Below are positions 1 to 64,000 of a stretch of 64,000 nucleotides of DNA, piece by piece (position 1 is the stretch's first letter; each line of letters begins with the position of its first letter). Position numbers and translations under genes: made by a program. This DNA comes from an uncultured virus (IMG/VR IMGVR_UViG_2811995017_000004) (Duplodnaviria > Heunggongvirae > Uroviricota > Caudoviricetes): positions 1 through 64,000 of IMG/VR virus record IMGVR_UViG_2811995017_000004; one strand, 5' to 3'. A model generated the notes under the pieces. That model was given only the letters and a program-made list of their open reading frames with translations, ran no database searches and had not been told where the DNA came from.

Positions 1-414
1 TCATACGCGCGGCGCGTCTTCTTTCAGGTCAAGATCCTGGCTTTTAATGGTCATTAAATCATTCTTCAAATAGCAGTCTCCCATCAAAAGCCGCATTGCC
101 TGAGAACGGATTGATTTTTCGATTAAATTGCGGACAAAGCGGCCGTTGCTGAATTTTGCCGGACTCACCGTGCTTTTGACCGCCATCAAATGGTCTTTCA
201 GCTTCCATTCCGCCTCAGGGCTGAACTGGTATTCTCTTTCAGCCATCATCCGTTTGGCAATATCCATCAGCTGACTGACCGAATAATCGGGAAAATCGAT
301 GCTGATCGGAAACCTGGACTGGAGGCCGGGATTTAATGAGAGAAAATGATCCATTTCCCGTGAATAGCCGGCCAGAATGAGGATAAATTCATTGCGTTTA
401 TCTTCCATATGTTT
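1..414 (-). CDS. spoVK: 3' half of host spoVK (stage V sporulation AAA+ ATPase), interrupted by the prophage
   Basis: Reads KH-MEDKRNEFILILAGYSREMDHFLSLNPGLQSRFP...SNGRFVRN, matching the Bacillus SpoVK C-terminal half. GC-richer than the DNA beyond ~415. Similarity to the recalled LVKHMEDK ends at ~415. Confidence 0.92.
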   Translation of the reverse strand, partial: KHMEDKRNEFILILAGYSREMDHFLSLNPGLQSRFPISIDFPDYSVSQLMDIAKRMMAEREYQFSPEAEWKLKDHLMAVKSTVSPAKFSNGRFVRNLIEKSIRSQAMRLLMGDCYLKNDLMTIKSQDLDLKEDAPRV

Positions 415-2083
415 GAATATGGTTTAAGTTTCTGTGCGAGTTATCAAGAATTGCTCCCATCTCTTCGTTGAAGAGTACACCTTGAGTTTTCTGATCATCA
501 TTTCCCTTCCAGACAATTTCCATATGGTCATCATCAAACAATGTTACCTTTTCGATGAAAAAATCAATGAGTTTTCTTTTTTCATCCATTGAAAGATCTT
601 TGTCAACCATTTCGGAAAAAGATTCTACATATTGCATTATTTTTTGGTTTTTGTCTTCAACTTCTTTATTTGTTTTTAGCTGAGATTTAACTACGCTCAA
701 TTCATTTTCAACATACTTTTTGTTTTGTTCAAGTGGTTGAGTTAATTTATCAAACATGTCTTCGTTTATTTTTCCTTTACCAAAGAGAATCACGTAATTT
801 GCAATTTCTGAATCAATTCCTTCAATTTGTTTCTCTAGCTTGTTCGCTTTATTTTTTAGTTCTTCAATTTTCTTTTCATTTGAAGTTTCAGCTAATAATC
901 GTTCTAAAAATTCAGTCGGATTCTTTAGCAACTTCTTAAACCATTTCCAGAATACATCATCCACAATGTCAACTCGCCAATTCTTACCATGACATTGCAA
1001 CACTTTCTTCCCATTATGATAGCCTTTCGCATTTTTTCTTCTACACGCATAATACTTATATACACCTGATTTTGATCTTGAAACACTTCCTGATCCACAT
1101 GAGCTTCCGCAACGGCCACATTTAGCTTTATTTTTCAATAAATAGTCTCTCGGTGATCGACGTCCACCTTTTCTGTTCGCCTTTAAGTGTTTTATAATCT
1201 GATCTCTTGTCTCATGATCCCACATTGGAGGAATTTTAATTAAAACCCATTCCTCTTCAGGTGTTGGGACTTGTTTTTTCTCTCCGTTTATTTGAACCAC
1301 CTTGGACTTTCCATAATAAAAATCCCCTGTGTAGTCCTCATTTTGAAGAATTCTACTTACTGTTGCTTGATACCAGATGTCGCCATCAGGTGCAGGTAAT
1401 CCTCTTCGTGAAAGTTCTTTGGCTATTTCATTTGAAGACATTCCTTGTATTAAGAGCATGTTTTTCATTTCAAGTAATATTGCTCGTTCTTCTTCGTTAT
1501 ATTCTGGAATGTCAGTTTCTTTATTGAATGTATACCCATATAGCCTTTTAAACGATGGGAATTCGCCTTTTTTGGCCTTAGCGAACCTGCCCCTTTTAGA
1601 ATTTGCACTGATTTTTGCTTTATTGTATTGGGCAATAGATCCTTGGATATTGTACATAAGCATAGATTCTGGATTTGTTGGATCTACTTCAAATTCAATG
1701 AATTCAATATCAACACCCATTGACCAAATTTTTCGAGAAACAATACCTTGTAATGTATTATCTCTTGTTAATCGATCTGGATGTAGGACAATAAATTTCT
1801 TTCCCAATCCTTTTTCCATTAAATACAAAGCATGATTAAGAGCAGGTCTATTGGGGTCATCCCCCATTTTACCTGGCTCGATCAGAGCGATTAATTCACT
1901 ATCCTTATATCCGAATTTTGTTATTGCTCTTTCTTTACATCTATCAATCTGCGATTCTAATGAATAACCTTTTTTAGCTTGATCGGCTGTAGACACCCTT
2001 ACATAAATAATTGCATTTATTCTTCCGATCAGCCCCATTATTTGCTCTGTGTTTAGTCTTTCTTCTCCTTTGAGTATAAGCAA
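398..2083 (-). CDS. Large serine recombinase (prophage integrase)
   Basis: YVRVST catalytic Ser motif, DRLTR, recombinase domain, Zn ribbon (CGRC...YYAC...C) and coiled coil. Likely TTG start at 2083 after GGAGG; the ORF is open to 2098. Confidence 0.95.
   Translation of the reverse strand: MLILKGEERLNTEQIMGLIGRINAIIYVRVSTADQAKKGYSLESQIDRCKERAITKFGYKDSELIALIEPGKMGDDPNRPALNHALYLMEKGLGKKFIVLHPDRLTRDNTLQGIVSRKIWSMGVDIEFIEFEVDPTNPESMLMYNIQGSIAQYNKAKISANSKRGRFAKAKKGEFPSFKRLYGYTFNKETDIPEYNEEERAILLEMKNMLLIQGMSSNEIAKELSRRGLPAPDGDIWYQATVSRILQNEDYTGDFYYGKSKVVQINGEKKQVPTPEEEWVLIKIPPMWDHETRDQIIKHLKANRKGGRRSPRDYLLKNKAKCGRCGSSCGSGSVSRSKSGVYKYYACRRKNAKGYHNGKKVLQCHGKNWRVDIVDDVFWKWFKKLLKNPTEFLERLLAETSNEKKIEELKNKANKLEKQIEGIDSEIANYVILFGKGKINEDMFDKLTQPLEQNKKYVENELSVVKSQLKTNKEVEDKNQKIMQYVESFSEMVDKDLSMDEKRKLIDFFIEKVTLFDDDHMEIVWKGNDDQKTQGVLFNEEMGAILDNSHRNLNHIQTYGR
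405..445. other. Prophage/host attachment junction (att) within spoVK; crossover about 412-417
   Basis: Abrupt switch from the spoVK frame to the integrase 3' end. The exact core cannot be fixed without the other junction. Confidence 0.75.
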
Positions 2084-2129
2084 TTCATCTACCTCCAATT
2101 GCTTTATCCTTTATGCTATATAAATTAAC

Positions 2130-2157
2130 AAGTATATCACCCGAAGGTGATACACTT
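2130..2157 (-). terminator. Intrinsic terminator-like hairpin between the small ORF and the integrase
   Basis: AAGTGTATCACC-TTCG-GGTGATATACTT on the minus strand. Confidence 0.7.
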
Positions 2158-2163
2158 GAATGC

Positions 2164-2310
2164 CTATATCTTTTTATACTTGTACATTAAGGATACAGCA
2201 AAATCATAAAATTTTTTACTTCGCATCACCTCCTTAATCCATTCTTGAGCTTCCTCAGTTATTTCTGTTGTTACTTTATAATTTTCTGGGCATTCTATCC
2301 GTCTACTCAT
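2164..2310 (-). CDS. 48-aa protein, candidate recombination directionality factor
   Basis: Not in the ORF track: MSRRIECPENYKVTTEITEEAQEWIKEVMRSKKFYDFAVSLMYKYKKI. Has a GGGGTGG RBS and an ATGA overlap with the recU-like gene. Same position as SPbeta sprB (after yotM). Confidence 0.6.
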   Translation of the reverse strand: MSRRIECPENYKVTTEITEEAQEWIKEVMRSKKFYDFAVSLMYKYKKI

Positions 2311-2909
2311 TGATGTACCACCCCTAATGATGACTTGGTGCAATCAATGTATGTTGATGTAGGATTGTCCAATGACATATGTTTATATATAAGCTCATTG
2401 CAGAGCTTGTTCAGATAATATGTATAATTGATTTTTTTCTTCATCCATCTGACTTCAGTCCCGATCTCCTCACAGATCTTGATCGGTATACTTGATTTAT
2501 TAATTTTATTCTTATATGTATGTCCTAACTGATTTTCAGCTATATGTTTATATGTAAGGAAATCATCAATATGTACGAAATATACTTTGTTTTCCGGTTC
2601 CCTGAATTGAAACAGGAATCCAGGAATTATGTATGGATATTTAGCTGCTTCCGCGAGATATTTGATTTGTTGAGGCTTTATAATTTTCTCGCTGAATGAG
2701 AAGGACTTATTCTTCGTCGATTTCATCTCAACAGGGAACAAGTATCCTTTATAATGAATGAAACAATCATATTTGTTTTTGGATACTGCAGCCCCTCTTC
2801 TCAAAAACATGGGATTGACATCTTTTATTCTGTAAAAGAAAATGTTTTGATCTTTTGCTGATTTTTCAACATTTGCTTCAAATACTTTACCTTGATTACT
2901 TGCTACCAA
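2307..2909 (-). CDS. yotM: RecU-like Holliday junction resolvase
   Basis: N.GKVFE...YD...VEMKST...IKPQQIKYL RecU/PD-(D/E)xK motifs; synteny. Confidence 0.85.
   Translation of the reverse strand: MVASNQGKVFEANVEKSAKDQNIFFYRIKDVNPMFLRRGAAVSKNKYDCFIHYKGYLFPVEMKSTKNKSFSFSEKIIKPQQIKYLAEAAKYPYIIPGFLFQFREPENKVYFVHIDDFLTYKHIAENQLGHTYKNKINKSSIPIKICEEIGTEVRWMKKKINYTYYLNKLCNELIYKHMSLDNPTSTYIDCTKSSLGVVHQ
2346..2375 (-). promoter_or_regulatory. Putative sigmaE (mother-cell) promoter upstream of the candidate RDF
   Basis: TCATTGG-N15-CATACATT, about 35 nt before the ATG at 2310. Confidence 0.5.
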
Positions 2910-2957
2910 TAAACCACTCTCCCGTTCTAATTTTTAATTCGTTTTCTCTTTAAGACT

Positions 2958-3134
2958 TCATTCCTTTTTCATCATCACCCGACACTGATGCATAAGCTCC
3001 TCATTATCGTTTGAAAGATTAATAAGGTTTCGGTGAGCTCTTGAATAGTCATTTCCCTTTAACGCCTCTGTTGCGGTATCTAGATTTCTCTGAATCTTGT
3101 TTAAAATCGATTCAAATTGATTACTCTGTTCCAT
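2958..3134 (-). CDS. Small hypothetical phage protein
   Basis: AAGGAGG RBS before MEQSNQF; overlaps the NADAR stop. Confidence 0.65.
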   Translation of the reverse strand: MEQSNQFESILNKIQRNLDTATEALKGNDYSRAHRNLINLSNDNEELMHQCRVMMKKE

Positions 3135-3561
3135 CCGAAGCCTCCTTAAGTTCATTTCTTACCTTCATTAGAATTTTCCCCAGTTTGTTTTCTCCGACTC
3201 CATTACAAACTCCCCAAATCTTGTCTCCCCAAGTATTACCTTCGATTAAAATTGATTCTCCAGTTTGTAAAAGCTTATTTTTGAGGTGAGCATTCTGCTC
3301 AAATTTAGCTTTCACGATTTCATACATGAACGTTTCCTTTACTTCCTCCCAATCTAGTCTCAGCTTAACTCTTCGTCCTTTCCTTTTGGCCAAATTAGGG
3401 GGAAGGTCTGAAAACTCCGAGTGAATCGATTTGTCTGTTACTTTCATTGCTTGAAAGGCAGCTTCATTATTTTGATATGTGATTCCTTGATACATTACTG
3501 GGGCTGAATAAAAATTACTTAAGAAATAATACTTGCCTTTAAATTCATCAATTACATCCAA
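3121..3561 (-). CDS. NADAR (YbiA-like) ADP-ribosyl-guanine hydrolase family protein
   Basis: FLSNFY, EAAFQAMK, AKFEQN, LLQTG..LIEGN.WGD..WG, GENKLGKILM motifs. Confidence 0.9.
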   Translation of the reverse strand: MDVIDEFKGKYYFLSNFYSAPVMYQGITYQNNEAAFQAMKVTDKSIHSEFSDLPPNLAKRKGRRVKLRLDWEEVKETFMYEIVKAKFEQNAHLKNKLLQTGESILIEGNTWGDKIWGVCNGVGENKLGKILMKVRNELKEASDGTE

Positions 3562-4045
3562 TTCATATCATCCCTTTTAATTAGTTTATTTAAAAGACCG
3601 ATTTTATCTAATTTTTATTTCACCTTATTTAAATTAAAAGACAAGTGTAGTGTATCCAATAAACTGTATAGTGACTTAAGAAATTCTTCGCTGCATTCTT
3701 GAATAAGAATAAAATATTCTTCAGTCGTCCGATTAAAAACGAAAACTATTCTAATCAATAGAACACCCCTCCCCAAATCACAGAAATTAAATTTCATTAG
3801 AATGAAGAACTTGATATCCTGTGTTTCTGAATCTGTTAAGTTCAAATCTGCAGCATGATCCATGCTGTTGTAACCATGAATGCTCAGCTCCTTTTAAGCT
3901 TGTAGATCTAACTGTACCAATCTTCAACTACACCAATACTTTATAATTGTTATACTATAATGAGAACCCCATTAATCATTAAAAACTGGTAATACAAATG
4001 TTGTTTTAGACTTTCGAATACATACTAATAACTGGAGGTTTATTT

Positions 4046-5140
4046 ATGACAAGCTACTCAAAAACTATAAGTCACGATTTACAAGGTGTAACCAAATTAT
4101 TAATAGAAGGACGAACTTTACCTAATTATGCGTCAGGCCCCGTATTCTCTCTTTTTCGTGATATATGTACAATTCTTTACGAAACAAACAAAGTATTAAA
4201 AGAAGAAGGGGTAATTCATTCAGATTTACCGAATATGGATATAATTAAAGAAATCCGTCATAAAGTAAAAACTAATCAAGGTAGGTTAAATAGGGAAATT
4301 TTCAACAAACTCCTAAACGGACATAGAAATATTTTTGGTAGTGATATAGATAATCTAGGCTTTTATCTGGATAATGATATTTTAGCCAGCAGTACACTAT
4401 TTCCAACCTTCGTTTTCGCTGGCACTCCATTGTTTAATCAAAACCAATTTGATAAAGAATTTTTCTCTAATTTCATACCTTTTATTGGCTCATTGACAAG
4501 CAAAATTATCAATATTATTAATCAGCCGCTCGATTTATACTCAAACCAGTTGATCATTCGTGATGCAAAGGAATATAGCAACAAGGATATTTGGGACAGA
4601 AGATTCTTTAAAGAAGACATTACATATAATATATTCTTAACTCGACTTCTCCTTATTCAAAATGAGCTTACTACCTGCATATGGGTGGAAAATCACTTGG
4701 ACTATAATTCACAAAAGTTTAACCTTGATAAATACATATTATTACGTTTAACATCCATAAAGTTATATGAGACAATGCGAAACATATTAGATATCCGAAA
4801 CCGAAAAGAACTCAAACAACATTGGAAAGCTTTCAATTTTAACACCTTAGATACTTTAATTGAGAAGTATGAAAGCACACTTCAAGATGAGATGAAAACT
4901 CTAAGAGATATGCTCCATTATGACAACAAGGGAGTTAATTTTTATGATTATATTGAACAAAAATTTGATGAAGATTCTAACTACCCGGATGAATTAATCA
5001 AAACAATATTTAATGATTATATCCATATCATCAGGAATGCAATCTCAGTTAACATCAACATTCAGTCTTATGAAAGCATGACTGATACTGAGAAAATCAC
5101 TCGCAGGTCAAAAAGTTTTTCAAATGAATCATTTAATTAA
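4046..5140 (+). CDS. 364-aa hypothetical moron protein, possible HEPN-like defence protein
   Basis: Long ORF opposite to its neighbours with a GGAGG RBS. Helical composition with LRDMLHY near the C-terminus. Confidence 0.8.
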   Translation: MTSYSKTISHDLQGVTKLLIEGRTLPNYASGPVFSLFRDICTILYETNKVLKEEGVIHSDLPNMDIIKEIRHKVKTNQGRLNREIFNKLLNGHRNIFGSDIDNLGFYLDNDILASSTLFPTFVFAGTPLFNQNQFDKEFFSNFIPFIGSLTSKIINIINQPLDLYSNQLIIRDAKEYSNKDIWDRRFFKEDITYNIFLTRLLLIQNELTTCIWVENHLDYNSQKFNLDKYILLRLTSIKLYETMRNILDIRNRKELKQHWKAFNFNTLDTLIEKYESTLQDEMKTLRDMLHYDNKGVNFYDYIEQKFDEDSNYPDELIKTIFNDYIHIIRNAISVNINIQSYESMTDTEKITRRSKSFSNESFN

Positions 5141-5165
5141 TGTTCATTGACATATGAGATTATAT

Positions 5166-5222
5166 AATGCAACAAAGATAGATAAAGTTTTTTATTATAC
5201 TCATTTATCTTTGTTGCATTTT
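5166..5222 (+). terminator. 15-bp perfect inverted repeat after the 364-aa gene
   Basis: AATGCAACAAAGATA ... TATCTTTGTTGCATT. Confidence 0.6.
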
Positions 5223-5337
5223 AATGGCTGACATAAATAACATTATCATAATCTCATCATGGTCTACATAAATCTTTTATTTTCTAACTCGATCTTTCCA
5301 TTAAGAGTCCAATTCTAATTAAAATTAGAATTTCATT

Positions 5338-6150
5338 TCAAATCTCAAAGGTTTTGACCTCAAACTCTTCATTACCTGGTATCTCGTTTACACTCGGATA
5401 CTTATCGTAGTCGTATGGATACCTAATACAGTTCATGTGAAAGCTTGTCACCTCATGATTAAACTCAGTTTGCAAATGTTCATGCCCACAAATCCAATGT
5501 TTAGCATTAATGAATGGTACATCGACCATATAGCAGCTATTAGGTTCAAATGGAGAAAAAGGATTATGAACAGGAGGGACATGAGAAACAAACACATCGA
5601 TGTGAGTTTTTTCGAGCGTTTCATACCAATCCATCGAACCTTTCCACATTGCTCTTACTCCATCTTCCTTACTGTAACCATTAATGCTAATGTAGTTTGA
5701 GTCATTAGAGACTCCTTTGAAGAAATCCCATCCTTCAATCCCTTTTGGTAAATACCACATAACATCTCCTGCAAAGACTTTCCCTTTGAAAGTATCCGTT
5801 GACTTGATTAACGGAGTCACATTCTTTATGTCATCAGCCTTTTTGATTAAATCATTCACCCTTCCCAATGAATCAGAGTATCTTCTTTTTTGGTTTTTGC
5901 TTAGTATATAAAGATCATGATTTCCATATGTGAAGTAAACCTTCTCGTATTGTTTTGCTACTTCATCTAAAACCCAAATGGCTTGCTGATTCCATTCAGT
6001 AAAATCACCAGCAATGATTAATACCTCTCCATTACCGTTTGAAATTAGTCTCTTAACAAGCTCCCTTGTTCGCTTCTCCCATTTGAGTTGGTTATTATTC
6101 CAAGGAATCCAATGATTGATATGGAGATCTGATACATAGTCAATTTTCAT
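5338..6150 (-). CDS. yotB: Calcineurin-like metallophosphoesterase
   Basis: SDLH, AGD, GNHD, SHVPP, GHEH motifs. Confidence 0.9.
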
Positions 6151-6196
6151 TTTATCCTCCCATTTTTCATCATGAACAATTAAAATTTGTAAACGT

Positions 6197-6225
6197 GTAT
6201 AAATTTAAATAATACTTCCATAATA
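6197..6225 (+). promoter_or_regulatory. sigmaG-type forespore promoter of the SASP gene
   Basis: GTATA-N17-CATAATA. Confidence 0.7.
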
Positions 6226-6271
6226 TAATTCGAACAAGTTTGATTACATTACACTTTAGGAGATGATTTGT

Positions 6272-6472
6272 ATGGCACGCAACAATAATAATGAATTACT
6301 TATTCCAAATGCTCAGTCAGCTATTGAACAAATGAAGCTTGAAATAGCTCAAGAGTTTGGTGTTCAATTAGGTGCAGAGACTACTTCAAGAGCAAATGGT
6401 TCAGTTGGTGGAGAAATTACTAAACGTCTTGTTCAAATGGCTCAACAACAAATGGGTGGACAATTACATTAA
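6272..6472 (+). CDS. sspC: alpha/beta-type small acid-soluble spore protein
   Basis: [10 protein letters not shown]...[18 protein letters not shown] signature; followed by a GAGGGG-TCAT-CCCCTC hairpin. Confidence 0.95.
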
Positions 6473-6733
6473 CAACTACATGAGGGGTCATCCCCTCTAC
6501 ATTCCTTTCACACTCTCTCCCTTTCTACATGAAATACAGCTTTCATATAGAATCAATTGTGTCAGTGGATAGAGATCTCACTTAGACCTAAAGTTAATAA
6601 CACCGAATGCAGATGTCATAAATCCATATATCCCAGCATATATCCACTCCGCATTGAATAATGCCAACATGACCATTGCAGCTCCATAAATACCAAATAT
6701 GTAGCTAAAACCCTACTAGCTTTATCCGGGAAT

Positions 6734-7183
6734 CTAAATCACCTCCGTCCGGCTGTCGTCGATGATTTTTGCGTGTTTGACAGCAATAGATGTAAGCGCG
6801 GCTCTTCCGCCCCCTGTTGGTTCACCATCGGCAACTACAGTCGCATACTCAATCGTTTTATAGAATCCGCGGTAAGCGACAACATCTCCCACACGAACCT
6901 CAGTCGGCTGCGGTGCGTTAAGATATTCGTCAGGTACTTCGAGTCCAAGTGCGCGATGGAGAGCGATGGCTTCTCCGATATGAACGTTGAAGCAGTCGTT
7001 CGGTGCGGCCTTGGCGATTCCTCTGCGGACTATGTTCGTACATCCTCTCAGCTTTCTCAAAACCACGACGGTTCTTTTTTCGGTGTTTACGATGAATTCG
7101 TGATCATGTCCGATGTCTCTTTTGAGTAAACCCGATACATCCGCCTTCGCCTTCGTAATTACCGGCCTTTTAATTTCGCTCAT
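6734..7183 (-). CDS. Hypothetical phage protein (GC-richer segment)
   Basis: AAGGAGG RBS; GIAKAAP.DCFNVHIG.AIAL motif typical of Bacillus phage hypotheticals. Confidence 0.75.
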   Translation of the reverse strand: MSEIKRPVITKAKADVSGLLKRDIGHDHEFIVNTEKRTVVVLRKLRGCTNIVRRGIAKAAPNDCFNVHIGEAIALHRALGLEVPDEYLNAPQPTEVRVGDVVAYRGFYKTIEYATVVADGEPTGGGRAALTSIAVKHAKIIDDSRTEVI

Positions 7184-7195
7184 CTTAGCGCCTCC

Positions 7196-7579
7196 TTATA
7201 CTGAGAATGCCTCGTATATCTCCCGGATCTCTTTTGATAATTCCGTATAGTCCGTCTTACTTTCGTCCAAAGCTGGCAAGCAATCCGCGAGCATTTTAAT
7301 AAGTTTAACGTTGTATTCGTCGCATTCTTCGTATAGATATTTGTGGAATTCATCGGAAGCCTTCATCCGCTCGACCGTTTGCTTTACGAGGTCTCTTACG
7401 CCCTCCGGATAAGCTACCGCATATTCGAGTGTGCCTTCCTCGAATCCGTAATCTTTCGGCAGCATATCGCGAATAGCCGCGAGTTCTCTTGCCCAGCGCT
7501 CGTTTTCTTCCTTCAACCGCTCGTTTTCCGCAATCAATTCGGCTATGGTACAGCGTAGGTCTGCGATTTCGTCCGCCAT
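7196..7579 (-). CDS. Hypothetical coiled-coil phage protein
   Basis: GGAGGTG RBS; ORF track. Confidence 0.75.
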   Translation of the reverse strand: MADEIADLRCTIAELIAENERLKEENERWARELAAIRDMLPKDYGFEEGTLEYAVAYPEGVRDLVKQTVERMKASDEFHKYLYEECDEYNVKLIKMLADCLPALDESKTDYTELSKEIREIYEAFSV

Positions 7580-7599
7580 GTTTTTTCACCTCCATTGGT

Positions 7600-7851
7600 T
7601 TATTTGTCTTTCTTGATTTGTTTAACATAGAATTCTTTGTAAAATGATTTATCGCATCCACATACAGGGCACACTTCGATCCTTTCATCAAAACCATCGT
7701 AATCCATGACTTGCTTATAGCTTGGTTTCTCGAATAAATGTCCTTCATGACACATATAAACCTTTTCAGAATCATCTTCTGTGACAGAGATGAATATCAA
7801 TGTTAAAGAAATAAGAATTAGAAAAAAACAAACCACCTCTCGACACCCCAA
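7600..7851 (-). CDS. Hypothetical Zn-ribbon protein (start uncertain)
   Basis: C.EGH and CPVC motifs. Confidence 0.55.
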   Translation of the reverse strand: MGCREVVCFFLILISLTLIFISVTEDDSEKVYMCHEGHLFEKPSYKQVMDYDGFDERIEVCPVCGCDKSFYKEFYVKQIKKDK

Positions 7852-7872
7852 TATATTTTTAATTAGTTTATA

Positions 7873-8238
7873 TCACTTAATTTCATTCAACTCACCTTTC
7901 AATATGAAAAACTCATGATCCAATTCTTTCAATCTTTTATTTATTATGTATGCTTTACCGTTTTTCATTTCAAATAGATCAGAGTACTTCCCTGGATTAG
8001 TTCTAATAATCTTAAAAGCTATTGTTGCGCTTACCCATTTCTTATTTTCAATTTGCTGAAGCACTTTACTCATTTCAAACAATAAATCAAGCTGCTCTTT
8101 ATCTTGTTCAGTTTCCAGTTTTAATATGTCACGCTCCTTTTCAAGTATCTTCCCTTGAAGAACCTGGCTCTCCTTTTCCAATTCAGCTTGCTTTGTTTCT
8201 AAATTGTCATTATGTAAATCATTCATTTCAGAATTCAA
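7873..8238 (-). CDS. Hypothetical protein
   Basis: GGGGTG RBS; ORF track. Confidence 0.7.
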   Translation of the reverse strand: MNSEMNDLHNDNLETKQAELEKESQVLQGKILEKERDILKLETEQDKEQLDLLFEMSKVLQQIENKKWVSATIAFKIIRTNPGKYSDLFEMKNGKAYIINKRLKELDHEFFILKGELNEIK

Positions 8239-8364
8239 CTGATCACCCCTTGAATCAAAATAAAATATTAGTTTTATTCAGTTTTCACTTTTAATTCGTT
8301 TGTTAATTGTTAAAAAAATGACCCCCTATGAATGAAATAAGAGCAAGCCTCTCGGCTTACTCCC

Positions 8365-8393
8365 ATTATATCCTTTTAATTTGTTTAAGTCTA
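8365..8393 (-). promoter_or_regulatory. sigmaA promoter with the conserved spacer element
   Basis: TAGACT-taaacaaattaaaagga-TATAAT. Confidence 0.75.
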
Positions 8394-8424
8394 TAATTTT
8401 TTAAAATTTTTTTCCTCATAATTC

Positions 8425-9276
8425 CTATATTGCCACTTCTAATTTGACCTGATCATGAGGATTATAACCAGCCAACATGAAATGTTCAGGCTTGAAATCA
8501 TAAAAATTCTTTATTGAATCATCCATAATAAGTTTAGGTGCAGCTAACGGTTCACGCTTAACAATTTCTTTTGCTTGATCAATATGGCGATCATAAATAT
8601 GTAAATTGTTTATGTAATGATGAAACTTCCCTGGTTTATATCCGCACACTTGAGCAATCATATGCTGCAATAAAGAATACTGAGTAACATTTATGTTTCC
8701 TGCAACGAGATAATCGGATGAACGCTGGATAAGAGTCATGTTTAAATACTCGCCATCATAGTCCCACATTGTCAGAAAAGCGCATGGATACAGCGTCATT
8801 CCATGAAGATCTTGGTGATTGTACAAATTGGTGATCATTCGTCTGCTATATGGGTTGTTTTTCAAATCCCAAATTAACCTGTCAATCTGATTGAAGTAAC
8901 CTTCTTTGTATTGATGTTCATACTTCATTTGTCTTCCATAAGCTAAACCAAGATTCCCGTCTTTATTAGCCCAACTACGCCAATACTTAACTCCGTATTT
9001 CTCTTCTAGCAACTGTACATCGTTAGCTTGATCTTGGTAAATCCAAAGAATTTCTTTCAGTCCCGATTTAAAAGCTGTTGGCCGTAAAGTAGCAATAGGA
9101 AATTCTTTTTGCAAATCATATTCATTCAACACTCCAAAGCACTTCAACGTATAAGCAGGTGTTTGATCAGACCACTTGGGACGAATTTTTTGTCCCTTAT
9201 CTGATTTTCCCTCGGATAGTACTCTTTTTAAATTTGATTTTAAAACTGTATCTGCAATGTTAGCGATATTGTTCAC
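8425..9276 (-). CDS. thyA: Thymidylate synthase
   Basis: GLAYG.Q, P.SRR, LYPC, QRSSD, N.HIYDRH motifs. Confidence 0.95.
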   Translation of the reverse strand: MNNIANIADTVLKSNLKRVLSEGKSDKGQKIRPKWSDQTPAYTLKCFGVLNEYDLQKEFPIATLRPTAFKSGLKEILWIYQDQANDVQLLEEKYGVKYWRSWANKDGNLGLAYGRQMKYEHQYKEGYFNQIDRLIWDLKNNPYSRRMITNLYNHQDLHGMTLYPCAFLTMWDYDGEYLNMTLIQRSSDYLVAGNINVTQYSLLQHMIAQVCGYKPGKFHHYINNLHIYDRHIDQAKEIVKREPLAAPKLIMDDSIKNFYDFKPEHFMLAGYNPHDQVKLEVAI

Positions 9277-9277
9277 C

Positions 9278-9565
9278 TCATTTTAGTCCATTTATTAGTT
9301 CGTCCATATTCTCCTTGACACTTTTCTGAACCGCATCGGGTAAAGCTTTAATTTTATTATTGATTGTTGTGCTTCCTACATTGCGTATTTTTTCAGTTAA
9401 TTCAAGACAAGCATCTAAAGATAAGTCTCCAATTTCATTAAACTCCCCCTGGATTTTATGAAGGACATCAAGGTACAAGTCATCTGATTCTTCAAAAACA
9501 GACAATGTTTGTTCTAGTTTCTCGATCTTTTCTAAGCGCTGCTTTATTTCATCTACCCTATTCAT
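9278..9565 (-). CDS. Hypothetical protein
   Basis: GAGGAGG RBS before MNRVDE. Confidence 0.7.
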   Translation of the reverse strand: MNRVDEIKQRLEKIEKLEQTLSVFEESDDLYLDVLHKIQGEFNEIGDLSLDACLELTEKIRNVGSTTINNKIKALPDAVQKSVKENMDELINGLK

Positions 9566-9606
9566 TTTGCACCTCCTCAATAATTACGATAAAAGTCTTC
9601 TTTTAT

Positions 9607-9840
9607 TTAAATTTTGAACCTATATAAATCCCCTTTTCGATCAAGGTGATAATTGCCTTTCGGATAGGTTAAATACCCGTCAGAGTTCAGTTTTTCAACT
9701 AGATTAAACATAAACGTTCCATATTTTGTTTTGCCTTTCTTCCACATCTTTTTTCTCAAAAGTTTTTTCATTAAAGTCTCCCTTGAATTAAATGAGATAT
9801 AACTGAATATATTATTAAAGTGGCCTTGGCTGCACTCCAC
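9607..9840 (-). CDS. Small basic hypothetical protein (possibly a fragment)
   Basis: ORF track; weak RBS. Confidence 0.4.
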   Translation of the reverse strand: MECSQGHFNNIFSYISFNSRETLMKKLLRKKMWKKGKTKYGTFMFNLVEKLNSDGYLTYPKGNYHLDRKGDLYRFKI

Positions 9841-9882
9841 ATCAGCTTGCTTTACATCATGAAGACAGCCAAGGTTCTTTAT

Positions 9883-10317
9883 TTACCTAGTGCCAGTTGA
9901 ACCGTGTCCGCCTCTATTTTCATTGCACAAATGATCGACCTTGACCAATTCAACTGCAGGCATCTTCTTCATAATTCTGAATTGGCAAATCCGATCTCCT
10001 TTTTTAATTTCAGTATCTCGGAGCGCATAAGCCGGGAAGAACCAAAAATCATTGTCCCCCTTGTATGACTCATCGATAACACCCATTGAATTAGTTTGAA
10101 TAACGCCAAAGTTCTTGTATGTACTTGAACGAGGAACGACATGGGCTTCATACCCTTCAGGCAATTCCATCGCCACTCCGAGAGGAATCAGTTTAAACTC
10201 ATCCTTTGGAATAGATACATCTTCCGCAGCTCTCAGATCAATCCAATCACCCTGTTCGATTTTTGAAATGCGCGTTTGTGTTTCGTCTGCATATTTGATT
10301 TTGATTTGTAGTGTCAT
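9883..10317 (-). CDS. dut: Trimeric dUTPase (YosS-like)
   Basis: [30 protein letters not shown] motifs. Confidence 0.95.
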
Positions 10318-10360
10318 TTTTCAAACTCCTTTTGATTTATTAATTAATCTTAGCAAACCA

Positions 10361-10795
10361 TTAGAATACTTTAGATAACCATTTAGCGGCTTCTAAAATT
10401 GCATCCTTATCGTAGTTATCAAAAATAAAACCCTCTAATGAAACTCCGCTTGAATATTCACCGCCTCCGTAGTATTCATCTTCAGTTTGAACCCATAAAC
10501 TAATACCATTTTCAAGTTCAATTACCCAATCACACGTTTCTTCAGCAAATGGCATATGTATGTCATAAGGTTTTTCATCAAAAACGCAGTTTAAATCACT
10601 TATAGCATTCTCTGCATCATCGTAATCTCTTATATTGAAATTTGAATTAGACATTTTTGAAATCTCTTTTCTTAATTCAAACTCCCCTTCAAACTCAGGA
10701 TCTCCTGAATGCCTTATTGGATATCTTAATAACTTACCCTCTTTAGCTTTTTTATTTATATAAACCCAATTATTTTTGGTAAGCTTAGATTTCAT
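10361..10795 (-). CDS. Hypothetical protein
   Basis: GAGGAG RBS; ORF track. Confidence 0.75.
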   Translation of the reverse strand: MKSKLTKNNWVYINKKAKEGKLLRYPIRHSGDPEFEGEFELRKEISKMSNSNFNIRDYDDAENAISDLNCVFDEKPYDIHMPFAEETCDWVIELENGISLWVQTEDEYYGGGEYSSGVSLEGFIFDNYDKDAILEAAKWLSKVF

Positions 10796-10813
10796 CTCTT
10801 TTCTCCTCTCCTT

Positions 10814-11113
10814 TTAATTTAATAATTCTTCAATTTCTTTAACTGAGATGACCCCTTCCGTGGCCATTTCTTTAATGTCATCTAATAAAAGATCTTTACG
10901 TATGTATTTTGCATTTATTTCATCGATGATAAATTGAGAATCCGTCAGTGGTTTTGAATATTGTGTAAAGAAAGAATAAACTTGAGACGCATTTTTTAAA
11001 AGGTTTTTATAATCGTATAATTCTTTTTTTACCTGCTCGGTGTTTAAAGTTCCATCGCTATTTTCCACAATTCCTTTCCAAAACAATTCATAAATCTCCT
11101 CATAATTTTCCAT
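10814..11113 (-). CDS. Hypothetical protein
   Basis: GGGGTG RBS before MENYEE. Confidence 0.7.
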   Translation of the reverse strand: MENYEEIYELFWKGIVENSDGTLNTEQVKKELYDYKNLLKNASQVYSFFTQYSKPLTDSQFIIDEINAKYIRKDLLLDDIKEMATEGVISVKEIEELLN

Positions 11114-11160
11114 ACCATCACCCCTTTTAATTCGCATTAAAATTACCATTTTATTTAAAT

Positions 11161-11526
11161 TTAGGTGTACAGTTTCAATTCCTTAACCCAATCAGGGAGC
11201 TCTTCAGGAGTATGAATGCCAAAGTTGACACAAGTTAAGGTGTTAGGCTCAAGCTGTGTATATCCTTTATCTCGAATCACAAAATAGCCCCCTTCGTGTT
11301 CAAGCTCTTCAAGTTTCCACTGTGGACATTTTAGAATAATTTTCTTTTGTTCAGCCATGTATTCATCCAAACTTACATATTCTTTTCTTTCTTGTATCGG
11401 TTTGATCATTCGATGATACACATAACTCATGACTGCATGTCCCACTTGCCCAGCCAGTTTCCCCTTACTGATCTTGATATCTTCGTTGACCAAGATATAC
11501 ATCCGATAATCCCTCATGTGTATCAC
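11161..11526 (-). CDS. Peptidyl-tRNA hydrolase, Pth2 family
   Basis: KISKGKLAGQVGHA, KKIILK, IRDKGYTQLEPNTLTC, and C-terminal LKLY. Confidence 0.85.
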   Translation of the reverse strand: MIHMRDYRMYILVNEDIKISKGKLAGQVGHAVMSYVYHRMIKPIQERKEYVSLDEYMAEQKKIILKCPQWKLEELEHEGGYFVIRDKGYTQLEPNTLTCVNFGIHTPEELPDWVKELKLYT

Positions 11527-11771
11527 TCCTTCAAATTTTTAATTAGTTCATCTAATTCATCTGGCTTAAATCCGATGCTGCGTTTTACTTCGTTCCCCTC
11601 TCCATCTAGCAGGATAGTGACGGGTACCCCCATTACTCCATACTCTGCTGCAACTTCTGGCTGTTCTGTAACATCAATTACTTCATACTCAATTCCTTTT
11701 TCGTTTAGATAATTAGAAACTAATTGACAAGGGGTGCATGATGGCTGTTCTAATTTGATTAATTTCATCAT
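11523..11771 (-). CDS. Thioredoxin/NrdH-like redoxin (YosR-like)
   Basis: CTPC and GVP motifs; adjacent to nrdF. Confidence 0.9.
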
Positions 11772-12748
11772 AGTGATGCCTCCTCAAAATAAAAATCTTC
11801 ATCCTTAAGGGCTTCTACAGTTGCTTTTTTGTATCCATTCCCCTTACCCGAAAAGAAGTCATGCGATTTAGTTTTTGTGCTTAATCCGTTCAACACAATT
11901 GGGTTAACATCCTCCTCCTCAAAGTAATGATCGAATCCTAAATTGTTTAAGGCTTTATTTGCGTTATACCGAATAAACTTTTTCACATCATGAGTAAGTC
12001 CAACTTGATCATAAACATCTTCGGTATACTCAAGCTCGTTTTCATATAGATCGAGCAGCAAGTTAATAACCCATTCATACAATTCTTTTTTCTTGATTTC
12101 AGTTTGTTTATTATAGATTTCCTGAGCCAACAATCCAGTGTATACACCATGTAGTGCCTCGTCACGAATTATCAAATTTATGATTTCTCCGCTGTTCATT
12201 AACTTCCCCTGACCATAAAAATACAATGGATAATAAAATCCTGAATAGAACAGGAAGCTTTCAAGTAATACAGATGCAACCATTCCTTTATACAAAGACA
12301 ATTCATCATCACTTTTAATTTGTTTATATATAGAAACAATAATACTGGCTTTCTTCTGTAGATACTTATTGTTTTTAACCCATTCGAAGACTTCATTAAT
12401 TGTTTCCATCGGAGCTAAGGTAAGAAAGATATTGCTGTATGATTTAGCATGAACAGCGTTTTCCATCATGGCCATGAAATTCAGCACAGCTTTACGCTGG
12501 TGTCCTTCGACATGATCAGCAATTGTTGGCATACCAGTATTCCCTTGTTCTGTGTCCAGTAAGGTTAATCCGGCCAACACTTTCATGTATGTATCCTTTT
12601 CTTGGTCTCCGAGGTATTTCCATGTAAGCAGATCGCCATTTAGCGAAATCTCTTCAGGAAGCCAGAACTGCTTAACGTTCTGTTCGTAAAACATTTGTGT
12701 GAATCCGTCTTCGTGTTGCGACCAGTTGGCCGCTGTATATTGCGTCAA
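11768..12748 (-). CDS. nrdF: Class Ib ribonucleotide reductase beta subunit, no intron
   Basis: [31 protein letters not shown]; continuous ORF. Confidence 0.95.
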
Positions 12749-12970
12749 TTATTCGTCCTCCATTCGCTTTAATGCCTCGTAATTATTGTTGATTGTTTCG
12801 TTGATTAAGATTTCTCTAGCTTTCTCTTGTGATGTGATTCTAAATGCACATTCGCCCTTCCCGTACATTTCGGAATTGACAACATAATCGCGAAACAGCT
12901 CATTCATGTATTCGAGGTTGCCGGCGCCGTAGAATTTTCCGTTTAAGAAACAGGCGTATGTTTGCGACAT
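12749..12970 (-). CDS. Hypothetical protein between nrdE and nrdF
   Basis: AAGGAG RBS; ORF track. Confidence 0.7.
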   Translation of the reverse strand: MSQTYACFLNGKFYGAGNLEYMNELFRDYVVNSEMYGKGECAFRITSQEKAREILINETINNNYEALKRMEDE

Positions 12971-12992
12971 ATTATTAACACAACTCCTTCAT

Positions 12993-15900
12993 TTAAACTA
13001 CACAAGACAAGCAGCCTTCCTGCCCCGTGTCCTTTGTCCGCGCATAATACAGCGTTTTGATGCCGCGATGATGCGCATACAAGTCAATTCGGTTCAGATC
13101 ACGCGTCGTCATCGTATCCTTCAGGAACAGCGTAAATGAGATACCTTGATCAACGTGCTGCTGAATTGTCGCAATCATATCGACGACTTTAAACATATCC
13201 ATGTCGTACGCTTCCTTATAGAAGAACCAATTCTTCGCACTAAGTCCCGGCATCGGATAATACGTCTTGGAATTTCCGTATGTCCGTTCCTCTATGCGCT
13301 CCATAATCGGCATGACACCTGCTGTTGAAGATTGAACATATGAGATGCTTCCTGTAGGTGCTATTGCTTGTCTATATGAGTGATACAAACCATATTTCAT
13401 CACATCTTTTTTAAGCTGCTTCCAATCTTCAATTGTTGGAATATGCTGATCTCCAAACAGTTTTTTTACCTTTTCGAACTTTGGACTAAAGCTTTGTTCT
13501 TCGTATTTCTTGAAATACTCACCTGATTTGTATGTAGAGCCTTCAAACTGGTAATATGTTTCCCCGGTTTCTTTGGCGATTTCCATTGAGCGCCCAAGGG
13601 AATAATAGTTCATCATCATAAAGAAAGTGTTGGCAAAATCTCTCGCTTCTTCGCTCTCATAGGCGATGCCATTTTGAGCTAAGAAACCATGTAGATTCAT
13701 TGCTCCAAGTCCGACTGACCTCATAAGCTTATTTGCCTTAGCAACTGCTGGAGCATTTGTAATATTGGTTTTATTCGATACATGAGTCAATGCATCAATA
13801 GCTAATTTGACTGTATTCTTAATTGACCCATTCTTCATTACGTTGAAGATATTAATCGAGCCTAGATTACATGAAATGTCCAAGCCAATTTCGTCCTCTT
13901 CGCCATAGTCTGTATACGTTGATACTTGGGAAGCCTGAAGGACTTCTGAACAGTTACCAGTTACAATTCCATTAAAAATTAGAGAATGATAATCTTCTTG
14001 TGTTGTGTCATAGACATCCTCTACCCCATCTTTTTCAATGCTGATAATTTCGGCTGTGAAATCATGTTTTGGCTTTCGTGATTTTGCTTGCAATGTTTCA
14101 GTCAACATGTTGAATTTGTACTTATCATATTCTTTCAAATCAACAATGCTCATGAACAATTCTCTTGACGCTCTGTCTTGAATGCTAAGCTTATGAGTTG
14201 GTTTAACTTTGTATAATTTGGAACCGCCCCGGCCATCAGGGAGAAGCTCCTGTGAGCGTTTGTTATTGGTATAAATGGTTGTATATACTCCCATATTAAT
14301 GAGTAACTTTTGCACATCTTGCAAACTCTCAAAATCAACTGATGTTAATTCAATTGTTAGTGCCTTCGCTTTATGATTGGCATTTACACAACCATCCGTT
14401 TGAAATAATCCAGACAAATAAGCTGCTTGTGTTTCCTTATCAGCTTGATATAAGAACTCTGGAACTCTTGTTTTTGTTTCTTTTGTCATTCCATATTTAT
14501 TTAAAATATCAAAGAGTACTGTACTAGACATATATAATAGATCTTGTTTTTCTGGATCAGCAGCAACAAATTTTGGAGTAAAAGAAGTGTTGTGCTTATA
14601 AACACGATTAATTTTATGTTTATCAATTACACGGTGCACAGCATCTTTTACCTTCTTCTCCAACACCTTTTTATTGTCATATAAATAAATCTTCGCTGTC
14701 TTATCTGTAATTGTTCCATCCCCAGCTATAATCCCCATGATATATGCGAGGTCAGGTTCATGAATACTCCCATATTCTCCTTCACCAGACTGAATCAGTA
14801 GTTTGTCTCCCGGAACAAGTTGGTTAAGCTGAAGTTTTTGTATTTCGTTATTTCGCTTAACATAAAACTTATGCCACTCTGTTGCTCTGATTTCAAATCC
14901 TTGCTTAGTTTTAACTTTAAAGACATCTGCGTTCTTTTTAGTTAGCTGCATAGGTATCGCATTCACAATTGAAGTCCCCCTACAATCCTTGTCAAACTGT
15001 TTTGTCCGATTGTCAATAACGACCCTTAAATCTTTTTGACTTTTATATAGATCTGAGGCTTTTTCGTACCCATTTTCGGTTAAAAGAAAAGTATCTCCTG
15101 TCACACACAAATTAGAAAATTTAACCATCGAAATATGACTGTTAGCGTGGAATCGGTTTACATTGTCGGTAAACATCAGGTAAGGATAACCCGATTCTGA
15201 TCTTAAGATTGCGAGCTTTTCTAATAGTTTACGAGCATTCGCTTTTTTCTTTCTGACATTTAGGTTTTCGACCAATTCATCATACATTTTTGCAATATCC
15301 ATTTCGTCTAAATGTTGCCTGTATTCCTTATAAACTGAATAAGGATAGAACATGTAGAAGTCTTTATCTTCCCTAGCAAGTTCAATAAATTTATCTGGGA
15401 TAACTACACCAATTGATAATGTTTTTGCCCTGACATCCTCATCTGCTGAGATTTTTTTGGTATCAAGGAAGTCATTAATGTCTGGATGAAAAACATTAAG
15501 ATAAGCAGCTCCTGATCCTTGTCTTTGCAGACTATTCGGACGTGTTCGCTACAAACGCCCCGCCTTGCGGCAGCTTCATGTTACCACGAAGATTAGACTA
15601 TATCTTCATCCCATTGGGATGCCTCCTGTTTCGGCTACCAATCGCTTGTAGCCTACGGCTTTTGCCTAGTCGTTGAACGTTCCTCAAATGAGGCTTCGCT
15701 GCTGATTGTCCTATAAGGAGTTCCCAGCAATTAAAGAGGTTTTTCGATCGCCATTGCTGACGAAAGGGGCCAAATTTAACCCATCTGGTCTGCATATCGA
15801 AAAGCGTTATCGAGCAGTTTCATTACACCTACAACGCCTTTTGTAGCATTCTCAACTTTTTTAATTGGCTCACCTTTTGCTCGAATCTTGCTCAGATTAA

Positions 15901-16504
15901 GTGCAACACCACCACCAAGCTTAGATAACTGCATTGAAATATCGACTGCTCTAGAAATGTCATTCAATGAATCATTAACTTCGAGTAAGAAGCAGCTAAC
16001 CATTTCACCTCTTCTTTTTCGTCCTGCATTAAGAAAAGTAGGTGTTGATGGTTGATATTCCTGTTTCATCATAAGTGAAGTGAATTCTTTTGCTTTTTCA
16101 GCATCTCCATTGGCGAAAAACAAAGCAACAACACTCACTCGATCTTCATACCGTTCAAGAATTTTCGTTTTATCGTTTGTCTTCAAGGCATAGTCATTGT
16201 AAAACTTGAATGCACTCATGAATGAAGGGAATCTGAATTTGAAGCTATACGCCAATTTGAACACTTCTTTAATCTGTTCAAAAGTATATTTGCTTAAAAA
16301 CTCTTCTTCGTAATAATCATTCTCTAAAAGATAGTCCAGTTTTTCTTTGAGATCGTGAAAGAAGACAGTGTTTTGATTAACATAGTCAACAAAATAACTG
16401 TGTACAGCTTCCCTGTCCTTCTCGAATTGAAACTTCCCGTCTTTTTGAATCATAATTTCGTTATTCAGTTGAACCCACTTTGGCACCTGATTGATTACTG
16501 TCAA
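12993..16504 (-). CDS. nrdE: Class Ib ribonucleotide reductase alpha subunit; exon 1 16504-15779, exon 2 15527-12993; contains an intein
   Basis: Splicing joins YADQMG|QRQGSGAAY in frame. PSTPTFLNAG, APTGSISY and CLSCVV motifs are present. Confidence 0.95.
13953..15107 (-). mobile_element. 385-aa intein with LAGLIDADG endonuclease in NrdE
   Basis: FSNL|CVTGDT ... GIVTGN|CSE; YIMGIIAGDG and YLSGLFQTDG motifs. Same site as the SPbeta bnrdE intein. Confidence 0.95.
15528..15778 (-). ncRNA. Group I intron (251 nt, ORF-less) in nrdE
   Basis: The exon ends in U and the intron ends in G. P AATTGCTGGGAA, Q AATCAGCAG, R GTTCAACGACTA, S AAGATATAGTC. Confidence 0.93.
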
Positions 16505-16862
16505 TAAACTTAACCTCCTGTATTAACTTGTCCAAGTCTGAATCTGATCCACTTAATTCAAACTTAAGAAGTACTGGTACTTGATAATGTTGTGAGAGTT
16601 TATCTGCCGCCGCAGCATAATAGCTACCCCAATTTCGATTCCCGCTTGAACAAACCCCGTACAAAAAATCTTTATTATTATGTATAAACTTCTGAGTTTT
16701 TTCAGGAATTTGCCCGAATTTAATTGTGTATGTAATATGTATGAATGGCTCATCAACCTTTAAATCCTCAGTGATTTCCATAGTTTTAATTTGCATTTTT
16801 TGCTCAAGCTTTCTTACAAATCTTCTAACATTACCTGTCATGCTTTCATATGTAACAAGCAT
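16461..16862 (-). CDS. nrdI: NrdI flavodoxin
   Basis: YESMTGNVRRFV, SSGNRNWG, KFELSG motifs. Confidence 0.95.
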   Translation of the reverse strand: MLVTYESMTGNVRRFVRKLEQKMQIKTMEITEDLKVDEPFIHITYTIKFGQIPEKTQKFIHNNKDFLYGVCSSGNRNWGSYYAAAADKLSQHYQVPVLLKFELSGSDSDLDKLIQEVKFIDSNQSGAKVGSTE

Positions 16863-17212
16863 TATTCGTTTATACTTCCTGAAACAAATTTTTCAATGAT
16901 TTCTTCTGCTTGATTATCTGCAGAAAACCCGGTATTTGCCTCTTCTAAATTAATTGCTGCCATTTCTTGATATCCTTTTGCCATCGTCTCGTATAACGAA
17001 GCATCCCTAAACTGTTTGACTTCGACATACTTGTTCCTGTAGCTTTTAGGTACTACATATTGCTCTCCTTTTGGATTGGTGGCCACAAGTTCTCCCACTG
17101 CTACAGGGACAGAATAGCCTTCCGGTGTATGTATTGTCATATTACTTTTAGCTTCTTCAATGCTCACAAGTTGATCTTTTTTCACATACAGTTTTTTAGC
17201 AGCGACCATCAC
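16862..17212 (-). CDS. Hypothetical SPbeta-type protein
   Basis: Coupled to nrdI; GAGGA RBS. Confidence 0.75.
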   Translation of the reverse strand: MMVAAKKLYVKKDQLVSIEEAKSNMTIHTPEGYSVPVAVGELVATNPKGEQYVVPKSYRNKYVEVKQFRDASLYETMAKGYQEMAAINLEEANTGFSADNQAEEIIEKFVSGSINE

Positions 17213-17747
17213 TTTTCCTCCTTATATTACTTTTAATTAGTATATAAAATTATGATTTTATTTAGATTATTAGAATCAAATCACCATTTTCGATATTTGA
17301 CAGTTTAAATTTGAAATGGTTACTCATAATCTTCCTCCTTTCATTTCCCTATATTAAGCACGGCTCTTAATTCATCAGCCAATACTGAAACTTCACGACC
17401 ATAATCATCAAATTTAAGGTTTACATACTCTCCGTTTGGTTTTACGATGAGTTTCCCTTGTGGATGTGTATTGTCTGAATCTTTGTGTATTTTCAATCTA
17501 GCTTCAAGTTCCATGAGATCATACCTCCCTATAAATCCGTAATTCCACCTAAATACACGATAACTTTGTACTTCACCTCCCTTTACTGATCATTAATAAA
17601 TGCTTAGCTCCTATCCACAGGTTCCTAGCTAAAGCAAACTGTGAACATTCATCAACTCGAGCACAGTATATTGTGTTTCCCTGAATGGTAGTATACTATA
17701 TATTGTGAAGGAACACATATTCTACCTTGAAAGGCAGGTGTATACAT

Positions 17748-17894
17748 ATGCCTAGAAAACCAAGCTCCAGAAGAGTCTCATCGCCAAAAATGGTTAAAGT
17801 CGCTTCAAAAGTCTTGAGAAATAAAGGCTCTAGCAAAACTTCAAAGAGTTTAGCAGGTTCAGTTCTCTCTCAAGCAAAATCAAAAAGAAAATGA
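17748..17894 (+). CDS. 48-aa highly basic Ser/Lys-rich protein
   Basis: Not in the ORF track: MPRKPSSRRVSSPKMVKVASKVLRNKGSSKTSKSLAGSVLSQAKSKRK; AGGCAGGTG RBS. Confidence 0.7.
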   Translation: MPRKPSSRRVSSPKMVKVASKVLRNKGSSKTSKSLAGSVLSQAKSKRK

Positions 17895-17911
17895 ACAGGA
17901 GATGAAAAATT

Positions 17912-18226
17912 ATGAGTAATGGTTTCAAAGAATTCGATCGAAAACTTAAAAAAATGCAACAAAAAGCTAGTGAACTTGAAAAGGGACAAGAACTTCAATT
18001 AAATGAGCTTTTTACCGATTCATTTATGAAAAAGAATACGAAATTTTCGTCTCTTGATGAAATGCTTGATAAATCTCCTTTCACCATTGAAACCCAGCAA
18101 GATTTTGAATCAATCCCCGATGATTTATGGGATGACTTTGTTAGGGAAAACAGTAAATTTTTTAACTGGGAAGAAATGCAACAAGAAGCAGCAAACATAT
18201 ATGTTGCTAAACAATTAGGCTTCTAG
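17912..18226 (+). CDS. Acidic hypothetical protein
   Basis: AGGAG RBS; followed by the hairpin GATGGC-TTCG-GCCATT at ~18229-18247. Confidence 0.8.
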   Translation: MSNGFKEFDRKLKKMQQKASELEKGQELQLNELFTDSFMKKNTKFSSLDEMLDKSPFTIETQQDFESIPDDLWDDFVRENSKFFNWEEMQQEAANIYVAKQLGF

Positions 18227-18492
18227 GGAGATGGCTTCGGCCATTCTTCCTTCGATTAACGGCTTCTCAATCCATTTTTATAAATCTCTTATTCTCTTTT
18301 CCATCTACAATCACATTCCCAAAAAACATGTCCTTAGGTCTTGCCCAAAGTGTTCCATCTTGATCTTCATATGTAACAAGTATTTCTTCTGTTTCAGTAT
18401 GAATGATTTCCCCTATAACCTTATAAATGCCACCTTTATAGTGTTTAAAATAACATCGATAAAATCAAAAGTGTCCATTGTAGCTTTCCTCC

Positions 18493-18684
18493 TTAAACTT
18501 CCTCTAAATGCAACACAAGAACATTTTTATATGGATCTAATTGAATCTCATCCCTTGCTTCTTCACCATCAATCCTGAAGTTAACTGGTGTGTCGCCGTA
18601 AAAATCAAGTTGATCTTGTAATGCTTTAATTACATCACTTACTTTTGGGTTAATTAACTTGCCATTAATCTCATCATAAGCCAC
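18493..18684 (-). CDS. Hypothetical protein
   Basis: GAGGAGG RBS. Confidence 0.7.
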   Translation of the reverse strand: MAYDEINGKLINPKVSDVIKALQDQLDFYGDTPVNFRIDGEEARDEIQLDPYKNVLVLHLEEV

Positions 18685-18727
18685 GGGCTTTCCTCCTCTT
18701 TCTTTAAAATCATCCTTTTATCTAAAA

Positions 18728-19075
18728 TTACCCCAAGATAACACTCTTAACATGTGGGCTCGTTTCTTTTAAATAACCAAGAACGTGTTGTTTAATTCTT
18801 TCTTTCAATAATGAGTTTTCCTCCCCCAGAAATTCTGCTAACTCCTCGATATTTATAGAAAGTAGATCGTGGTTGATTTTACTTATTATATCTTTAAGCT
18901 GAATCGACCTTTTTTGAATCTTTTTAAAATCTTCAATATTCATTTCGTGGATAGTATTCATAAAACGCTTCATCATAAAATCAAGTTGAAATGAAATTGA
19001 ATCTATCAACATTTTCTTTAGTGACTGAAATCTTTCATCTTTTCTTACTTCAGCAATATATTCCCCAATCGTCAC
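18728..19075 (-). CDS. Hypothetical protein
   Basis: GAGGAG RBS. Confidence 0.7.
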   Translation of the reverse strand: MTIGEYIAEVRKDERFQSLKKMLIDSISFQLDFMMKRFMNTIHEMNIEDFKKIQKRSIQLKDIISKINHDLLSINIEELAEFLGEENSLLKERIKQHVLGYLKETSPHVKSVILG

Positions 19076-19124
19076 GCTTATCTCCTCATTTCTGTGCTAT
19101 GTTCAAATAAATTAAAACTTTTAT

Positions 19125-19331
19125 TTAGACTTCAATCAACTGATTCGTACCTTTAATCTTTGGATAGGTTGTTTTCTTATGAACTCTTTTCCTACACAAT
19201 GGGCACTGAAACGGATATTGTGGTGGGTTTGATGTGAGCATCATATTTACAAACACAAGCTCTGGAGCTTCTTCGCATTCATCACAATGTAACGTCTCTC
19301 TAAAAACTTTAACTTGCTGCGATTTAATCAT
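19125..19331 (-). CDS. Zn-finger hypothetical protein
   Basis: CDEC...CPLC; AAGGAGG RBS. Confidence 0.7.
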   Translation of the reverse strand: MIKSQQVKVFRETLHCDECEEAPELVFVNMMLTSNPPQYPFQCPLCRKRVHKKTTYPKIKGTNQLIEV

Positions 19332-19349
19332 ATTCAGATTCCTCCTTCG

Positions 19350-19696
19350 TTAAATAAACAATGTACTGACATACAGAACAATCAATGCAAAAGCTGAATG
19401 AAGTAAAGACTTGCCGGCTTTCTTGAAAATGTTCTCATCTTTTTCCTGATCTGACCGTTTTACACCTTTGACAAATACGTTGAGTAAAACACCAATAACA
19501 AATGCATGAGGTAAAGTGACATGGACATTCTGAATGTTGTATGTATCAATAAGCAAAGGATTTAACACGTGATTCAATCCATAATAGACAACTAGTGACA
19601 TAGTCAATGCTTCAACAAAATGAGTAACCCAACTACAATCATTGAACCTGATCCGATAAAGAAACCGTTCCAAATATCTTTTGTATCCTTATTCAA
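19350..19696 (-). CDS. Membrane protein, 5' end apparently frameshifted
   Basis: Hydrophobic C-terminal part is in the ORF track; the RBS-linked start (AAGGAG...TTG AAT AAG) lies upstream in another frame. Confidence 0.5.
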
Positions 19697-19710
19697 TAAA
19701 TATCTCTCCT

Positions 19711-20106
19711 TTAGTCTTTTTTAGTTAGCCTCTTCCACCAAGAAGTTTTTATCAATCTTTTATTTCTTCCATCATTGCTTTTTGCTTGCTCCTCATTGAG
19801 TTCTTCGCATTCCTTCAGGCTTTTTTCATCTACAATTGTCTTAATCAATCTGTCAGTTTGATATGTCCATTCGTTATGTATGTTTCTCTGCCTGTCAGTC
19901 ACTATGACATATTCTTTAAGTCCGGGGATATAAACCTTGCCTCCAATTTCTATAGATTCAATATCTATATAACCCTCGAAGATTGCTTCAGTACGAGCTA
20001 CCACACACACTGGCTGAGTAATCCACCTCTCTGTACCTGGTGCACGGTGTGCGTAATAACTTTCTTTCATAACCAATCCTTCAAATGTTGCTTTATGCCG
20101 TCCCAC
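19711..20106 (-). CDS. Hypothetical SPbeta-type protein
   Basis: AAGGAGGTG RBS. Confidence 0.75.
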   Translation of the reverse strand: MGRHKATFEGLVMKESYYAHRAPGTERWITQPVCVVARTEAIFEGYIDIESIEIGGKVYIPGLKEYVIVTDRQRNIHNEWTYQTDRLIKTIVDEKSLKECEELNEEQAKSNDGRNKRLIKTSWWKRLTKKD

Positions 20107-20350
20107 TTATTCACCTCCTTACAAGGGATGTCTTTAACGTTACATTTCATTAAATGCCTTTATTGCAACCAATAGTTGTTTGGCCTCAACTTCTGCCATT
20201 TGATCTCCAATTTGCACCTTTACCTATGTATCTGGATAATCAATACTCTTAGTTGCCAGGAGTTTCATAGTTTTTCTGTTTACTCCTCTTAATGTGAATT
20301 CGGATGTAATGTCTCTCATGATTTTCTCCTTTCTTTATAAAATTTGAATT

Positions 20351-20557
20351 TCATTCAAATCTTTGTTTGGATTTGTCGTTATATGCGCTTGCCTGGGAAA
20401 TTAGATTATTGAGGTTAAGAATAATTGCCAAGCCTGTTGTGATTGTTCCTAAAGCCAAAAATGCAATATAGTAATTCTTAAAATCTCTCCAATCTCTATA
20501 AAATATTAGATGAACCAATGTTGATGCTAATAAAGAAACCCCGCATATAATAAGCAA
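20351..20557 (-). CDS. Small membrane protein
   Basis: Two hydrophobic segments; start uncertain. Confidence 0.55.
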   Translation of the reverse strand: MLIICGVSLLASTLVHLIFYRDWRDFKNYYIAFLALGTITTGLAIILNLNNLISQASAYNDKSKQRFE

Positions 20558-20868
20558 AAAAGCTAATCCTTGATAAAGAATATGGATACACCTCCCTTAA
20601 TTAAATCAAACCGATAATCAATAACAATGCTGCTGTTATAAATGATAATCCAGACAATAATGCTATAATCGTATGTACATTAGAGTGAAACCTTCTTCTC
20701 TCTTCATCCAAAGAGACAATCCCAATCAGAATACAACCAATAATTTCAAGAATATTGATAGCTAACTGCATTGCTTTTATCTTCTCCTATATCTATTTTT
20801 GTCACAATGTGCGCTTGCCCAGGAAATTACAAGAGGAATACCCCTACGCTCTATTACAAATTATCTTT

Positions 20869-21090
20869 TTAATTAGTTTTATGGGGATAATTAAGCCCTA
20901 TATGATTTAATGTTTTCTTAATACTCATCCCCTTACATTCGTTACTAATCCTTGAGAATAATTCATTACCACATTTTTTACAGCAGTTAATTTCAATTCT
21001 GTCTTCTGCTGTTCTAACTTTTTCTTCGGATATCCTTACACATAACGGTTGTGCGGTGTATCCTTTGCAGATATCACATATGTAGTTCAT
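20869..21090 (-). CDS. Zn-finger hypothetical protein
   Basis: CDIC...CKKC. Confidence 0.7.
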   Translation of the reverse strand: MNYICDICKGYTAQPLCVRISEEKVRTAEDRIEINCCKKCGNELFSRISNECKGMSIKKTLNHIGLNYPHKTN

Positions 21091-21116
21091 TATTCAACCT
21101 CTAAAATTATGTTTTA

Positions 21117-21145
21117 ATTATATCTTTTTAATTTGTTTAAGTAAA
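21117..21145 (-). promoter_or_regulatory. sigmaA promoter with the conserved spacer element
   Basis: TTTACT-taaacaaattaaaaaga-TATAAT. Confidence 0.75.
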
Positions 21146-21152
21146 TAAGAAT

Positions 21153-21341
21153 TCACCAAATTTCATTTTTTATTTCTTTGATTTTCATAAGAGAAAAAAT
21201 CAAATCATTGTCTACACGTTTCCAGGCTTCATCAGAAATTGTGTCTTCTAAATATGTATGTAACTTATCAAGCCGATCTTCAATAAAATCCAGGTCATTA
21301 ATTATGAATCTATAAGGATGACTAATGTTCCTTTCCTCCAA
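21153..21341 (-). CDS. Hypothetical protein
   Basis: ORF track. Confidence 0.55.
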   Translation of the reverse strand: MEERNISHPYRFIINDLDFIEDRLDKLHTYLEDTISDEAWKRVDNDLIFSLMKIKEIKNEIW

Positions 21342-21553
21342 TCAGTATGTATGGATAATCCAACTATTCACCAGCTTGTGGTCATATGTGCGCTCTTGAA
21401 TCTCACAATTGAATGCTCTTCTTCTGTTTATGTATGCAATAGCTTTCTTTTTAGTCGGGAATTTAAGGTTGACCCTTGTCCCGTTCCATAAGACTCTAAA
21501 ATAATTCTCCCCCAAATTCACTTACCTTTCTCTGTTTAAATTTGATATTTTAT

Positions 21554-22315
21554 TTAGATTTTTATGTAACTGCTCAGGCGTTTATTTGCAATTTCACAAT
21601 ACTCTTTACTAATCTCAGTGCCTATGTATTTGCGATTATTTAAAGCAGCCATCTTGGCCGTTGTTCCACTACCCATAAAAGGGTCAAAAACAATGTCTCC
21701 TTCCTTAGACCACGATAAGATATGGTCTTCGGCTAACTTCTCTGGAAATATTGCCGGATGTTGAAAAGCTATTTTGTCACTAGTGCTCTTATGCATACCA
21801 ACTAAATAACTCCAAATATTCCCCTTAGTCTTTTCATCCTTAGTAACTAAGCATACTGATTTTCTTCTTACCGCGGGATTGCATTCCTCAATAGAAGCTA
21901 CTCCACCTCTTTTAGAATAATCATATTTCATTCCCGCGGTTCGACAAGGTTCTTTTCTTGGATTAAACACGTTTGGTTTTCCTTTAGAAAAAACGAACGT
22001 ATATTCAAACTCTTGTTCATACCTGTTATGGTTTTGAGGCAGCGGATTTTCTTTTCGATAAATCATTGTATCGTGCAGATTAAAGCCAATTTCCTTAAAG
22101 AATAGAGCCTGTTTAAAACTTGTCCCTGACTCAGACCCTTTGTGTGTTTTGTCTCCAACAACCCAAACGACCACTCCTCCCTTTTTTGTGATTCTGTACA
22201 ACTCTTCAGCAGTTTTTTCGAAATTAAATGAATAGCCATTGTAATTTCTTAAATCATCATAAGGAGGAGAAGTAACTGTTAGATCAATGGAGCAACTATC
22301 TATGTACTCTTTCAT
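21554..22315 (-). CDS. Orphan beta-class DNA amino-methyltransferase (N4-C/N6-A)
   Basis: TSPPY motif IV precedes HPAIFP and DPFMGSGTT motif I. Confidence 0.92.
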   Translation of the reverse strand: MKEYIDSCSIDLTVTSPPYDDLRNYNGYSFNFEKTAEELYRITKKGGVVVWVVGDKTHKGSESGTSFKQALFFKEIGFNLHDTMIYRKENPLPQNHNRYEQEFEYTFVFSKGKPNVFNPRKEPCRTAGMKYDYSKRGGVASIEECNPAVRRKSVCLVTKDEKTKGNIWSYLVGMHKSTSDKIAFQHPAIFPEKLAEDHILSWSKEGDIVFDPFMGSGTTAKMAALNNRKYIGTEISKEYCEIANKRLSSYIKI

Positions 22316-22403
22316 AAACTTAATACAATCGTAGTTATGTATCTTGTTTAGAATCTTGTAATCTATTTCTCTTCACGTCCTTTTTCTCTTTAAAAGAGAT
22401 ATT

Positions 22404-22616
22404 TTATACAATTGTTTTCTCAAAGGTAAGGCTGTCTCTTCTAATTTCCCGAAGTTTGGCCTTTAGTTCACTTGTCTCTCTATCAATCTCCAAATAGCCA
22501 TTTACTTCTTTCATCACCTTAACTTCTTTTTTAGATTCGAGAATTTCAATGACTCTTTTCATTTCTAAAATTAGAAGCTGCTTTTTCTCTTCTTGACTCA
22601 TCATAGTCCTCCTCAA
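22404..22616 (-). CDS. Hypothetical protein
   Basis: GAGGAGG RBS; coupled to the kinase gene. Confidence 0.7.
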   Translation of the reverse strand: MRRTMMSQEEKKQLLILEMKRVIEILESKKEVKVMKEVNGYLEIDRETSELKAKLREIRRDSLTFEKTIV

Positions 22617-23197
22617 TCGTTTTGAATTTGTCTAAATACGAAATCAACAACCTCGTCTTGATTCATGTGAGCAGTATCAATTTCAATCAACTTCACACTT
22701 CCCTCGCAATCCCAATCAATATGTCTTTTTAATTCATCTATGAATTTATAATAAGAATCCTGCTGTTTTAATGATTCTTCCACACTTTCCTCCACTTGAG
22801 CAAACAGAATCTTATCTCTTTTCAATCTTTCTTTAAGCACATCCTTATCGGATACCGTAAAAAAGAAAATGTAGATTTCGTCATCGAGTGTAGGTAGCAA
22901 TTTACACAGGCTCTTAAATTTTTGATGAAAATCATATTCTTTATATAGGGATGAGAACACCATTTCTGTTGGGAAGAAACGATCTAATATCGTTGTATAG
23001 CCACTCATCTTTGACTTCCATTTGTGAAAGAGCTCAAACATGCCATCATAATAATTAGATATTTTCTTAAGCCCAACTTCACCATCTTCGTGGAAACCTG
23101 TCGGATTAATCAATGTACTATGCTTCAGCCGCTGCCTAAGTTTATAAGCTACTGAAGATTTTCCAGTCCCTCTTGCTCCCTCTAAAATTATCAGCAT
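22613..23197 (-). CDS. yorR: Nucleoside monophosphate kinase-like P-loop protein
   Basis: IILEGARGTGKS, LDRF motifs; synteny. Confidence 0.8.
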   Translation of the reverse strand: MLIILEGARGTGKSSVAYKLRQRLKHSTLINPTGFHEDGEVGLKKISNYYDGMFELFHKWKSKMSGYTTILDRFFPTEMVFSSLYKEYDFHQKFKSLCKLLPTLDDEIYIFFFTVSDKDVLKERLKRDKILFAQVEESVEESLKQQDSYYKFIDELKRHIDWDCEGSVKLIEIDTAHMNQDEVVDFVFRQIQND

Positions 23198-23352
23198 TAA
23201 TCCACCTCCTTTCGAATTTTATGGAATCCCAATACCTCATAAGATCCATCTTCATATTGAACTTCTACTTGATGATATCGTTCGTCCACTGTTTTTACAG
23301 TAGCTCTTTCGCCGGAATGGTTAACAATGACTTTCTCATCAACTTTGCACAC
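23197..23352 (-). CDS. 51-aa SH3-like hypothetical protein (YorQ position)
   Basis: MCKVDEKVIVNHSGERATVKTVDERYHQVEVQYEDGSYEVLGFHKIRKEVD; stop overlaps the yorR start. Confidence 0.6.
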   Translation of the reverse strand: MCKVDEKVIVNHSGERATVKTVDERYHQVEVQYEDGSYEVLGFHKIRKEVD

Positions 23353-23511
23353 TAAACACACATCCTTTTAATTAGTACAAAATAATTTCATCAAAGTCAT
23401 ATTCCTCATACCCAATTCCATCAAAATCAATTCCAGCTATTTTGTTTTCATGATCTATGTATGAAATAACCCCAGTTCCCATTTCATCTACGTATGCCTT
23501 TTGGTTAAGCT

Positions 23512-23730
23512 TCAATATGTATCACTCGCTTTATGTATTAAATTCAGTTCCGACTCTTTGTATCTTCCAACCTCTCCATTAGTGAAATGAAGAACATCGT
23601 AATCATATTGCCAACTGTTTATTCGATCAATAATAATACCTTTAAGCCCAACATACGATGGCATTCCATATTTGGCGTTACTGTTGACCTCAACTTCATC
23701 ATTAATGTCGTAAGACCAGTACTTCGGCAA
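23512..23730 (-). CDS. yorP: YorP family protein
   Basis: MPKYWSY...VEVNSNAKYG; synteny. Confidence 0.75.
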   Translation of the reverse strand: MPKYWSYDINDEVEVNSNAKYGMPSYVGLKGIIIDRINSWQYDYDVLHFTNGEVGRYKESELNLIHKASDTY

Positions 23731-23734
23731 TAAA

Positions 23735-24447
23735 TCATCTCCCTTTTTTAAGAACTGTTACTTTAACATTTTTCCGGCCAAAATCTTTTGCAATTGATTC
23801 AGATCCAACAAGAACATCAATCCTATTTCCTTTAATATCTCCTCCTGTGTCTATTGCGTAGGCTTCAAATGAATTGCTGCCGTATGAAACTCTGACTAAT
23901 GAATTTAAAGGGATTAGAGAGGGATCAACAGCAATGACCCTCTTCCCCCTGTAGTAAATCGTATTTGACACGTCGTAGCCTGTTTTCGTTGTACCTATGC
24001 AGCCAGTATCGCAAAATGAAATGTAGGCTGTGGCAACCATACTAAAGACTTGAGCTTGTTCTTCAGGCTTCTTTTTTGTTTTCTGCTCATATCTCTTCTC
24101 CTCACTCTCGTAACTCACTTTTAATTTGTTTTTATGTTTTTTCTTTTTATTTCTTCTACTTTTATATGTAAATACTTATCTTGCGCTTCATTAATGATCT
24201 CTTGACTTGTCTTTAAATGCGGCAGCACCTCACTTTCAAATTCGAAATCCCAAATGTTGAGTTTTTTATAAAATGGCTCTTTTATTGGGTCTTTGTTTGG
24301 CTGCATTAATTGATCATTCATTGATTTGTATGTTAATGTTGATCCCACCCCCAGTAAGAAGATAACTGAATATATCTTTATTTCTTTATAGATATTATAT
24401 ACTTTTAATTTGTTTAAGTCTATCAGTTTTTTGAAAATTTCCATCAC
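23735..24447 (-). pseudogene. yorM: Membrane-anchored 3D-domain cell-wall protein split by a frameshift at ~24130-24150
   Basis: The N-terminal TM ORF (24121-24447) and the 3D domain (ATAY, IAVDP, DTGGDIKGNRID; 23735-24118) are in different frames across an A-run. Confidence 0.75.
24394..24422 (-). promoter_or_regulatory. sigmaA promoter with the conserved spacer element, inside the yorM 5' ORF
   Basis: TAGACT-taaacaaattaaaagta-TATAAT. Confidence 0.65.
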
Positions 24448-24453
24448 ATCCGT

Positions 24454-27400
24454 TTATATTTGCTTTCTTCCTGTGGTTAAAATTAAGTTACCTTCTTCGT
24501 CTACATCTTCAATCTTACATACAGTATGCTGATAGACACTGTTTTTATATATCTTAGGAATAAAGTTGTTCCCTCGTCTAAAACCAGTAAACATAAGCAA
24601 TGTTCCTCTTGTATACCAGGACTTCTCAATAACTTCTTTCTTTCCGTTCACGTTATGTGAAATTTGTTTATTATAATGACTGAAGCTCCCCGCCCATTGT
24701 TTTACGGTAACAACTCCTGTAGGAGTTAAGAGAGTAACTGTGTGCTTGGTTTTGTCTCTGTCTAGAGCAGTGCCTATGATTCTTGAAGTCTCATACTCAT
24801 ATAATTCTTTTCCTCTCCATTTATATGGACTGCCTTTAACTGGTTCTTCTGGCAACTGATAAAAGTCAACAATGTTATACTTTGAAAAATTCACATTTCT
24901 TAATTCATGATCATGGTAGTAGTAACTTAGTGAATCCATTTCCCATTTGCCATAAGATCCACTTGCATACTTTTCCCATTCTTGCATAAAAAGACATTCA
25001 TTTAGCTTTATTAATGGCTCTTGGGTTCCAATCCAGTTTTTTAACTTCAGCATTTTTTTGTCGTATTCCTTTTTAAATGCCTTTTCGGATATCACAAGAT
25101 GACCGTTATGTACATCAACAATGCTGCTCTCATCAAAGTGTTCATTATAAAAAGCAGACGCTATATCATCAAGTAGCAGTAATTTATCTTTTGGAGAATC
25201 GATCTTTTTAAACACTCTCTTGCTAATATAGTCTTTAAAGCGAAAAAATCGTATTTCTAATGCAAAATCCTCTGAAACTAAATTGTTTTCAATAAGCATC
25301 TTCAAATTAGACATGGTTAGCTTACTTTTAGGTTCAGAAATTAAAGAAATAAACGATTTCATTAAATCTTTTCTCTCCCCAAATGAATCAAAGCAGCCCC
25401 CTTTGATCAGTTGAATAACCTGTCCTTTCTTTATGATGCCACTGTGGTACATCCTTTCTAGAAAATCTTCAAAATCAGCATAAGGCCTATTGCTGATGAT
25501 TTGATGAACAACCTCGTCACCGATCCCGTTCATCCCCTTCATCCCAAAAATAATTGAATTATTTTCAATATCAGCCTTGAAACCAAATCCCGCTTTGTTA
25601 ATATCAGGCAAATCAACTCTAATACCACGGCGCCGTATATTCCCTATTGCAGAAGCTACTTTACCGTAATCTGTTTTTTGTGTTTTCTTCTTTTTGTCTG
25701 GGTCATCAAATTCTTCTTCAGTTTCAACACCTCCGCTGTTTACAGTCAAGCAAGCCGTATTCCAGTATAAAGGGTTATACCGATAGTTTAAGTTCAATTC
25801 TTGTAACGCAATAATCGAATACGCCAAAGTATGAAGTAAACTGAAACTGTAGCCAAACTGTCTTTTAAATTGAACATTCCATACATAATTCAAAAGGTTG
25901 TCTGACGCTCCAATTTCCTTCCCCTTTTTGAAGAATAATTTTTGAACCTCTTTTAACACATCCTCTTTTTTCTTTGCTATGGATTTTCTTAGATAATTTG
26001 ACTCTTTAATATCGAACCCAGCTATTTCATTATCCATTACCATTTGCATGACAACTTCTTGAGTGTCAGCAACCCCATAGATGTCTTTCAAATGTCTCTC
26101 AATTACCTTTATTTCATCATCACTTAGGCCATATTTCCGCATTTCTTCATACCATAGTGATAAATTATTTTTATATTTCACATATGTGTCTACAGGTTGC
26201 TCTTCCCCATCGGACATGAGTCTCATTAGAGAATTTGTAACTGCTGCCTCAAGCAAATTTTTAGGTTTAACTTTAATTACAGCTTGGTGGCCGACCTCGG
26301 TCGAAAATTGGAACAAGTCCATTACCCCTCCATTTCCGGCCATCTCCCACAACTTTGCATTTTCATACTCAAGTACATCAGGATGAATGTATTTATTGTA
26401 TGTTTCTTTTAAAGAGCCCTGCCATTGAATTTCTTCATTTTCGATCAATTGATCCAGTGTTACCCGAATCTTATCTAATGCTTCAATTGTAAGAAGATCA
26501 AATTTTACCGACCCCATTACTTCACTGTCGCCCATATTGAATTGTGTGATATAAGCCCCTTTAGGAGTTTTCATCATTGCATTAGACTTGGTGTACTCAT
26601 TATTAAAAATGATAACCCCAGCAGCATGTGATGAGCGCTTATTAGTTAGTCCTTCGATTTTCAAAGCAGTTTCTTTGAGGTTAGGATAGCGTTCAACTTC
26701 CCTAATGAATTCCTTAATTGGCTTCCTGCCTGTTTCTACATCTCCATAAAAGCAGTGCTTTAAAGGCCAGTTTGATCCTCTTTCGAAAGGAATCATTTCA
26801 CTTAAAAACTGAGAAATATCGTTATCAATCCCTAATCCCCTACATGCTGTCTGAAGAGCAGACTTAGAACCTTCAGTCCCAAATGTAGCGATCTGCAGTA
26901 CACGTTTTTCACCAAATCTGTCTCTAAGCGCTTTAAGTATTTTTTCCCTTTTTGATCCTTCAGTGTCTATATCAATATCCGGCAACTTCCCTACCCTCTC
27001 TTTCGAGATATTTCTCATAGTGTCTTGGCACTAATCGGGAATAGACCATATCTTCACCCTCAGCACAATCTGTTAGGGCTGCCCCGCTTCGCAGAATTAT
27101 ATTCCACTACGTTCCTTTGAACTGGTCGTTGAACCTTTACCATTTTACAGGCACTTGGCTGCTGATTGCCCAATCATTATTCTTTTCAAACTTTCACGTT
27201 CACCGTTTCCAGTCACGTTGTAGTGAATAATGCTCTAAGGGGTTCCCAGCAATTCGAGGCTCTTTAAGCATACTGTTTCCAATATGCACGACTATCGTGT
27301 ATCTTAATTTACCTTATTTAAAACTTTTCTTATGTAGTCTCTAGAAAAACCAATGATTCTATGAATTTCTGATTTATTAGTTATTCCATCATGAAAAAGG

Positions 27401-29696
27401 CCAAGAACTTGTTTTTCTTTATCTTTACTAAGAGCTGTTCTATATTTTTTCACATACCTTGTTATATTGGCTTCTCCGCAGTCAAAATGTTTTGCAATAT
27501 CTTTTCCCGTGTATCCTTTTCTAAGCATCTCTACCATGTGTAAAGACTTGATCTTAAACTCTAATTTATTTATCTCATCAATACATTGATTAATTTCATT
27601 AAGCAATATTAAATCCTGATATTGTTTAAACTTTCTATCTAAATAAATTGTTGCATTATTGTAGAGCTTGTTTGCAACATCTAATGATTGCTTATTCCCT
27701 TTAATTCTAATTTGTGCAAAAGACTCCACATCTTTTTTGTTTATTAACCGCAAATTTTGCTTATTTAATTGACTTAAAATAAATTCGCATACCTGTGGCG
27801 TTCCACAAAAGTTTACTGCATAAGTAAGGTATTTATCATGAGTGGTAAATCCTCCATCTCCATCAAAATAACCCCGAATATAGTGAAACATTAAATTAGG
27901 TGGTATTAACTGTTCTGTAGGTGGAATAAGAGTTTTTGACTTTCTTTCAGTCACACCTAATTTCAGTAAATCTTGAAATATTTTTCTGCTGACAATTGAT
28001 ACTCTGCAGCTATTAGTGTTTTGTATTATTGGATAATTCGAGTCTAAGCATTTATTGAATTTAACTAAGTGATTAACATCTTTGATATTTAGACTTATTT
28101 CTAAAATTCTTGATCCAGAATTTTTTTTAATATACACACAACCATCAGCACTTATAAACCCCAACCAATATGCCTTTTCCTCAGTATCAATTGTCTCAAA
28201 AAAGGAATCATTAACCCTATACTTTCTCTTGTTCATAACATCACCTCCTCTTTGTTTATTTCGGTTTTTCTTCAAAATAAGGTAAGTTAAGATTGACAAT
28301 CTGGCCTTGATTTATGAATATGCCTCCAATGTGGTAAATCATATTGCATTGGATTAATTTGTGTATTGTCAAGCAAGTAATTGATTAAGAATCCCGCCGC
28401 GCTTCCTCTTGCAGCACCAACTAAACTGTCTCCACCGCATTCATCATCCCAAATGATATTAATGATTTCCCTTACAGTTATGTAATAAGAGGCCATAGAT
28501 TGGTTTAGCTTTTGGCTGATCTCCCAAAGCTCACCCAATTCAACATTAATCCTGAATAAAATTTTATGGAATCCATCTCTGGTTAGGTCGTCTTTTAATA
28601 ATTTGGCTTCAAACCCGTCTTCAATAAGCTTTAGTAAGTATCTGTCTTGCTCCTCCTCCGACTCTGACATCTTTTTAATGTATTCATACTTCTCATAGGC
28701 TGGTTTAAACAAATGCCTAAGTTCAAAGTTAGGCAGTTCCATTTTAGGAATAATGGGCTCGTGCTCAATCGTATAATCTTCTATCATCTCGCCAATTAAA
28801 AGAGTGTTTTGAATTGCTTCTTCAACAATCTCTTTATCAATATAATTCATTCTTTCATGGATCTCATCTATATTCTGCACAAAACAAGCTTCATAAAATG
28901 AGTCGACTTCTCTTTCCCCATCTTTGGCATTTAAGAATGCTTGGTGTATGGCTCTGTCTTCTGGTCTTAAATAGTGAGCATCAGTGGTTACAATTCTTTT
29001 TAAACCATAACCATCTGCTATCTGAATCAACTTTTTATTACAATAAATTTGTTCCTCGCTCAAAGCTGGTTGTAGCTCTATAAAAAATTTGTCTTTCCCA
29101 AACACATCAATACACCATGTGATGAACTGATGTATTTTTAATTTATATTCTTTGATTAGATCAGGATCTCCATCGCCCTTTTCGATTTCCATGATCTTCT
29201 GTAAGTAGATATTTACTTCTGAACCTAGACAGGCCGTGGTTGCAATTATGTGTCCAGGATCTTTCTTAAGAAGTTCTTCGACATCCCGTTTTACAGTTGG
29301 CACCCTTTCCATTGTTCCAGTATAAAACGAGTTTTCCCATGCTTTAGAAGATAAAATTCGTAATTGCTCATGACCTTTAGGATCAACGGCCAACATTAAA
29401 AAGTGAGGAAATTTTGTTTTACCTGGCTGGTAGTTGTCTCTTACTTCTTCTAAGGAATCAACCAGATATGCTTCATTACCAAGGATAAGTTTAAAATCTT
29501 GAGGCATTTTCCCCTCTTTTTTCATGCTTCTAACAGTTTGTATTGCTTCTAGATGTGCTGACAGAACTTCATGGTCTGTAATAGCGAGTCCTTTATAATT
29601 CATTTCCAAAGCAGTTTCAAGTAAGCCCTTAACTGAATTTGTGGAATCCAGCAGCCTGATGTTACTTTTACATGTATGACAATGACATCCAATCAC
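24454..29696 (-). CDS. dnaE: DNA polymerase III alpha (YorL-like); exon 1 29696-28299, exon 2 26985-24454
   Basis: PHP domain (HCHT, AITDH, TTDAHY), ARGSAAG, spliced HKSRPD|LPDIDID, HAAGVI, KFDLL, YSFSLLH. Confidence 0.93.
26986..28298 (-). ncRNA. Group I intron (1313 nt) in dnaE
   Basis: 5' exon ends GAU and the intron ends G. Core at ~27030-27260: AATTGCTGGGAA, AATCAGCAG, GTTCAACGACCA, AAGATATGGTC. Confidence 0.9.
27304..28236 (-). CDS. Intron-encoded LAGLIDADG homing endonuclease with C-terminal HTH-like segments
   Basis: AYWLGFISADG and YIRGYFDGDG; GGAGGTG RBS. Confidence 0.9.
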   Translation of the reverse strand: MNKRKYRVNDSFFETIDTEEKAYWLGFISADGCVYIKKNSGSRILEISLNIKDVNHLVKFNKCLDSNYPIIQNTNSCRVSIVSRKIFQDLLKLGVTERKSKTLIPPTEQLIPPNLMFHYIRGYFDGDGGFTTHDKYLTYAVNFCGTPQVCEFILSQLNKQNLRLINKKDVESFAQIRIKGNKQSLDVANKLYNNATIYLDRKFKQYQDLILLNEINQCIDEINKLEFKIKSLHMVEMLRKGYTGKDIAKHFDCGEANITRYVKKYRTALSKDKEKQVLGLFHDGITNKSEIHRIIGFSRDYIRKVLNKVN

Positions 29697-29711
29697 AGCA
29701 ATCCCCCCTAT

Positions 29712-31433
29712 CTAAAAAACAAGTGCTTTTTTCTTTGTTTTTACCACCTCCATCTCTTCGATTTCAATCTGAGGTGTTTCTTTACCCTTGTATTCATTTA
29801 CTTTGGCTTTTCCGATTACAGTAAGAACCAATCGATCTCCTCTATTAACGAGAGATTCATAGAATTCTTCATCGCTTTTAAATCTTATGTACTCAATACC
29901 GCCAACCTTGAACTTGACAGTGTTTTTTGTTTTTTTGCCAATATGACAAATATCCTCTTTATTTATTTCAATATCGGTAATGGCAAGTAGCGGTTCTTCG
30001 ACTTTATATCCCCAATAGTCTTGGTAACTATTAATTAGCTTTATAAATCGTTTAGTGAGATTGCTCGCAGCGATCTCAAAGTCAACTTCATATTCATTTT
30101 GATTAATCACAATATCTTTTAATTTATGATTTAGAATATCATTGACCTGGATTAAATTCTCTGGTGCAATGCTGAATCCAAATGCCTCAGCATGTCCCTC
30201 TACAAACTCGAATTTACCTGTTTCCTCTAAAAGCCGTTTGAAATTTTTTACTGCCCCTTTGTCGTATCCCCTTCCTGATCCCCCTAGAGTTCCATCTTCA
30301 AGTTCCCTAGCCAATAAAACTGGTCTCTTGTATTCACTTGCTAATTGGTTCGCAACAAGCCCAGCCAAGTTCTTGTCTAAGATACCTTCAATATAAACTA
30401 TCAAGACCTTATTTTTTAAAAGTCCTTTTTCTTCAATCCGCTTCTCGATTTCCAATACCGCACTGTCAACTAATTTTTTTTGGCGTTGCTTAATATTCCC
30501 CAGTATTCTTGCTGTATCCCAATGAATCGATACCAGTTCGCCCTCATCTTTTCCTCGCTTTTTGTAGTATACTTCTTCATTAGATTCAAGCAGCGATCTC
30601 ATCATCTGATGCTTCTCTTCTTGGGAACCTATTCGAATAGCTGCATTAATTAATGGATTGATATAGAACTGTGTGCTCTGTATGTTCTTTTTCCCTTTGG
30701 TTGAGTATTCTTGTTTTATGAAGAGCTCTCTAATCAAAGGATTCCTTACCTTTTTGAGCCCTTGATTCATATAGTATCGTGTCTCTGGCTCCCTTGAGTC
30801 TGCCGAATCCGCAATGTTCCCGACAGACACAAGATCTATAAATCGTTTTGCTTCATTTTTCCCAAGTTTATCATCTAAGGCTTGGCACAGCTTATAAGCC
30901 ATTCCCGCTCCAGTTAAAGCTTTATTTTTATACTTTGGCGAAAGCTGATTATTTACCACGATAGCATTTTCGGACTCCTTATCACATTCATGGTGATCAA
31001 TTACTATAACATCAATCCCTTTTTGTCTAAGGACATAATGCTCTTCATATTGATTAGAGCCTGCATCGGGTATTAATACAAGATCAACGCCTTCAGGAAT
31101 AGTTTCTAAAATTATCCCGTGCTGTTTCCCTTCATGTATTCTCCATTCAACATTAGCTTCGGGGAAGAGTCTCTTTATGTAGTTAATAATAATAGAGCTT
31201 GAAGTAACTCCATCAACATCGCTATCCACCTGAATAAAAATTCTAGCCTGGTTTCTGAGGTGCTTTATTAGGCATTCTGCTGCTTCATCAATATTTTCTA
31301 AGTCAGAATAATGATTGACTACGTCCTCTGATAAATTTAAAAAGCTTTCAACGTCTTCAATCCCTCTGTTCTTTAGTATGGTTTTTAGAGGAGAAAAACA
31401 AAAATCATTATTACCAATTAAATTATATTTCAA
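29712..31433 (-). CDS. recJ: RecJ-like ssDNA exonuclease (YorK)
   Basis: DSDVDG, IDHH, GSGRG, GHAEAFG motifs. Confidence 0.92.
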   Translation of the reverse strand: MKYNLIGNNDFCFSPLKTILKNRGIEDVESFLNLSEDVVNHYSDLENIDEAAECLIKHLRNQARIFIQVDSDVDGVTSSSIIINYIKRLFPEANVEWRIHEGKQHGIILETIPEGVDLVLIPDAGSNQYEEHYVLRQKGIDVIVIDHHECDKESENAIVVNNQLSPKYKNKALTGAGMAYKLCQALDDKLGKNEAKRFIDLVSVGNIADSADSREPETRYYMNQGLKKVRNPLIRELFIKQEYSTKGKKNIQSTQFYINPLINAAIRIGSQEEKHQMMRSLLESNEEVYYKKRGKDEGELVSIHWDTARILGNIKQRQKKLVDSAVLEIEKRIEEKGLLKNKVLIVYIEGILDKNLAGLVANQLASEYKRPVLLARELEDGTLGGSGRGYDKGAVKNFKRLLEETGKFEFVEGHAEAFGFSIAPENLIQVNDILNHKLKDIVINQNEYEVDFEIAASNLTKRFIKLINSYQDYWGYKVEEPLLAITDIEINKEDICHIGKKTKNTVKFKVGGIEYIRFKSDEEFYESLVNRGDRLVLTVIGKAKVNEYKGKETPQIEIEEMEVVKTKKKALVF

Positions 31434-31436
31434 AAA

Positions 31437-32570
31437 CTATTCACCTTCTCTTGTTCCAATTTCAATTTTATTTCTCATCAACTCCTCTAGAATTTCTTTT
31501 CCTTTGTCTGCTGGGCTGTCTTTATAATCAAGTAACCCTTTAGTATCCCAAAGAACATATACACGCATAAATGGCGAAAATTTTGCTGCTAAATTCAATA
31601 TTTTTTCTTCATAATTTTTTAGGTTTTCTTTGTACTTTTCGTTGCTTTCACCTTCCTTAATCCCTCTAAATTTATCTAAAGCAATAAACACTTCTTGCAC
31701 ATCCAAGGAAAGAAGAATGTCTCTATGGAAATTTGAAATATTATTTGAACAAACAGCGCAGGTGAAATTCAAATCCCCATAGAAATCTTGACATTTTAAT
31801 ACTGATTTTTCTGATTCGAAAATCATCGCCTTTTTCAAGCGTTTAATTGCTTTTTTTGTTTTATGTAATCCATAAAGGTTCATCATTGTTTGGTGATTAT
31901 ACATTGTATTCCCGACGGTTAACGGCATATACTTTCGGCCATTGTCAATATCTTCTTGGATCATTGAACGTCTGCGTATGCCAATTAATCTCCCATTAAT
32001 GTCTCTGTGAGGAATCACTATGCCTTCCTCTCGATTTCGAAAATAATATCCGATCTCGAATTCCATTATGGTTTCATAACTAATTCCTTCGTTTAGCCAC
32101 GCTTCATGAGGATATTTCATAAAAACATCTAGAACTGTCTCACTATAGGCTGGCAGCGTAGTATCAATTTTTTTCCGTGTTTTAAATTTAGTAATCCAAT
32201 CCCAATCATCTACTATGTGTTCCTTTGGGGTTGAAGATAGAAAACCAAATCCAAAGTTTTTACCTGATACTTTAACCACAAACTCAATCGCTTGTGTAAA
32301 CGTTAGGGAAATACCTTGCTGTTTTTTAGATCGGATAACCAGTTCATAAATATCAAAAGTATCGCCACATTCTGTATAACAGTGAAACTGTTGTGCCTCA
32401 TGATAGTAATAAAGTTTAAAACTCCCGTTTGTTTTATTGTGACATACTGTTCTATAGATTGGATTTCCGTTGCTATCAGTTTGATATGTTTCGCTACCAA
32501 GTTCCCTTAAAATCTTATGTATGTCTTCAATTGATAAACTTTCTTTAACTTGATCTTTGTCGTATCTCAA
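31437..32570 (-). CDS. yorJ: DNA primase
   Basis: N-terminal Zn motif (CH...CYTEC) and TOPRIM (IFESEKS, IALD). Confidence 0.85.
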   Translation of the reverse strand: MRYDKDQVKESLSIEDIHKILRELGSETYQTDSNGNPIYRTVCHNKTNGSFKLYYYHEAQQFHCYTECGDTFDIYELVIRSKKQQGISLTFTQAIEFVVKVSGKNFGFGFLSSTPKEHIVDDWDWITKFKTRKKIDTTLPAYSETVLDVFMKYPHEAWLNEGISYETIMEFEIGYYFRNREEGIVIPHRDINGRLIGIRRRSMIQEDIDNGRKYMPLTVGNTMYNHQTMMNLYGLHKTKKAIKRLKKAMIFESEKSVLKCQDFYGDLNFTCAVCSNNISNFHRDILLSLDVQEVFIALDKFRGIKEGESNEKYKENLKNYEEKILNLAAKFSPFMRVYVLWDTKGLLDYKDSPADKGKEILEELMRNKIEIGTREGE

Positions 32571-32586
32571 AGGGCTTTACACCCCG

Positions 32587-34101
32587 CTACCCTGCTTTAA
32601 TAATTAATTTTTCAATTTGAATCAATTCATTATCAACATTAGTAACAAAGCAATCTTTTATTCTCATGTTCCCCATGTTGATATGTGAAAAGACTTTAAC
32701 TTTATCATGTTCGTTCCCTCTATTTTTAAATACATGAGTTACGAAGTTTGGCTCCGGATAGAATCCAGATTTCAAAATAACATCAACCGCTTCTTTTTCT
32801 TTCTTGCTTAATGGCAAAACAATCATTGCAGCGTCAGTTTTATCTGCGATCGCTTTACTTCCTCTTAAATAAGTAGCATCAATTTGAAGCCCTCTTAGCC
32901 AAGCGTCTTTCCACTCACCATTTAACTGTGTTGCACTCATCATATAGATATCGTATTTGTTGCAAAGTGCCTTCAACTTATCTGACATGAGCAATAGTAT
33001 TTGATCTTCTCTAAGGTTAACTCCACTTTTCTTACTCATTTCAGCGAAGATTGTTACAGATGAATGAATATAATCAAAATAAACATATTCAACTGCATTT
33101 CTTATGACGTTTTTTTCAATAGTTCTTTCTATTTCTTTGATATTGAAATCAGGCAAATGCTCAAACCAAATGGGTGATTTTTTCAACACCTCAGCAGCTT
33201 TTTTTACTCGCGCTTTTTCACTCTCTGTTGTGGTGTTTCTCAGTATATTTTTCTCCTCAACCCCGCTGATATAAGCTAAAGCTAAACTTTGCAGCTCTTC
33301 AGAGATCATTTCAGTTGAAATGACTACCGACTTTTCCTGAAAATCATTTTTAACCCATTTATTTTCTTTTAAATCATAAAGTTGATCTGCACTTAGCCTG
33401 CAAGCGTCGGCCACCATATTACGGGTTTTCCCTCCGCCAGTCATACTCGATCTTAAATAAAATTTCTTTTTCCTAGATCCACGAAAAATAGACGTTAACA
33501 TCTCACTATTCATTGGAACCCCAATATCCGGTGATTGTTCAAGTCGCTTGAGAAGCTCGTCTATTCCTTCCCCACCTTGAATTCCGATACTGTCAGAATT
33601 TGTACTGAACTTTTCTTTAATTTCAACGATTTTCATTTCATAAAAAGAGAGAATGTCTTCAATTGATGTCTTATCAAATTTTTCCTTCATTATTTCTTGA
33701 TCTTTGGGATCAATTATTGATTCATCATATATCTCATCAATATTGAATCCTAGACCGACCATCTCTCTGAGAAGGCTAAATTTTTTCAACCTGTTGTAGT
33801 AGTAATCAAAGTTTTCAACAACAGCCAATTTTTGAATTTGTTCGATATACTCATGTCCATTGTTTTCATTGAAAATTTTGTATTGTATATCGTAATCTCT
33901 AAGATATCCATCAATTTCAATTTCGTTAATGACTTCTGTTCCTTGATGAAATAAGTTATACATCGCAAAGAAAAGAATTGAGTGAAAACGTTCAGGGAAA
34001 TCACTTGCTGTAATTTGGTATTTGTTGCTGTCCGATAAAAGCGAAGGTTCCTTTAAGATGCTGCCTAACACTTGAATAATTGCTTTCTTGTCTTGTAACA
34101 A
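32587..34101 (-). CDS. yorI: Replicative DnaB-like helicase
   Basis: TGGGKT, STEM, FDYI, ATQLN, KNRG motifs. Confidence 0.92.
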   Translation of the reverse strand: MLQDKKAIIQVLGSILKEPSLLSDSNKYQITASDFPERFHSILFFAMYNLFHQGTEVINEIEIDGYLRDYDIQYKIFNENNGHEYIEQIQKLAVVENFDYYYNRLKKFSLLREMVGLGFNIDEIYDESIIDPKDQEIMKEKFDKTSIEDILSFYEMKIVEIKEKFSTNSDSIGIQGGEGIDELLKRLEQSPDIGVPMNSEMLTSIFRGSRKKKFYLRSSMTGGGKTRNMVADACRLSADQLYDLKENKWVKNDFQEKSVVISTEMISEELQSLALAYISGVEEKNILRNTTTESEKARVKKAAEVLKKSPIWFEHLPDFNIKEIERTIEKNVIRNAVEYVYFDYIHSSVTIFAEMSKKSGVNLREDQILLLMSDKLKALCNKYDIYMMSATQLNGEWKDAWLRGLQIDATYLRGSKAIADKTDAAMIVLPLSKKEKEAVDVILKSGFYPEPNFVTHVFKNRGNEHDKVKVFSHINMGNMRIKDCFVTNVDNELIQIEKLIIKAG

Positions 34102-34115
34102 ATGAACTTCCCTTT

Positions 34116-34586
34116 CTACAAAGTAGATATATCAACAATTTTTGTATTTCTTCTGCTTTGTTTTTTTATTACAACAATTCTCTCTCTCTGTTTTTGATTT
34201 ATTGCGCTTTTCACTGATTCTTCAATGGCCTTTTTCTGAAGGTAGTCTTTTTTCGCTTCTTCATAAATGAATGGAACTATTCCCAAACCATCACCTTCAC
34301 GAACTGGATTACCCAAGGTTTCATGAAAGTACCTTAATGCTAATTCAATCCCTTTTAATTTATATTTATACTCCTCTTGAAATTCTTTAATTTGCTTAAG
34401 CATCATCCCTGTTGGAGCTTCTATTTTATATAGTTCACATATGTATTTGATTAACTCTTTCCGATGTTCTGCTTCCATCTTCCATGTTTCAAAACATTGC
34501 TTGTGATAATATCTTTTTTTATAAGGGATTGCATCATCCTTGTCTAAATAATTTTCACAGTATGGACATTTAACACGACGTGCCAT
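34116..34586 (-). CDS. yorH: Zn-binding replication-associated protein
   Basis: CPYC...H..C; synteny. Confidence 0.75.
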   Translation of the reverse strand: MARRVKCPYCENYLDKDDAIPYKKRYYHKQCFETWKMEAEHRKELIKYICELYKIEAPTGMMLKQIKEFQEEYKYKLKGIELALRYFHETLGNPVREGDGLGIVPFIYEEAKKDYLQKKAIEESVKSAINQKQRERIVVIKKQSRRNTKIVDISTL

Positions 34587-34627
34587 ATACTCACCTCTAA
34601 ATAAAGAGGGAGATAAACTCCCCCACT

Positions 34628-35599
34628 TTAGTTTTCAAGAAGGTCTCTAAGATCGTCTAAAATAACAGACATTATATCCGTTTGTTTTTTAGTGCATTCA
34701 GTCACCCTAGCCCCTTGTCCGAGATGTTTTTCAGTTACTTCATTAACTTCTTCAAGTCTGCCTTCTTCGTTTAGCTTTGACCCAATTTCAATAATCTGCT
34801 CCATTAGTTGATCATAGTCTAGTTTTTCTGATAAGTTCTTTTGTTTCTGTTCTTCATATGTAACGGCTTGAATTCCCTCTGCTTCTTCTTGTCGTTTAAT
34901 TGCTTCAACAACTGCCTTTTCTAGATTTTCAGCAGTAAACTCTTCAATATATGTATCAATATAATCAAAACGGCTTCGAGCAAAGAACTTCTCAGTTTCA
35001 GCTAACCAAGCACTAGATTTAATTACTTTATTATCTTCATCCACACCATTTGAGCTCAGGAATAAGACGATATCGCTATTATCGATGACTGGTGCAAGCA
35101 CTCGCTTATCACCTTTAGGAATGATTTTTCCATCCTTATCTTCCGTTGCGTGAGCAATAAAGACTACAGTGAATCCTACATTTAAGAGCTTGTTAATTTC
35201 CTCCCAGACTTCCGTTTCATACTCTTTCCATAAACCGAATCCATCGTTCCCATCCTTAATTCGACCAACATCATATTGGTCACATACATATCTCGTTGCA
35301 TACTTTGAAAAAGCATCTACTTCATCAACAATTATGGTTTGATAAACTTCTTTAGCCTTTTCAGGATTTTTTGTAAGCTGCTTGTTCACTTTTTTGAAAT
35401 CTCCCCAGCTATTAATCGGCATGAAAGGGACTCCAGCAATTGCGTTTAATCCTTTTTCAAATGGAAGGTAAAGTGGTTTTTTCATTCTGGTACTCTGTTT
35501 TGTTTTTCCTAAGTTGTTAGATCCATATATCGTAATAACTTTACCTTCAAGTCCTTTTGCTACTACGGAAATCTGAGGGTTAAAAATATCTAATGCCAT
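34628..35599 (-). CDS. yorG: AAA_24/Sak4-like ATPase
   Basis: YGSNNLGKT, IIVDE, FIAH motifs. Confidence 0.85.
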   Translation of the reverse strand: MALDIFNPQISVVAKGLEGKVITIYGSNNLGKTKQSTRMKKPLYLPFEKGLNAIAGVPFMPINSWGDFKKVNKQLTKNPEKAKEVYQTIIVDEVDAFSKYATRYVCDQYDVGRIKDGNDGFGLWKEYETEVWEEINKLLNVGFTVVFIAHATEDKDGKIIPKGDKRVLAPVIDNSDIVLFLSSNGVDEDNKVIKSSAWLAETEKFFARSRFDYIDTYIEEFTAENLEKAVVEAIKRQEEAEGIQAVTYEEQKQKNLSEKLDYDQLMEQIIEIGSKLNEEGRLEEVNEVTEKHLGQGARVTECTKKQTDIMSVILDDLRDLLEN

Positions 35600-35653
35600 A
35601 AACACTTCTCCTTTTAATTGATTTATTAACGTTTTCTCGATTGTCATTAATTA

Positions 35654-36565
35654 TTAAAATGGTAGACCATCTTTAGAAATCGATTTAGAAGCGCTTGTGC
35701 TTGCTTTTCCTCCGAAACCTGTTTTCTTCTCGTTTTTATTATTTTTCTTACTGTCATTCTTCATTTGCTCTAAGTAAAGCTCTCTTTCAGTCAATGCCGC
35801 TTTAATCGCTTCAGCGTCAAAAGCTGCTTTATCGTCTTCGTCATACGGCTCAAAGCCACCTGTAATTAAAAATTCGCGCTTTGTATTATATGTAATGTTT
35901 TGTTTGTCTTTACCAAAGGCAGCTTGTTGAAGAGTCACCTTCTTTTCTTTGAAATTGATGATGTTTCCAAATACTTTTACACTGCTGCCTTTTTCATAAT
36001 TGTTCTCTACGTAATCAGACCCCTCTTTTGTAACCGCAAACGTAAAAGGAATAATCTTTCCACCATACAGAGGGATGTACCCTTCCAATAGGACTCTGCC
36101 CGTTTCTTCGCCTTTAATTTTTTCTTCTTTAACGCCTTTTACAAAAAATTCGACTTCAAATTCTGCTCTCGGATTATATTCTTCATCCGACTTTAAACGG
36201 TTAACAAAATTAGTTGACAATTGCGGGTACGATTTTAAATTATCTTGGACAAAATATTCATTCAACCCAATTCTTCCTTGTGTTACTCGAACTCTGTCAG
36301 CTTCTTCTTTGCCATGAGTAGCTACAGACTTATAGTCGTTAATGATTGTTTTGTAGCCTTTAGCAATCCCATTGTCTGATCCATCTTCTTTTTTATACTT
36401 GGACATTCCAGTGACTGTATGTACTTCATTTGGAGCTGTTTCAATGTCTAATTCAATATTTAGCCCCTCTCCATTTTTCCATTCATTGTGGCGCACTTCT
36501 AGAAGTAATCCTTCTAAAACTACTTTGTTTTCTGCTTCACGCAATACTGTTTGATTTTCTGCCAT
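35654..36565 (-). CDS. yorF: Putative ssDNA-binding protein
   Basis: Beta-rich body, flexible tail ending LPF; synteny. Confidence 0.75.
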
Positions 36566-36814
36566 CCAGCAACTCTCCTTTATTATGTGTATATTTTTAA
36601 TTAGATTATAAAAAATGAATCAAAATACTCTCCGTTATGCGAGTTCTTAATATGTGCTTTTGCATTTTGTTTTTTTAAATCAAGAAATTTTGAAATTACT
36701 AAGGCTACATCAAATCCAACATAGACGTTGCCAAAAACCTGATTATTCAAACCGATCTCAGCAAATTCAACAAGAGAATATTTTATCAGTTACCTCAGAA
36801 CATGTTTATGTACG

Positions 36815-37147
36815 CTACCTGGCTATGCAATGCTTTCTGTAATACTTTATGTCTTTGATGCCTAAAGCTTTCGATAATTCTATGTATCTTTTCTTCGAAA
36901 ATCTTGGTCTCTTATGGTTTACAATTTTAATAACCTTCCCATTCCTCACCGTTATATGGAGATCATGGTACATATAAACCTTTGAAAAGAGCCCAATTCT
37001 TAGAACACGCTCCGGTGTTTCAGCTTGAACCAGTTTTACATTTCGTGTAAGCTTCGCTCTTGCCTGTTCTTCTGTTATGTTTTTATTCCCCTTGACGCTT
37101 TTCCTGTAGTAATTTAAAGCATCGTTTGTAACTTTTAACATCTTCAT
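36815..37147 (-). CDS. Basic hypothetical protein heading the replication operon
   Basis: GAGGTG RBS directly after a promoter. Confidence 0.75.
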   Translation of the reverse strand: MKMLKVTNDALNYYRKSVKGNKNITEEQARAKLTRNVKLVQAETPERVLRIGLFSKVYMYHDLHITVRNGKVIKIVNHKRPRFSKKRYIELSKALGIKDIKYYRKHCIAR

Positions 37148-37178
37148 TTTCTCACCTCTCTCTCAACAGGATAATTAC

Positions 37179-37207
37179 ATTATATCCTTTTAATTTGTTT
37201 ATGTAAA
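37179..37207 (-). promoter_or_regulatory. sigmaA promoter of the replication operon with the conserved spacer element
   Basis: TTTACA-taaacaaattaaaagga-TATAAT. Confidence 0.8.
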
Positions 37208-37390
37208 TGCAAATTAAAAATTTTTTTATTATCAGGTTAACAGTTAACATTACCTTCTATTATTATATATTTAATTTTTCTAAGATTAAGAATTATATAT
37301 TCCCATCTTTACTTGACAATGGAAATATTATATTATTTTCTTGTATTAGTTAAATTATGGTGGAAAAGGTAATTGAAAGAGGTTATTAGA

Positions 37391-38281
37391 TTGAAAAACG
37401 TTGTTTTTACTTTGATTTTGTTAATATTACTTGCTAGTTGCACTAATAACAGCTCCCAAATTTCTTTTTCAAAAAGCGACTGTGAAAAAAATTGGGCACT
37501 TTGTGCTGTTTTCCCAAATGAAAAAGTCAAATTGAATTCACCTAAAGAACCTGTAAAGGTAGCATTATTGGATAGTGGAGTCAATAGTTCTCTATCATTT
37601 TTTAAGAATAGTTCAATAATTTCATATGATGCTATAAACAATAAGCCTACTACCACAGATTCTTTAGGTCATGGTACTGCTATAGCCAGTATCTTATTGG
37701 CTCCTGCTAATAAACGAACAGTTCATGGCGTATCACCTAATGTGAAATTATTTGATGTAAAGGTACTTAACGATAAAGGAGGTGGTGACATTGATGATGT
37801 AATTAACGGAATCGATTGGAGTATCAAGCAGGATGTTGACATCATTAATCTTAGCTTTGGTTTTCAAAAAGATGACAAAAAGTTAAAACATGCTATTGAC
37901 AAAGCAATCGAGAAAAATATTATAGTTATCGCTTCTGCTGGGAATACATTAGGTCTTTCAGCAGATTATCCAGCAAAATATCAAAATGTCATATCTGTTT
38001 CTTCTGTCGATAAAAACCTAAGAAGAGATAAATTTGCAGCTAAAGGCAAGGTTGATTTTGTTGCACCTGGCGTTCAAATTCCTGTTTTGACTCATTCAGG
38101 CAAATTAGAAACCGTTGATGGCACATCCTTTGCAACAGCTTTTGTCACAGGTATAGTATCAAATATCCTATCGAAAAATCCAGAGTATGAAAGGAAAGAT
38201 GTCTTGAATTATTTAAAGAGCACAGCAAAAGATTTAGGAAGGAAAGAAGACTATGGTTACGGGTTAACACAATATGACTAA
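37391..38281 (+). CDS. Lipoprotein S8 (subtilisin-like) peptidase
   Basis: Lipobox LLASC; catalytic LDSG, GHGT, GTSFA. No long propeptide. Confidence 0.92.
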   Translation: MKNVVFTLILLILLASCTNNSSQISFSKSDCEKNWALCAVFPNEKVKLNSPKEPVKVALLDSGVNSSLSFFKNSSIISYDAINNKPTTTDSLGHGTAIASILLAPANKRTVHGVSPNVKLFDVKVLNDKGGGDIDDVINGIDWSIKQDVDIINLSFGFQKDDKKLKHAIDKAIEKNIIVIASAGNTLGLSADYPAKYQNVISVSSVDKNLRRDKFAAKGKVDFVAPGVQIPVLTHSGKLETVDGTSFATAFVTGIVSNILSKNPEYERKDVLNYLKSTAKDLGRKEDYGYGLTQYD

Positions 38282-38298
38282 AAAAAAGGAGAATTAAA

Positions 38299-39189
38299 TT
38301 GAAATATTTTATTAGCTTTTTGTTAACTGTTTTTGTATTTTATAACGTAGGGACGAGTTTTTCCTCTGCAACAACAAACCAAACAGAAAACAATTATGAA
38401 GATGTAATTAATAAGGAGCAAATAGAATCTGAAACAGAAGATTTCTTTGGTGAGTCTGTCAATGGTAATGATGTTGCATTAGAAAGCCAAGTCGATGGTA
38501 ATGAAGCAACTATTCAAACAAAGATTGAAACAGATGATTTATCGGTTGATGGTGAATTAGAATTAAATTTAGATACTAGTGACATAATTGTTTCCGCAGA
38601 AGCAAAAGATGATAATGGTACACTTTTTCAGGGCGATTTTGAAGTGGAATTACAAGATATAAATGATGATGGAGATTTTATTGCAACTTTAACTGACACT
38701 GAAACAGGAGAACAATTTAAAGTAAATACTGCTGAAGTTAAAGCTTCATGGTATCCTTTAGTTGTAATTGCTATTACTGTTGCACGTATTGGCATTAAAC
38801 AAGCTATTAAGAAATTTGGAAAATCCAGTGTCAAAAAAGCAACGAAAAAATATGGTAAAAAAACCTCAGCGTCAAAAGCTGTACGAAAAGTAAATATGTC
38901 GAAATTAGATTCTCATTACAAAAAGCACAAAAAAGAGTTCGGTAATATCTCCAAATCTCAATATTTGAATAAAGCACGAACATTTTTAGGGAAAGCTACT
39001 AGCAAAACAGTTCTCCAAAAAAGGAGCAAGAAAAAATTCAATGGTAAATATCGTTACTATAAGTATAATAAAAAGACCAATGAATTTTTAGCAGTAGAAC
39101 GACAAAAGGATAAAGATGTGATTATTACATATTTCAAGCCAAAACATCCAAATAAAAAAGCTGGTTATGAATATTATAAACGGCAATAA
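38299..39189 (+). CDS. Secreted polymorphic toxin precursor
   Basis: Signal peptide, acidic beta-rich pro-domain, amphipathic cationic helix (WYPLVVIAITVARIGIKQAIKKFG), then a basic C-terminus (HYKKHKKEFG...YLNKA...YNKKTNEF...ITYFKP) resembling BECR-type RNase toxins. Confidence 0.75.
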   Translation: MKYFISFLLTVFVFYNVGTSFSSATTNQTENNYEDVINKEQIESETEDFFGESVNGNDVALESQVDGNEATIQTKIETDDLSVDGELELNLDTSDIIVSAEAKDDNGTLFQGDFEVELQDINDDGDFIATLTDTETGEQFKVNTAEVKASWYPLVVIAITVARIGIKQAIKKFGKSSVKKATKKYGKKTSASKAVRKVNMSKLDSHYKKHKKEFGNISKSQYLNKARTFLGKATSKTVLQKRSKKKFNGKYRYYKYNKKTNEFLAVERQKDKDVIITYFKPKHPNKKAGYEYYKRQ

Positions 39190-39219
39190 TTAAATAAAAT
39201 AATAAATGGGGGATCAATA

Positions 39220-39579
39220 TTGGAAAAAGAATTATATTCCTGTCTAGTATGCGGATATAAAGGATTAAATGAAAAACTTTTAGATAATGGCGAGTATCAA
39301 AAAACATTTGAAATTTGTCCATGTTGCAATTTTGAATTTGGCTACAGTGAAGATCATGATGTGAGTTTAGGCTTTATTGTAACTCCAGATCATTTAATTG
39401 AGGCTGCATTTCAATTGTATCGAAAACAATGGATCGAGGCTGGGATGAAAATTGCTCATCCTGAAGAAATTCCAGAAGATTTAAAAAATGGGGAGTGCTT
39501 AAAATTTGAAGTTTTAATGAAACAATTGAAAGCCCTAAATCTTGACATGGAAAATCTCGATATTGATGGCATTAATTAA
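39220..39579 (+). CDS. Cys-rich (CPCC-like) immunity protein
   Basis: CLVCG...EICPCCNFEFG...YRKQW; acidic; directly after the toxin. Confidence 0.7.
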   Translation: MEKELYSCLVCGYKGLNEKLLDNGEYQKTFEICPCCNFEFGYSEDHDVSLGFIVTPDHLIEAAFQLYRKQWIEAGMKIAHPEEIPEDLKNGECLKFEVLMKQLKALNLDMENLDIDGIN

Positions 39580-39591
39580 TATCCCAACCTT

Positions 39592-39618
39592 AGAAAAAGC
39601 CCTTATGGGCTTTTTCTT
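39592..39618 (+). terminator. Intrinsic terminator
   Basis: AGAAAAAGCCC-TTAT-GGGCTTTTTCT. Confidence 0.85.
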
Positions 39619-39944
39619 ATCTACTCACTAAAATACACATATACAGGGATACTCTTGCTATCACTCCCCCACCGTTAATTAACTTCCCGTTAAAATGACA
39701 GTTTTATTGAATCTTCTTCACGGTAATGAAATGGGTATCCCCAATGAGACTTTAGGTTCTTTTTGAAATAAGTTATGTCTCGTATAATAACAAAATAGTG
39801 GACTATATGTTTTTAGATCAAATTCAATTTTTGTCCTTTCTTTTATAACCAAAAATTTCTTAGGGAATATATTGATTTTTATCCAAATATTTAATATAGT
39901 TAGCAATATATTAAATTAATGGTTATTAAAGGAGGAGTAAAGAA

Positions 39945-40430
39945 ATGAAGAAAAAACTTATTTCATTTATCATGGTGTTCACGTTAGCTGTGCTGGCTGT
40001 ATCAGTTGTTTCTCCTGGCTATGCAAGTGCAGCGGAAAGTAAAAAAGTACCTGTAGTTCAAAATAGCATACAGGCTCCTTTAGCTTCAAATATGAAAACC
40101 GATATTGCTAAAATCCAGTCAAAGCTTGAGACTCCTGTAGCTGCAAATTCTAAAGTACATACACAGGGTATTCCTTTCGCTAAACAAATATTAGTAAAAG
40201 CACTTAGGGTTGGTGGTCCCGCTTTAGGAACCCTTATTAAAAAGATCCCATATAAATGGGCTCAAAAAGCTGGAGATGCTTGTTCTAAGTGGGGACACAA
40301 AGCCGCGGACGTTATAGATGAACTTACAAATTTCGGAGAAACAGCCGTTACTGTGGCATTAGTGAAAGCTGGAATTCCATTAGCTGATGCACAGTTAATT
40401 GCGAAGGTTGTTGTGTTCTTTTTGCTATAA
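39945..40430 (+). CDS. Secreted prepro-protein, bacteriocin/pore-former-like
   Basis: Sec signal ending ASA, a spacer, then a hydrophobic cationic helical C-terminus starting GIPFAKQIL. Confidence 0.65.
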   Translation: MKKKLISFIMVFTLAVLAVSVVSPGYASAAESKKVPVVQNSIQAPLASNMKTDIAKIQSKLETPVAANSKVHTQGIPFAKQILVKALRVGGPALGTLIKKIPYKWAQKAGDACSKWGHKAADVIDELTNFGETAVTVALVKAGIPLADAQLIAKVVVFFLL

Positions 40431-40439
40431 CTATACATT

Positions 40440-40481
40440 AAAACAAAAGAGTGAGGCTTATAACCTTCACTCTTTTGTTTT
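40440..40481 (+). terminator. Long hairpin between the secreted protein and the membrane protein
   Basis: AAAACAAAAGAGTGA...TCACTCTTTTGTTTT. Confidence 0.7.
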
Positions 40482-40503
40482 AATTAGGTAAGGAGAGATC
40501 ACC

Positions 40504-41025
40504 ATGAATCTGCTTGTTATGACGTTATCAATTTATCTTTTGTTTCTCATCGTCTTTTTTATTTTTATGTACAGAGGAGAAAAGAAAGAAGCTGCAGAAA
40601 AAAACACAAATGAAAAATTTTTATTATCTACAGTAATAGGAGCTTTGGTTTTATCACTAATTCCTACTGCAGTCATAATGGGGATAATCTTATTTGCAAC
40701 AGGATCAGCAAATGTACTTGTAAGCTTCTTTGAATTAGAAATAGGATTCAATCAGATTGTTATTATGAGTGTGTGTATGGTTGTTTATTCTTTTACTTTT
40801 GATAATATTTTTGTGGCTGTTGGAAGGCACCTCATTGGAGATAACTTTTTCAAGTTTATATTTGCCTCATTGTTTAGGTTTTTATTTATTTATATAGTGG
40901 GTATCTTGTGTTCAATTGGGAGTAGCGACAACTTTAAATTATCATTAGGATTAACTTTATTTTTTCTTTTATTAGAATGTATTTTCCCTAAAAAGCCTGA
41001 TCGTACTCAGAATATAGAATCTTAA
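40504..41025 (+). CDS. Multi-pass membrane protein (YrvL-like), candidate immunity protein
   Basis: About 5 hydrophobic segments; AAGGAG RBS. Confidence 0.7.
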   Translation: MNLLVMTLSIYLLFLIVFFIFMYRGEKKEAAEKNTNEKFLLSTVIGALVLSLIPTAVIMGIILFATGSANVLVSFFELEIGFNQIVIMSVCMVVYSFTFDNIFVAVGRHLIGDNFFKFIFASLFRFLFIYIVGILCSIGSSDNFKLSLGLTLFFLLLECIFPKKPDRTQNIES

Positions 41026-41131
41026 GGGCGGACATATCATGACCGACAAAGAAAGAGAAGAACTTGCTGCGAATTTAATGCATATGAAAAAAATGAACAA
41101 AATGATTAAGAAGGTACTGAAGTAGTAGATA

Positions 41132-41156
41132 TAAAGCAGGCTCTAAGCCTGCTTTA
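41132..41156. terminator. Bidirectional terminator between convergent genes
   Basis: AAAGCAGGCT-CTA-AGCCTGCTTT. Confidence 0.8.
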
Positions 41157-41160
41157 TTGT

Positions 41161-41415
41161 TTAAAACTCCTCTTCATACAATGCTTTCTCCAAGCAGTCC
41201 AATTCCTTCAGCTCGCACTGAACCTTTTCTAATTCACATTTAACCTTTTCAAGGCTATCATTTTCTAATTGCAGTAAATCTGTCAGACGTCTAATCTTAG
41301 CCTCAATATTTGCCAATTGAGTGAGTAAGGCACTTTGCTGCTGCAGTAATTGCCTTCTAACCAATTCAATTGTTTCTTCTGTACATTGTCCTCCGCATAG
41401 TTGTTCTACTGACAT
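41161..41415 (-). CDS. Coiled-coil hypothetical protein
   Basis: AAGGAG RBS; heptad pattern. Confidence 0.7.
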   Translation of the reverse strand: MSVEQLCGGQCTEETIELVRRQLLQQQSALLTQLANIEAKIRRLTDLLQLENDSLEKVKCELEKVQCELKELDCLEKALYEEEF

Positions 41416-41515
41416 TTTACTTCTCCTTTTTATTTTTAATTAGTTTATGAATCCTATAAAAGATTGTTTTTATTCAGAAGTTATGTAATCATTCCTCCAT
41501 TGCCCGCTCTGTAAC

Positions 41516-41704
41516 TCATTCCGTCGCCTGCCGAAGCAATGATTTTTCTGGCGGATGGAATGTCAATTCCTTATAACCTTCTTCATCTTTATAAGTAAAT
41601 ACTCGTTTTCCGTAGTGGTATCCATCTATTCTTACAATCGGGTGAAATCGCCCGTTAAATTCAATAGTTCCTAAATCTGCACGAAAAGGAATGTAAATTC
41701 CCAT
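41516..41704 (-). CDS. Hypothetical protein
   Basis: Translationally coupled chain. Confidence 0.65.
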   Translation of the reverse strand: MGIYIPFRADLGTIEFNGRFHPIVRIDGYHYGKRVFTYKDEEGYKELTFHPPEKSLLRQATE

Positions 41705-41898
41705 TATTCCGCCGCCGCCTCCTTATTGATCCGGTTACTCCTTCTATCTGCAAACATCATCATTTGATACTCCTGCAACTGCTTTTCAACAGTTTCCACA
41801 GGCACTAAAGGAAAAGCAGTCTTTTCCCACAAAATAAAATCGCACTGCTTATCATTTGCATCAGGGAAATACTTTCTCACTAAGTCAATCCACGTCAT
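41704..41898 (-). CDS. Hypothetical protein
   Basis: GGAGG RBS; coupled. Confidence 0.65.
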   Translation of the reverse strand: MTWIDLVRKYFPDANDKQCDFILWEKTAFPLVPVETVEKQLQEYQMMMFADRRSNRINKEAAAE

Positions 41899-42083
41899 TC
41901 CGCCGCCTCCACTTCGCATTTGGCACCTTTGAAAACAGTTTCGTAATGTTCGTTTGTATAATGCCCTCTCAATTCCCGGTCGACTTCAAGTGTGACCTCG
42001 CCGACATTACCAAACTTCTTTTCTAAATTGTTTTTAATTATTTGTTTCACTTCTTCAGGTGATAAAGTCACTTGCATTTTCAT
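41895..42083 (-). CDS. Hypothetical protein
   Basis: Coupled; ATGA overlaps. Confidence 0.65.
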   Translation of the reverse strand: MKMQVTLSPEEVKQIIKNNLEKKFGNVGEVTLEVDRELRGHYTNEHYETVFKGAKCEVEAAE

Positions 42084-42460
42084 TCTTCCGCCGCCTCCAA
42101 TAGATTAGGATTTTCGTAGATATTGCCGATTATGTCCCCTTCATAAGGTTGATAAACTTCATCAGCGCAACAACCGCAACCTCCATCATTAGCAAAGGGG
42201 AAATACCCGCACCGATCTTCCTCAAATTCAACTTGAAACCTTCTGCCAATATCCCAAATATCCCTATCGTAGATCATGCGGCCGTTTTTGTCCTTCAATC
42301 CAGTGAATAAATCCCGGCTGATTAGTTCATATTCATCTGAAAATACCGGGGACAGTTTGGCGGCTGCCCTTTCTTCCAATTGCCCGATGCTGTACCATTT
42401 CATTTCAATGTTGCCGCTGCCTTTATGTCTGAATGTGTAACGAATCTTGATAATTTCCAT
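42080..42460 (-). CDS. yopX: YopX family protein
   Basis: FTGLKDKNG..IY..DI and IIGNIYENPNLL motifs. Confidence 0.85.
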   Translation of the reverse strand: MEIIKIRYTFRHKGSGNIEMKWYSIGQLEERAAAKLSPVFSDEYELISRDLFTGLKDKNGRMIYDRDIWDIGRRFQVEFEEDRCGYFPFANDGGCGCCADEVYQPYEGDIIGNIYENPNLLEAAEE

Positions 42461-42464
42461 TTCT

Positions 42465-42714
42465 CTTACCTCCCGTCATCTTGTAACCATTGTTCAATCT
42501 ATTTTTTATTTGCATTGTGATAATCTTCATCATAGGAGACAACTCCGCATTCTTTGATTACTACCTTTTGTTCCCCGCCCAACTCAATCATTTCCTTTTC
42601 CCATTTAGCCGTTTGTTCATCTCCGCATATAGACATTAATTCGTTATTAGCCATAACAACATAGACTCGCATTTCCCCCTTACCTCCCGTCATCCTCAAT
42701 CCATTGTTCAATCT
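42465..42714. repeat. 36-bp direct repeats (42465-42500, 42679-42714) flanking a 57-aa gene
   Basis: CTTACCTCCCGTCATC-N6-CCATTGTTCAATCT occurs twice. Confidence 0.9.
42499..42672 (-). CDS. Hypothetical protein
   Basis: RBS within and after the repeat; MRVYVV start. Confidence 0.65.
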   Translation of the reverse strand: MRVYVVMANNELMSICGDEQTAKWEKEMIELGGEQKVVIKECGVVSYDEDYHNANKK

Positions 42715-42791
42715 GTTTTTCCCTGTATCCGACTGCTGTATCCTCTGTCCCGCCTTGTTTACTTACTTTTAATTTGTATAAAATTTCTGTT

Positions 42792-43154
42792 TTATCTAAT
42801 TTTCAGTGCTTTTAATGCCGCTAAGCATGTTGCTTTCTCTGGTTTTTCTGCCCAAGCTTCATACTCGTCAAAAGCAGCACACCAATCTTCCAGACCGATA
42901 AAATCGTGTTCTCTTGATAAATAAAAATTTAGTCCATAACCTTTTTGTAGCTTCTCAACTACCTGCAATGCTAAACTCATTTCTCCCGCAAAGTTTTTAA
43001 GATTAACCACTTTCCCATCATTATCAAAAGCCAATTCATCGGCCACAATATCCCCTAAAAGCTCAAAGCATTCATCTGGAGTGATTTTCCTCTTCTTGTA
43101 ACCGTTGAATAATCGGTCTTGAATCAATTCATTAATTTCAACATTACTTCTCAT
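42792..43154 (-). CDS. Phage ABA-sandwich-like protein
   Basis: [15 protein letters not shown]...[12 protein letters not shown] pattern. Confidence 0.6.
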
Positions 43155-43375
43155 CTAATCCCTCTTCTCAATTTGTTTTTATCCATCACATCAACAACAA
43201 AAGCTTCAAATTCCTTATCCCAATATGGTTTTGTTCTTGCTATGTACTTTTTTAAAACTCCATCTTCCTCGATCATAAACGTCTCGCCACGTTCTATTTC
43301 AGTGAATTTCTTCTTTGTCCAGATTCCCCTAATCAATACTTTCACATCTTTAAGCTGCACTGATGTTTGGTACAT
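43151..43375 (-). CDS. Hypothetical SPbeta-type protein
   Basis: AGGAGG RBS. Confidence 0.7.
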
Positions 43376-43467
43376 TACATCCCTCCTTTTAATCCATTAA
43401 GTACCATCAGCATTTTGCTTTAAATAACATCTCTCCTTAGATAAGATGTTTAAATGGAGGTGGTTTT

Positions 43468-44280
43468 TTGTTTATAGCTCCAATGCTGCTTGATTCAGCC
43501 AAAGAGCCATTTGATGATGAAAACTATATTGCTGAGCTTAAATTTGATGGAATACGAATCATTCTATCTAAGCAAGATGGTAAGATTAAGCTCTACACGC
43601 GCCATAATAATGAAGTCACCAATAAATTCCCTGAGCTGCATGATATTGATATTCCCGAAGGGACAGTCTTAGATGGGGAAATTATCGTTACCAATTCTGA
43701 TGGGTTGCCCGATTTTGAATCTGTTATGGAACGTTTTCAATCAAGCAAATCTTCTCATCAAATTGTTTATTGCGTGTTCGATGTCATAAGATTAAATGAA
43801 ATATCAATAGCTTCAAATCCACTTTTTAAACGCAAGGAATTCCTTAGATCACTAAATCTTAACCATCCAAATATCTTTGTGATTGAAGGAGTACAAGGCA
43901 AAGGAAAAGCCTATTTTGAAATGGCTAAAGAAAAGAACCTTGAAGGAATCGTGCTTAAGAAAGCAAACTCCCCTTACGAGATCAACAAGAGATCGGAAAA
44001 CTGGATCAAGGTTATAAATTATCAGTACACTGACGTGCTCATTACTGGATACACTAAGGAAGATATCAAGTTTCTTCTCAGTTACCCTGACGGTTTATCT
44101 GCCGGGTTCATGGAATTTATGCCATTCGATGAACGCAAATACTTCCACTCTATCAAACAAATAGAATATGAAAATGACGATTATGTATTCATTAAGCCTT
44201 TATTATGTAATGTGAAGCACCGTTTTAAGACTAAAAATGGCAAACTTCGTATCCCCTCATTTAATTCCTGGAGAGATTAA
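43468..44280 (+). CDS. ligB: ATP-dependent DNA ligase
   Basis: ELKFDGIR, LDGE, VFD, EGIVLK, WIKV motifs. Confidence 0.95.
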   Translation: MFIAPMLLDSAKEPFDDENYIAELKFDGIRIILSKQDGKIKLYTRHNNEVTNKFPELHDIDIPEGTVLDGEIIVTNSDGLPDFESVMERFQSSKSSHQIVYCVFDVIRLNEISIASNPLFKRKEFLRSLNLNHPNIFVIEGVQGKGKAYFEMAKEKNLEGIVLKKANSPYEINKRSENWIKVINYQYTDVLITGYTKEDIKFLLSYPDGLSAGFMEFMPFDERKYFHSIKQIEYENDDYVFIKPLLCNVKHRFKTKNGKLRIPSFNSWRD

Positions 44281-44289
44281 TACTCTCCG

Positions 44290-44538
44290 TTACATAGCTT
44301 CTTCTAAAACAAATTCAAAAATTTTATTCTTCACATACGATTTACCTTCGTATACATCGATAATTCTCCATTTTTTAAACATATCGCAATACCATGTAAC
44401 TGCATATTTTGCGTGTTTCAATGAACTGAAAGCTTCTGCATCTCCCGGACAGGCCACTTCGATATAGGGGTGTTCTAATGACTCGCTCCCATTATGTTTC
44501 AAATAGAATTCCGTTTCGATGTTTTGAATGATAAACAC
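44290..44538 (-). CDS. Hypothetical protein
   Basis: AAGGAGG RBS. Confidence 0.7.
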   Translation of the reverse strand: MFIIQNIETEFYLKHNGSESLEHPYIEVACPGDAEAFSSLKHAKYAVTWYCDMFKKWRIIDVYEGKSYVKNKIFEFVLEEAM

Positions 44539-44564
44539 ACAATTCCTCCTTCATAATAAAATAA

Positions 44565-45080
44565 CTATTTGATCTTAATTGAATCCCAATCAAATGTTTC
44601 TAATATCTTCAATAGTCGTTCCACTTTAGGCGCTCTCCAAGCTGTCATAGCATAAGTATGAGCTTTTGAAGTGTAATGATGCTTATTCGATTTGATGTGA
44701 CTCTTTGCTTCTTTTTTGGTTAAAAACATTGTATTTGGTTGTATAATGTGAACCTTTCTTTCTGGAATTAGCTCTGCTTCTTCGTCAATGTATTTTCGAA
44801 TCCACTCAATAGTTTCGTCATAGTCGCCCCCAATTTTTTTCAGCTCAGTTAGGCATTCTTTAGACAGCCCACTATCTTTTTTTATTTCTTCTAGATAATC
44901 ATCTAAAACATATGATTCTGCAACATTTGGCAGGTATACAGAATAGCGCTCTGCGTTCTCCTCCCGAGCTTCGACCCATTCATAATCACCGACTGTCCAA
45001 AATCGTGGTGCAGCTTGACCGTCGTTTTCTTGCGTCCTCAATTCTTCTTGCAACTCTTTTAAAAACTGGATATCTCCCAC
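44565..45080 (-). CDS. Hypothetical phage protein
   Basis: GGAGG RBS; QAAPRFW and FLTKKEAK.H motifs. Confidence 0.8.
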   Translation of the reverse strand: MGDIQFLKELQEELRTQENDGQAAPRFWTVGDYEWVEAREENAERYSVYLPNVAESYVLDDYLEEIKKDSGLSKECLTELKKIGGDYDETIEWIRKYIDEEAELIPERKVHIIQPNTMFLTKKEAKSHIKSNKHHYTSKAHTYAMTAWRAPKVERLLKILETFDWDSIKIK

Positions 45081-45112
45081 ATAATACCTCCCACCTCGTT
45101 AAAAACATGCTT

Positions 45113-45514
45113 TTATCTAAACTCTAATGGTTCATTTAATTCATGTGCTAGTCTGCAGCCAGCAATAAACTGTTTTGTGCACTCTATGTATCCACAATCA
45201 CGTAATATATGACCATGAGACATTTCTTTTTTGCCAACTCTTCTACATATGGCAAGATGGCTTCTAATTCATCCGCAACAATTTTACACATTTCAGGACT
45301 AATTTCACCATCACAATCTGAATGACCGAAAAACTCAGTTAGCCCCTTATGCGTTTTTGGAATAACCTTTACCAAAATACCAATAGCCATCCTTAAATTT
45401 TTTATTGTCATGAGGCGGCCAACTACCTCCAATTGACCTTAATAAAAACCTTCTAAGATTATTAAACGCCGAGTGTGCTCCAATAAAGGCGCCATGTGTT
45501 ACATTTAATCCCAT
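45113..45514 (-). pseudogene. Hypothetical gene broken by two frameshifts in A-runs
   Basis: MGLNVTHG...GYSK / THKGLTEFFGHSDCDGEISPE...LAKK / SHGHIL...NEPLEFR; each junction needs a frame change. Confidence 0.65.
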
Positions 45515-45570
45515 ATAATCCTCCTTCCATTTGATGAAAACTATCTTTTAATTTGTTTAAAATGACGATT

Positions 45571-46379
45571 TTATTGACTTTTCAGCTCCACACTTATGTT
45601 CAGGTTATTTGCAATTCGTTTGCCTACCTCATTTGATACTGTTTGAGACACTCTTTCTTTAAAGCCGTAGAGCAACCTTCCCTCATCTCCAAATCCCTCT
45701 TCTATAAGTGAGTCAATTTTTGAACTTATAAATGACTGAAATTCCCCTGACTCTGCTGCTTTTTTAACTTCATTTGATACTGCAATGCGAATCATTTCTT
45801 GAATGTCCTCTTTCGTTATACCTAATTCATTATGTATAAAGTTTTTACTTCTTTGTATCCCCTTTTCTTATTTTTGAATTCTTGGTATTTATTTTCTTTA
45901 GACAATGGAACAAGGACACGGTAACATCCATGGGAAAATCCGCACGTGATGTCTCCGTCTGGACGTTCGTATTCGATTACATCGATCGTGCCAACGCCCA
46001 CATTAGTAACCTCCCTTACCCTTCCTCCCGATTTACCGTTGTTCATATGAATAACCTTCTCGCATACTTCCGCCTTGCGGTCGACCATTTCGTAGCGCTC
46101 CCCGTCAATGTGGACGACGTTGGTCGGTTCGAGTGTACGGTATTCGTTATTACCAACAAGATGACCGCATTCTGTTGCTACGCCACTACCATAACCCGTG
46201 TAGAGCTCGACCGTAAATATATCCTCATTTGAATAATGATCTCCATAACCTGGGTCTGCATCGACAATTACGATCTTCTCACCCAGTTTCGCCTTCCTAT
46301 TGACCTCTACATACTCGCGTTTGATTCCGCCAAGTGATTCGTCAGCCAATACGTGAATTTTTTCGTTAGTTTTTGTCAT
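45571..46379 (-). pseudogene. Hypothetical gene, probably one ORF frameshifted at ~45845
   Basis: Adding one A to GTAAAAAC joins KEVK-NFIHNELGITKEDIQEMIRIAV, fusing ORFs 45822-46379 and 45571-45795. Confidence 0.6.
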
Positions 46380-46432
46380 TTATTCCTTCTCCCAAATATC
46401 CTTCATAATTTTGATGTGTTCTTGTGTCAACT

Positions 46433-46645
46433 TCATCTTTTCTCCCCCTCGTCATCTTCATCCACTTCAAACTGTTCCTTATAGCTATCCCAACCGCAAC
46501 GGCATTTGAAAGCGCACCAGACGCCTTCACCAAGTGACCTCCGCAATAACTTGCCTGTCCTCGCAGAGCGTTCATATCGAAAAGTATCCTCTCCATACTC
46601 GATAATCTGCTTATTCCCGCATTCCGGGCATTCTGTGTAATTCAT
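46433..46645 (-). CDS. Zn-ribbon hypothetical protein
   Basis: CPECG...CRCGW; AAGGAG RBS. Confidence 0.7.
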   Translation of the reverse strand: MNYTECPECGNKQIIEYGEDTFRYERSARTGKLLRRSLGEGVWCAFKCRCGWDSYKEQFEVDEDDEGEKR

Positions 46646-46680
46646 ATCGCTTCTCCTTCCCGGCTCCGTCCGCGTATTCC

Positions 46681-46980
46681 TTACTGTGTCACCTCTTCTT
46701 CTAAGATAGAAGAAACGCCTCCCCCTCTATCAGAAGACCAAATTTCAAAGGATTTTCCATTAATTAATTTCACAATGATAGGAAACCAGTCCTCGGGTAA
46801 CAACTCACCTTTTTGCCTTTCTTCATTTTTTTTCAATGCATTATAAAGCTCTTCAAATGAATGAGTGGACACATAAGAAGGCTTATTTATAAATGCAGAC
46901 TCCACGACATCACCAAAAATTTCTTTTGCTTTTTCCGTCAAAATAATTTTATCTTTTGTTAGTTTCAAAAGTTCACCCAC
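46681..46980 (-). CDS. Hypothetical protein
   Basis: AGGAG RBS. Confidence 0.7.
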   Translation of the reverse strand: MGELLKLTKDKIILTEKAKEIFGDVVESAFINKPSYVSTHSFEELYNALKKNEERQKGELLPEDWFPIIVKLINGKSFEIWSSDRGGGVSSILEEEVTQ

Positions 46981-47189
46981 TTCTCCTATCTAAATATTGT
47001 AACGTTCCTTCATTTCTTCAATTTGGCAGTTAATTTTTAGTAACAAATCCTGTTCGCTTTTAAAGTCATCATTTGTTATACCTTTACGTTGCATATACTC
47101 CAATAAAGCGTGTTTTAATGTGTACAGCTGTTTGTATGAAAATTTAGTGTTAATGCCGCTCATTTCCTCATCCTTTCTCAGTCACTACC

Positions 47190-47549
47190 TCAATACTTTA
47201 TATAAACCACTATTGCTTTTTTCCACGCTAGACTCTCTATTTTTTTCTTAGCTTGCTTCTCTACAAAAGCTGATTGATCATTAGTTAGTGGAAATTCCGT
47301 ATATAAATCCTCCGCGACACTATCAGCAATCTCCTCAAACAATTCGTCTTTCTCTTCATTAAATAGCCATACTCGATCATTCAATGTAATATAAGAATCA
47401 ATTAAAATTCTAGATGGATAACCAAGCGTGTAAGGGTGGTCAGATCCTTCATTTGGATACATGAAAATAAGTTCTCTTTCTGGATACATGCTCAATATAT
47501 TTAATAATTCTGCTGTTTTATCCAGTTTCCTCATCTCCTTATAAACCAT
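47190..47549 (-). CDS. Hypothetical protein
   Basis: ORF track; true start probably slightly downstream. Confidence 0.7.
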   Translation of the reverse strand: MVYKEMRKLDKTAELLNILSMYPERELIFMYPNEGSDHPYTLGYPSRILIDSYITLNDRVWLFNEEKDELFEEIADSVAEDLYTEFPLTNDQSAFVEKQAKKKIESLAWKKAIVVYIKY

Positions 47550-47580
47550 TTTAATATTGTTCTTTTAATTAATTTATGTT

Positions 47581-47781
47581 TTATCCAATAGCATATTTTG
47601 ATTTGTGCGGTCTTTTATGTATGAATTCAGGAATATCAATACGCTTATTGACTTTTGTTTTAGTTCTTACAAGGACACGGTTTTCAAGAAACTGTACTTC
47701 TTCCACTTTCTGACCATGGGACTCAAAATAAAAATCAAAAATCTCTTTAAGGGTCTTATCATTAAGATTGTAATTCATCAT
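47581..47781 (-). CDS. Hypothetical SPbeta-type protein
   Basis: AAGGAGG RBS. Confidence 0.7.
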   Translation of the reverse strand: MMNYNLNDKTLKEIFDFYFESHGQKVEEVQFLENRVLVRTKTKVNKRIDIPEFIHKRPHKSKYAIG

Positions 47782-47957
47782 TGCCCCTCCTTTTGGAATC
47801 TATATAGTCTTTCCAGCTGCAATTCTCAAACACTTTCATATCTGCCCCCAAATGCCATTTAAACCATACTAAGTTAAACCATGCTGTTTCCAATATGTAT
47901 TTGATGTAACCGATACTTTCATCCCCTCTTTGGATAAAATAATCCTTTTATATAATT

Positions 47958-48221
47958 TTATTGTTTAAAATCAGATCCAAACATTAGCTTGCACTCCTCT
48001 AAAGTAAACGGCTCTTCCAAAAACAAAACATCCCCTTTGTTAAACGTCACACAAAATTGATTATTACTTAATGGAAGTGGGCATTCGCTACTATCCTCAA
48101 CTTCAACTACATCACCTACAGCAATCAGACCTTCTTCAATAAGTTCTCTGAAATCCAAAGAGCCATCATAATGCTCTTCCCAATCCAGACCTCCCAAATT
48201 TACAATTTTATATTTATTCAT
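47958..48221 (-). CDS. Hypothetical protein
   Basis: AAGGAG RBS. Confidence 0.7.
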   Translation of the reverse strand: MNKYKIVNLGGLDWEEHYDGSLDFRELIEEGLIAVGDVVEVEDSSECPLPLSNNQFCVTFNKGDVLFLEEPFTLEECKLMFGSDFKQ

Positions 48222-48262
48222 CCCGTGTCTCCTTTTATTTTAAATTTAATTGTATTTTTCAC

Positions 48263-48889
48263 TTACCCTGCTGTATATGAAATTTCTAACTCAAAGTCAT
48301 ACTTAGGATACAACCTCCATATTTGATGTCCTAAATAGCATCTCCTTGCATAATTCAAGCAGTTCGCTGTACCTCCTTTACCCCCATCATAGACGGCCAC
48401 TATTGCTTGACTGTGATCAACCATATACTCATTACGTTTCAGCATTTTAGCGACTGAAAATTCACCTGGATTATCGTCATCAGTTTTATACTTATCGATT
48501 TCCTCAACATTCACAATTTCATCAGCCAATTCAAGCATTCTCTTGTACCAGTACTTCTGGTCATCTGACCAAACTTTATCTTGGTTCTTGAATGGAATAG
48601 CGACAATGTTTTGAATATCGGGGTATTTCTTCTTCAGCATATATACACACCAAAATGCAGCTATATCAGTTCCTAATGCGCCACCAGAAATGAATCGATT
48701 TTTATTTTCTCGTGTAATCAGTTCTTCAATGACTTCAAGCAGCTTGTCTTTCAATTTCAGCATTGTAGGGTTTTTCATATCATACCCTCCTAGCTTGTCC
48801 GGCCTATGACCAGTGAAACACACAGTTTTCTCTCTTAAAGCCTCCTTTTCTTCAAATTGCCGCTCACGTTCTTTTCTCTCAATTTCCAT
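48263..48889 (-). CDS. yoqJ: SLOG/YspA (DUF1273) family protein
   Basis: CFTGHRP, ISGGALGTD, RNEYMVD, GGTANC motifs. Confidence 0.85.
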   Translation of the reverse strand: MEIERKERERQFEEKEALREKTVCFTGHRPDKLGGYDMKNPTMLKLKDKLLEVIEELITRENKNRFISGGALGTDIAAFWCVYMLKKKYPDIQNIVAIPFKNQDKVWSDDQKYWYKRMLELADEIVNVEEIDKYKTDDDNPGEFSVAKMLKRNEYMVDHSQAIVAVYDGGKGGTANCLNYARRCYLGHQIWRLYPKYDFELEISYTAG

Positions 48890-49192
48890 CTGCTTAATAT
48901 ATTCAGGATCACTAAGTTTTTTGAAATCGACTATCGGTTCTCACCCTTTCCCTTAAAACAGTTTTTTATTGAGTAATCTTTTCATAGTCCTCAAATTGCA
49001 ACTGCCTTTCATGTGGATATCCTTTTGGTTTAATAAATGGGAGTCCGTCTCTCTCCTCCCCCTTTTACCTCTACAACGCTGCCCGCTTTCAAGACGATAC
49101 CGTCTCTAAATAAAATGTCTTTTTTCAGCAAGATTTTATCTCCTACTCTCATTATCTCTCTCCTCTCTTTAAAACAGTCTTTTTATTTTAAT

Positions 49193-49822
49193 TTATTTAT
49201 AAATCTCTAATCTTCCCCAGCAAGTTTCCCATTTAAACTTTATTCCTAGAATATTATTAATATCATCATGAAACTTATTCATCATTCTAGTCGCAAAGTG
49301 TCTTGCATCTCGCTCGCTTTTCTGTGCAAAATAGCCAGGTTGACCTCCATCTATATATTTCGAATCTTTAACGCAAGTCATAAACTCATCTTGGTAAGCG
49401 TGTCTAAGTTCATGATACAGTGTTTCGAGAATAAAGAGCTTTATAGTCTGATTGTAGCCTTTTGGATAATTGAATGGATAAATGTGAATAACCCCAAACC
49501 CATTTAAACCAACCAGTTGTTTTCTAAAGATACTTCTGATGGTTTTTAAGCAAAAAGGTGCTCCAAGTGGGTTCAAAAAATTAAGCAATGCTTGGATTTT
49601 ATTTTGAAACACAAATATTCTAATCCCTAGGTTATGATAATCCTTATGTAGCAGCTGTATACACTTCTCAATCTCTTTTGCACTTATTACAGATGATTTA
49701 TTCTCTATCAAATTACTTTTTAGGTCTACCCCCGTTATCAATCGAAAATGATCTTTATATAACCTTGCTATATCATCCTCTAAATACATCTTTACTGAGG
49801 CATTAGTTTTTTCAGCAATCAC
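49193..49822 (-). CDS. HExxH metallopeptidase-like protein
   Basis: LYHELRHAYQ...ERDA..FA. Confidence 0.7.
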   Translation of the reverse strand: MIAEKTNASVKMYLEDDIARLYKDHFRLITGVDLKSNLIENKSSVISAKEIEKCIQLLHKDYHNLGIRIFVFQNKIQALLNFLNPLGAPFCLKTIRSIFRKQLVGLNGFGVIHIYPFNYPKGYNQTIKLFILETLYHELRHAYQDEFMTCVKDSKYIDGGQPGYFAQKSERDARHFATRMMNKFHDDINNILGIKFKWETCWGRLEIYK

Positions 49823-49857
49823 TGATCTCCTCCTGTATTTAACTTAAAACTTCAATT

Positions 49858-50145
49858 TTATTTGATTTCACGCTCATGTATTGTAAAGAGGACAAATGGA
49901 CAATCATTAAAGTATGAACCCCTTTCAGGTTCTTGCACTTTAGTCGTTTGATAAAGTTCTTTAAACCTTTTTACTTCCTCATCGTTACGCAATTTTAGTT
50001 CAAAGAGAGGCATCCCTACAACGCTCACTCTTGTGTTTCCAGACCACCCCTCTTGTTCAAGTCGCTTGATTGTTTCCCACATCTCATCCAAGGAATTATG
50101 AAACACTTCTATAACCATCTTTTTGGTTTGTTTTTTAATAAACAT
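49858..50145 (-). CDS. Hypothetical protein
   Basis: AGGAGG RBS. Confidence 0.7.
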   Translation of the reverse strand: MFIKKQTKKMVIEVFHNSLDEMWETIKRLEQEGWSGNTRVSVVGMPLFELKLRNDEEVKRFKELYQTTKVQEPERGSYFNDCPFVLFTIHEREIK

Positions 50146-50173
50146 CCTAACCCTCCTTTTAATTATTTTGAAA

Positions 50174-50446
50174 CTAATTCTTCATCCATGACTTTATGGT
50201 TTCTTTGGACATAACCACAACCACTACAGCCCCCAACAAAGTCATAGCCGCGATAAAAGCCATTTTGTTTCCGATGAAAAATTCAAGCACATTCGTTTCC
50301 ACCTGATCTAATTCTTTTTGAGCTTCCTTTGCCATATCTCTTTCAAGAATTTGATCTACAAAAACCATCTTCATTCCTGCCAGAAATCCAATGGCTAACC
50401 AAATGAATAAAGCGATTCCCAAGTAGAACACATAATCACCTGTCAC
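50174..50446 (-). CDS. Two-TM membrane protein
   Basis: Hydrophobicity pattern. Confidence 0.65.
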   Translation of the reverse strand: MTGDYVFYLGIALFIWLAIGFLAGMKMVFVDQILERDMAKEAQKELDQVETNVLEFFIGNKMAFIAAMTLLGAVVVVVMSKETIKSWMKN

Positions 50447-50449
50447 ACA

Positions 50450-50797
50450 TTATTTTTGAAAGCCTGACCATGGAATCTTATTGGAAGAATCATTTTCTAA
50501 CAATTCATCACACACTTTGCAAAGAGTCGACTTTGTTATTGTCTGATAAAAAGAGTCTTTTCTACCGCAGCATTGGCAACTCAAATCAAATGCATTAGAC
50601 TCTCTCTTTTGCTTCCTTTGCATGGCATTCCCAGTTAATATTATTTCTGATTGAGATAAATCCCCGCTCTTTACACGTGCTTCCGTACTCCAAGGAAAAA
50701 CTGATTTTTTCAGCACTCTATGAACTGACAAGTTCAAGGGGCTTTGTTTAATTTTCTGAAAATCCCTGTTGTCCGTAAGATCTACGTTTCTTTTCAT
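50450..50797 (-). CDS. Zn-finger hypothetical protein
   Basis: CQCCG...CKVC. Confidence 0.7.
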   Translation of the reverse strand: MKRNVDLTDNRDFQKIKQSPLNLSVHRVLKKSVFPWSTEARVKSGDLSQSEIILTGNAMQRKQKRESNAFDLSCQCCGRKDSFYQTITKSTLCKVCDELLENDSSNKIPWSGFQK

Positions 50798-51528
50798 TGC
50801 TTATTCCCAAAAAGCTTTTTTAACCAACTTGAACGTTTATGTAGCTTACGTTCTCGATTTATTCTAAACCCGTCAACGCCGTCCTCCATATTATTTAGTT
50901 GATTTTTTAATTGCTTTATGTCATGAGGAGTACTGATTGTTATTGAAATATCCTTGTTCTTAGATCTCTTGACTTCAGAAATCATTTTGTCCAAAGTTAA
51001 ATCGCAATACTCGTCTTCCCAATCACCTATGTAATAAAACCGTTCAATTAAAGTACCACTAGATTCATCTTGAAATGTTCCAAAAAGAATAGGATCTTTA
51101 TCCCGCCTTTCTTTCTCCACCTGTTTTTCGATCCTCCCTGTATAGTCAGTAAACACAACGTAAAATCGGTCGAATTTATCGCTTACTTTTTCATATTTAT
51201 GAATCACGTCATCAGGGATCTCTCGTTCGTAATTTTCAAGCTCAATGATCTTAACAGTATTTTTTGCAATATTGTCTATGAATTCCTCGATATCATCTCT
51301 ATAAATAAAAGTATCGATTCCCAGCTTCACAATTTCGCGTTCTTTTTCAATTGTTTCAAGATGAAAAATCAGCTTTTTAGCTGCCTTAATTTGGTTAGTT
51401 CTGTTATATTTGTTTAACAACACTAAACAATTATCGTAATATTGCTGGAGAACTTCATCTGTTACTTTGTTTTTTTTCGACTTAACCATTTCGAAATATT
51501 GACTTGGCTGCAATTCCTCCATAATCAT
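50794..51528 (-). CDS. Conserved phage hypothetical protein
   Basis: YEREIP, KDPILFG, GDWEDEYCDLT; GGAGG RBS. Confidence 0.8.
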   Translation of the reverse strand: MIMEELQPSQYFEMVKSKKNKVTDEVLQQYYDNCLVLLNKYNRTNQIKAAKKLIFHLETIEKEREIVKLGIDTFIYRDDIEEFIDNIAKNTVKIIELENYEREIPDDVIHKYEKVSDKFDRFYVVFTDYTGRIEKQVEKERRDKDPILFGTFQDESSGTLIERFYYIGDWEDEYCDLTLDKMISEVKRSKNKDISITISTPHDIKQLKNQLNNMEDGVDGFRINRERKLHKRSSWLKKLFGNKQ

Positions 51529-51589
51529 CCTCCCTTTTTAATTTGTTTAAAATACATCTTTTATTTAAAACGATAATTCAACCATACTT

Positions 51590-51820
51590 TTAATCAATGT
51601 TAGATTTCTTCATTATCACAAAATATTCGAATCGACTTGAATATGTACGTTTATTGCAGTTATGTAGTACTGTTTCTACACATCTTTTTGAAATACGTTG
51701 AGCGCACTCCCATCCGACTGTCTCTTTTTCTCTAATTCTTTTTATTAAGCTAATTTGATTGTAATCTTTCATAAAAATTTTCGTCGGGTATGTTCCAATC
51801 ATTCTCTTCCCTCTCCTCAA
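51590..51820 (-). CDS. Hypothetical protein
   Basis: ORF track. Confidence 0.55.
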   Translation of the reverse strand: MRRGKRMIGTYPTKIFMKDYNQISLIKRIREKETVGWECAQRISKRCVETVLHNCNKRTYSSRFEYFVIMKKSNID

Positions 51821-51983
51821 CGAGTTCGTTCAGTATGTATGTTGCTTCCTGGGCATTTTCAATGACAAAATGCAAATCCCCGATTGCCCGTCTGAAATCC
51901 CCTTGCTTCATGTCATGTAGTGCTCTACTGTGTGAATCAAGTATCTTCTTCATCTTTTGTAAAACAATCTCTATCTTCATCAC
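51750..51983 (-). CDS. Hypothetical protein, first gene after an early promoter
   Basis: AAGGAG RBS. Confidence 0.65.
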   Translation of the reverse strand: MMKIEIVLQKMKKILDSHSRALHDMKQGDFRRAIGDLHFVIENAQEATYILNELVEEREENDWNIPDENFYERLQSN

Positions 51984-52012
51984 TCCTTTTTTTATACTTT
52001 TAATTTGTTTAT

Positions 52013-52041
52013 ATTTTATTATACAGAAAATGTTTAGTCAA
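52013..52041 (-). promoter_or_regulatory. sigmaA promoter, with the conserved element just downstream (51998-52011)
   Basis: TTGACT-N17-TAAAAT followed by TAAACAAATTAAAA. Confidence 0.7.
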
Positions 52042-52101
52042 TAGGGATTTGAAAAGTCATTAAATATATTTACTTTCATTCATCCCTATTGACATTGACT
52101 G

Positions 52102-52296
52102 TCATCTGATCTTGAAGATGAATTCGTTGATTTCATTTCTTAACTTTACTAAATCTTCAGTGGTAATTGTTAATTTCAAATTGCTCTCGGTTTTGTCATG
52201 AAGGACTATTACGGCCGAAAACTTATTAGACGAAAGACTTTTGCTCTTCAATTTGATCTCTATGTTCTCTAAGGCAATATTAATTGATATATCCAT
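52102..52296 (-). CDS. Hypothetical protein
   Basis: ORF track. Confidence 0.6.
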   Translation of the reverse strand: MDISINIALENIEIKLKSKSLSSNKFSAVIVLHDKTESNLKLTITTEDLVKLRNEINEFIFKIR

Positions 52297-52309
52297 ATCG
52301 ATTGTCCTT

Positions 52310-52582
52310 TTAAATTTTAATCATTTGATTCAATGCTGCATCTGTTTCCTTTATATAGCTGTCTTCCCATTCTTCAGTATCTTCAACCTCATACTCAAGG
52401 TTACAGATATCAAACTCTTCAGCCTCCCCGTCTATATTTATAAAAACAATTTTATAAGCCTCTTGCAATTTCTCAAGTAAAAATTCGGCTTTGTCTTTTG
52501 AAGATTTCATTGAGTCTGCTGAGTTCTCAATGAAGGTGTCAATCTGTAGTAAGCAATTGTTTAGATACTTTTGTTGTGCCAT
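52310..52582 (-). CDS. yopT: YopT-like protein
   Basis: YLNN..L...ADS...DG..E.F....LEYEV..TEE resembles recalled YopT; synteny. Confidence 0.65.
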   Translation of the reverse strand: MAQQKYLNNCLLQIDTFIENSADSMKSSKDKAEFLLEKLQEAYKIVFINIDGEAEEFDICNLEYEVEDTEEWEDSYIKETDAALNQMIKI

Positions 52583-52615
52583 TATCATTTCCCCTATATA
52601 ATGAATTTCCGGAGC

Positions 52616-52629
52616 AGAACACATGTTCT
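52616..52629. promoter_or_regulatory. LexA (DinR) SOS box upstream of yopT
   Basis: AGAAC-ACAT-GTTCT, just downstream of a minus-strand TATAAT. Confidence 0.7.
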
Positions 52630-52934
52630 GTTTTGTTCGTGAGTTTATTATACCTCTTTTTGCTAAACATTTCTAGAGGTAATTTTATATCCTTAAATCA
52701 CTAGGCCAAAAGATCTTATTTATAATATTCCGAAAGTGATTCTTAAACGAAAAGGACTTATGACTCATCCAACTCACTAATACCTCTTCGCTCCGTATGA
52801 CTATGTTACTATATGTTAATTCTTAAGAGAATAGCTATTTTTGTCTCTTTATGTCGAACAAACTCGTTTAAATGGATTTTTCCGATAAATTTACTCGATA
52901 TTTTATTGAATTTATAAATCTAAATTTTAGTAAA

Positions 52935-52963
52935 AGAAAAGGCACCCTTTCATTGGGTGCTCA
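52935..52963 (-). terminator. Terminator after yopR
   Basis: GCACCC-AATGAAA-GGGTGC-CTTTTCTTTT. Confidence 0.75.
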
Positions 52964-52968
52964 TTTCA

Positions 52969-53982
52969 TTAACGCATTTTTATCCCGTCTTTAATTCCAA
53001 GTTCTTTAGCGTAGTACTTTTTAATTTCTTCTTCGTTTACATACTGTTTGATACTATATATTTTTTTAGATAAGTCATCATACCGTTCACTTCTCTTATT
53101 GATGATATGCTCATAATCCTCTTTCTCTAACTTACCCTTTTCCTTGTATATTTTATAGCCTTCATACAAAACACCCGATCTATTTATCCTTGTCGGATTT
53201 AAGAAAGGATAATCATTAACTTCTGGGGCCAGTACAGTCCTCATGGTATAAACAACAACATTAAAAGAAGATCTCTCTAAGTCTTTTTGGGTGCTTGTTT
53301 TTTTATTCCGAATAACATATTCATTATCCGCTAAGGTAAACATACTCCCTCTTGATGATTCTGAAGCTCCATTCTTGTTATGATATTTATTTTCATCCGC
53401 TGCAAGAAGGCATTCGTTTATACATTCATCGCTGACCTTGATTTCCCTTGAGCCATATTTATCATCATGCACAGTTAGGATGTTTCCGTTTTCTTTTGCT
53501 TTTAGAACATCGACTTTTTTTAAATTACGTATTTCACTACATCTATGTCCCTGAACTCCATCAAACAGCAACATAAACATGGCTCTATCCCTATGATTGA
53601 CTAAAGTGTCAATAATCCCTTCGAATTCATTAGCAGTAATATAAAGTTTTTTTCCTTCGTCTATACAATTTTTAACATCTTCAATTGTCAAATCTCTAGA
53701 CAAGTTTGTAGTACCTTTAGTTATTTTTTGATAAATCGCCCAATCAATATACTTTGTAATGTGTGACCAGCAACTCAATAAAGATGAAGTTGTAGATCTA
53801 TTCAAGAGTGTCAAATAATCAAGGATTTCATTAGAATTAAAATCATAAAGATCTTTCTTTAAAAATTTTTCAACCTCTGCTCCTCTTCTAAATATAGAAA
53901 GGATTTGAGGCACCTCTTTCTCATTGACTATTTCTAAAAATTTATTCTTTATATCCTCATTATATAATTTCATTATAAGCAC
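52969..53982 (-). CDS. yopR: Master repressor MrpR/YopR (degenerate tyrosine-recombinase fold)
   Basis: LYDFNSNEI, LLFDGV.G...SEI.NLK; RINRSG replaces HxxR; synteny. Confidence 0.85.
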   Translation of the reverse strand: MLIMKLYNEDIKNKFLEIVNEKEVPQILSIFRRGAEVEKFLKKDLYDFNSNEILDYLTLLNRSTTSSLLSCWSHITKYIDWAIYQKITKGTTNLSRDLTIEDVKNCIDEGKKLYITANEFEGIIDTLVNHRDRAMFMLLFDGVQGHRCSEIRNLKKVDVLKAKENGNILTVHDDKYGSREIKVSDECINECLLAADENKYHNKNGASESSRGSMFTLADNEYVIRNKKTSTQKDLERSSFNVVVYTMRTVLAPEVNDYPFLNPTRINRSGVLYEGYKIYKEKGKLEKEDYEHIINKRSERYDDLSKKIYSIKQYVNEEEIKKYYAKELGIKDGIKMR

Positions 53983-53990
53983 CTCTAAAC

Positions 53991-55367
53991 TTAGACATCT
54001 AACTTGGAAAAGTAATCAATCACATGTTTTAAGCCGTACCTAAACTGAACATGCTTTTTATTATTTAATACTTTTAGACTTTTCCATAGGTCGTTATCCA
54101 TGGAAAAATCAACTTTCAAAAGTGCCTTATCGATTTCCTCGGCAGATTTTGACTCCTGTTTCATTTTTACTCCTAATGCTAAAATGCCTATTATAACAGG
54201 AGACGCGGTGATTAGACTTCTTCTCTCTCTGCCAAATGAATGATTTGTAAAATCATCGATATATGAATTAAAAACAGTATTGAACACTTCCGTAAGATAC
54301 ATGCCCAACTTTCTTGCCTCAGCTAGATTATCCACTTTGTAATTTAAAGAATTGAGAACCATTTTTAAACCTGTAGTAAACCTTTGGAATGTAATGACGA
54401 ATTTTTCATTTCTAAAAATTTCATCACTATTTACTTTAATGTACTCACCTATATCACTGTTATCTCTAATAAAATTAATAATAGTTGACAGATAATCATT
54501 CTCACTCATTTCTGCAACTTTAGATTTTGCCACAGGATTGATGGTGTTTTGTTGTCCAAAATGTTTTCTCGCTTTTTTCATTGTATAGTTATACAAATCA
54601 ACTTTCAAATAAAAATCGTTAACGCTTGGATTCCTTCTGAATGCTCTATTTATACCGTTCAATCTGTGCCATCCATCAATCACATCCAATTGCGTTCCTT
54701 TAGTGACAGTTAATTTTCTTTCTTCCGGATCGAATAACAGTTCAATTCCCTCTTCTGAGCTGCCTAATAAGGCATTGAAAGTCAATACCGATTTATTTAA
54801 ATCATTTTGTTCCACTAATTTTGCAATTGCTTCAACGGAAGCATCAACGAGATCAGGAACTGGTATTTCATCTTCAATCTCTTCGATATAAAGTGTTTTA
54901 TCTGTTCTCTGAGCTTTTGGATTATAGCGCAATAGCTGTGATTCATATAGTTTATGCAGTTCACTTGCTTTAACAAGAAAAATAAAATTATCTTCTGAAA
55001 CCTTTGTTACATCTGTAAATGTATAGGGAAATGAAACCTCTTCACTCTCATAACCCTCCCAATTTAATTCCATCTCTTTAATACGGTTAGGGGGAAAATA
55101 ATTTTCAGGTGAAATTGTTTCATCTCTTGTTAAAGTATACAAATTTTTTGCAAGAAAATATTTTTCAATTGTTGTAAAAACAGCATTTGGGTTACTCAAT
55201 TGTTTAAAAAGCTCCTGCGTTTTCCCAGGCTGAAATTTATCTTTAGCCATCAAATTTCTAAAAGAAATCATTAATTTATTATCGTGTTGTATTTTTAATT
55301 TAACATCAAGTAACCCATCCATTAATTTTTTATCTGCTTCCGCATCAAAAATGATTGGAGAATTCAT
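53991..55367 (-). CDS. yopQ: YopQ-like DndB/ParB-fold protein
   Basis: RYNPKAQR and VIDGWHRL motifs; synteny. Confidence 0.85.
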   Translation of the reverse strand: MNSPIIFDAEADKKLMDGLLDVKLKIQHDNKLMISFRNLMAKDKFQPGKTQELFKQLSNPNAVFTTIEKYFLAKNLYTLTRDETISPENYFPPNRIKEMELNWEGYESEEVSFPYTFTDVTKVSEDNFIFLVKASELHKLYESQLLRYNPKAQRTDKTLYIEEIEDEIPVPDLVDASVEAIAKLVEQNDLNKSVLTFNALLGSSEEGIELLFDPEERKLTVTKGTQLDVIDGWHRLNGINRAFRRNPSVNDFYLKVDLYNYTMKKARKHFGQQNTINPVAKSKVAEMSENDYLSTIINFIRDNSDIGEYIKVNSDEIFRNEKFVITFQRFTTGLKMVLNSLNYKVDNLAEARKLGMYLTEVFNTVFNSYIDDFTNHSFGRERRSLITASPVIIGILALGVKMKQESKSAEEIDKALLKVDFSMDNDLWKSLKVLNNKKHVQFRYGLKHVIDYFSKLDV

Positions 55368-55424
55368 TACATCACCTCATTTAATCTAAATTAAATGTAG
55401 CAGATCGCCTTTTTTTAATCAAGA

Positions 55425-56525
55425 TTATAATGGTTTAACCGCGAAAAAATGTAATGCCTTTCTTAACGTTTGTTTATCACACTGCTCAAAAAAACGTAAG
55501 AATTCTTCTTTTGTAATGTCTTTCAAAATTGATACATCTAATTCTTCATCCATTATAATACCTGCAGTCTGTGAAATGTCTTTATTATCATTTAAATAAC
55601 GTAGTGTTGTGTCGAATCTGCTGTGGTCTGCTTGCTTCATTGCAGCTCTATAATCTTTCCCTGTCGCCTCAAATACTTCAGTTATTCCCACTCCTCTAAA
55701 TGAATGAGGTACTATACCTTTTTCTTCAGGTATTCCAAGTCTTTTCAATGCACGCTTTAGTGATTCTCTAAAAGCGTCTTCTGAAAGTCCTTCAAACACT
55801 CTGTCAGTGTCTTTTGTTTCTTCACTCTTTAATGCAAGTAACTGTTCATAAAACACTCTGTGTATACCTGTAGTACGCAATTTCGCTCCCTTGTCAATGA
55901 CCGTAACAATAAACCAATCCGGGTTTTCAGAAGAAACCTCAAAATCACACCATCTAACGTCCAGGGCAGCCGATATTCTGAAAGATGATCTAAGCAAAAA
56001 ACCTCCGAACAATTTTTTCAAAAGTGGTTTTTGCTTTTCATAAATGAACATATTTTCACAGATCATCTCTGCTTGAATTTGGGAAGTGTTTGCCCTAGTT
56101 CTCTTTATTTCAGGACTTCTTTTAATTTTATAGAAAGCATCATCGTCAACAAATTCAGGATACAGTCTCTTGAGCTCCGAGTGAAGCGATTTCAATGCTG
56201 CGATCTTTCGATTAATTGTTGTGTTAGCTAATCCCTTCTGTGTAAGATGGTGTTTAAATGCCAAAACATCTGACCTTTTAAAAGACAGATGCTCCTCTTT
56301 TAAAAATTCAATTTCAGTTTTACAATAAAATCTAAAGAACTGCTTTATGTCACCTAAATAATTTATTGCTGTGTTTGATTGAAGTCCGTACTTGGATTTT
56401 TTCTTTTGTTTTCTGTCAAATCCTTTAACGTTTCCGGCCAAGCTTTCGGTGTCTTTCTCTCTTAAATAAGTTAAAATATCATTAAAGACCGAGTATTCCC
56501 GGATAGATTTAACTTGAGCACCCAT
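55425..56525 (-). CDS. yopP: Tyrosine recombinase with an intact-looking catalytic set
   Basis: SFRIS (R), DKG.K, PHSFR (HxxR), DHS, TTLRY (Y); N-terminal TINRKIAALKS SAM-like domain. Confidence 0.88.
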   Translation of the reverse strand: MGAQVKSIREYSVFNDILTYLREKDTESLAGNVKGFDRKQKKKSKYGLQSNTAINYLGDIKQFFRFYCKTEIEFLKEEHLSFKRSDVLAFKHHLTQKGLANTTINRKIAALKSLHSELKRLYPEFVDDDAFYKIKRSPEIKRTRANTSQIQAEMICENMFIYEKQKPLLKKLFGGFLLRSSFRISAALDVRWCDFEVSSENPDWFIVTVIDKGAKLRTTGIHRVFYEQLLALKSEETKDTDRVFEGLSEDAFRESLKRALKRLGIPEEKGIVPHSFRGVGITEVFEATGKDYRAAMKQADHSRFDTTLRYLNDNKDISQTAGIIMDEELDVSILKDITKEEFLRFFEQCDKQTLRKALHFFAVKPL

Positions 56526-56588
56526 TATCCGTAAATCCCCCTTTTTATAAGCTATATTATGTATTCGATTTATATTTTTAATTTGTTT

Positions 56589-56891
56589 TTATTTAGATAG
56601 GAAAACTCCAAATTCGTTCAATGCGTCTTCTTTTATGTCTAATAAAAATTTTAGAACTTCTTTATTCTTTTCTTTCTTTTCAAATAGATCACTACAAGTT
56701 ATTCTAATTATTTTAATCGATTCGTTTATTTGTTTAAAAAATTCATCTATTCTTAATTTCGCTCTAAACAACTCCATTGAGCTGTTGGATCGTAATAATT
56801 GATGTCTAATATGTAGCCTTTCGTCTTGAAATGTTTTTATAATCTCTCCATAATCATTATCTGCTTTTAATTTGTTTTTTATATTTCTCAT
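56589..56891 (-). CDS. yopN: YopN (SroB)-like protein
   Basis: ELFR.K..I..FF...NKEVLKFL..IK..ALNE resembles recalled YopN; synteny. Confidence 0.65.
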   Translation of the reverse strand: MRNIKNKLKADNDYGEIIKTFQDERLHIRHQLLRSNSSMELFRAKLRIDEFFKQINESIKIIRITCSDLFEKKEKNKEVLKFLLDIKEDALNEFGVFLSK

Positions 56892-57097
56892 CTATTTTCC
56901 CCTATTTGTGCACTCAGTAGCGCCATATAACCTTTTGTGAGTTCTTTTCTAATATTTTTTCTCTTTTCTTTATCTAGCTGCTCTTTTTCATGATCAACAT
57001 CAAAAATCCATTTTTCTCCATACTTTCTTAATTTATTTTCATATGCTTGTTTGAAGTACTCAATTGTGTTATTGCTTTGTTGGCCGCATGGAATCAT
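56888..57097 (-). CDS. yopM: YopM (SroA)-like protein
   Basis: KYG..WIF..DH.KE...KE.RK.IRKELT..Y resembles recalled YopM; synteny. Confidence 0.65.
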   Translation of the reverse strand: MIPCGQQSNNTIEYFKQAYENKLRKYGEKWIFDVDHEKEQLDKEKRKNIRKELTKGYMALLSAQIGENR

Positions 57098-57141
57098 AAT
57101 CTGAACCCCTCTCTAACTAAACTATTTATTAATATATTATC

Positions 57142-57170
57142 ATTTTAATTGATATAAGAAGCTTTGTAAA
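57142..57170 (-). promoter_or_regulatory. sigmaA promoter of the yopM operon
   Basis: TTTACA-N17-TAAAAT. Confidence 0.6.
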
Positions 57171-57198
57171 CCCTTTTAGATTATTTTTCCACGGCAAA

Positions 57199-57325
57199 TA
57201 GCACATTCTTTTTGGCTTTTTTGAATGTGCTGCATGACTTATGATTTTACTGAAATGGAGAACTTGAATTTTAATAAAAATTCTAAGAAAATGGAAAAGA
57301 CGCTTGACTAAAGTGTCAAACGTCC
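57199..57325 (-). other. aimX-position intergenic region with inverted repeats
   Basis: GCACATTC-N14-GAATGTGC (~57201-57230) and GACGCTTGAC-N6-GTCAAACGTC (~57299-57324). Confidence 0.55.
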
Positions 57326-57354
57326 AGTTATGTATAAAGTGCTTTTATTTAATT

Positions 57355-57471
57355 TTATGCTCCAACCGTAAACCCTGCAATAGAATAGCCGCTGTTGTTA
57401 ACTTGGGAAGCAACGTATCCTACTGCCAGAAGAGTAGCTGAAACAAAGATTCCGATCAATAATTTCTTCAT
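57355..57471 (-). CDS. aimP: Arbitrium propeptide; predicted mature peptide GFTVGA
   Basis: Not in the ORF track: MKKLLIGIFVSATLLAVGYVASQVNNSGYSIA-GFTVGA; AAGGAGGTG RBS directly after aimR. Confidence 0.92.
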   Translation of the reverse strand: MKKLLIGIFVSATLLAVGYVASQVNNSGYSIAGFTVGA

Positions 57472-57499
57472 ACTATCACCTCCTTTCAAGGATAATGAA

Positions 57500-58690
57500 T
57501 TACATTACCATTATCTCTAAAATTTCTTTGTCTACTCCCAATTTCTCCAACTCCATTAAAGGCAGTCTACAAGAGAATTTATCACCGCTCATTTTAAAAT
57601 ACTTAACTGATTTTAAGAAATAATCTTTAGAATTTTCAACAAGTCCTTTGTAATAATAATGCAATCCCATTTCATTAGCGTCTTGCTCTAAAACCTCTAA
57701 TTTAGAAAGCATTTTTTTGGCCTGTCCAATATCCCCTTTTCTGATAAGATAATGAATAACCTCTTGTCTATCTATGATTTCCTTAGAGTCTACATTTAAA
57801 TATTTGTTTTCTTTATTCCATAAATTCTCTAAAAAACAAAGGTTTCTAATAGCAAATCGCTCATAAAATGCATCCCCTTTTACAAGTTCTAATCCTTTTA
57901 AAAAACAACTTTTAGATTTCTCATAATCAGTCATCATTAAAGAACTCCCATAGGTAAGAAACGAGAAAAAATTAATTCTTTTTACATTTGAGTTTTCCAT
58001 TCCATATTTGGCATACTCCCGTGCTTTTTCAAGCTCATTAGTTCCAAAAAAACAATTAGCTAACAACAGCATATATCTACTTTTAAATGAATAATAAACA
58101 TAATTCTCGTTCCTAATAACGTCTAAGACTACGTTCTCACTCATATCTTTAAGCCTGGTAAACTGCCTTGAAGCAAGAATGGAATACATAGGAATTAACC
58201 TTGAATAAACCTTCATTTCAAGTGATTTAGGATTAATTTCTCCCAGAATCCTTATACACTCTTCGATGCTTATCTTTCCGCAGTCGAGTTCTCTTTGGAG
58301 AGAGTATACCTTTCCCCATTCCTTACTGATTGCATTTTTAGCAGCTCTTAAGTTCTCGATATGAGTATCTAAAGTATCGTATAACTGATTTACACTTAAA
58401 TATTCTAAACCTTGTCTTGCTGCAGACTTATTAGGATCTAAAGTTAGTATGTATTCACTCATTAATTCAAATTCATTATCAGGGGATACTCTTTGAACAA
58501 CATTTATTAAGCCCTGGATGTTATCCATTTCTTTTTTATCATTAAAAATAAACTGATGAAACCCAGATGAATTAGAATATCCAGCTATTTTAGCGAGTTC
58601 TTTTTCGAGTCCTCGTTCTTCTTCACATTTGTTCTTTAATAAACTTTTCAACTCCAATTCTTTCACCACGTTTCCCCTTTTAATATACAT
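57500..58690 (-). CDS. aimR: Arbitrium receptor (RRNPP/TPR)
   Basis: N-terminal HTH, ARQGLEYL..N, TPRs, C-terminal SVKYFKMSGDKF...PL.EL; followed by aimP. Confidence 0.92.
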   Translation of the reverse strand: MYIKRGNVVKELELKSLLKNKCEEERGLEKELAKIAGYSNSSGFHQFIFNDKKEMDNIQGLINVVQRVSPDNEFELMSEYILTLDPNKSAARQGLEYLSVNQLYDTLDTHIENLRAAKNAISKEWGKVYSLQRELDCGKISIEECIRILGEINPKSLEMKVYSRLIPMYSILASRQFTRLKDMSENVVLDVIRNENYVYYSFKSRYMLLLANCFFGTNELEKAREYAKYGMENSNVKRINFFSFLTYGSSLMMTDYEKSKSCFLKGLELVKGDAFYERFAIRNLCFLENLWNKENKYLNVDSKEIIDRQEVIHYLIRKGDIGQAKKMLSKLEVLEQDANEMGLHYYYKGLVENSKDYFLKSVKYFKMSGDKFSCRLPLMELEKLGVDKEILEIMVM

Positions 58691-58692
58691 TC

Positions 58693-58721
58693 ATAATATC
58701 ATGGTACACATTTCTGGTCAA
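58693..58721 (-). promoter_or_regulatory. sigmaA promoter of aimR, with the conserved element just upstream
   Basis: TTGACC-N17-TATTAT; TAAACAAATTAAAA at 58729-58742. Confidence 0.65.
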
Positions 58722-58802
58722 TTATTATTTTTAATTTGTTTATAAAATTTTAAATGCACAGAAGATCGCTCTCCCCTGCGCATCATAGGTTATATAATAT
58801 TT

Positions 58803-59030
58803 TCAATTTTCTTTTTTCATTAAGATATTTAAGTGCTCTCTAAGAAACTTTTCGAACTCTTCATCATTATTAAGGTCATTGAGATCCGTTTCTTTATTTA
58901 ATATAGTTTGCTGACTGTTATACTCACTTTTCAAAGTCTCAATAAGCTGCAGAAAGCTTTTGTCGTGCTGTCGCTCCCAGATTTGAGTAATCAACCCTGC
59001 TATTCTATTAATTCGTTCACCGTCTCTCAT
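58803..59030 (-). CDS. Hypothetical protein
   Basis: GGAGGTG RBS; MRD.ERI..I...I..IW pattern. Confidence 0.7.
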   Translation of the reverse strand: MRDGERINRIAGLITQIWERQHDKSFLQLIETLKSEYNSQQTILNKETDLNDLNNDEEFEKFLREHLNILMKKEN

Positions 59031-59082
59031 GAAACACCTCCAAATGACTTTAAAACAATTATTTTAAATGGATTTGTTATTA

Positions 59083-60540
59083 TTACATGTTAATTTGCGC
59101 CAACTCGAGGGCATAATCAGGAGAAACACCTAAACGAATTAGAGAGTCCTTAATATCATTTTTATCATAAGCCACGTAATCCTTGCTATAATGTTTCATA
59201 GTATATTGAATAAGCTCTATATATTCCTCTATTTTGTTTAACCTCTTAACAATTTTCTCCACAACCATTGGATTCGGCATTTCAAAACATTTTTTTGATT
59301 CGCTATTCCTTAATTGTTCCTTTATTAAACGATATGCCCATCCAATGTCTTTGTCTTCTAAGAAGCTAATTAGTTTCCAATAATGTAGGTCATTTTTAAC
59401 TTGTACGTTACTCTTCCCTATTTTGTTACCTAGAATAACAACCTCATCATAAAGGGATCTAAATCCCTCAAGTGTAAGTGTATCTAATTGGTCATACAAT
59501 ATTTTAGTTTTTATTTCATATTCTGCAGTGATTTTTCTTTGGCTTATGGTCTTCTCCTTGATATTTAATTCACTTTCTTTTTTTTGTATTCTTTCTCCTC
59601 GTTTCAGCAGTTCTTTTTCTAGACTTTTCAATTCATCTTGTTTCCTTACTATATCTTCCATCTTTTGGAATGCTAAAGTTAAAACTTGATCGGCTTTTTG
59701 TATTGGAGTAATCTCGTTATCTTTAATATTAGGAATTGCCTTGAGTCTAACTGTTTTTTCATCATTAACATTGTCATTATCTCTTATTTCTTGCTCATGT
59801 TGAAAACAATCAAGATAATAATTTTTAATAACATAGCCTTTAAAAAAGTCTTCATTTTTAAATCGCAATACATTATTCCATAAATCGTTCCCGCTATGAT
59901 CCTTTTTGAACTGAAATGGCAAGCCATCAAAAAAACGTTGAGTAATAAATATTTCACCTGGCTCAGCCATGTCTGTGTGTTTACTTGCGATATTTGCAAT
60001 TTTTCCAGCCCAAACTAAATCTTTCGACTCTTCTTCCCGCAACTTCATGCCGACTTGAGTAAGTAATACATTTCCATAGTCAATACCTATACCACATTCT
60101 ATCTGTTTCCCATTTACAGTTTCTTGGCATTTAGGGTTAAAGTAGTTGTCAATTACAGTGAGAATCGCTCTTGCAGCTTCTAAAGCTTTTTCAGTTGATT
60201 TTCTGTCTTCATCGTCCACAAACACGCCCATAACTCGATCGCCTACAATCTGTCTTACACTTCCACCACTATAATTAATACACATTACGATTGCACGCAC
60301 AAAAGCTCTATATATCTTTGCCATACTTTTAGCCCAAGAGCTATCTGATAAGCTGGTCGAGCCCCTAATGTCAACGAACAGAATTGAGCAGCTAACCACT
60401 AAACCTATATTAACGTCCTCTAGTTCCTCAACAGAAGGAACTACACCGCCATCATAATCCTGTACCTTCATTTCTGAATCAAAAACTTCACTCAGCTTAT
60501 ATTTAATTTCTTCTAACTTATCAAGTTTCCAGTTCTCCAT
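59083..60540 (-). CDS. pycC: Pycsar pyrimidine cyclase with a C-terminal coiled-coil/helical extension
   Basis: Class III cyclase motifs LFVDIRGST, GDRVMGVF, GIGIDYG, DLVWAG..AN.ASK; adjacent to a PycTM-type effector. Confidence 0.85.
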   Translation of the reverse strand: MENWKLDKLEEIKYKLSEVFDSEMKVQDYDGGVVPSVEELEDVNIGLVVSCSILFVDIRGSTSLSDSSWAKSMAKIYRAFVRAIVMCINYSGGSVRQIVGDRVMGVFVDDEDRKSTEKALEAARAILTVIDNYFNPKCQETVNGKQIECGIGIDYGNVLLTQVGMKLREEESKDLVWAGKIANIASKHTDMAEPGEIFITQRFFDGLPFQFKKDHSGNDLWNNVLRFKNEDFFKGYVIKNYYLDCFQHEQEIRDNDNVNDEKTVRLKAIPNIKDNEITPIQKADQVLTLAFQKMEDIVRKQDELKSLEKELLKRGERIQKKESELNIKEKTISQRKITAEYEIKTKILYDQLDTLTLEGFRSLYDEVVILGNKIGKSNVQVKNDLHYWKLISFLEDKDIGWAYRLIKEQLRNSESKKCFEMPNPMVVEKIVKRLNKIEEYIELIQYTMKHYSKDYVAYDKNDIKDSLIRLGVSPDYALELAQINM

Positions 60541-60550
60541 TTCCCCACCT

Positions 60551-61150
60551 CTATTTAACTAAAAACATTGTCCAAGTTCCCATAATCAAAAATAATGCAA
60601 AAAACAGTAATGACCATTTTGTAAATGACATTGCTTTTTTAAAACTTGTAAATTTTTCAGTTGCTATTTTTGAATTAATATAGACTTGTGACTCTATGTC
60701 CTGTATTAAATCTTCCTCTGATTCTAATTGTTTATTTTCTTTATAGAATTCGTTAAAACTTTTTTCTGCTATGCTTTGAAAATGCAAATTTGAATTGGCT
60801 TTAATATCATACTCAATAAAGTGGTTAGGATCTAAATTCGGTCTTAATGAATCTAAAATATACTTACTCGCAATCCCAAACAAAGAGAGAAAAACAATTA
60901 ATATTATTAAGGACAGCGATGCTAAATAAAAAATAATATTTTTATAATCGAATGCCAGCAATATCTGAGCAATCGTTTTTAGAATGTCATAAAGAAACTC
61001 ACTCGAAAACAGTACTCCTATAAATATTCCTAAAAAAGCGAGCACAAATGATGCTTTGCTGTCGCTGTTTGAAATCCAAAAGTTTATTCTATCTAAGTTT
61101 TTATATGCATCATCCTTGTTATATTTTCTTACTCTGTTACTATTCTTCAT
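60551..61150 (-). CDS. pycTM: Pycsar transmembrane effector
   Basis: WISNSDSKAS, TM helices, LRP, NLHFQSIA, QVYINSKIATEKF, C-terminal TM. Confidence 0.85.
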   Translation of the reverse strand: MKNSNRVRKYNKDDAYKNLDRINFWISNSDSKASFVLAFLGIFIGVLFSSEFLYDILKTIAQILLAFDYKNIIFYLASLSLIILIVFLSLFGIASKYILDSLRPNLDPNHFIEYDIKANSNLHFQSIAEKSFNEFYKENKQLESEEDLIQDIESQVYINSKIATEKFTSFKKAMSFTKWSLLFFALFLIMGTWTMFLVK

Positions 61151-61177
61151 AAAATTTTCCCCTATGATATGAATTTA

Positions 61178-61717
61178 CTATAAATTATACTTTTTTAAAT
61201 CCTCTAAGACTCTATAATGATATTCAGAATCCTCTTCCAATACGTCATATACTATTTTTGTTTTCGCGTATTCATCTGCCCAAGACATATCGAATGTATC
61301 TTGTGAACTCACTAACAATATTTTTTTAACATTTTTAAAGAAATTAAGATCCTTCATTAACTCTTCTCTAAGGGTCTGTTTTGTCAAAGGCTTAAGAGGG
61401 TATACAATTACAAAATCAAAATCATTTGGCGTCTTATCCCATGTTCTTTTATTAACAGTATCAATATAAATGGTACTTCCATTCAAATTATAAGGAACTC
61501 CTGTTTTTAAAGCTCCCGTTGCTTTCATGAACACTTTAGCATTATCTAAGCTGCTAGTTCTAAGTAAAATTCTTGATCCAGCGAAATTCTCAGTTATTGT
61601 TTTAAATACTAACTCATGTTTTCTAAACATGTTTGTCCCAGTCATCAAAGCGGTTTTCTCCTCTGACTCAATAAAAGAAAGAATTTTTTCAATTGCTTGA
61701 TCCTTATTATTGTTCAT
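61178..61717 (-). CDS. Hypothetical alpha/beta protein (degenerate P-loop-like)
   Basis: ORF track; ALMTGT...K. Confidence 0.75.
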   Translation of the reverse strand: MNNNKDQAIEKILSFIESEEKTALMTGTNMFRKHELVFKTITENFAGSRILLRTSSLDNAKVFMKATGALKTGVPYNLNGSTIYIDTVNKRTWDKTPNDFDFVIVYPLKPLTKQTLREELMKDLNFFKNVKKILLVSSQDTFDMSWADEYAKTKIVYDVLEEDSEYHYRVLEDLKKYNL

Positions 61718-61742
61718 TTGTTTCGCTCATCCTCTTCTGTCC

Positions 61743-62021
61743 TTATTTAACCAATACTTTTATTTCCGCGCCTTTTGCTTTAATCTTTTCTAAGATTGAT
61801 TTCATTTCCTCTTCATCTCTTGAGAGACGATCCAGACTCAATAAATATACTGTATCCCCACTCTTTAAATCGGTGATTAATTCATTGAGTGCTTGTTGTT
61901 CGTGTCTTCCAGGAACATCGTAATAGACCTTTTCGGCGCCTGCTTTATTGAGTTCATCAATATGTTTAAGCAGCATAGGTTTCTGTATCTCCATGCTCAT
62001 TCGAGTGTATCCATAAATCAT
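61743..62021 (-). CDS. Stand-alone serine resolvase catalytic domain
   Basis: IYGYTRMS, GDTV...LDRLSR; lacks helix E and the HTH. Confidence 0.8.
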   Translation of the reverse strand: MIYGYTRMSMEIQKPMLLKHIDELNKAGAEKVYYDVPGRHEQQALNELITDLKSGDTVYLLSLDRLSRDEEEMKSILEKIKAKGAEIKVLVK

Positions 62022-62042
62022 AATTTGTTCCCCCTCATCGTT

Positions 62043-62279
62043 TTAAATTTTTGTCACCGTTTCTTCTATTTCTAGCCCAGAGTTTAACCCATGAACTGTT
62101 TCTGTAATTGCAGTAACACCCTCAATAGATTTCATATACAACTCAGTGAGTTCTCTAATTTTCGTCATAGTCTCATCCTGATTTCTAATATTCAGTTCCA
62201 TTTGACACAAGACGCTATTGTCTTGATCTTTCAGTGTAACATTAAACCTTTCTAATTCAGCTTTCAGATTTTTAACCAT
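62043..62279 (-). CDS. Hypothetical protein
   Basis: GAGGA RBS. Confidence 0.65.
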   Translation of the reverse strand: MVKNLKAELERFNVTLKDQDNSVLCQMELNIRNQDETMTKIRELTELYMKSIEGVTAITETVHGLNSGLEIEETVTKI

Positions 62280-62359
62280 TTGATTCCTCTTCCTTTAATC
62301 AATAATACAAACACAATCTATGTATTCTCATTATTAATATTATACAACATAGGAAAGGA

Positions 62360-62458
62360 TTAGTACCCAAAATGTGCGAGAGATAATACAAACACTGTTA
62401 GTCCTAGACTTAAAACACCAATAAAGATCAAATTGTCTTTCCAATTTTCAATAATCAA
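62360..62458 (-). CDS. 32-aa single-TM peptide
   Basis: MIIENWKDNLIFIGVLSLGLTVFVLSLAHFGY; GGGGTG RBS, TTG start. Confidence 0.45.
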   Translation of the reverse strand: MIIENWKDNLIFIGVLSLGLTVFVLSLAHFGY

Positions 62459-62579
62459 TCTTAATCACCCCATGTAATTATTTTTAATTCGATTAAATTG
62501 GCCGTAATCATTGTCGGCTGCTGTTATGTCTGATTTATGTTTTGTTTATACTTTTAATTAGGATTAAAACGGTAATGCT

Positions 62580-63029
62580 TTATTCTTCATCGATGTAATC
62601 GTACCAAGAGTATCCGAAAGGATCATAGCCGTTAACATTTAATTTTACGCCAGCTTTTTCAAAATCATCTAATGTCCAAACAGGTTTATCTTTTAATAAA
62701 TTGTTCAATTTATCAAGCATATCTCCATTATAGTCGCCGCGAAAGCGTAGTTCATTGATTAGCTTTACATTGTCCGCTTTTTTGATAATAATTGCTGTTT
62801 CAGTTTGAAAAACTCTTCCGATGCCACTTTCAATATCTTCTTCCTCAAGGTCATACCCTGAAACATTCACAAACACTACAGCATTTTCATCTTCATGCAA
62901 TTCAAAAAAGTAGCTGAAATCATTGTTGTTTAATTTGTTTACTTCCATCAAACCTTCAATATCTTCAATCCTTTTATCACTGTTAAGCTCATTCCATTCG
63001 ATTTCAATTTTGACTTTGGGCAGTTTCAT
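62580..63029 (-). CDS. Acidic hypothetical protein
   Basis: GAGGAG RBS. Confidence 0.75.
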   Translation of the reverse strand: MKLPKVKIEIEWNELNSDKRIEDIEGLMEVNKLNNNDFSYFFELHEDENAVVFVNVSGYDLEEEDIESGIGRVFQTETAIIIKKADNVKLINELRFRGDYNGDMLDKLNNLLKDKPVWTLDDFEKAGVKLNVNGYDPFGYSWYDYIDEE

Positions 63030-63122
63030 TTTGTCTCCTCATTTCTTTGATATTGATCTGTATTTGGATTTCGAAATTTGTTATTCTTATAAAGCTGACT
63101 TTATTTTTTGAAGGTGATTTTT

Positions 63123-63302
63123 ATGGAGAAAGAGTTTGAAACAAAGGGTTATGATACTTCTATTGTCTACGACTACAAAGAATATCCAGATGCTCATCAT
63201 GGCCGATGTGACAATTGTGACAATACCTTGTTTAAAAGCTCAGTTAAGGACGGCATATTCTTGCGGGAATGTCGCCGCTGCGGGATGAAGAAGAGTATTT
63301 AA
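63123..63302 (+). CDS. Small Zn-ribbon protein
   Basis: CDNC...CRRC; AAGGTG RBS. Confidence 0.7.
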   Translation: MEKEFETKGYDTSIVYDYKEYPDAHHGRCDNCDNTLFKSSVKDGIFLRECRRCGMKKSI

Positions 63303-63352
63303 CCGCTCTTCTTCCGCTGCCTGTTATGTTAAAATGCTTCTTTTATTTAAAG

Positions 63353-63574
63353 TTACTTAACGGGAAACATGTAGCTAACATAAACGTCAATATCCCCATT
63401 CTTAAATACTGCAACTTTATCAACATCAGGCTCAATTTTGTTTATAATCTCTTTAGCATCCTTGTTTTTCTTCGGTGTATTTGCAGTAACAATCCAATTC
63501 CAGTAATTCCATTCAGAAATACATGCCTTGATCTCTTCAGGGATTCTATGTCCGACTGTATAAGCCTTAATCAT
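63353..63574 (-). CDS. Hypothetical protein
   Basis: GGAGG RBS; ATGA overlap. Confidence 0.65.
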   Translation of the reverse strand: MIKAYTVGHRIPEEIKACISEWNYWNWIVTANTPKKNKDAKEIINKIEPDVDKVAVFKNGDIDVYVSYMFPVK

Positions 63575-64000
63575 CCTGCAGCCTCCAATTCGTTCAACAT
63601 ATTCTTAACCCTTGCAATCTCTTCTTCTGAATGAACAGTACCGCCTGTGTTCAATTCAATATACCACTTAAGAACATCTTTCTTTGTAGGAAGATCGTTT
63701 ATAACAAACTCTAATGCAATCAAATTACTCAAACTATCTTCGTATTCACCTAAAAAGTGCCCAAATACAGGGATTTCATTATTGAGGAATCTTAAACATG
63801 CTGTTATTCTTTGTAAACCATCAACACATACAAATTCACCTTCAGGCTTTTTCATCCAACCTTTTTGATTCAGATAGACTGGAGTTGTTTTACCACCCCT
63901 CAATAAATGTTCAACGAATTTAACTTGCTGCTCTTCAGTCCATACATGACCGCGCTGAAAGTCTGGGTTAAGCTGCAACCCTTCTTCAATATACGTTTCT
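63571..64000 (-). CDS. DUF262 (ParB/Srx-like) protein, 5' end outside the window
   Basis: PDFQR..VW, VDGLQR, LNTGGT motifs. Confidence 0.85.
   Translation of the reverse strand, partial: ETYIEEGLQLNPDFQRGHVWTEEQQVKFVEHLLRGGKTTPVYLNQKGWMKKPEGEFVCVDGLQRITACLRFLNNEIPVFGHFLGEYEDSLSNLIALEFVINDLPTKKDVLKWYIELNTGGTVHSEEEIARVKNMLNELEAAG

Follow-up and report, generated by a model that had tools for sequence, protein, structure and literature searches.

In the SPbeta-like phages, 16-bp palindromes of the form TAAAA-N6-TTTTA probably act as joints, each fixed in place and with a label of its own, between the gene cassettes of the accessory/early arm of the genome, a reading to which we assign a probability of about 55% from sequence comparison. 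Each site combines the invariant arms TAAAA and TTTTA with a 6-bp centre of its own, the order of the centres being kept constant across the genomes compared. Shared centres are collinear, their flanks are often unrelated, and blocks of homology end at the edges of the motif, which together suggest that the sites are addressed crossover joints. No published description of the palindrome system was found in the literature.

Enrichment, spacing and placement of the palindrome

The window, i.e., the whole stretch of 64,000 nt that was analyzed, contained 20 exact copies of TAAAA-N6-TTTTA, compared with 0.91 expected (sd 1.05, largest value 4), and none of 100 dinucleotide shuffles had 20 or more. 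A previous sequence-only reading had listed 18 copies as more than chance would give; all 18 were exact, and the excess held up in this shuffle control. Two further exact copies (24269 and 57899) each lie within a predicted ORF. In the whole phage of 129,459 bp, the N6 spacing was represented by 27 copies and each other spacing from 0 to 14 by 1–4 copies; the enrichment is confined to the 6-base spacing. According to our own, crude gene calls, 25 of these 27 copies were intergenic. The proposed placement between genes was confirmed for the window, where 18 intergenic copies were found versus 0.23 expected under a Markov model restricted to intergenic DNA (maximum 2 in 200 simulations). The replication operon (24.4–36.6 kb) and yopPQR were free of intergenic copies, as had been claimed.

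The TAA of the arm is the stop codon of the upstream gene, or else the stop codon lies at most about 10 nt upstream, and the next start codon mostly follows 17–35 nt downstream of the palindrome. Because the arm supplies the upstream stop codon and the site precedes the next start by about 17–35 nt, the cassette would have the form spacer-RBS-gene. At seven sites, a repressor-box-like AATTAAAAG element was present 4–8 nt after the palindrome. Some SPbeta sites are situated between convergent or divergent genes.

An outward extension of both arms had also been proposed. On the coding strand, position −1 was indeed A in 22 of 23 copies and position −4 was T in 19 of 23, but the mirror position +16 was T in only 8 of 23; the outer flanks of the arms are weak and asymmetric relative to the direction of transcription. 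Eight of the nine reported near-copies were one-mismatch matches (the one placed at 48954 starts at 48953), but the copy at 6530 has two mismatches. As a class, one-mismatch copies were weakly enriched (30 versus about 22 expected), and 21 intergenic ones were found at N6 versus 10–24 at other spacings.

Sites in the window

The exact sites are described here as putative joints, named by their centres. TCGGTC (on the coding, minus strand; 3591..3606) was collinear in the relatives G002, G003, G004, G005 and in SPbeta, and the genes on both flanks were unrelated in 11 of 15 cross-genome pairs. GAAGAC (9590..9605), common to G001, G002, G003 and G005, is preceded by a stop codon at a distance of 1 nt and followed by the next start after 24 nt. 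Between it and CTAATA (8261..8276) lies a slot of 1313 bp, none of which (0%) aligned with the 2352-bp slot of G003. A AATTAAAAG box follows TGGTAA (11138..11153, common to G001), TCATAA (17245..17260), CAGAAA (42779..42794, also covered by the cross-genome comparison), TCGTCA (45558..45573) and GATGTA (51548..51563, also covered by the slot comparison). A G009 homology block ends 4 nt past TCATAA, and another 4 nt past GGATGA (18705..18720), a centre common to five genomes. TATCTC (22391..22406) is located upstream of an N6/N4 DNA methylase gene, and GAAGCA (63330..63345) is common to G001 and G009.

The slot between ACAATC (41457..41472, supported by cross-genome comparison) and CTGTCA (39691..39706) is 1750 bp long in this phage and aligned over 17% with its 3158-bp counterpart in G009. 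GCATGT (45100..45115) was likewise supported by slot comparison. The edge of TCGTCA is the exact end of homology blocks in the loci L005, L006 and L007. At GGATTA (47935..47950), the L005 block begins exactly at the edge (47950) and the L006 and L007 blocks four bases further on (47954), and a G009 block ends 1 nt past the site. The slot from AGACTG (49170..49185) to GGATTA has 1219 bp in this phage, and none of it (0%) aligned with its counterparts in G009 (307 bp) and G003 (198 bp); the 16-mer of AGACTG also occurs in SPbeta, G003, G004 and G009 with differing flanks. The slot between TTGAAG (49845..49860) and AGACTG (659 bp in this phage) aligned over 99% with G009 but over 0% with SPbeta, where it measures 785 bp. 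The edge of TAATTG (59051..59066) coincides with the exact end of a 9.9-kb G009 block.

The two copies within ORFs differ. GAGCCA (24269..24284), within a predicted 108-aa ORF, is probably genuine because its centre is collinear in G001 and G009; the annotated yorM of SPbeta and that of phi3T contain its counterparts (111029 and 101606, respectively). The exact match within the aimR gene (57899..57914) is probably due to chance and is absent from G009 despite full alignment of the surrounding 7.5 kb. In addition, four one-mismatch copies may be degenerate joints, and their centres are those of exact sites in relatives: TTCTAA (5320..5335, one arm TGAAA) follows yotB in SPbeta, G004 and G005; GTTTTA (19108..19123) is found in G002, G004, G005 and SPbeta; TAGTTA (44557..44572, arm TCAAA) in G001, G002 and G005; and GATAGT (45535..45550) in G003, G004, G005 and SPbeta.

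Centres are shared and collinear across the family

The palindrome is a trait of the SPbeta-like family. SPbeta has 34 copies, and six complete relatives have 24–38 each (24, 24, 38, 34 and 26 in G001–G005, with 0–1 in the control, and 25 in G009). At 35 yopP loci, 319 palindromes were counted versus 53 for four other spacings summed. The seven genomes together contain 207 sites with 98 distinct centres, and no centre occurs twice within one genome. Same-centre site pairs between genomes numbered 197 versus 12.4 by chance (maximum 26), and all 197 were collinear, in all 21 genome pairs, these cross-genome counts not being independent of one another. Fifty-four centres are present in at least two genomes, and 12 of them occur exclusively in pairs with both flanks related. 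Centre mismatches amounted to 0.019 per site, compared with about 0.1 across the neighbouring 20 nt (26 pairs; the flank rate may be inflated). Among pairs sharing a single flank, the centre was the same in 48 and different in 40, and therefore identity of the centre is not required.

Gene exchange at the sites

Tblastn of the neighbouring protein against 700 nt showed that, in the 197 same-centre pairs, both flanks were related in 49, only the upstream flank in 35, only the downstream flank in 49 and neither in 64; a stricter nearest-gene blastp yielded 25, 33, 27 and 112, respectively. The 16-mer TAAAAGATGCATTTTA occurs in five genomes with differing flanks. In IMG/VR, it links the upstream family U1 to at least the downstream families D1, D2, D3, D8 and D9, and D1 to at least eight upstream families (78 usable among 80 of 119 stretches, including 26 singletons that are probably due to chance).

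Ends of homology blocks were concentrated at the outer edges of the motif (left ends at −2 to 0 in 27 of 68 cases, right ends at +15 to +17 in 24 of 70), and few were found at +4 or +11, the positions expected under differing centres. Together with the shared centres and the often unrelated flanks, these ends indicate that phages have repeatedly crossed over within the 16-mer, to the left as well as to the right of its centre. Motif junctions were broken in 65 of 85 informative cases, compared with 197 of 523 non-motif junctions (OR 5.4, p 2e-11; seven genomes, 124 motif and 814 non-motif instances, of which 39 and 291 were uninformative) and with 99 of 171 neighbouring non-motif junctions. 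In the locus L004, another sequence takes the place of the gene at 49193–49822, the exchange being bounded exactly by sites 49170 and 49845; in L025, this gene is the sole shared block. A 1-kb unit between 45558 and 44557 shows presence/absence variation; L006 lacks it and has one perfect hybrid site. The proposal that the sites delimit exchangeable units was thereby borne out, and the breakpoints of gain, loss and replacement among relatives were located at or within the 16-mer.

Many gene swaps were also observed at junctions without the motif. The phi3T/phi3Ts replacement at 101429–102694 is away from any site, and single genes are shared with GC-48% phages at about 95% identity with boundaries that lack a site. 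For laboratory SPbeta-phi3T hybrids, a passage of the published account gives ordinary homology at 15 of 16 recombination sites. Isolated identical islands of 17–40 nt were found 608 times without the motif versus 107 times with it; many of the motif-free islands are repressor-box repeats or chance matches.

Candidate proteins and alternative explanations

The strict dyad and fixed 6-bp spacing would fit a site recognized in its double-stranded form by a paired protein. The likeliest mechanism, though we hold it only tentatively, is that exchange is protein-guided and site-specific, with tyrosine-recombinase geometry, a 6-bp overlap and centre identity favouring slot-for-slot exchange. YopP, expressed from the prophage, would be the prime candidate enzyme and the host Xer the second. 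The yopP homologue (55425..56525, minus strand) belongs to the tyrosine-recombinase family (Pfam PF00589, E 4.9e-7). Weak profile matches to IntI4 and Cre (E 0.03–0.2) place its residues R183, K212, H274, R277, H301 and Y310 at the catalytic positions of those enzymes, so that all six canonical positions are filled in this phage. YopP and the motif occur together at all 35 loci and in 5 of 5 motif-bearing records, and both are absent from 4 of 4 GC-48% proviruses sharing other genes. In G003, yopP is split, yet 38 sites are present. The YopP structure model (pLDDT 47.5) was too poor for use. According to part of a preprint, lysogens transcribe yopP (bioRxiv 10.1101/2021.11.22.469490).

Nearly as likely as site-specific exchange, but still doubtful, is a regulatory or architectural role of the palindrome as the target of a dimeric DNA-binding protein encoded by the phage, with exchange as a by-product of general recombination that uses the identical 16-mers. 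Xre-type HTH proteins, an HU-like protein or YopQ (53991..55367, minus strand, DndB/ParB-like, Pfam PF14072; named ParB_N_Srx in a part of PMC8612738) could bind it and control or insulate small early genes. The Sak4-like YorG, the RecJ-like YorK and the host RecA would then act on the only sequence shared by unrelated neighbours. Several features fit: a 5-N6-5 dyad is typical HTH-dimer geometry, the distance to the next start is fixed and the arm TAA serves as a stop, the AATTAAAAG element follows seven sites, and the phage has the Sak4-like and RecJ-like genes. In YopP, moreover, the Arg-II position is Lys at 27 of the 35 loci and Arg at 4, and the HSF.G string is missing in 4. However, binding to the arms leaves identical, collinear centres amid unrelated flanks unexplained, as well as the low mismatch of the centres, and 16 bp is short for homologous recombination. 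The sites also showed no promoter-like or terminator-like signals, and the palindrome was rejected as a promoter or terminator. For the master repressor, ChAP-seq of MrpR gave just 10 peaks, at SPBRE.

That repressor (the yopR/MrpR/SroF homologue, 52969..53982, minus strand, Pfam MrpR_C_cat and MrpR_N_CB) had itself been suggested to bind the palindromes, in which case they might silence early operons. L5 stoperators are likewise numerous and occupy the short gaps between genes of lytic operons, and a palindrome is close to 4 of the 10 SPbeta peaks of MrpR. Yet this reading has been largely refuted by published ChAP-seq and crystal data and is the least probable: the published site is a long asymmetric box unlike the palindrome (MrpR recognizes the 15-bp SPBRE, found in SPbeta as ...ACAAATACAAAWAATATGTATA..., and SroF binds a 24–26-bp asymmetric box as a monomer), and SPbeta has 34 palindromes versus 10 peaks. 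Hardly more probable is a signal at the RNA level, in which a small hairpin or a protein-binding element of the polycistronic mRNA would control how the transcript is processed, how stable it is or whether translation re-initiates from one cistron to the next. The position between stop codon and next RBS and the directional asymmetry of the flanks agree with it. However, 11 of 12 sites folded no better than shuffles (0 to −4.5 kcal/mol, z < −2 in 1 of 12), and the hairpin was rejected; the arms are conserved in sequence and do not co-vary, no Rfam family was found for the palindrome, convergent and divergent placements occur in SPbeta, and neither the crossover mapping nor the collinear centres are explained. 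A phage or host nuclease (or nickase) that specifically recognizes the palindrome and whose breaks become recombination hotspots is improbable as well. Bipartite nuclease sites have strict palindromic arms and a free centre, crossovers map to the palindrome, and members of this phage family carry endonuclease domains of the HNH and LAGLIDADG types, but the motif is linked to no candidate enzyme, about 30 self-cleavage sites per phage would require protection, and conserved slot-specific centres are unexplained.

Comparison with known systems

The reading as addressed cassette joints differs from the integron-like system proposed earlier, which did not stand. The palindromes lack an attC-type folded site and a single attI beside the integrase, and their centres are collinear and tied to one slot each, not interchangeable. 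The arms of known tyrosine-recombinase sites are longer than the invariant 5 bp found here. Exchange by general recombination at a regulatory site would resemble the PeSLs of T4, a precedent in which regulatory motifs serve as exchange points, as described in parts of PMC2839356 and PMC4122927.

The palindrome in the window phage and its relatives

Exact copies of TAAAA-N6-TTTTA were far more frequent than expected. The window, which is the first 64 kb of the 129,459-bp phage record, contained 20 copies (0.91 expected), and 18 copies were intergenic (0.23 expected under a Markov model built from intergenic sequence only). In the whole phage, a spacing of six nucleotides was found 27 times, whereas every other spacing from 0 to 14 was found 1–4 times. 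According to a simple gene caller, 25 of the 27 copies were intergenic, and 25 fell in the first 70 kb. The 18 exact copies noticed in the sequence-only reading were all present in the scan. Two additional exact copies, at 24269 and 57899, were both located within predicted ORFs. The palindrome is thus real and far beyond chance.

The copy at 24269 is inside a weak ORF of 108 aa. In SPbeta (111029) and phi3T (101606), a palindrome lies within the annotated 5′ part of yorM, a 3D-domain gene, and the start of yorM as annotated may lie too far upstream. A ChAP-seq peak of the repressor MrpR has also been ascribed to yorM (PMC10516654).

The placement was uniform. On the coding strand, the stop codon of the preceding gene was either the TAA of the left arm or was located up to about 10 nt upstream, and the next start codon mostly followed 17–35 nt downstream of the site. 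Copies with one mismatch were weakly enriched (30 versus about 22 expected), with no excess over other spacings in intergenic regions, and therefore the palindrome appears to be nearly all-or-none. Near-copies had also been proposed as sites; four of them have centres, i.e. the six free bases, that are identical to those of exact sites in relatives, but as a class they did not exceed this weak enrichment. The invariant arm bases are confined to 5 bp on each side. The upstream flank on the coding strand reads AAAWTTARA, with A at −1 in 22 of 23 cases and T at −4 in 19 of 23, whereas the mirror position +16 was T in 8 of 23, and thus the flanks are asymmetric. The longer palindrome that had been suggested is therefore half true: its upstream side is semi-conserved and its downstream side is not.

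Pfam matches identified the window as part of an SPbeta-like phage with nearly all genes on the minus strand. They included a large serine recombinase, a yotB-like phosphoesterase with SASP, NrdI/E/F, a DNA methylase, an intein-bearing DNA polymerase III alpha, RecJ-like, DnaB-like and Sak4-like (AAA_24) proteins, YopX, YopT, YorP, MrpR (YopR), the DndB-like YopQ, the integrase-family protein YopP, and AimR. Named phages matched the window patchily, with a cover of at most 14% and identities of 79–87%. SPbeta contains 34 palindromes, compared with 0–3 at other spacings; in its GenBank-derived record none of the 34 is annotated as a repeat, and one is inside an annotated stem-loop. Five complete related IMG/VR proviruses (G001–G005) contain 24, 24, 38, 34 and 26 copies, and 0–1 copies of a reversed control pattern. 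A sixth provirus (G009) has 25 palindromes. In the 35 loci around yopP homologues there are 319 copies, and four other spacings combined account for 53. Four complete proviruses with a GC content of about 48% have 0–1 palindromes; they share with the window phage single genes that are about 95% identical in nucleotide sequence. Taken together, the palindrome is a family trait of SPbeta-like phages.

Several further features of these genomes were observed. Genes at 7138–7605 and 46046–46381 are 91–96% DNA-identical in proviruses of about 46–50% GC (loci L008, L009, L044–L051), which have neither the palindrome nor yopP; the window phage has 35% GC. The homology begins at the RBS or start codon, and the borders of the shared genes have no site. 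From these alignments, gene-sized transfer between unrelated phage groups is indicated. G009 (164.5 kb; L092–L097) has blocks of 95–98% identity to the window phage, whereas its left part contains genes of the GC-48% group. This provirus is possibly a tandem or a chimeric prophage. Two group I introns are encoded on the minus strand, at 15574–15788 in the gene for the large subunit of ribonucleotide reductase and at 27029–27357 in the DNA polymerase III alpha gene; LAGLIDADG domains in both intron-bearing genes suggest inteins or homing endonucleases. A 92-aa ORF at 61743–62021 (minus strand) has just the N-terminal portion of a serine-resolvase domain and is possibly a remnant. In the G003 provirus, which has the most palindromes (38), yopP is split into two overlapping frames (G003:C1:60609-61585; L102, L103).

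Exchange of flanking sequences at the palindrome

When contigs of relatives, assembled from RNA-library runs, were mapped on the window, several joints coincided with palindrome copies, and genomic loci from IMG/VR confirmed this. In locus L004, the gene at 49193–49822 is replaced exactly between the sites 49845 and 49170, both of which are still present. In L025, the sole block with 92% identity is a site-gene-site unit (49863–49164), and the flanking sequences either have about 72% identity or are unrelated. At site 47935, the L005 block begins directly at the edge (47950), and the L006 and L007 blocks begin 4 nt beyond it (47954). In all three loci, a block ends exactly at the edge of site 45558.

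One region was particularly informative. The window has TAAAA TCGTCA TTTTA, about 1 kb of sequence, and then TCAAA TAGTTA TTTTA. In L006, one perfect TAAAA TAGTTA TTTTA connects the same outer flanks, which places the crossover in or at the left arm. In L005, the TCGTCA site is followed by a different unit of 809 bp, and the divergence begins directly after the right arm. Therefore, crossovers have occurred on both sides of the centre.

Junctions between genes were then classified in seven complete genomes, a junction being counted as broken when a homology block of another genome ended there. Among the 124 junctions with the motif, 39 were uninformative and 65 of the remaining 85 were broken; among the 814 junctions without it, 291 were uninformative and 197 of 523 were broken (odds ratio 5.4, p = 2e-11), and these counts are not independent across genomes and rest on BLAST end points and a simple gene caller. 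Non-motif junctions with a gap of at least 25 nt, i.e. with room for a site, were broken in 130 of 265 cases, and those that were also at most 2 kb from a site in 99 of 171 cases (odds ratio 2.4, p = 0.004 versus motif junctions). The motif increases the odds of a break, and it is not required for one.

The block ends clustered at the edges of the 16-mer. Left ends were found at −2 to 0 in 27 of 68 cases and right ends at +15 to +17 in 24 of 70, and almost none was found at +4 or +11, the positions predicted if the centres differed; the position of a crossover within the identical arms is below the resolution of this comparison. Another set of 17 sequences, which overlapped in part with this one, yielded 520 unique ends. 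Of these, 43 were at most 3 nt away from a site, and such positions make up 3.2% of the intergenic bases. The alignments thus show the 16-mer as a place of flank exchange, on either side of the centre. The prediction that boundaries of gain, loss and replacement in relatives would fall at the palindromes held, and the view that the sites are cassette boundaries is supported.

Conservation of the six-base centres

The seven genomes contain 207 sites with 98 distinct centres, and no centre is repeated within any genome. An identical centre was found in 197 cross-genome site pairs, in comparison to 12.4 by chance (maximum 26; position-specific base frequencies). The shared centres were perfectly collinear in all 21 genome pairs.

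This conservation was not matched by the neighbouring genes. When the neighbour protein was compared by tblastn with the 700 nt beside the partner site, both neighbours were related in 49 of the 197 pairs, only the upstream neighbour in 35, only the downstream neighbour in 49, and neither in 64. With a stricter nearest-gene blastp, the respective numbers were 25, 33, 27 and 112. Of the 54 centres present in at least two genomes, just 12 had exclusively both-flank pairs. In five genomes, the 16-mer TAAAAGATGCATTTTA has a syntenic position, and the sequences to its left and right differ. It occurred in 119 IMG/VR stretches, of which 80 were fetched and 78 were usable. On both sides, 26 of these 78 were singletons and are probably due to chance; in the others, five downstream families were joined to the same upstream family, and a single downstream family had eight different upstream partners.

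The contents of slots, i.e. of stretches between two sites named by their centres on the coding (minus) strand, can differ completely. Slot AGACTG>GGATTA has 1219 bp in the window, whereas the G009 and G003 versions have 307 and 198 bp and align to 0%. Slot TTGAAG>AGACTG has 659 bp in the window; the SPbeta version (785 bp) aligns to 0% and the G009 version to 99%. A Pycsar-like defence pair at 59083–61150 (minus strand), which consists of a protein with a nucleotide cyclase domain and, after it, a PycTM effector, is bracketed by the joints 59051 and 63330, and the content of this slot differs in G009 (4263 versus 2745 bp, 12% aligned).

When both flanks were homologous, the centre was kept in 23 of 26 pairs. 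Centres had 0.019 mismatches per site, and the neighbouring stretches of 20 nt had 0.112 and 0.085, rates that are perhaps inflated by nearby block ends. When one flank was shared, 48 pairs had the same centre and 40 had different centres (40/88), and therefore identity of the centre is not obligatory. One gene was found in another slot: its two versions are 86% identical, and the G004 version (69.7 kb) follows CAACAA, whereas the G005 version (133.6 kb) follows TTCTAA. In summary, cassettes mostly remain in their own slot, and relocation is occasional. Position-specific 6-bp labels on conserved exchange joints are the distinctive and apparently undescribed feature of the system. In the accessible text of the literature on SPbeta/Spbetavirus repeats, yopP and cassettes, no description of the palindrome was found.

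Regulatory elements and the candidate enzyme YopP

The sequence-only reading had named YopR among the proteins that might bind the palindrome. The master repressor MrpR/YopR binds SPBRE, a 15-bp element, at about 10 promoters (PMC10516654), and its phi3T counterpart SroF binds an asymmetric box of 24–26 bp as a monomer (bioRxiv 10.1101/2025.11.27.690993). In SPbeta, the string common to 9 of the 10 published target promoters is AATATGTATA within ACAAATACAAA. This string is unrelated to the palindrome, which is neither SPBRE nor the SroF box, and the proposed binding by YopR thus fails. The window phage has a second repeat of its own, ATAAACAAATTAAAAG. The minus strand of the phage carries 30 copies of the core AATTAAAAG and the plus strand 6; examples on the minus strand are at 8373–8381, 21125–21133, 24402–24410, 37187–37195, 51997–52005 and 58728–58736. 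The repeat is often found at sigma-A-like promoters, either upstream, within the spacer or a short distance downstream, and at 7 sites it comes 4–8 nt after the palindrome. ATAAACAAATTAAAAG is probably the repressor box of this phage, equivalent to SPBRE and the SroF box.

Signals at the RNA level were also sought. Twelve sites were predicted to fold at 0 to −4.5 kcal/mol, 11 of them no better than shuffled sequences. Promoter-like or terminator-like signals were absent from the 9 sites in 41–52 kb, where the promoter count equalled chance, and no Rfam family matched the palindrome. For the sites examined, an intrinsic terminator or structured RNA was rejected, as neither a GC-rich hairpin with a U-tract nor an Rfam match was found. 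The phage RNA polymerase YonO initiates transcription of the late operon from one site only (PMC5467207), and therefore the palindrome is not a YonO promoter.

The geometry of the site suggests a different class of proteins. Two inverted arms around a 6-bp central region, the sole enriched spacing, are the layout of tyrosine-recombinase core sites. Crossovers in such core sites occur where the central region meets the arms; in accord with this, block ends were found at the outer edges of the 16-mer, with the crossover of L006 in or at the left arm and the divergence of L005 directly after the right arm. The arms of these sites are about 9–13 bp long, and each is bound by one monomer. In comparison, the palindrome has 5 invariant bp per arm and a semi-conserved upstream flank, and the mirror positions are not conserved.

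YopP matches PF00589, the integrase family. It has been described as having a XerC-superfamily domain and an unknown role (PMC8612738), and yopP is transcribed in lysogens (bioRxiv 10.1101/2021.11.22.469490). YopP was present in all 35 motif-bearing loci and absent from all four motif-less GC-48% proviruses. Residues R183, K212, H274, R277, H301 and Y310 of the window YopP align to catalytic residues of IntI4/Cre, in weak profile matches (E 0.03–0.2); the match to the integron integrase IntI4 had an E value of 0.029. Sequence searches of the PDB with YopP alone yielded nothing or noise, and an AlphaFold model from a 6-row alignment was poor (pLDDT 47.5, catalytic domain below 50). YopP is a candidate enzyme for the sites. 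Against this assignment, the second catalytic Arg (R277 in the window YopP) is Lys in 27 of 35 relatives, yopP is divided over two frames in the genome with 38 sites, and the invariant arms are short.

Possible mechanisms of exchange

Several mechanisms could underlie the exchange. We estimate a probability of about 35–40% for site-specific exchange at the palindromes. A paired protein would read the strict dyad, with its fixed spacing and free centre, on duplex DNA, and crossovers would occur at the borders of the 6-bp centre, in accord with tyrosine-recombinase geometry. Complete exchange would be confined to the same slot by matching centres, and single-strand exchange between unlike sites would lead to rarer insertions, deletions and relocations. 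In its full form, this becomes a natural recombinase-mediated cassette exchange: YopP expressed by the prophage, perhaps together with the ParB/DndB-like YopQ, would synapse the sites of two related genomes, the centre would serve as overlap and address, and a resident prophage would swap cassettes slot for slot with superinfecting or co-resident kin, unlike centres giving the rarer events. That all parts of this scheme are correct is rather unlikely.

Alternatively, the palindrome could be a regulatory or architectural site that is exploited by general recombination, as are the promoter early stem-loops (PeSLs) of T4-type phages; this possibility has to be taken seriously, but is tentative. 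Several results argue against a special role of the palindrome in exchange. Swaps were frequent at junctions without it, and the borders of the single genes shared with the GC-48% phages have no site. The replacement that converted phi3T to phi3Ts, described in the preprint of Dragos et al., covers the interval between the polymerase stop codon and the yorP start, and neither end has a site. According to the same preprint, 15 of 16 junctions of laboratory hybrids were in ordinary homology, and one was non-homologous, 'following yosA'. Isolated identical islands numbered 107 with the motif versus 608 without it; this control is semi-informative, as repressor-box repeats and chance matches account for many of the 608. 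A recombination hotspot made by a nuclease is improbable. An action at the RNA level is very improbable, given the lack of stable folds, and a repressor operator is equally so, the known boxes being of other sequence.

The distinction is of general importance. It has long been asked whether phage mosaicism results from random illegitimate recombination and selection or from exchange at dedicated joints. The palindrome is a sharply defined, easily mutated candidate joint of 16 bp in the tractable Bacillus subtilis/SPbeta system, in which double lysogens and hybrid phages are routine, and thus the question is directly testable. If the centres are addresses, they would explain how accessory genes for defence, counter-defence, toxins and metabolism circulate among these very large temperate phages without scrambling of gene order, YopP and YopQ would gain a function, and a natural set of orthogonal sites would be available for engineering.

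Comparison with known systems

The sites share with integrons promoterless single-gene units in one orientation that are bounded by recombination-type sites. Integrons have folded attC sites of 57–141 bp, with long imperfect inverted repeats that act as single strands, and a single attI beside the integrase with a common promoter. In contrast, the palindrome has 16 bp and no attC-like fold, the sites are scattered over a region of about 70 kb to the left and right of yopP, none of them adjoining the gene, and the cassettes mostly stay in their slot. The label 'integron-like' from the sequence-only reading was thus abandoned. SPBRE and the SroF box are likewise repeated intergenic elements of the same phages and sometimes adjoin the palindrome, but they have another sequence and are described as asymmetric, 15–26 bp long, monomer-bound and present at about 10 promoters. 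The system is not an integron, a PeSL or SPBRE, because their defining features were looked for and were not found.

The similarities to three other systems are closer. PeSLs (Arbiol et al. 2010, PMC2839356; Comeau et al. 2014, PMC4122927) are also short conserved intergenic motifs in variable accessory regions of large phages. Both elements mark boundaries of insertions, deletions and replacements and are exchange points between otherwise unrelated sequences. However, PeSLs are reported to be sigma70-type promoters with terminator stem-loops that recombine by homology, whereas the palindrome is a 16-bp dyad without promoter or terminator signal and without stable fold, and each copy has its own conserved, collinear centre.

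Identical arms with different spacers are used in engineered cassette exchange with heterospecific lox/FRT sites, which have 13-bp arms and an 8-bp spacer; exchange is limited to matching sites, and position and orientation are kept. The logic is similar, as the palindromes have collinear centres with swapped contents. In contrast to lox/FRT, the palindromes have a candidate enzyme only, and unlike centres were found in 40 of 88 one-flank pairs. Sites of the dif type have arms of about 11 bp that are bound by the host proteins XerC and XerD. Their inverted arms also surround a 6-bp centre, and, in the pdif-flanked dif modules described for Acinetobacter plasmids (Mindlin et al. 2019, PMC6449649), many copies in accessory regions flank discrete adaptive genes that move between replicons. 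The palindrome differs in its 5 invariant bp per arm, its location on a phage, its phage-encoded candidate enzyme and its centres as position labels. By analogy, the sites would function most like T4-type PeSLs, pdif-flanked dif modules and, in their logic, heterospecific lox sites.
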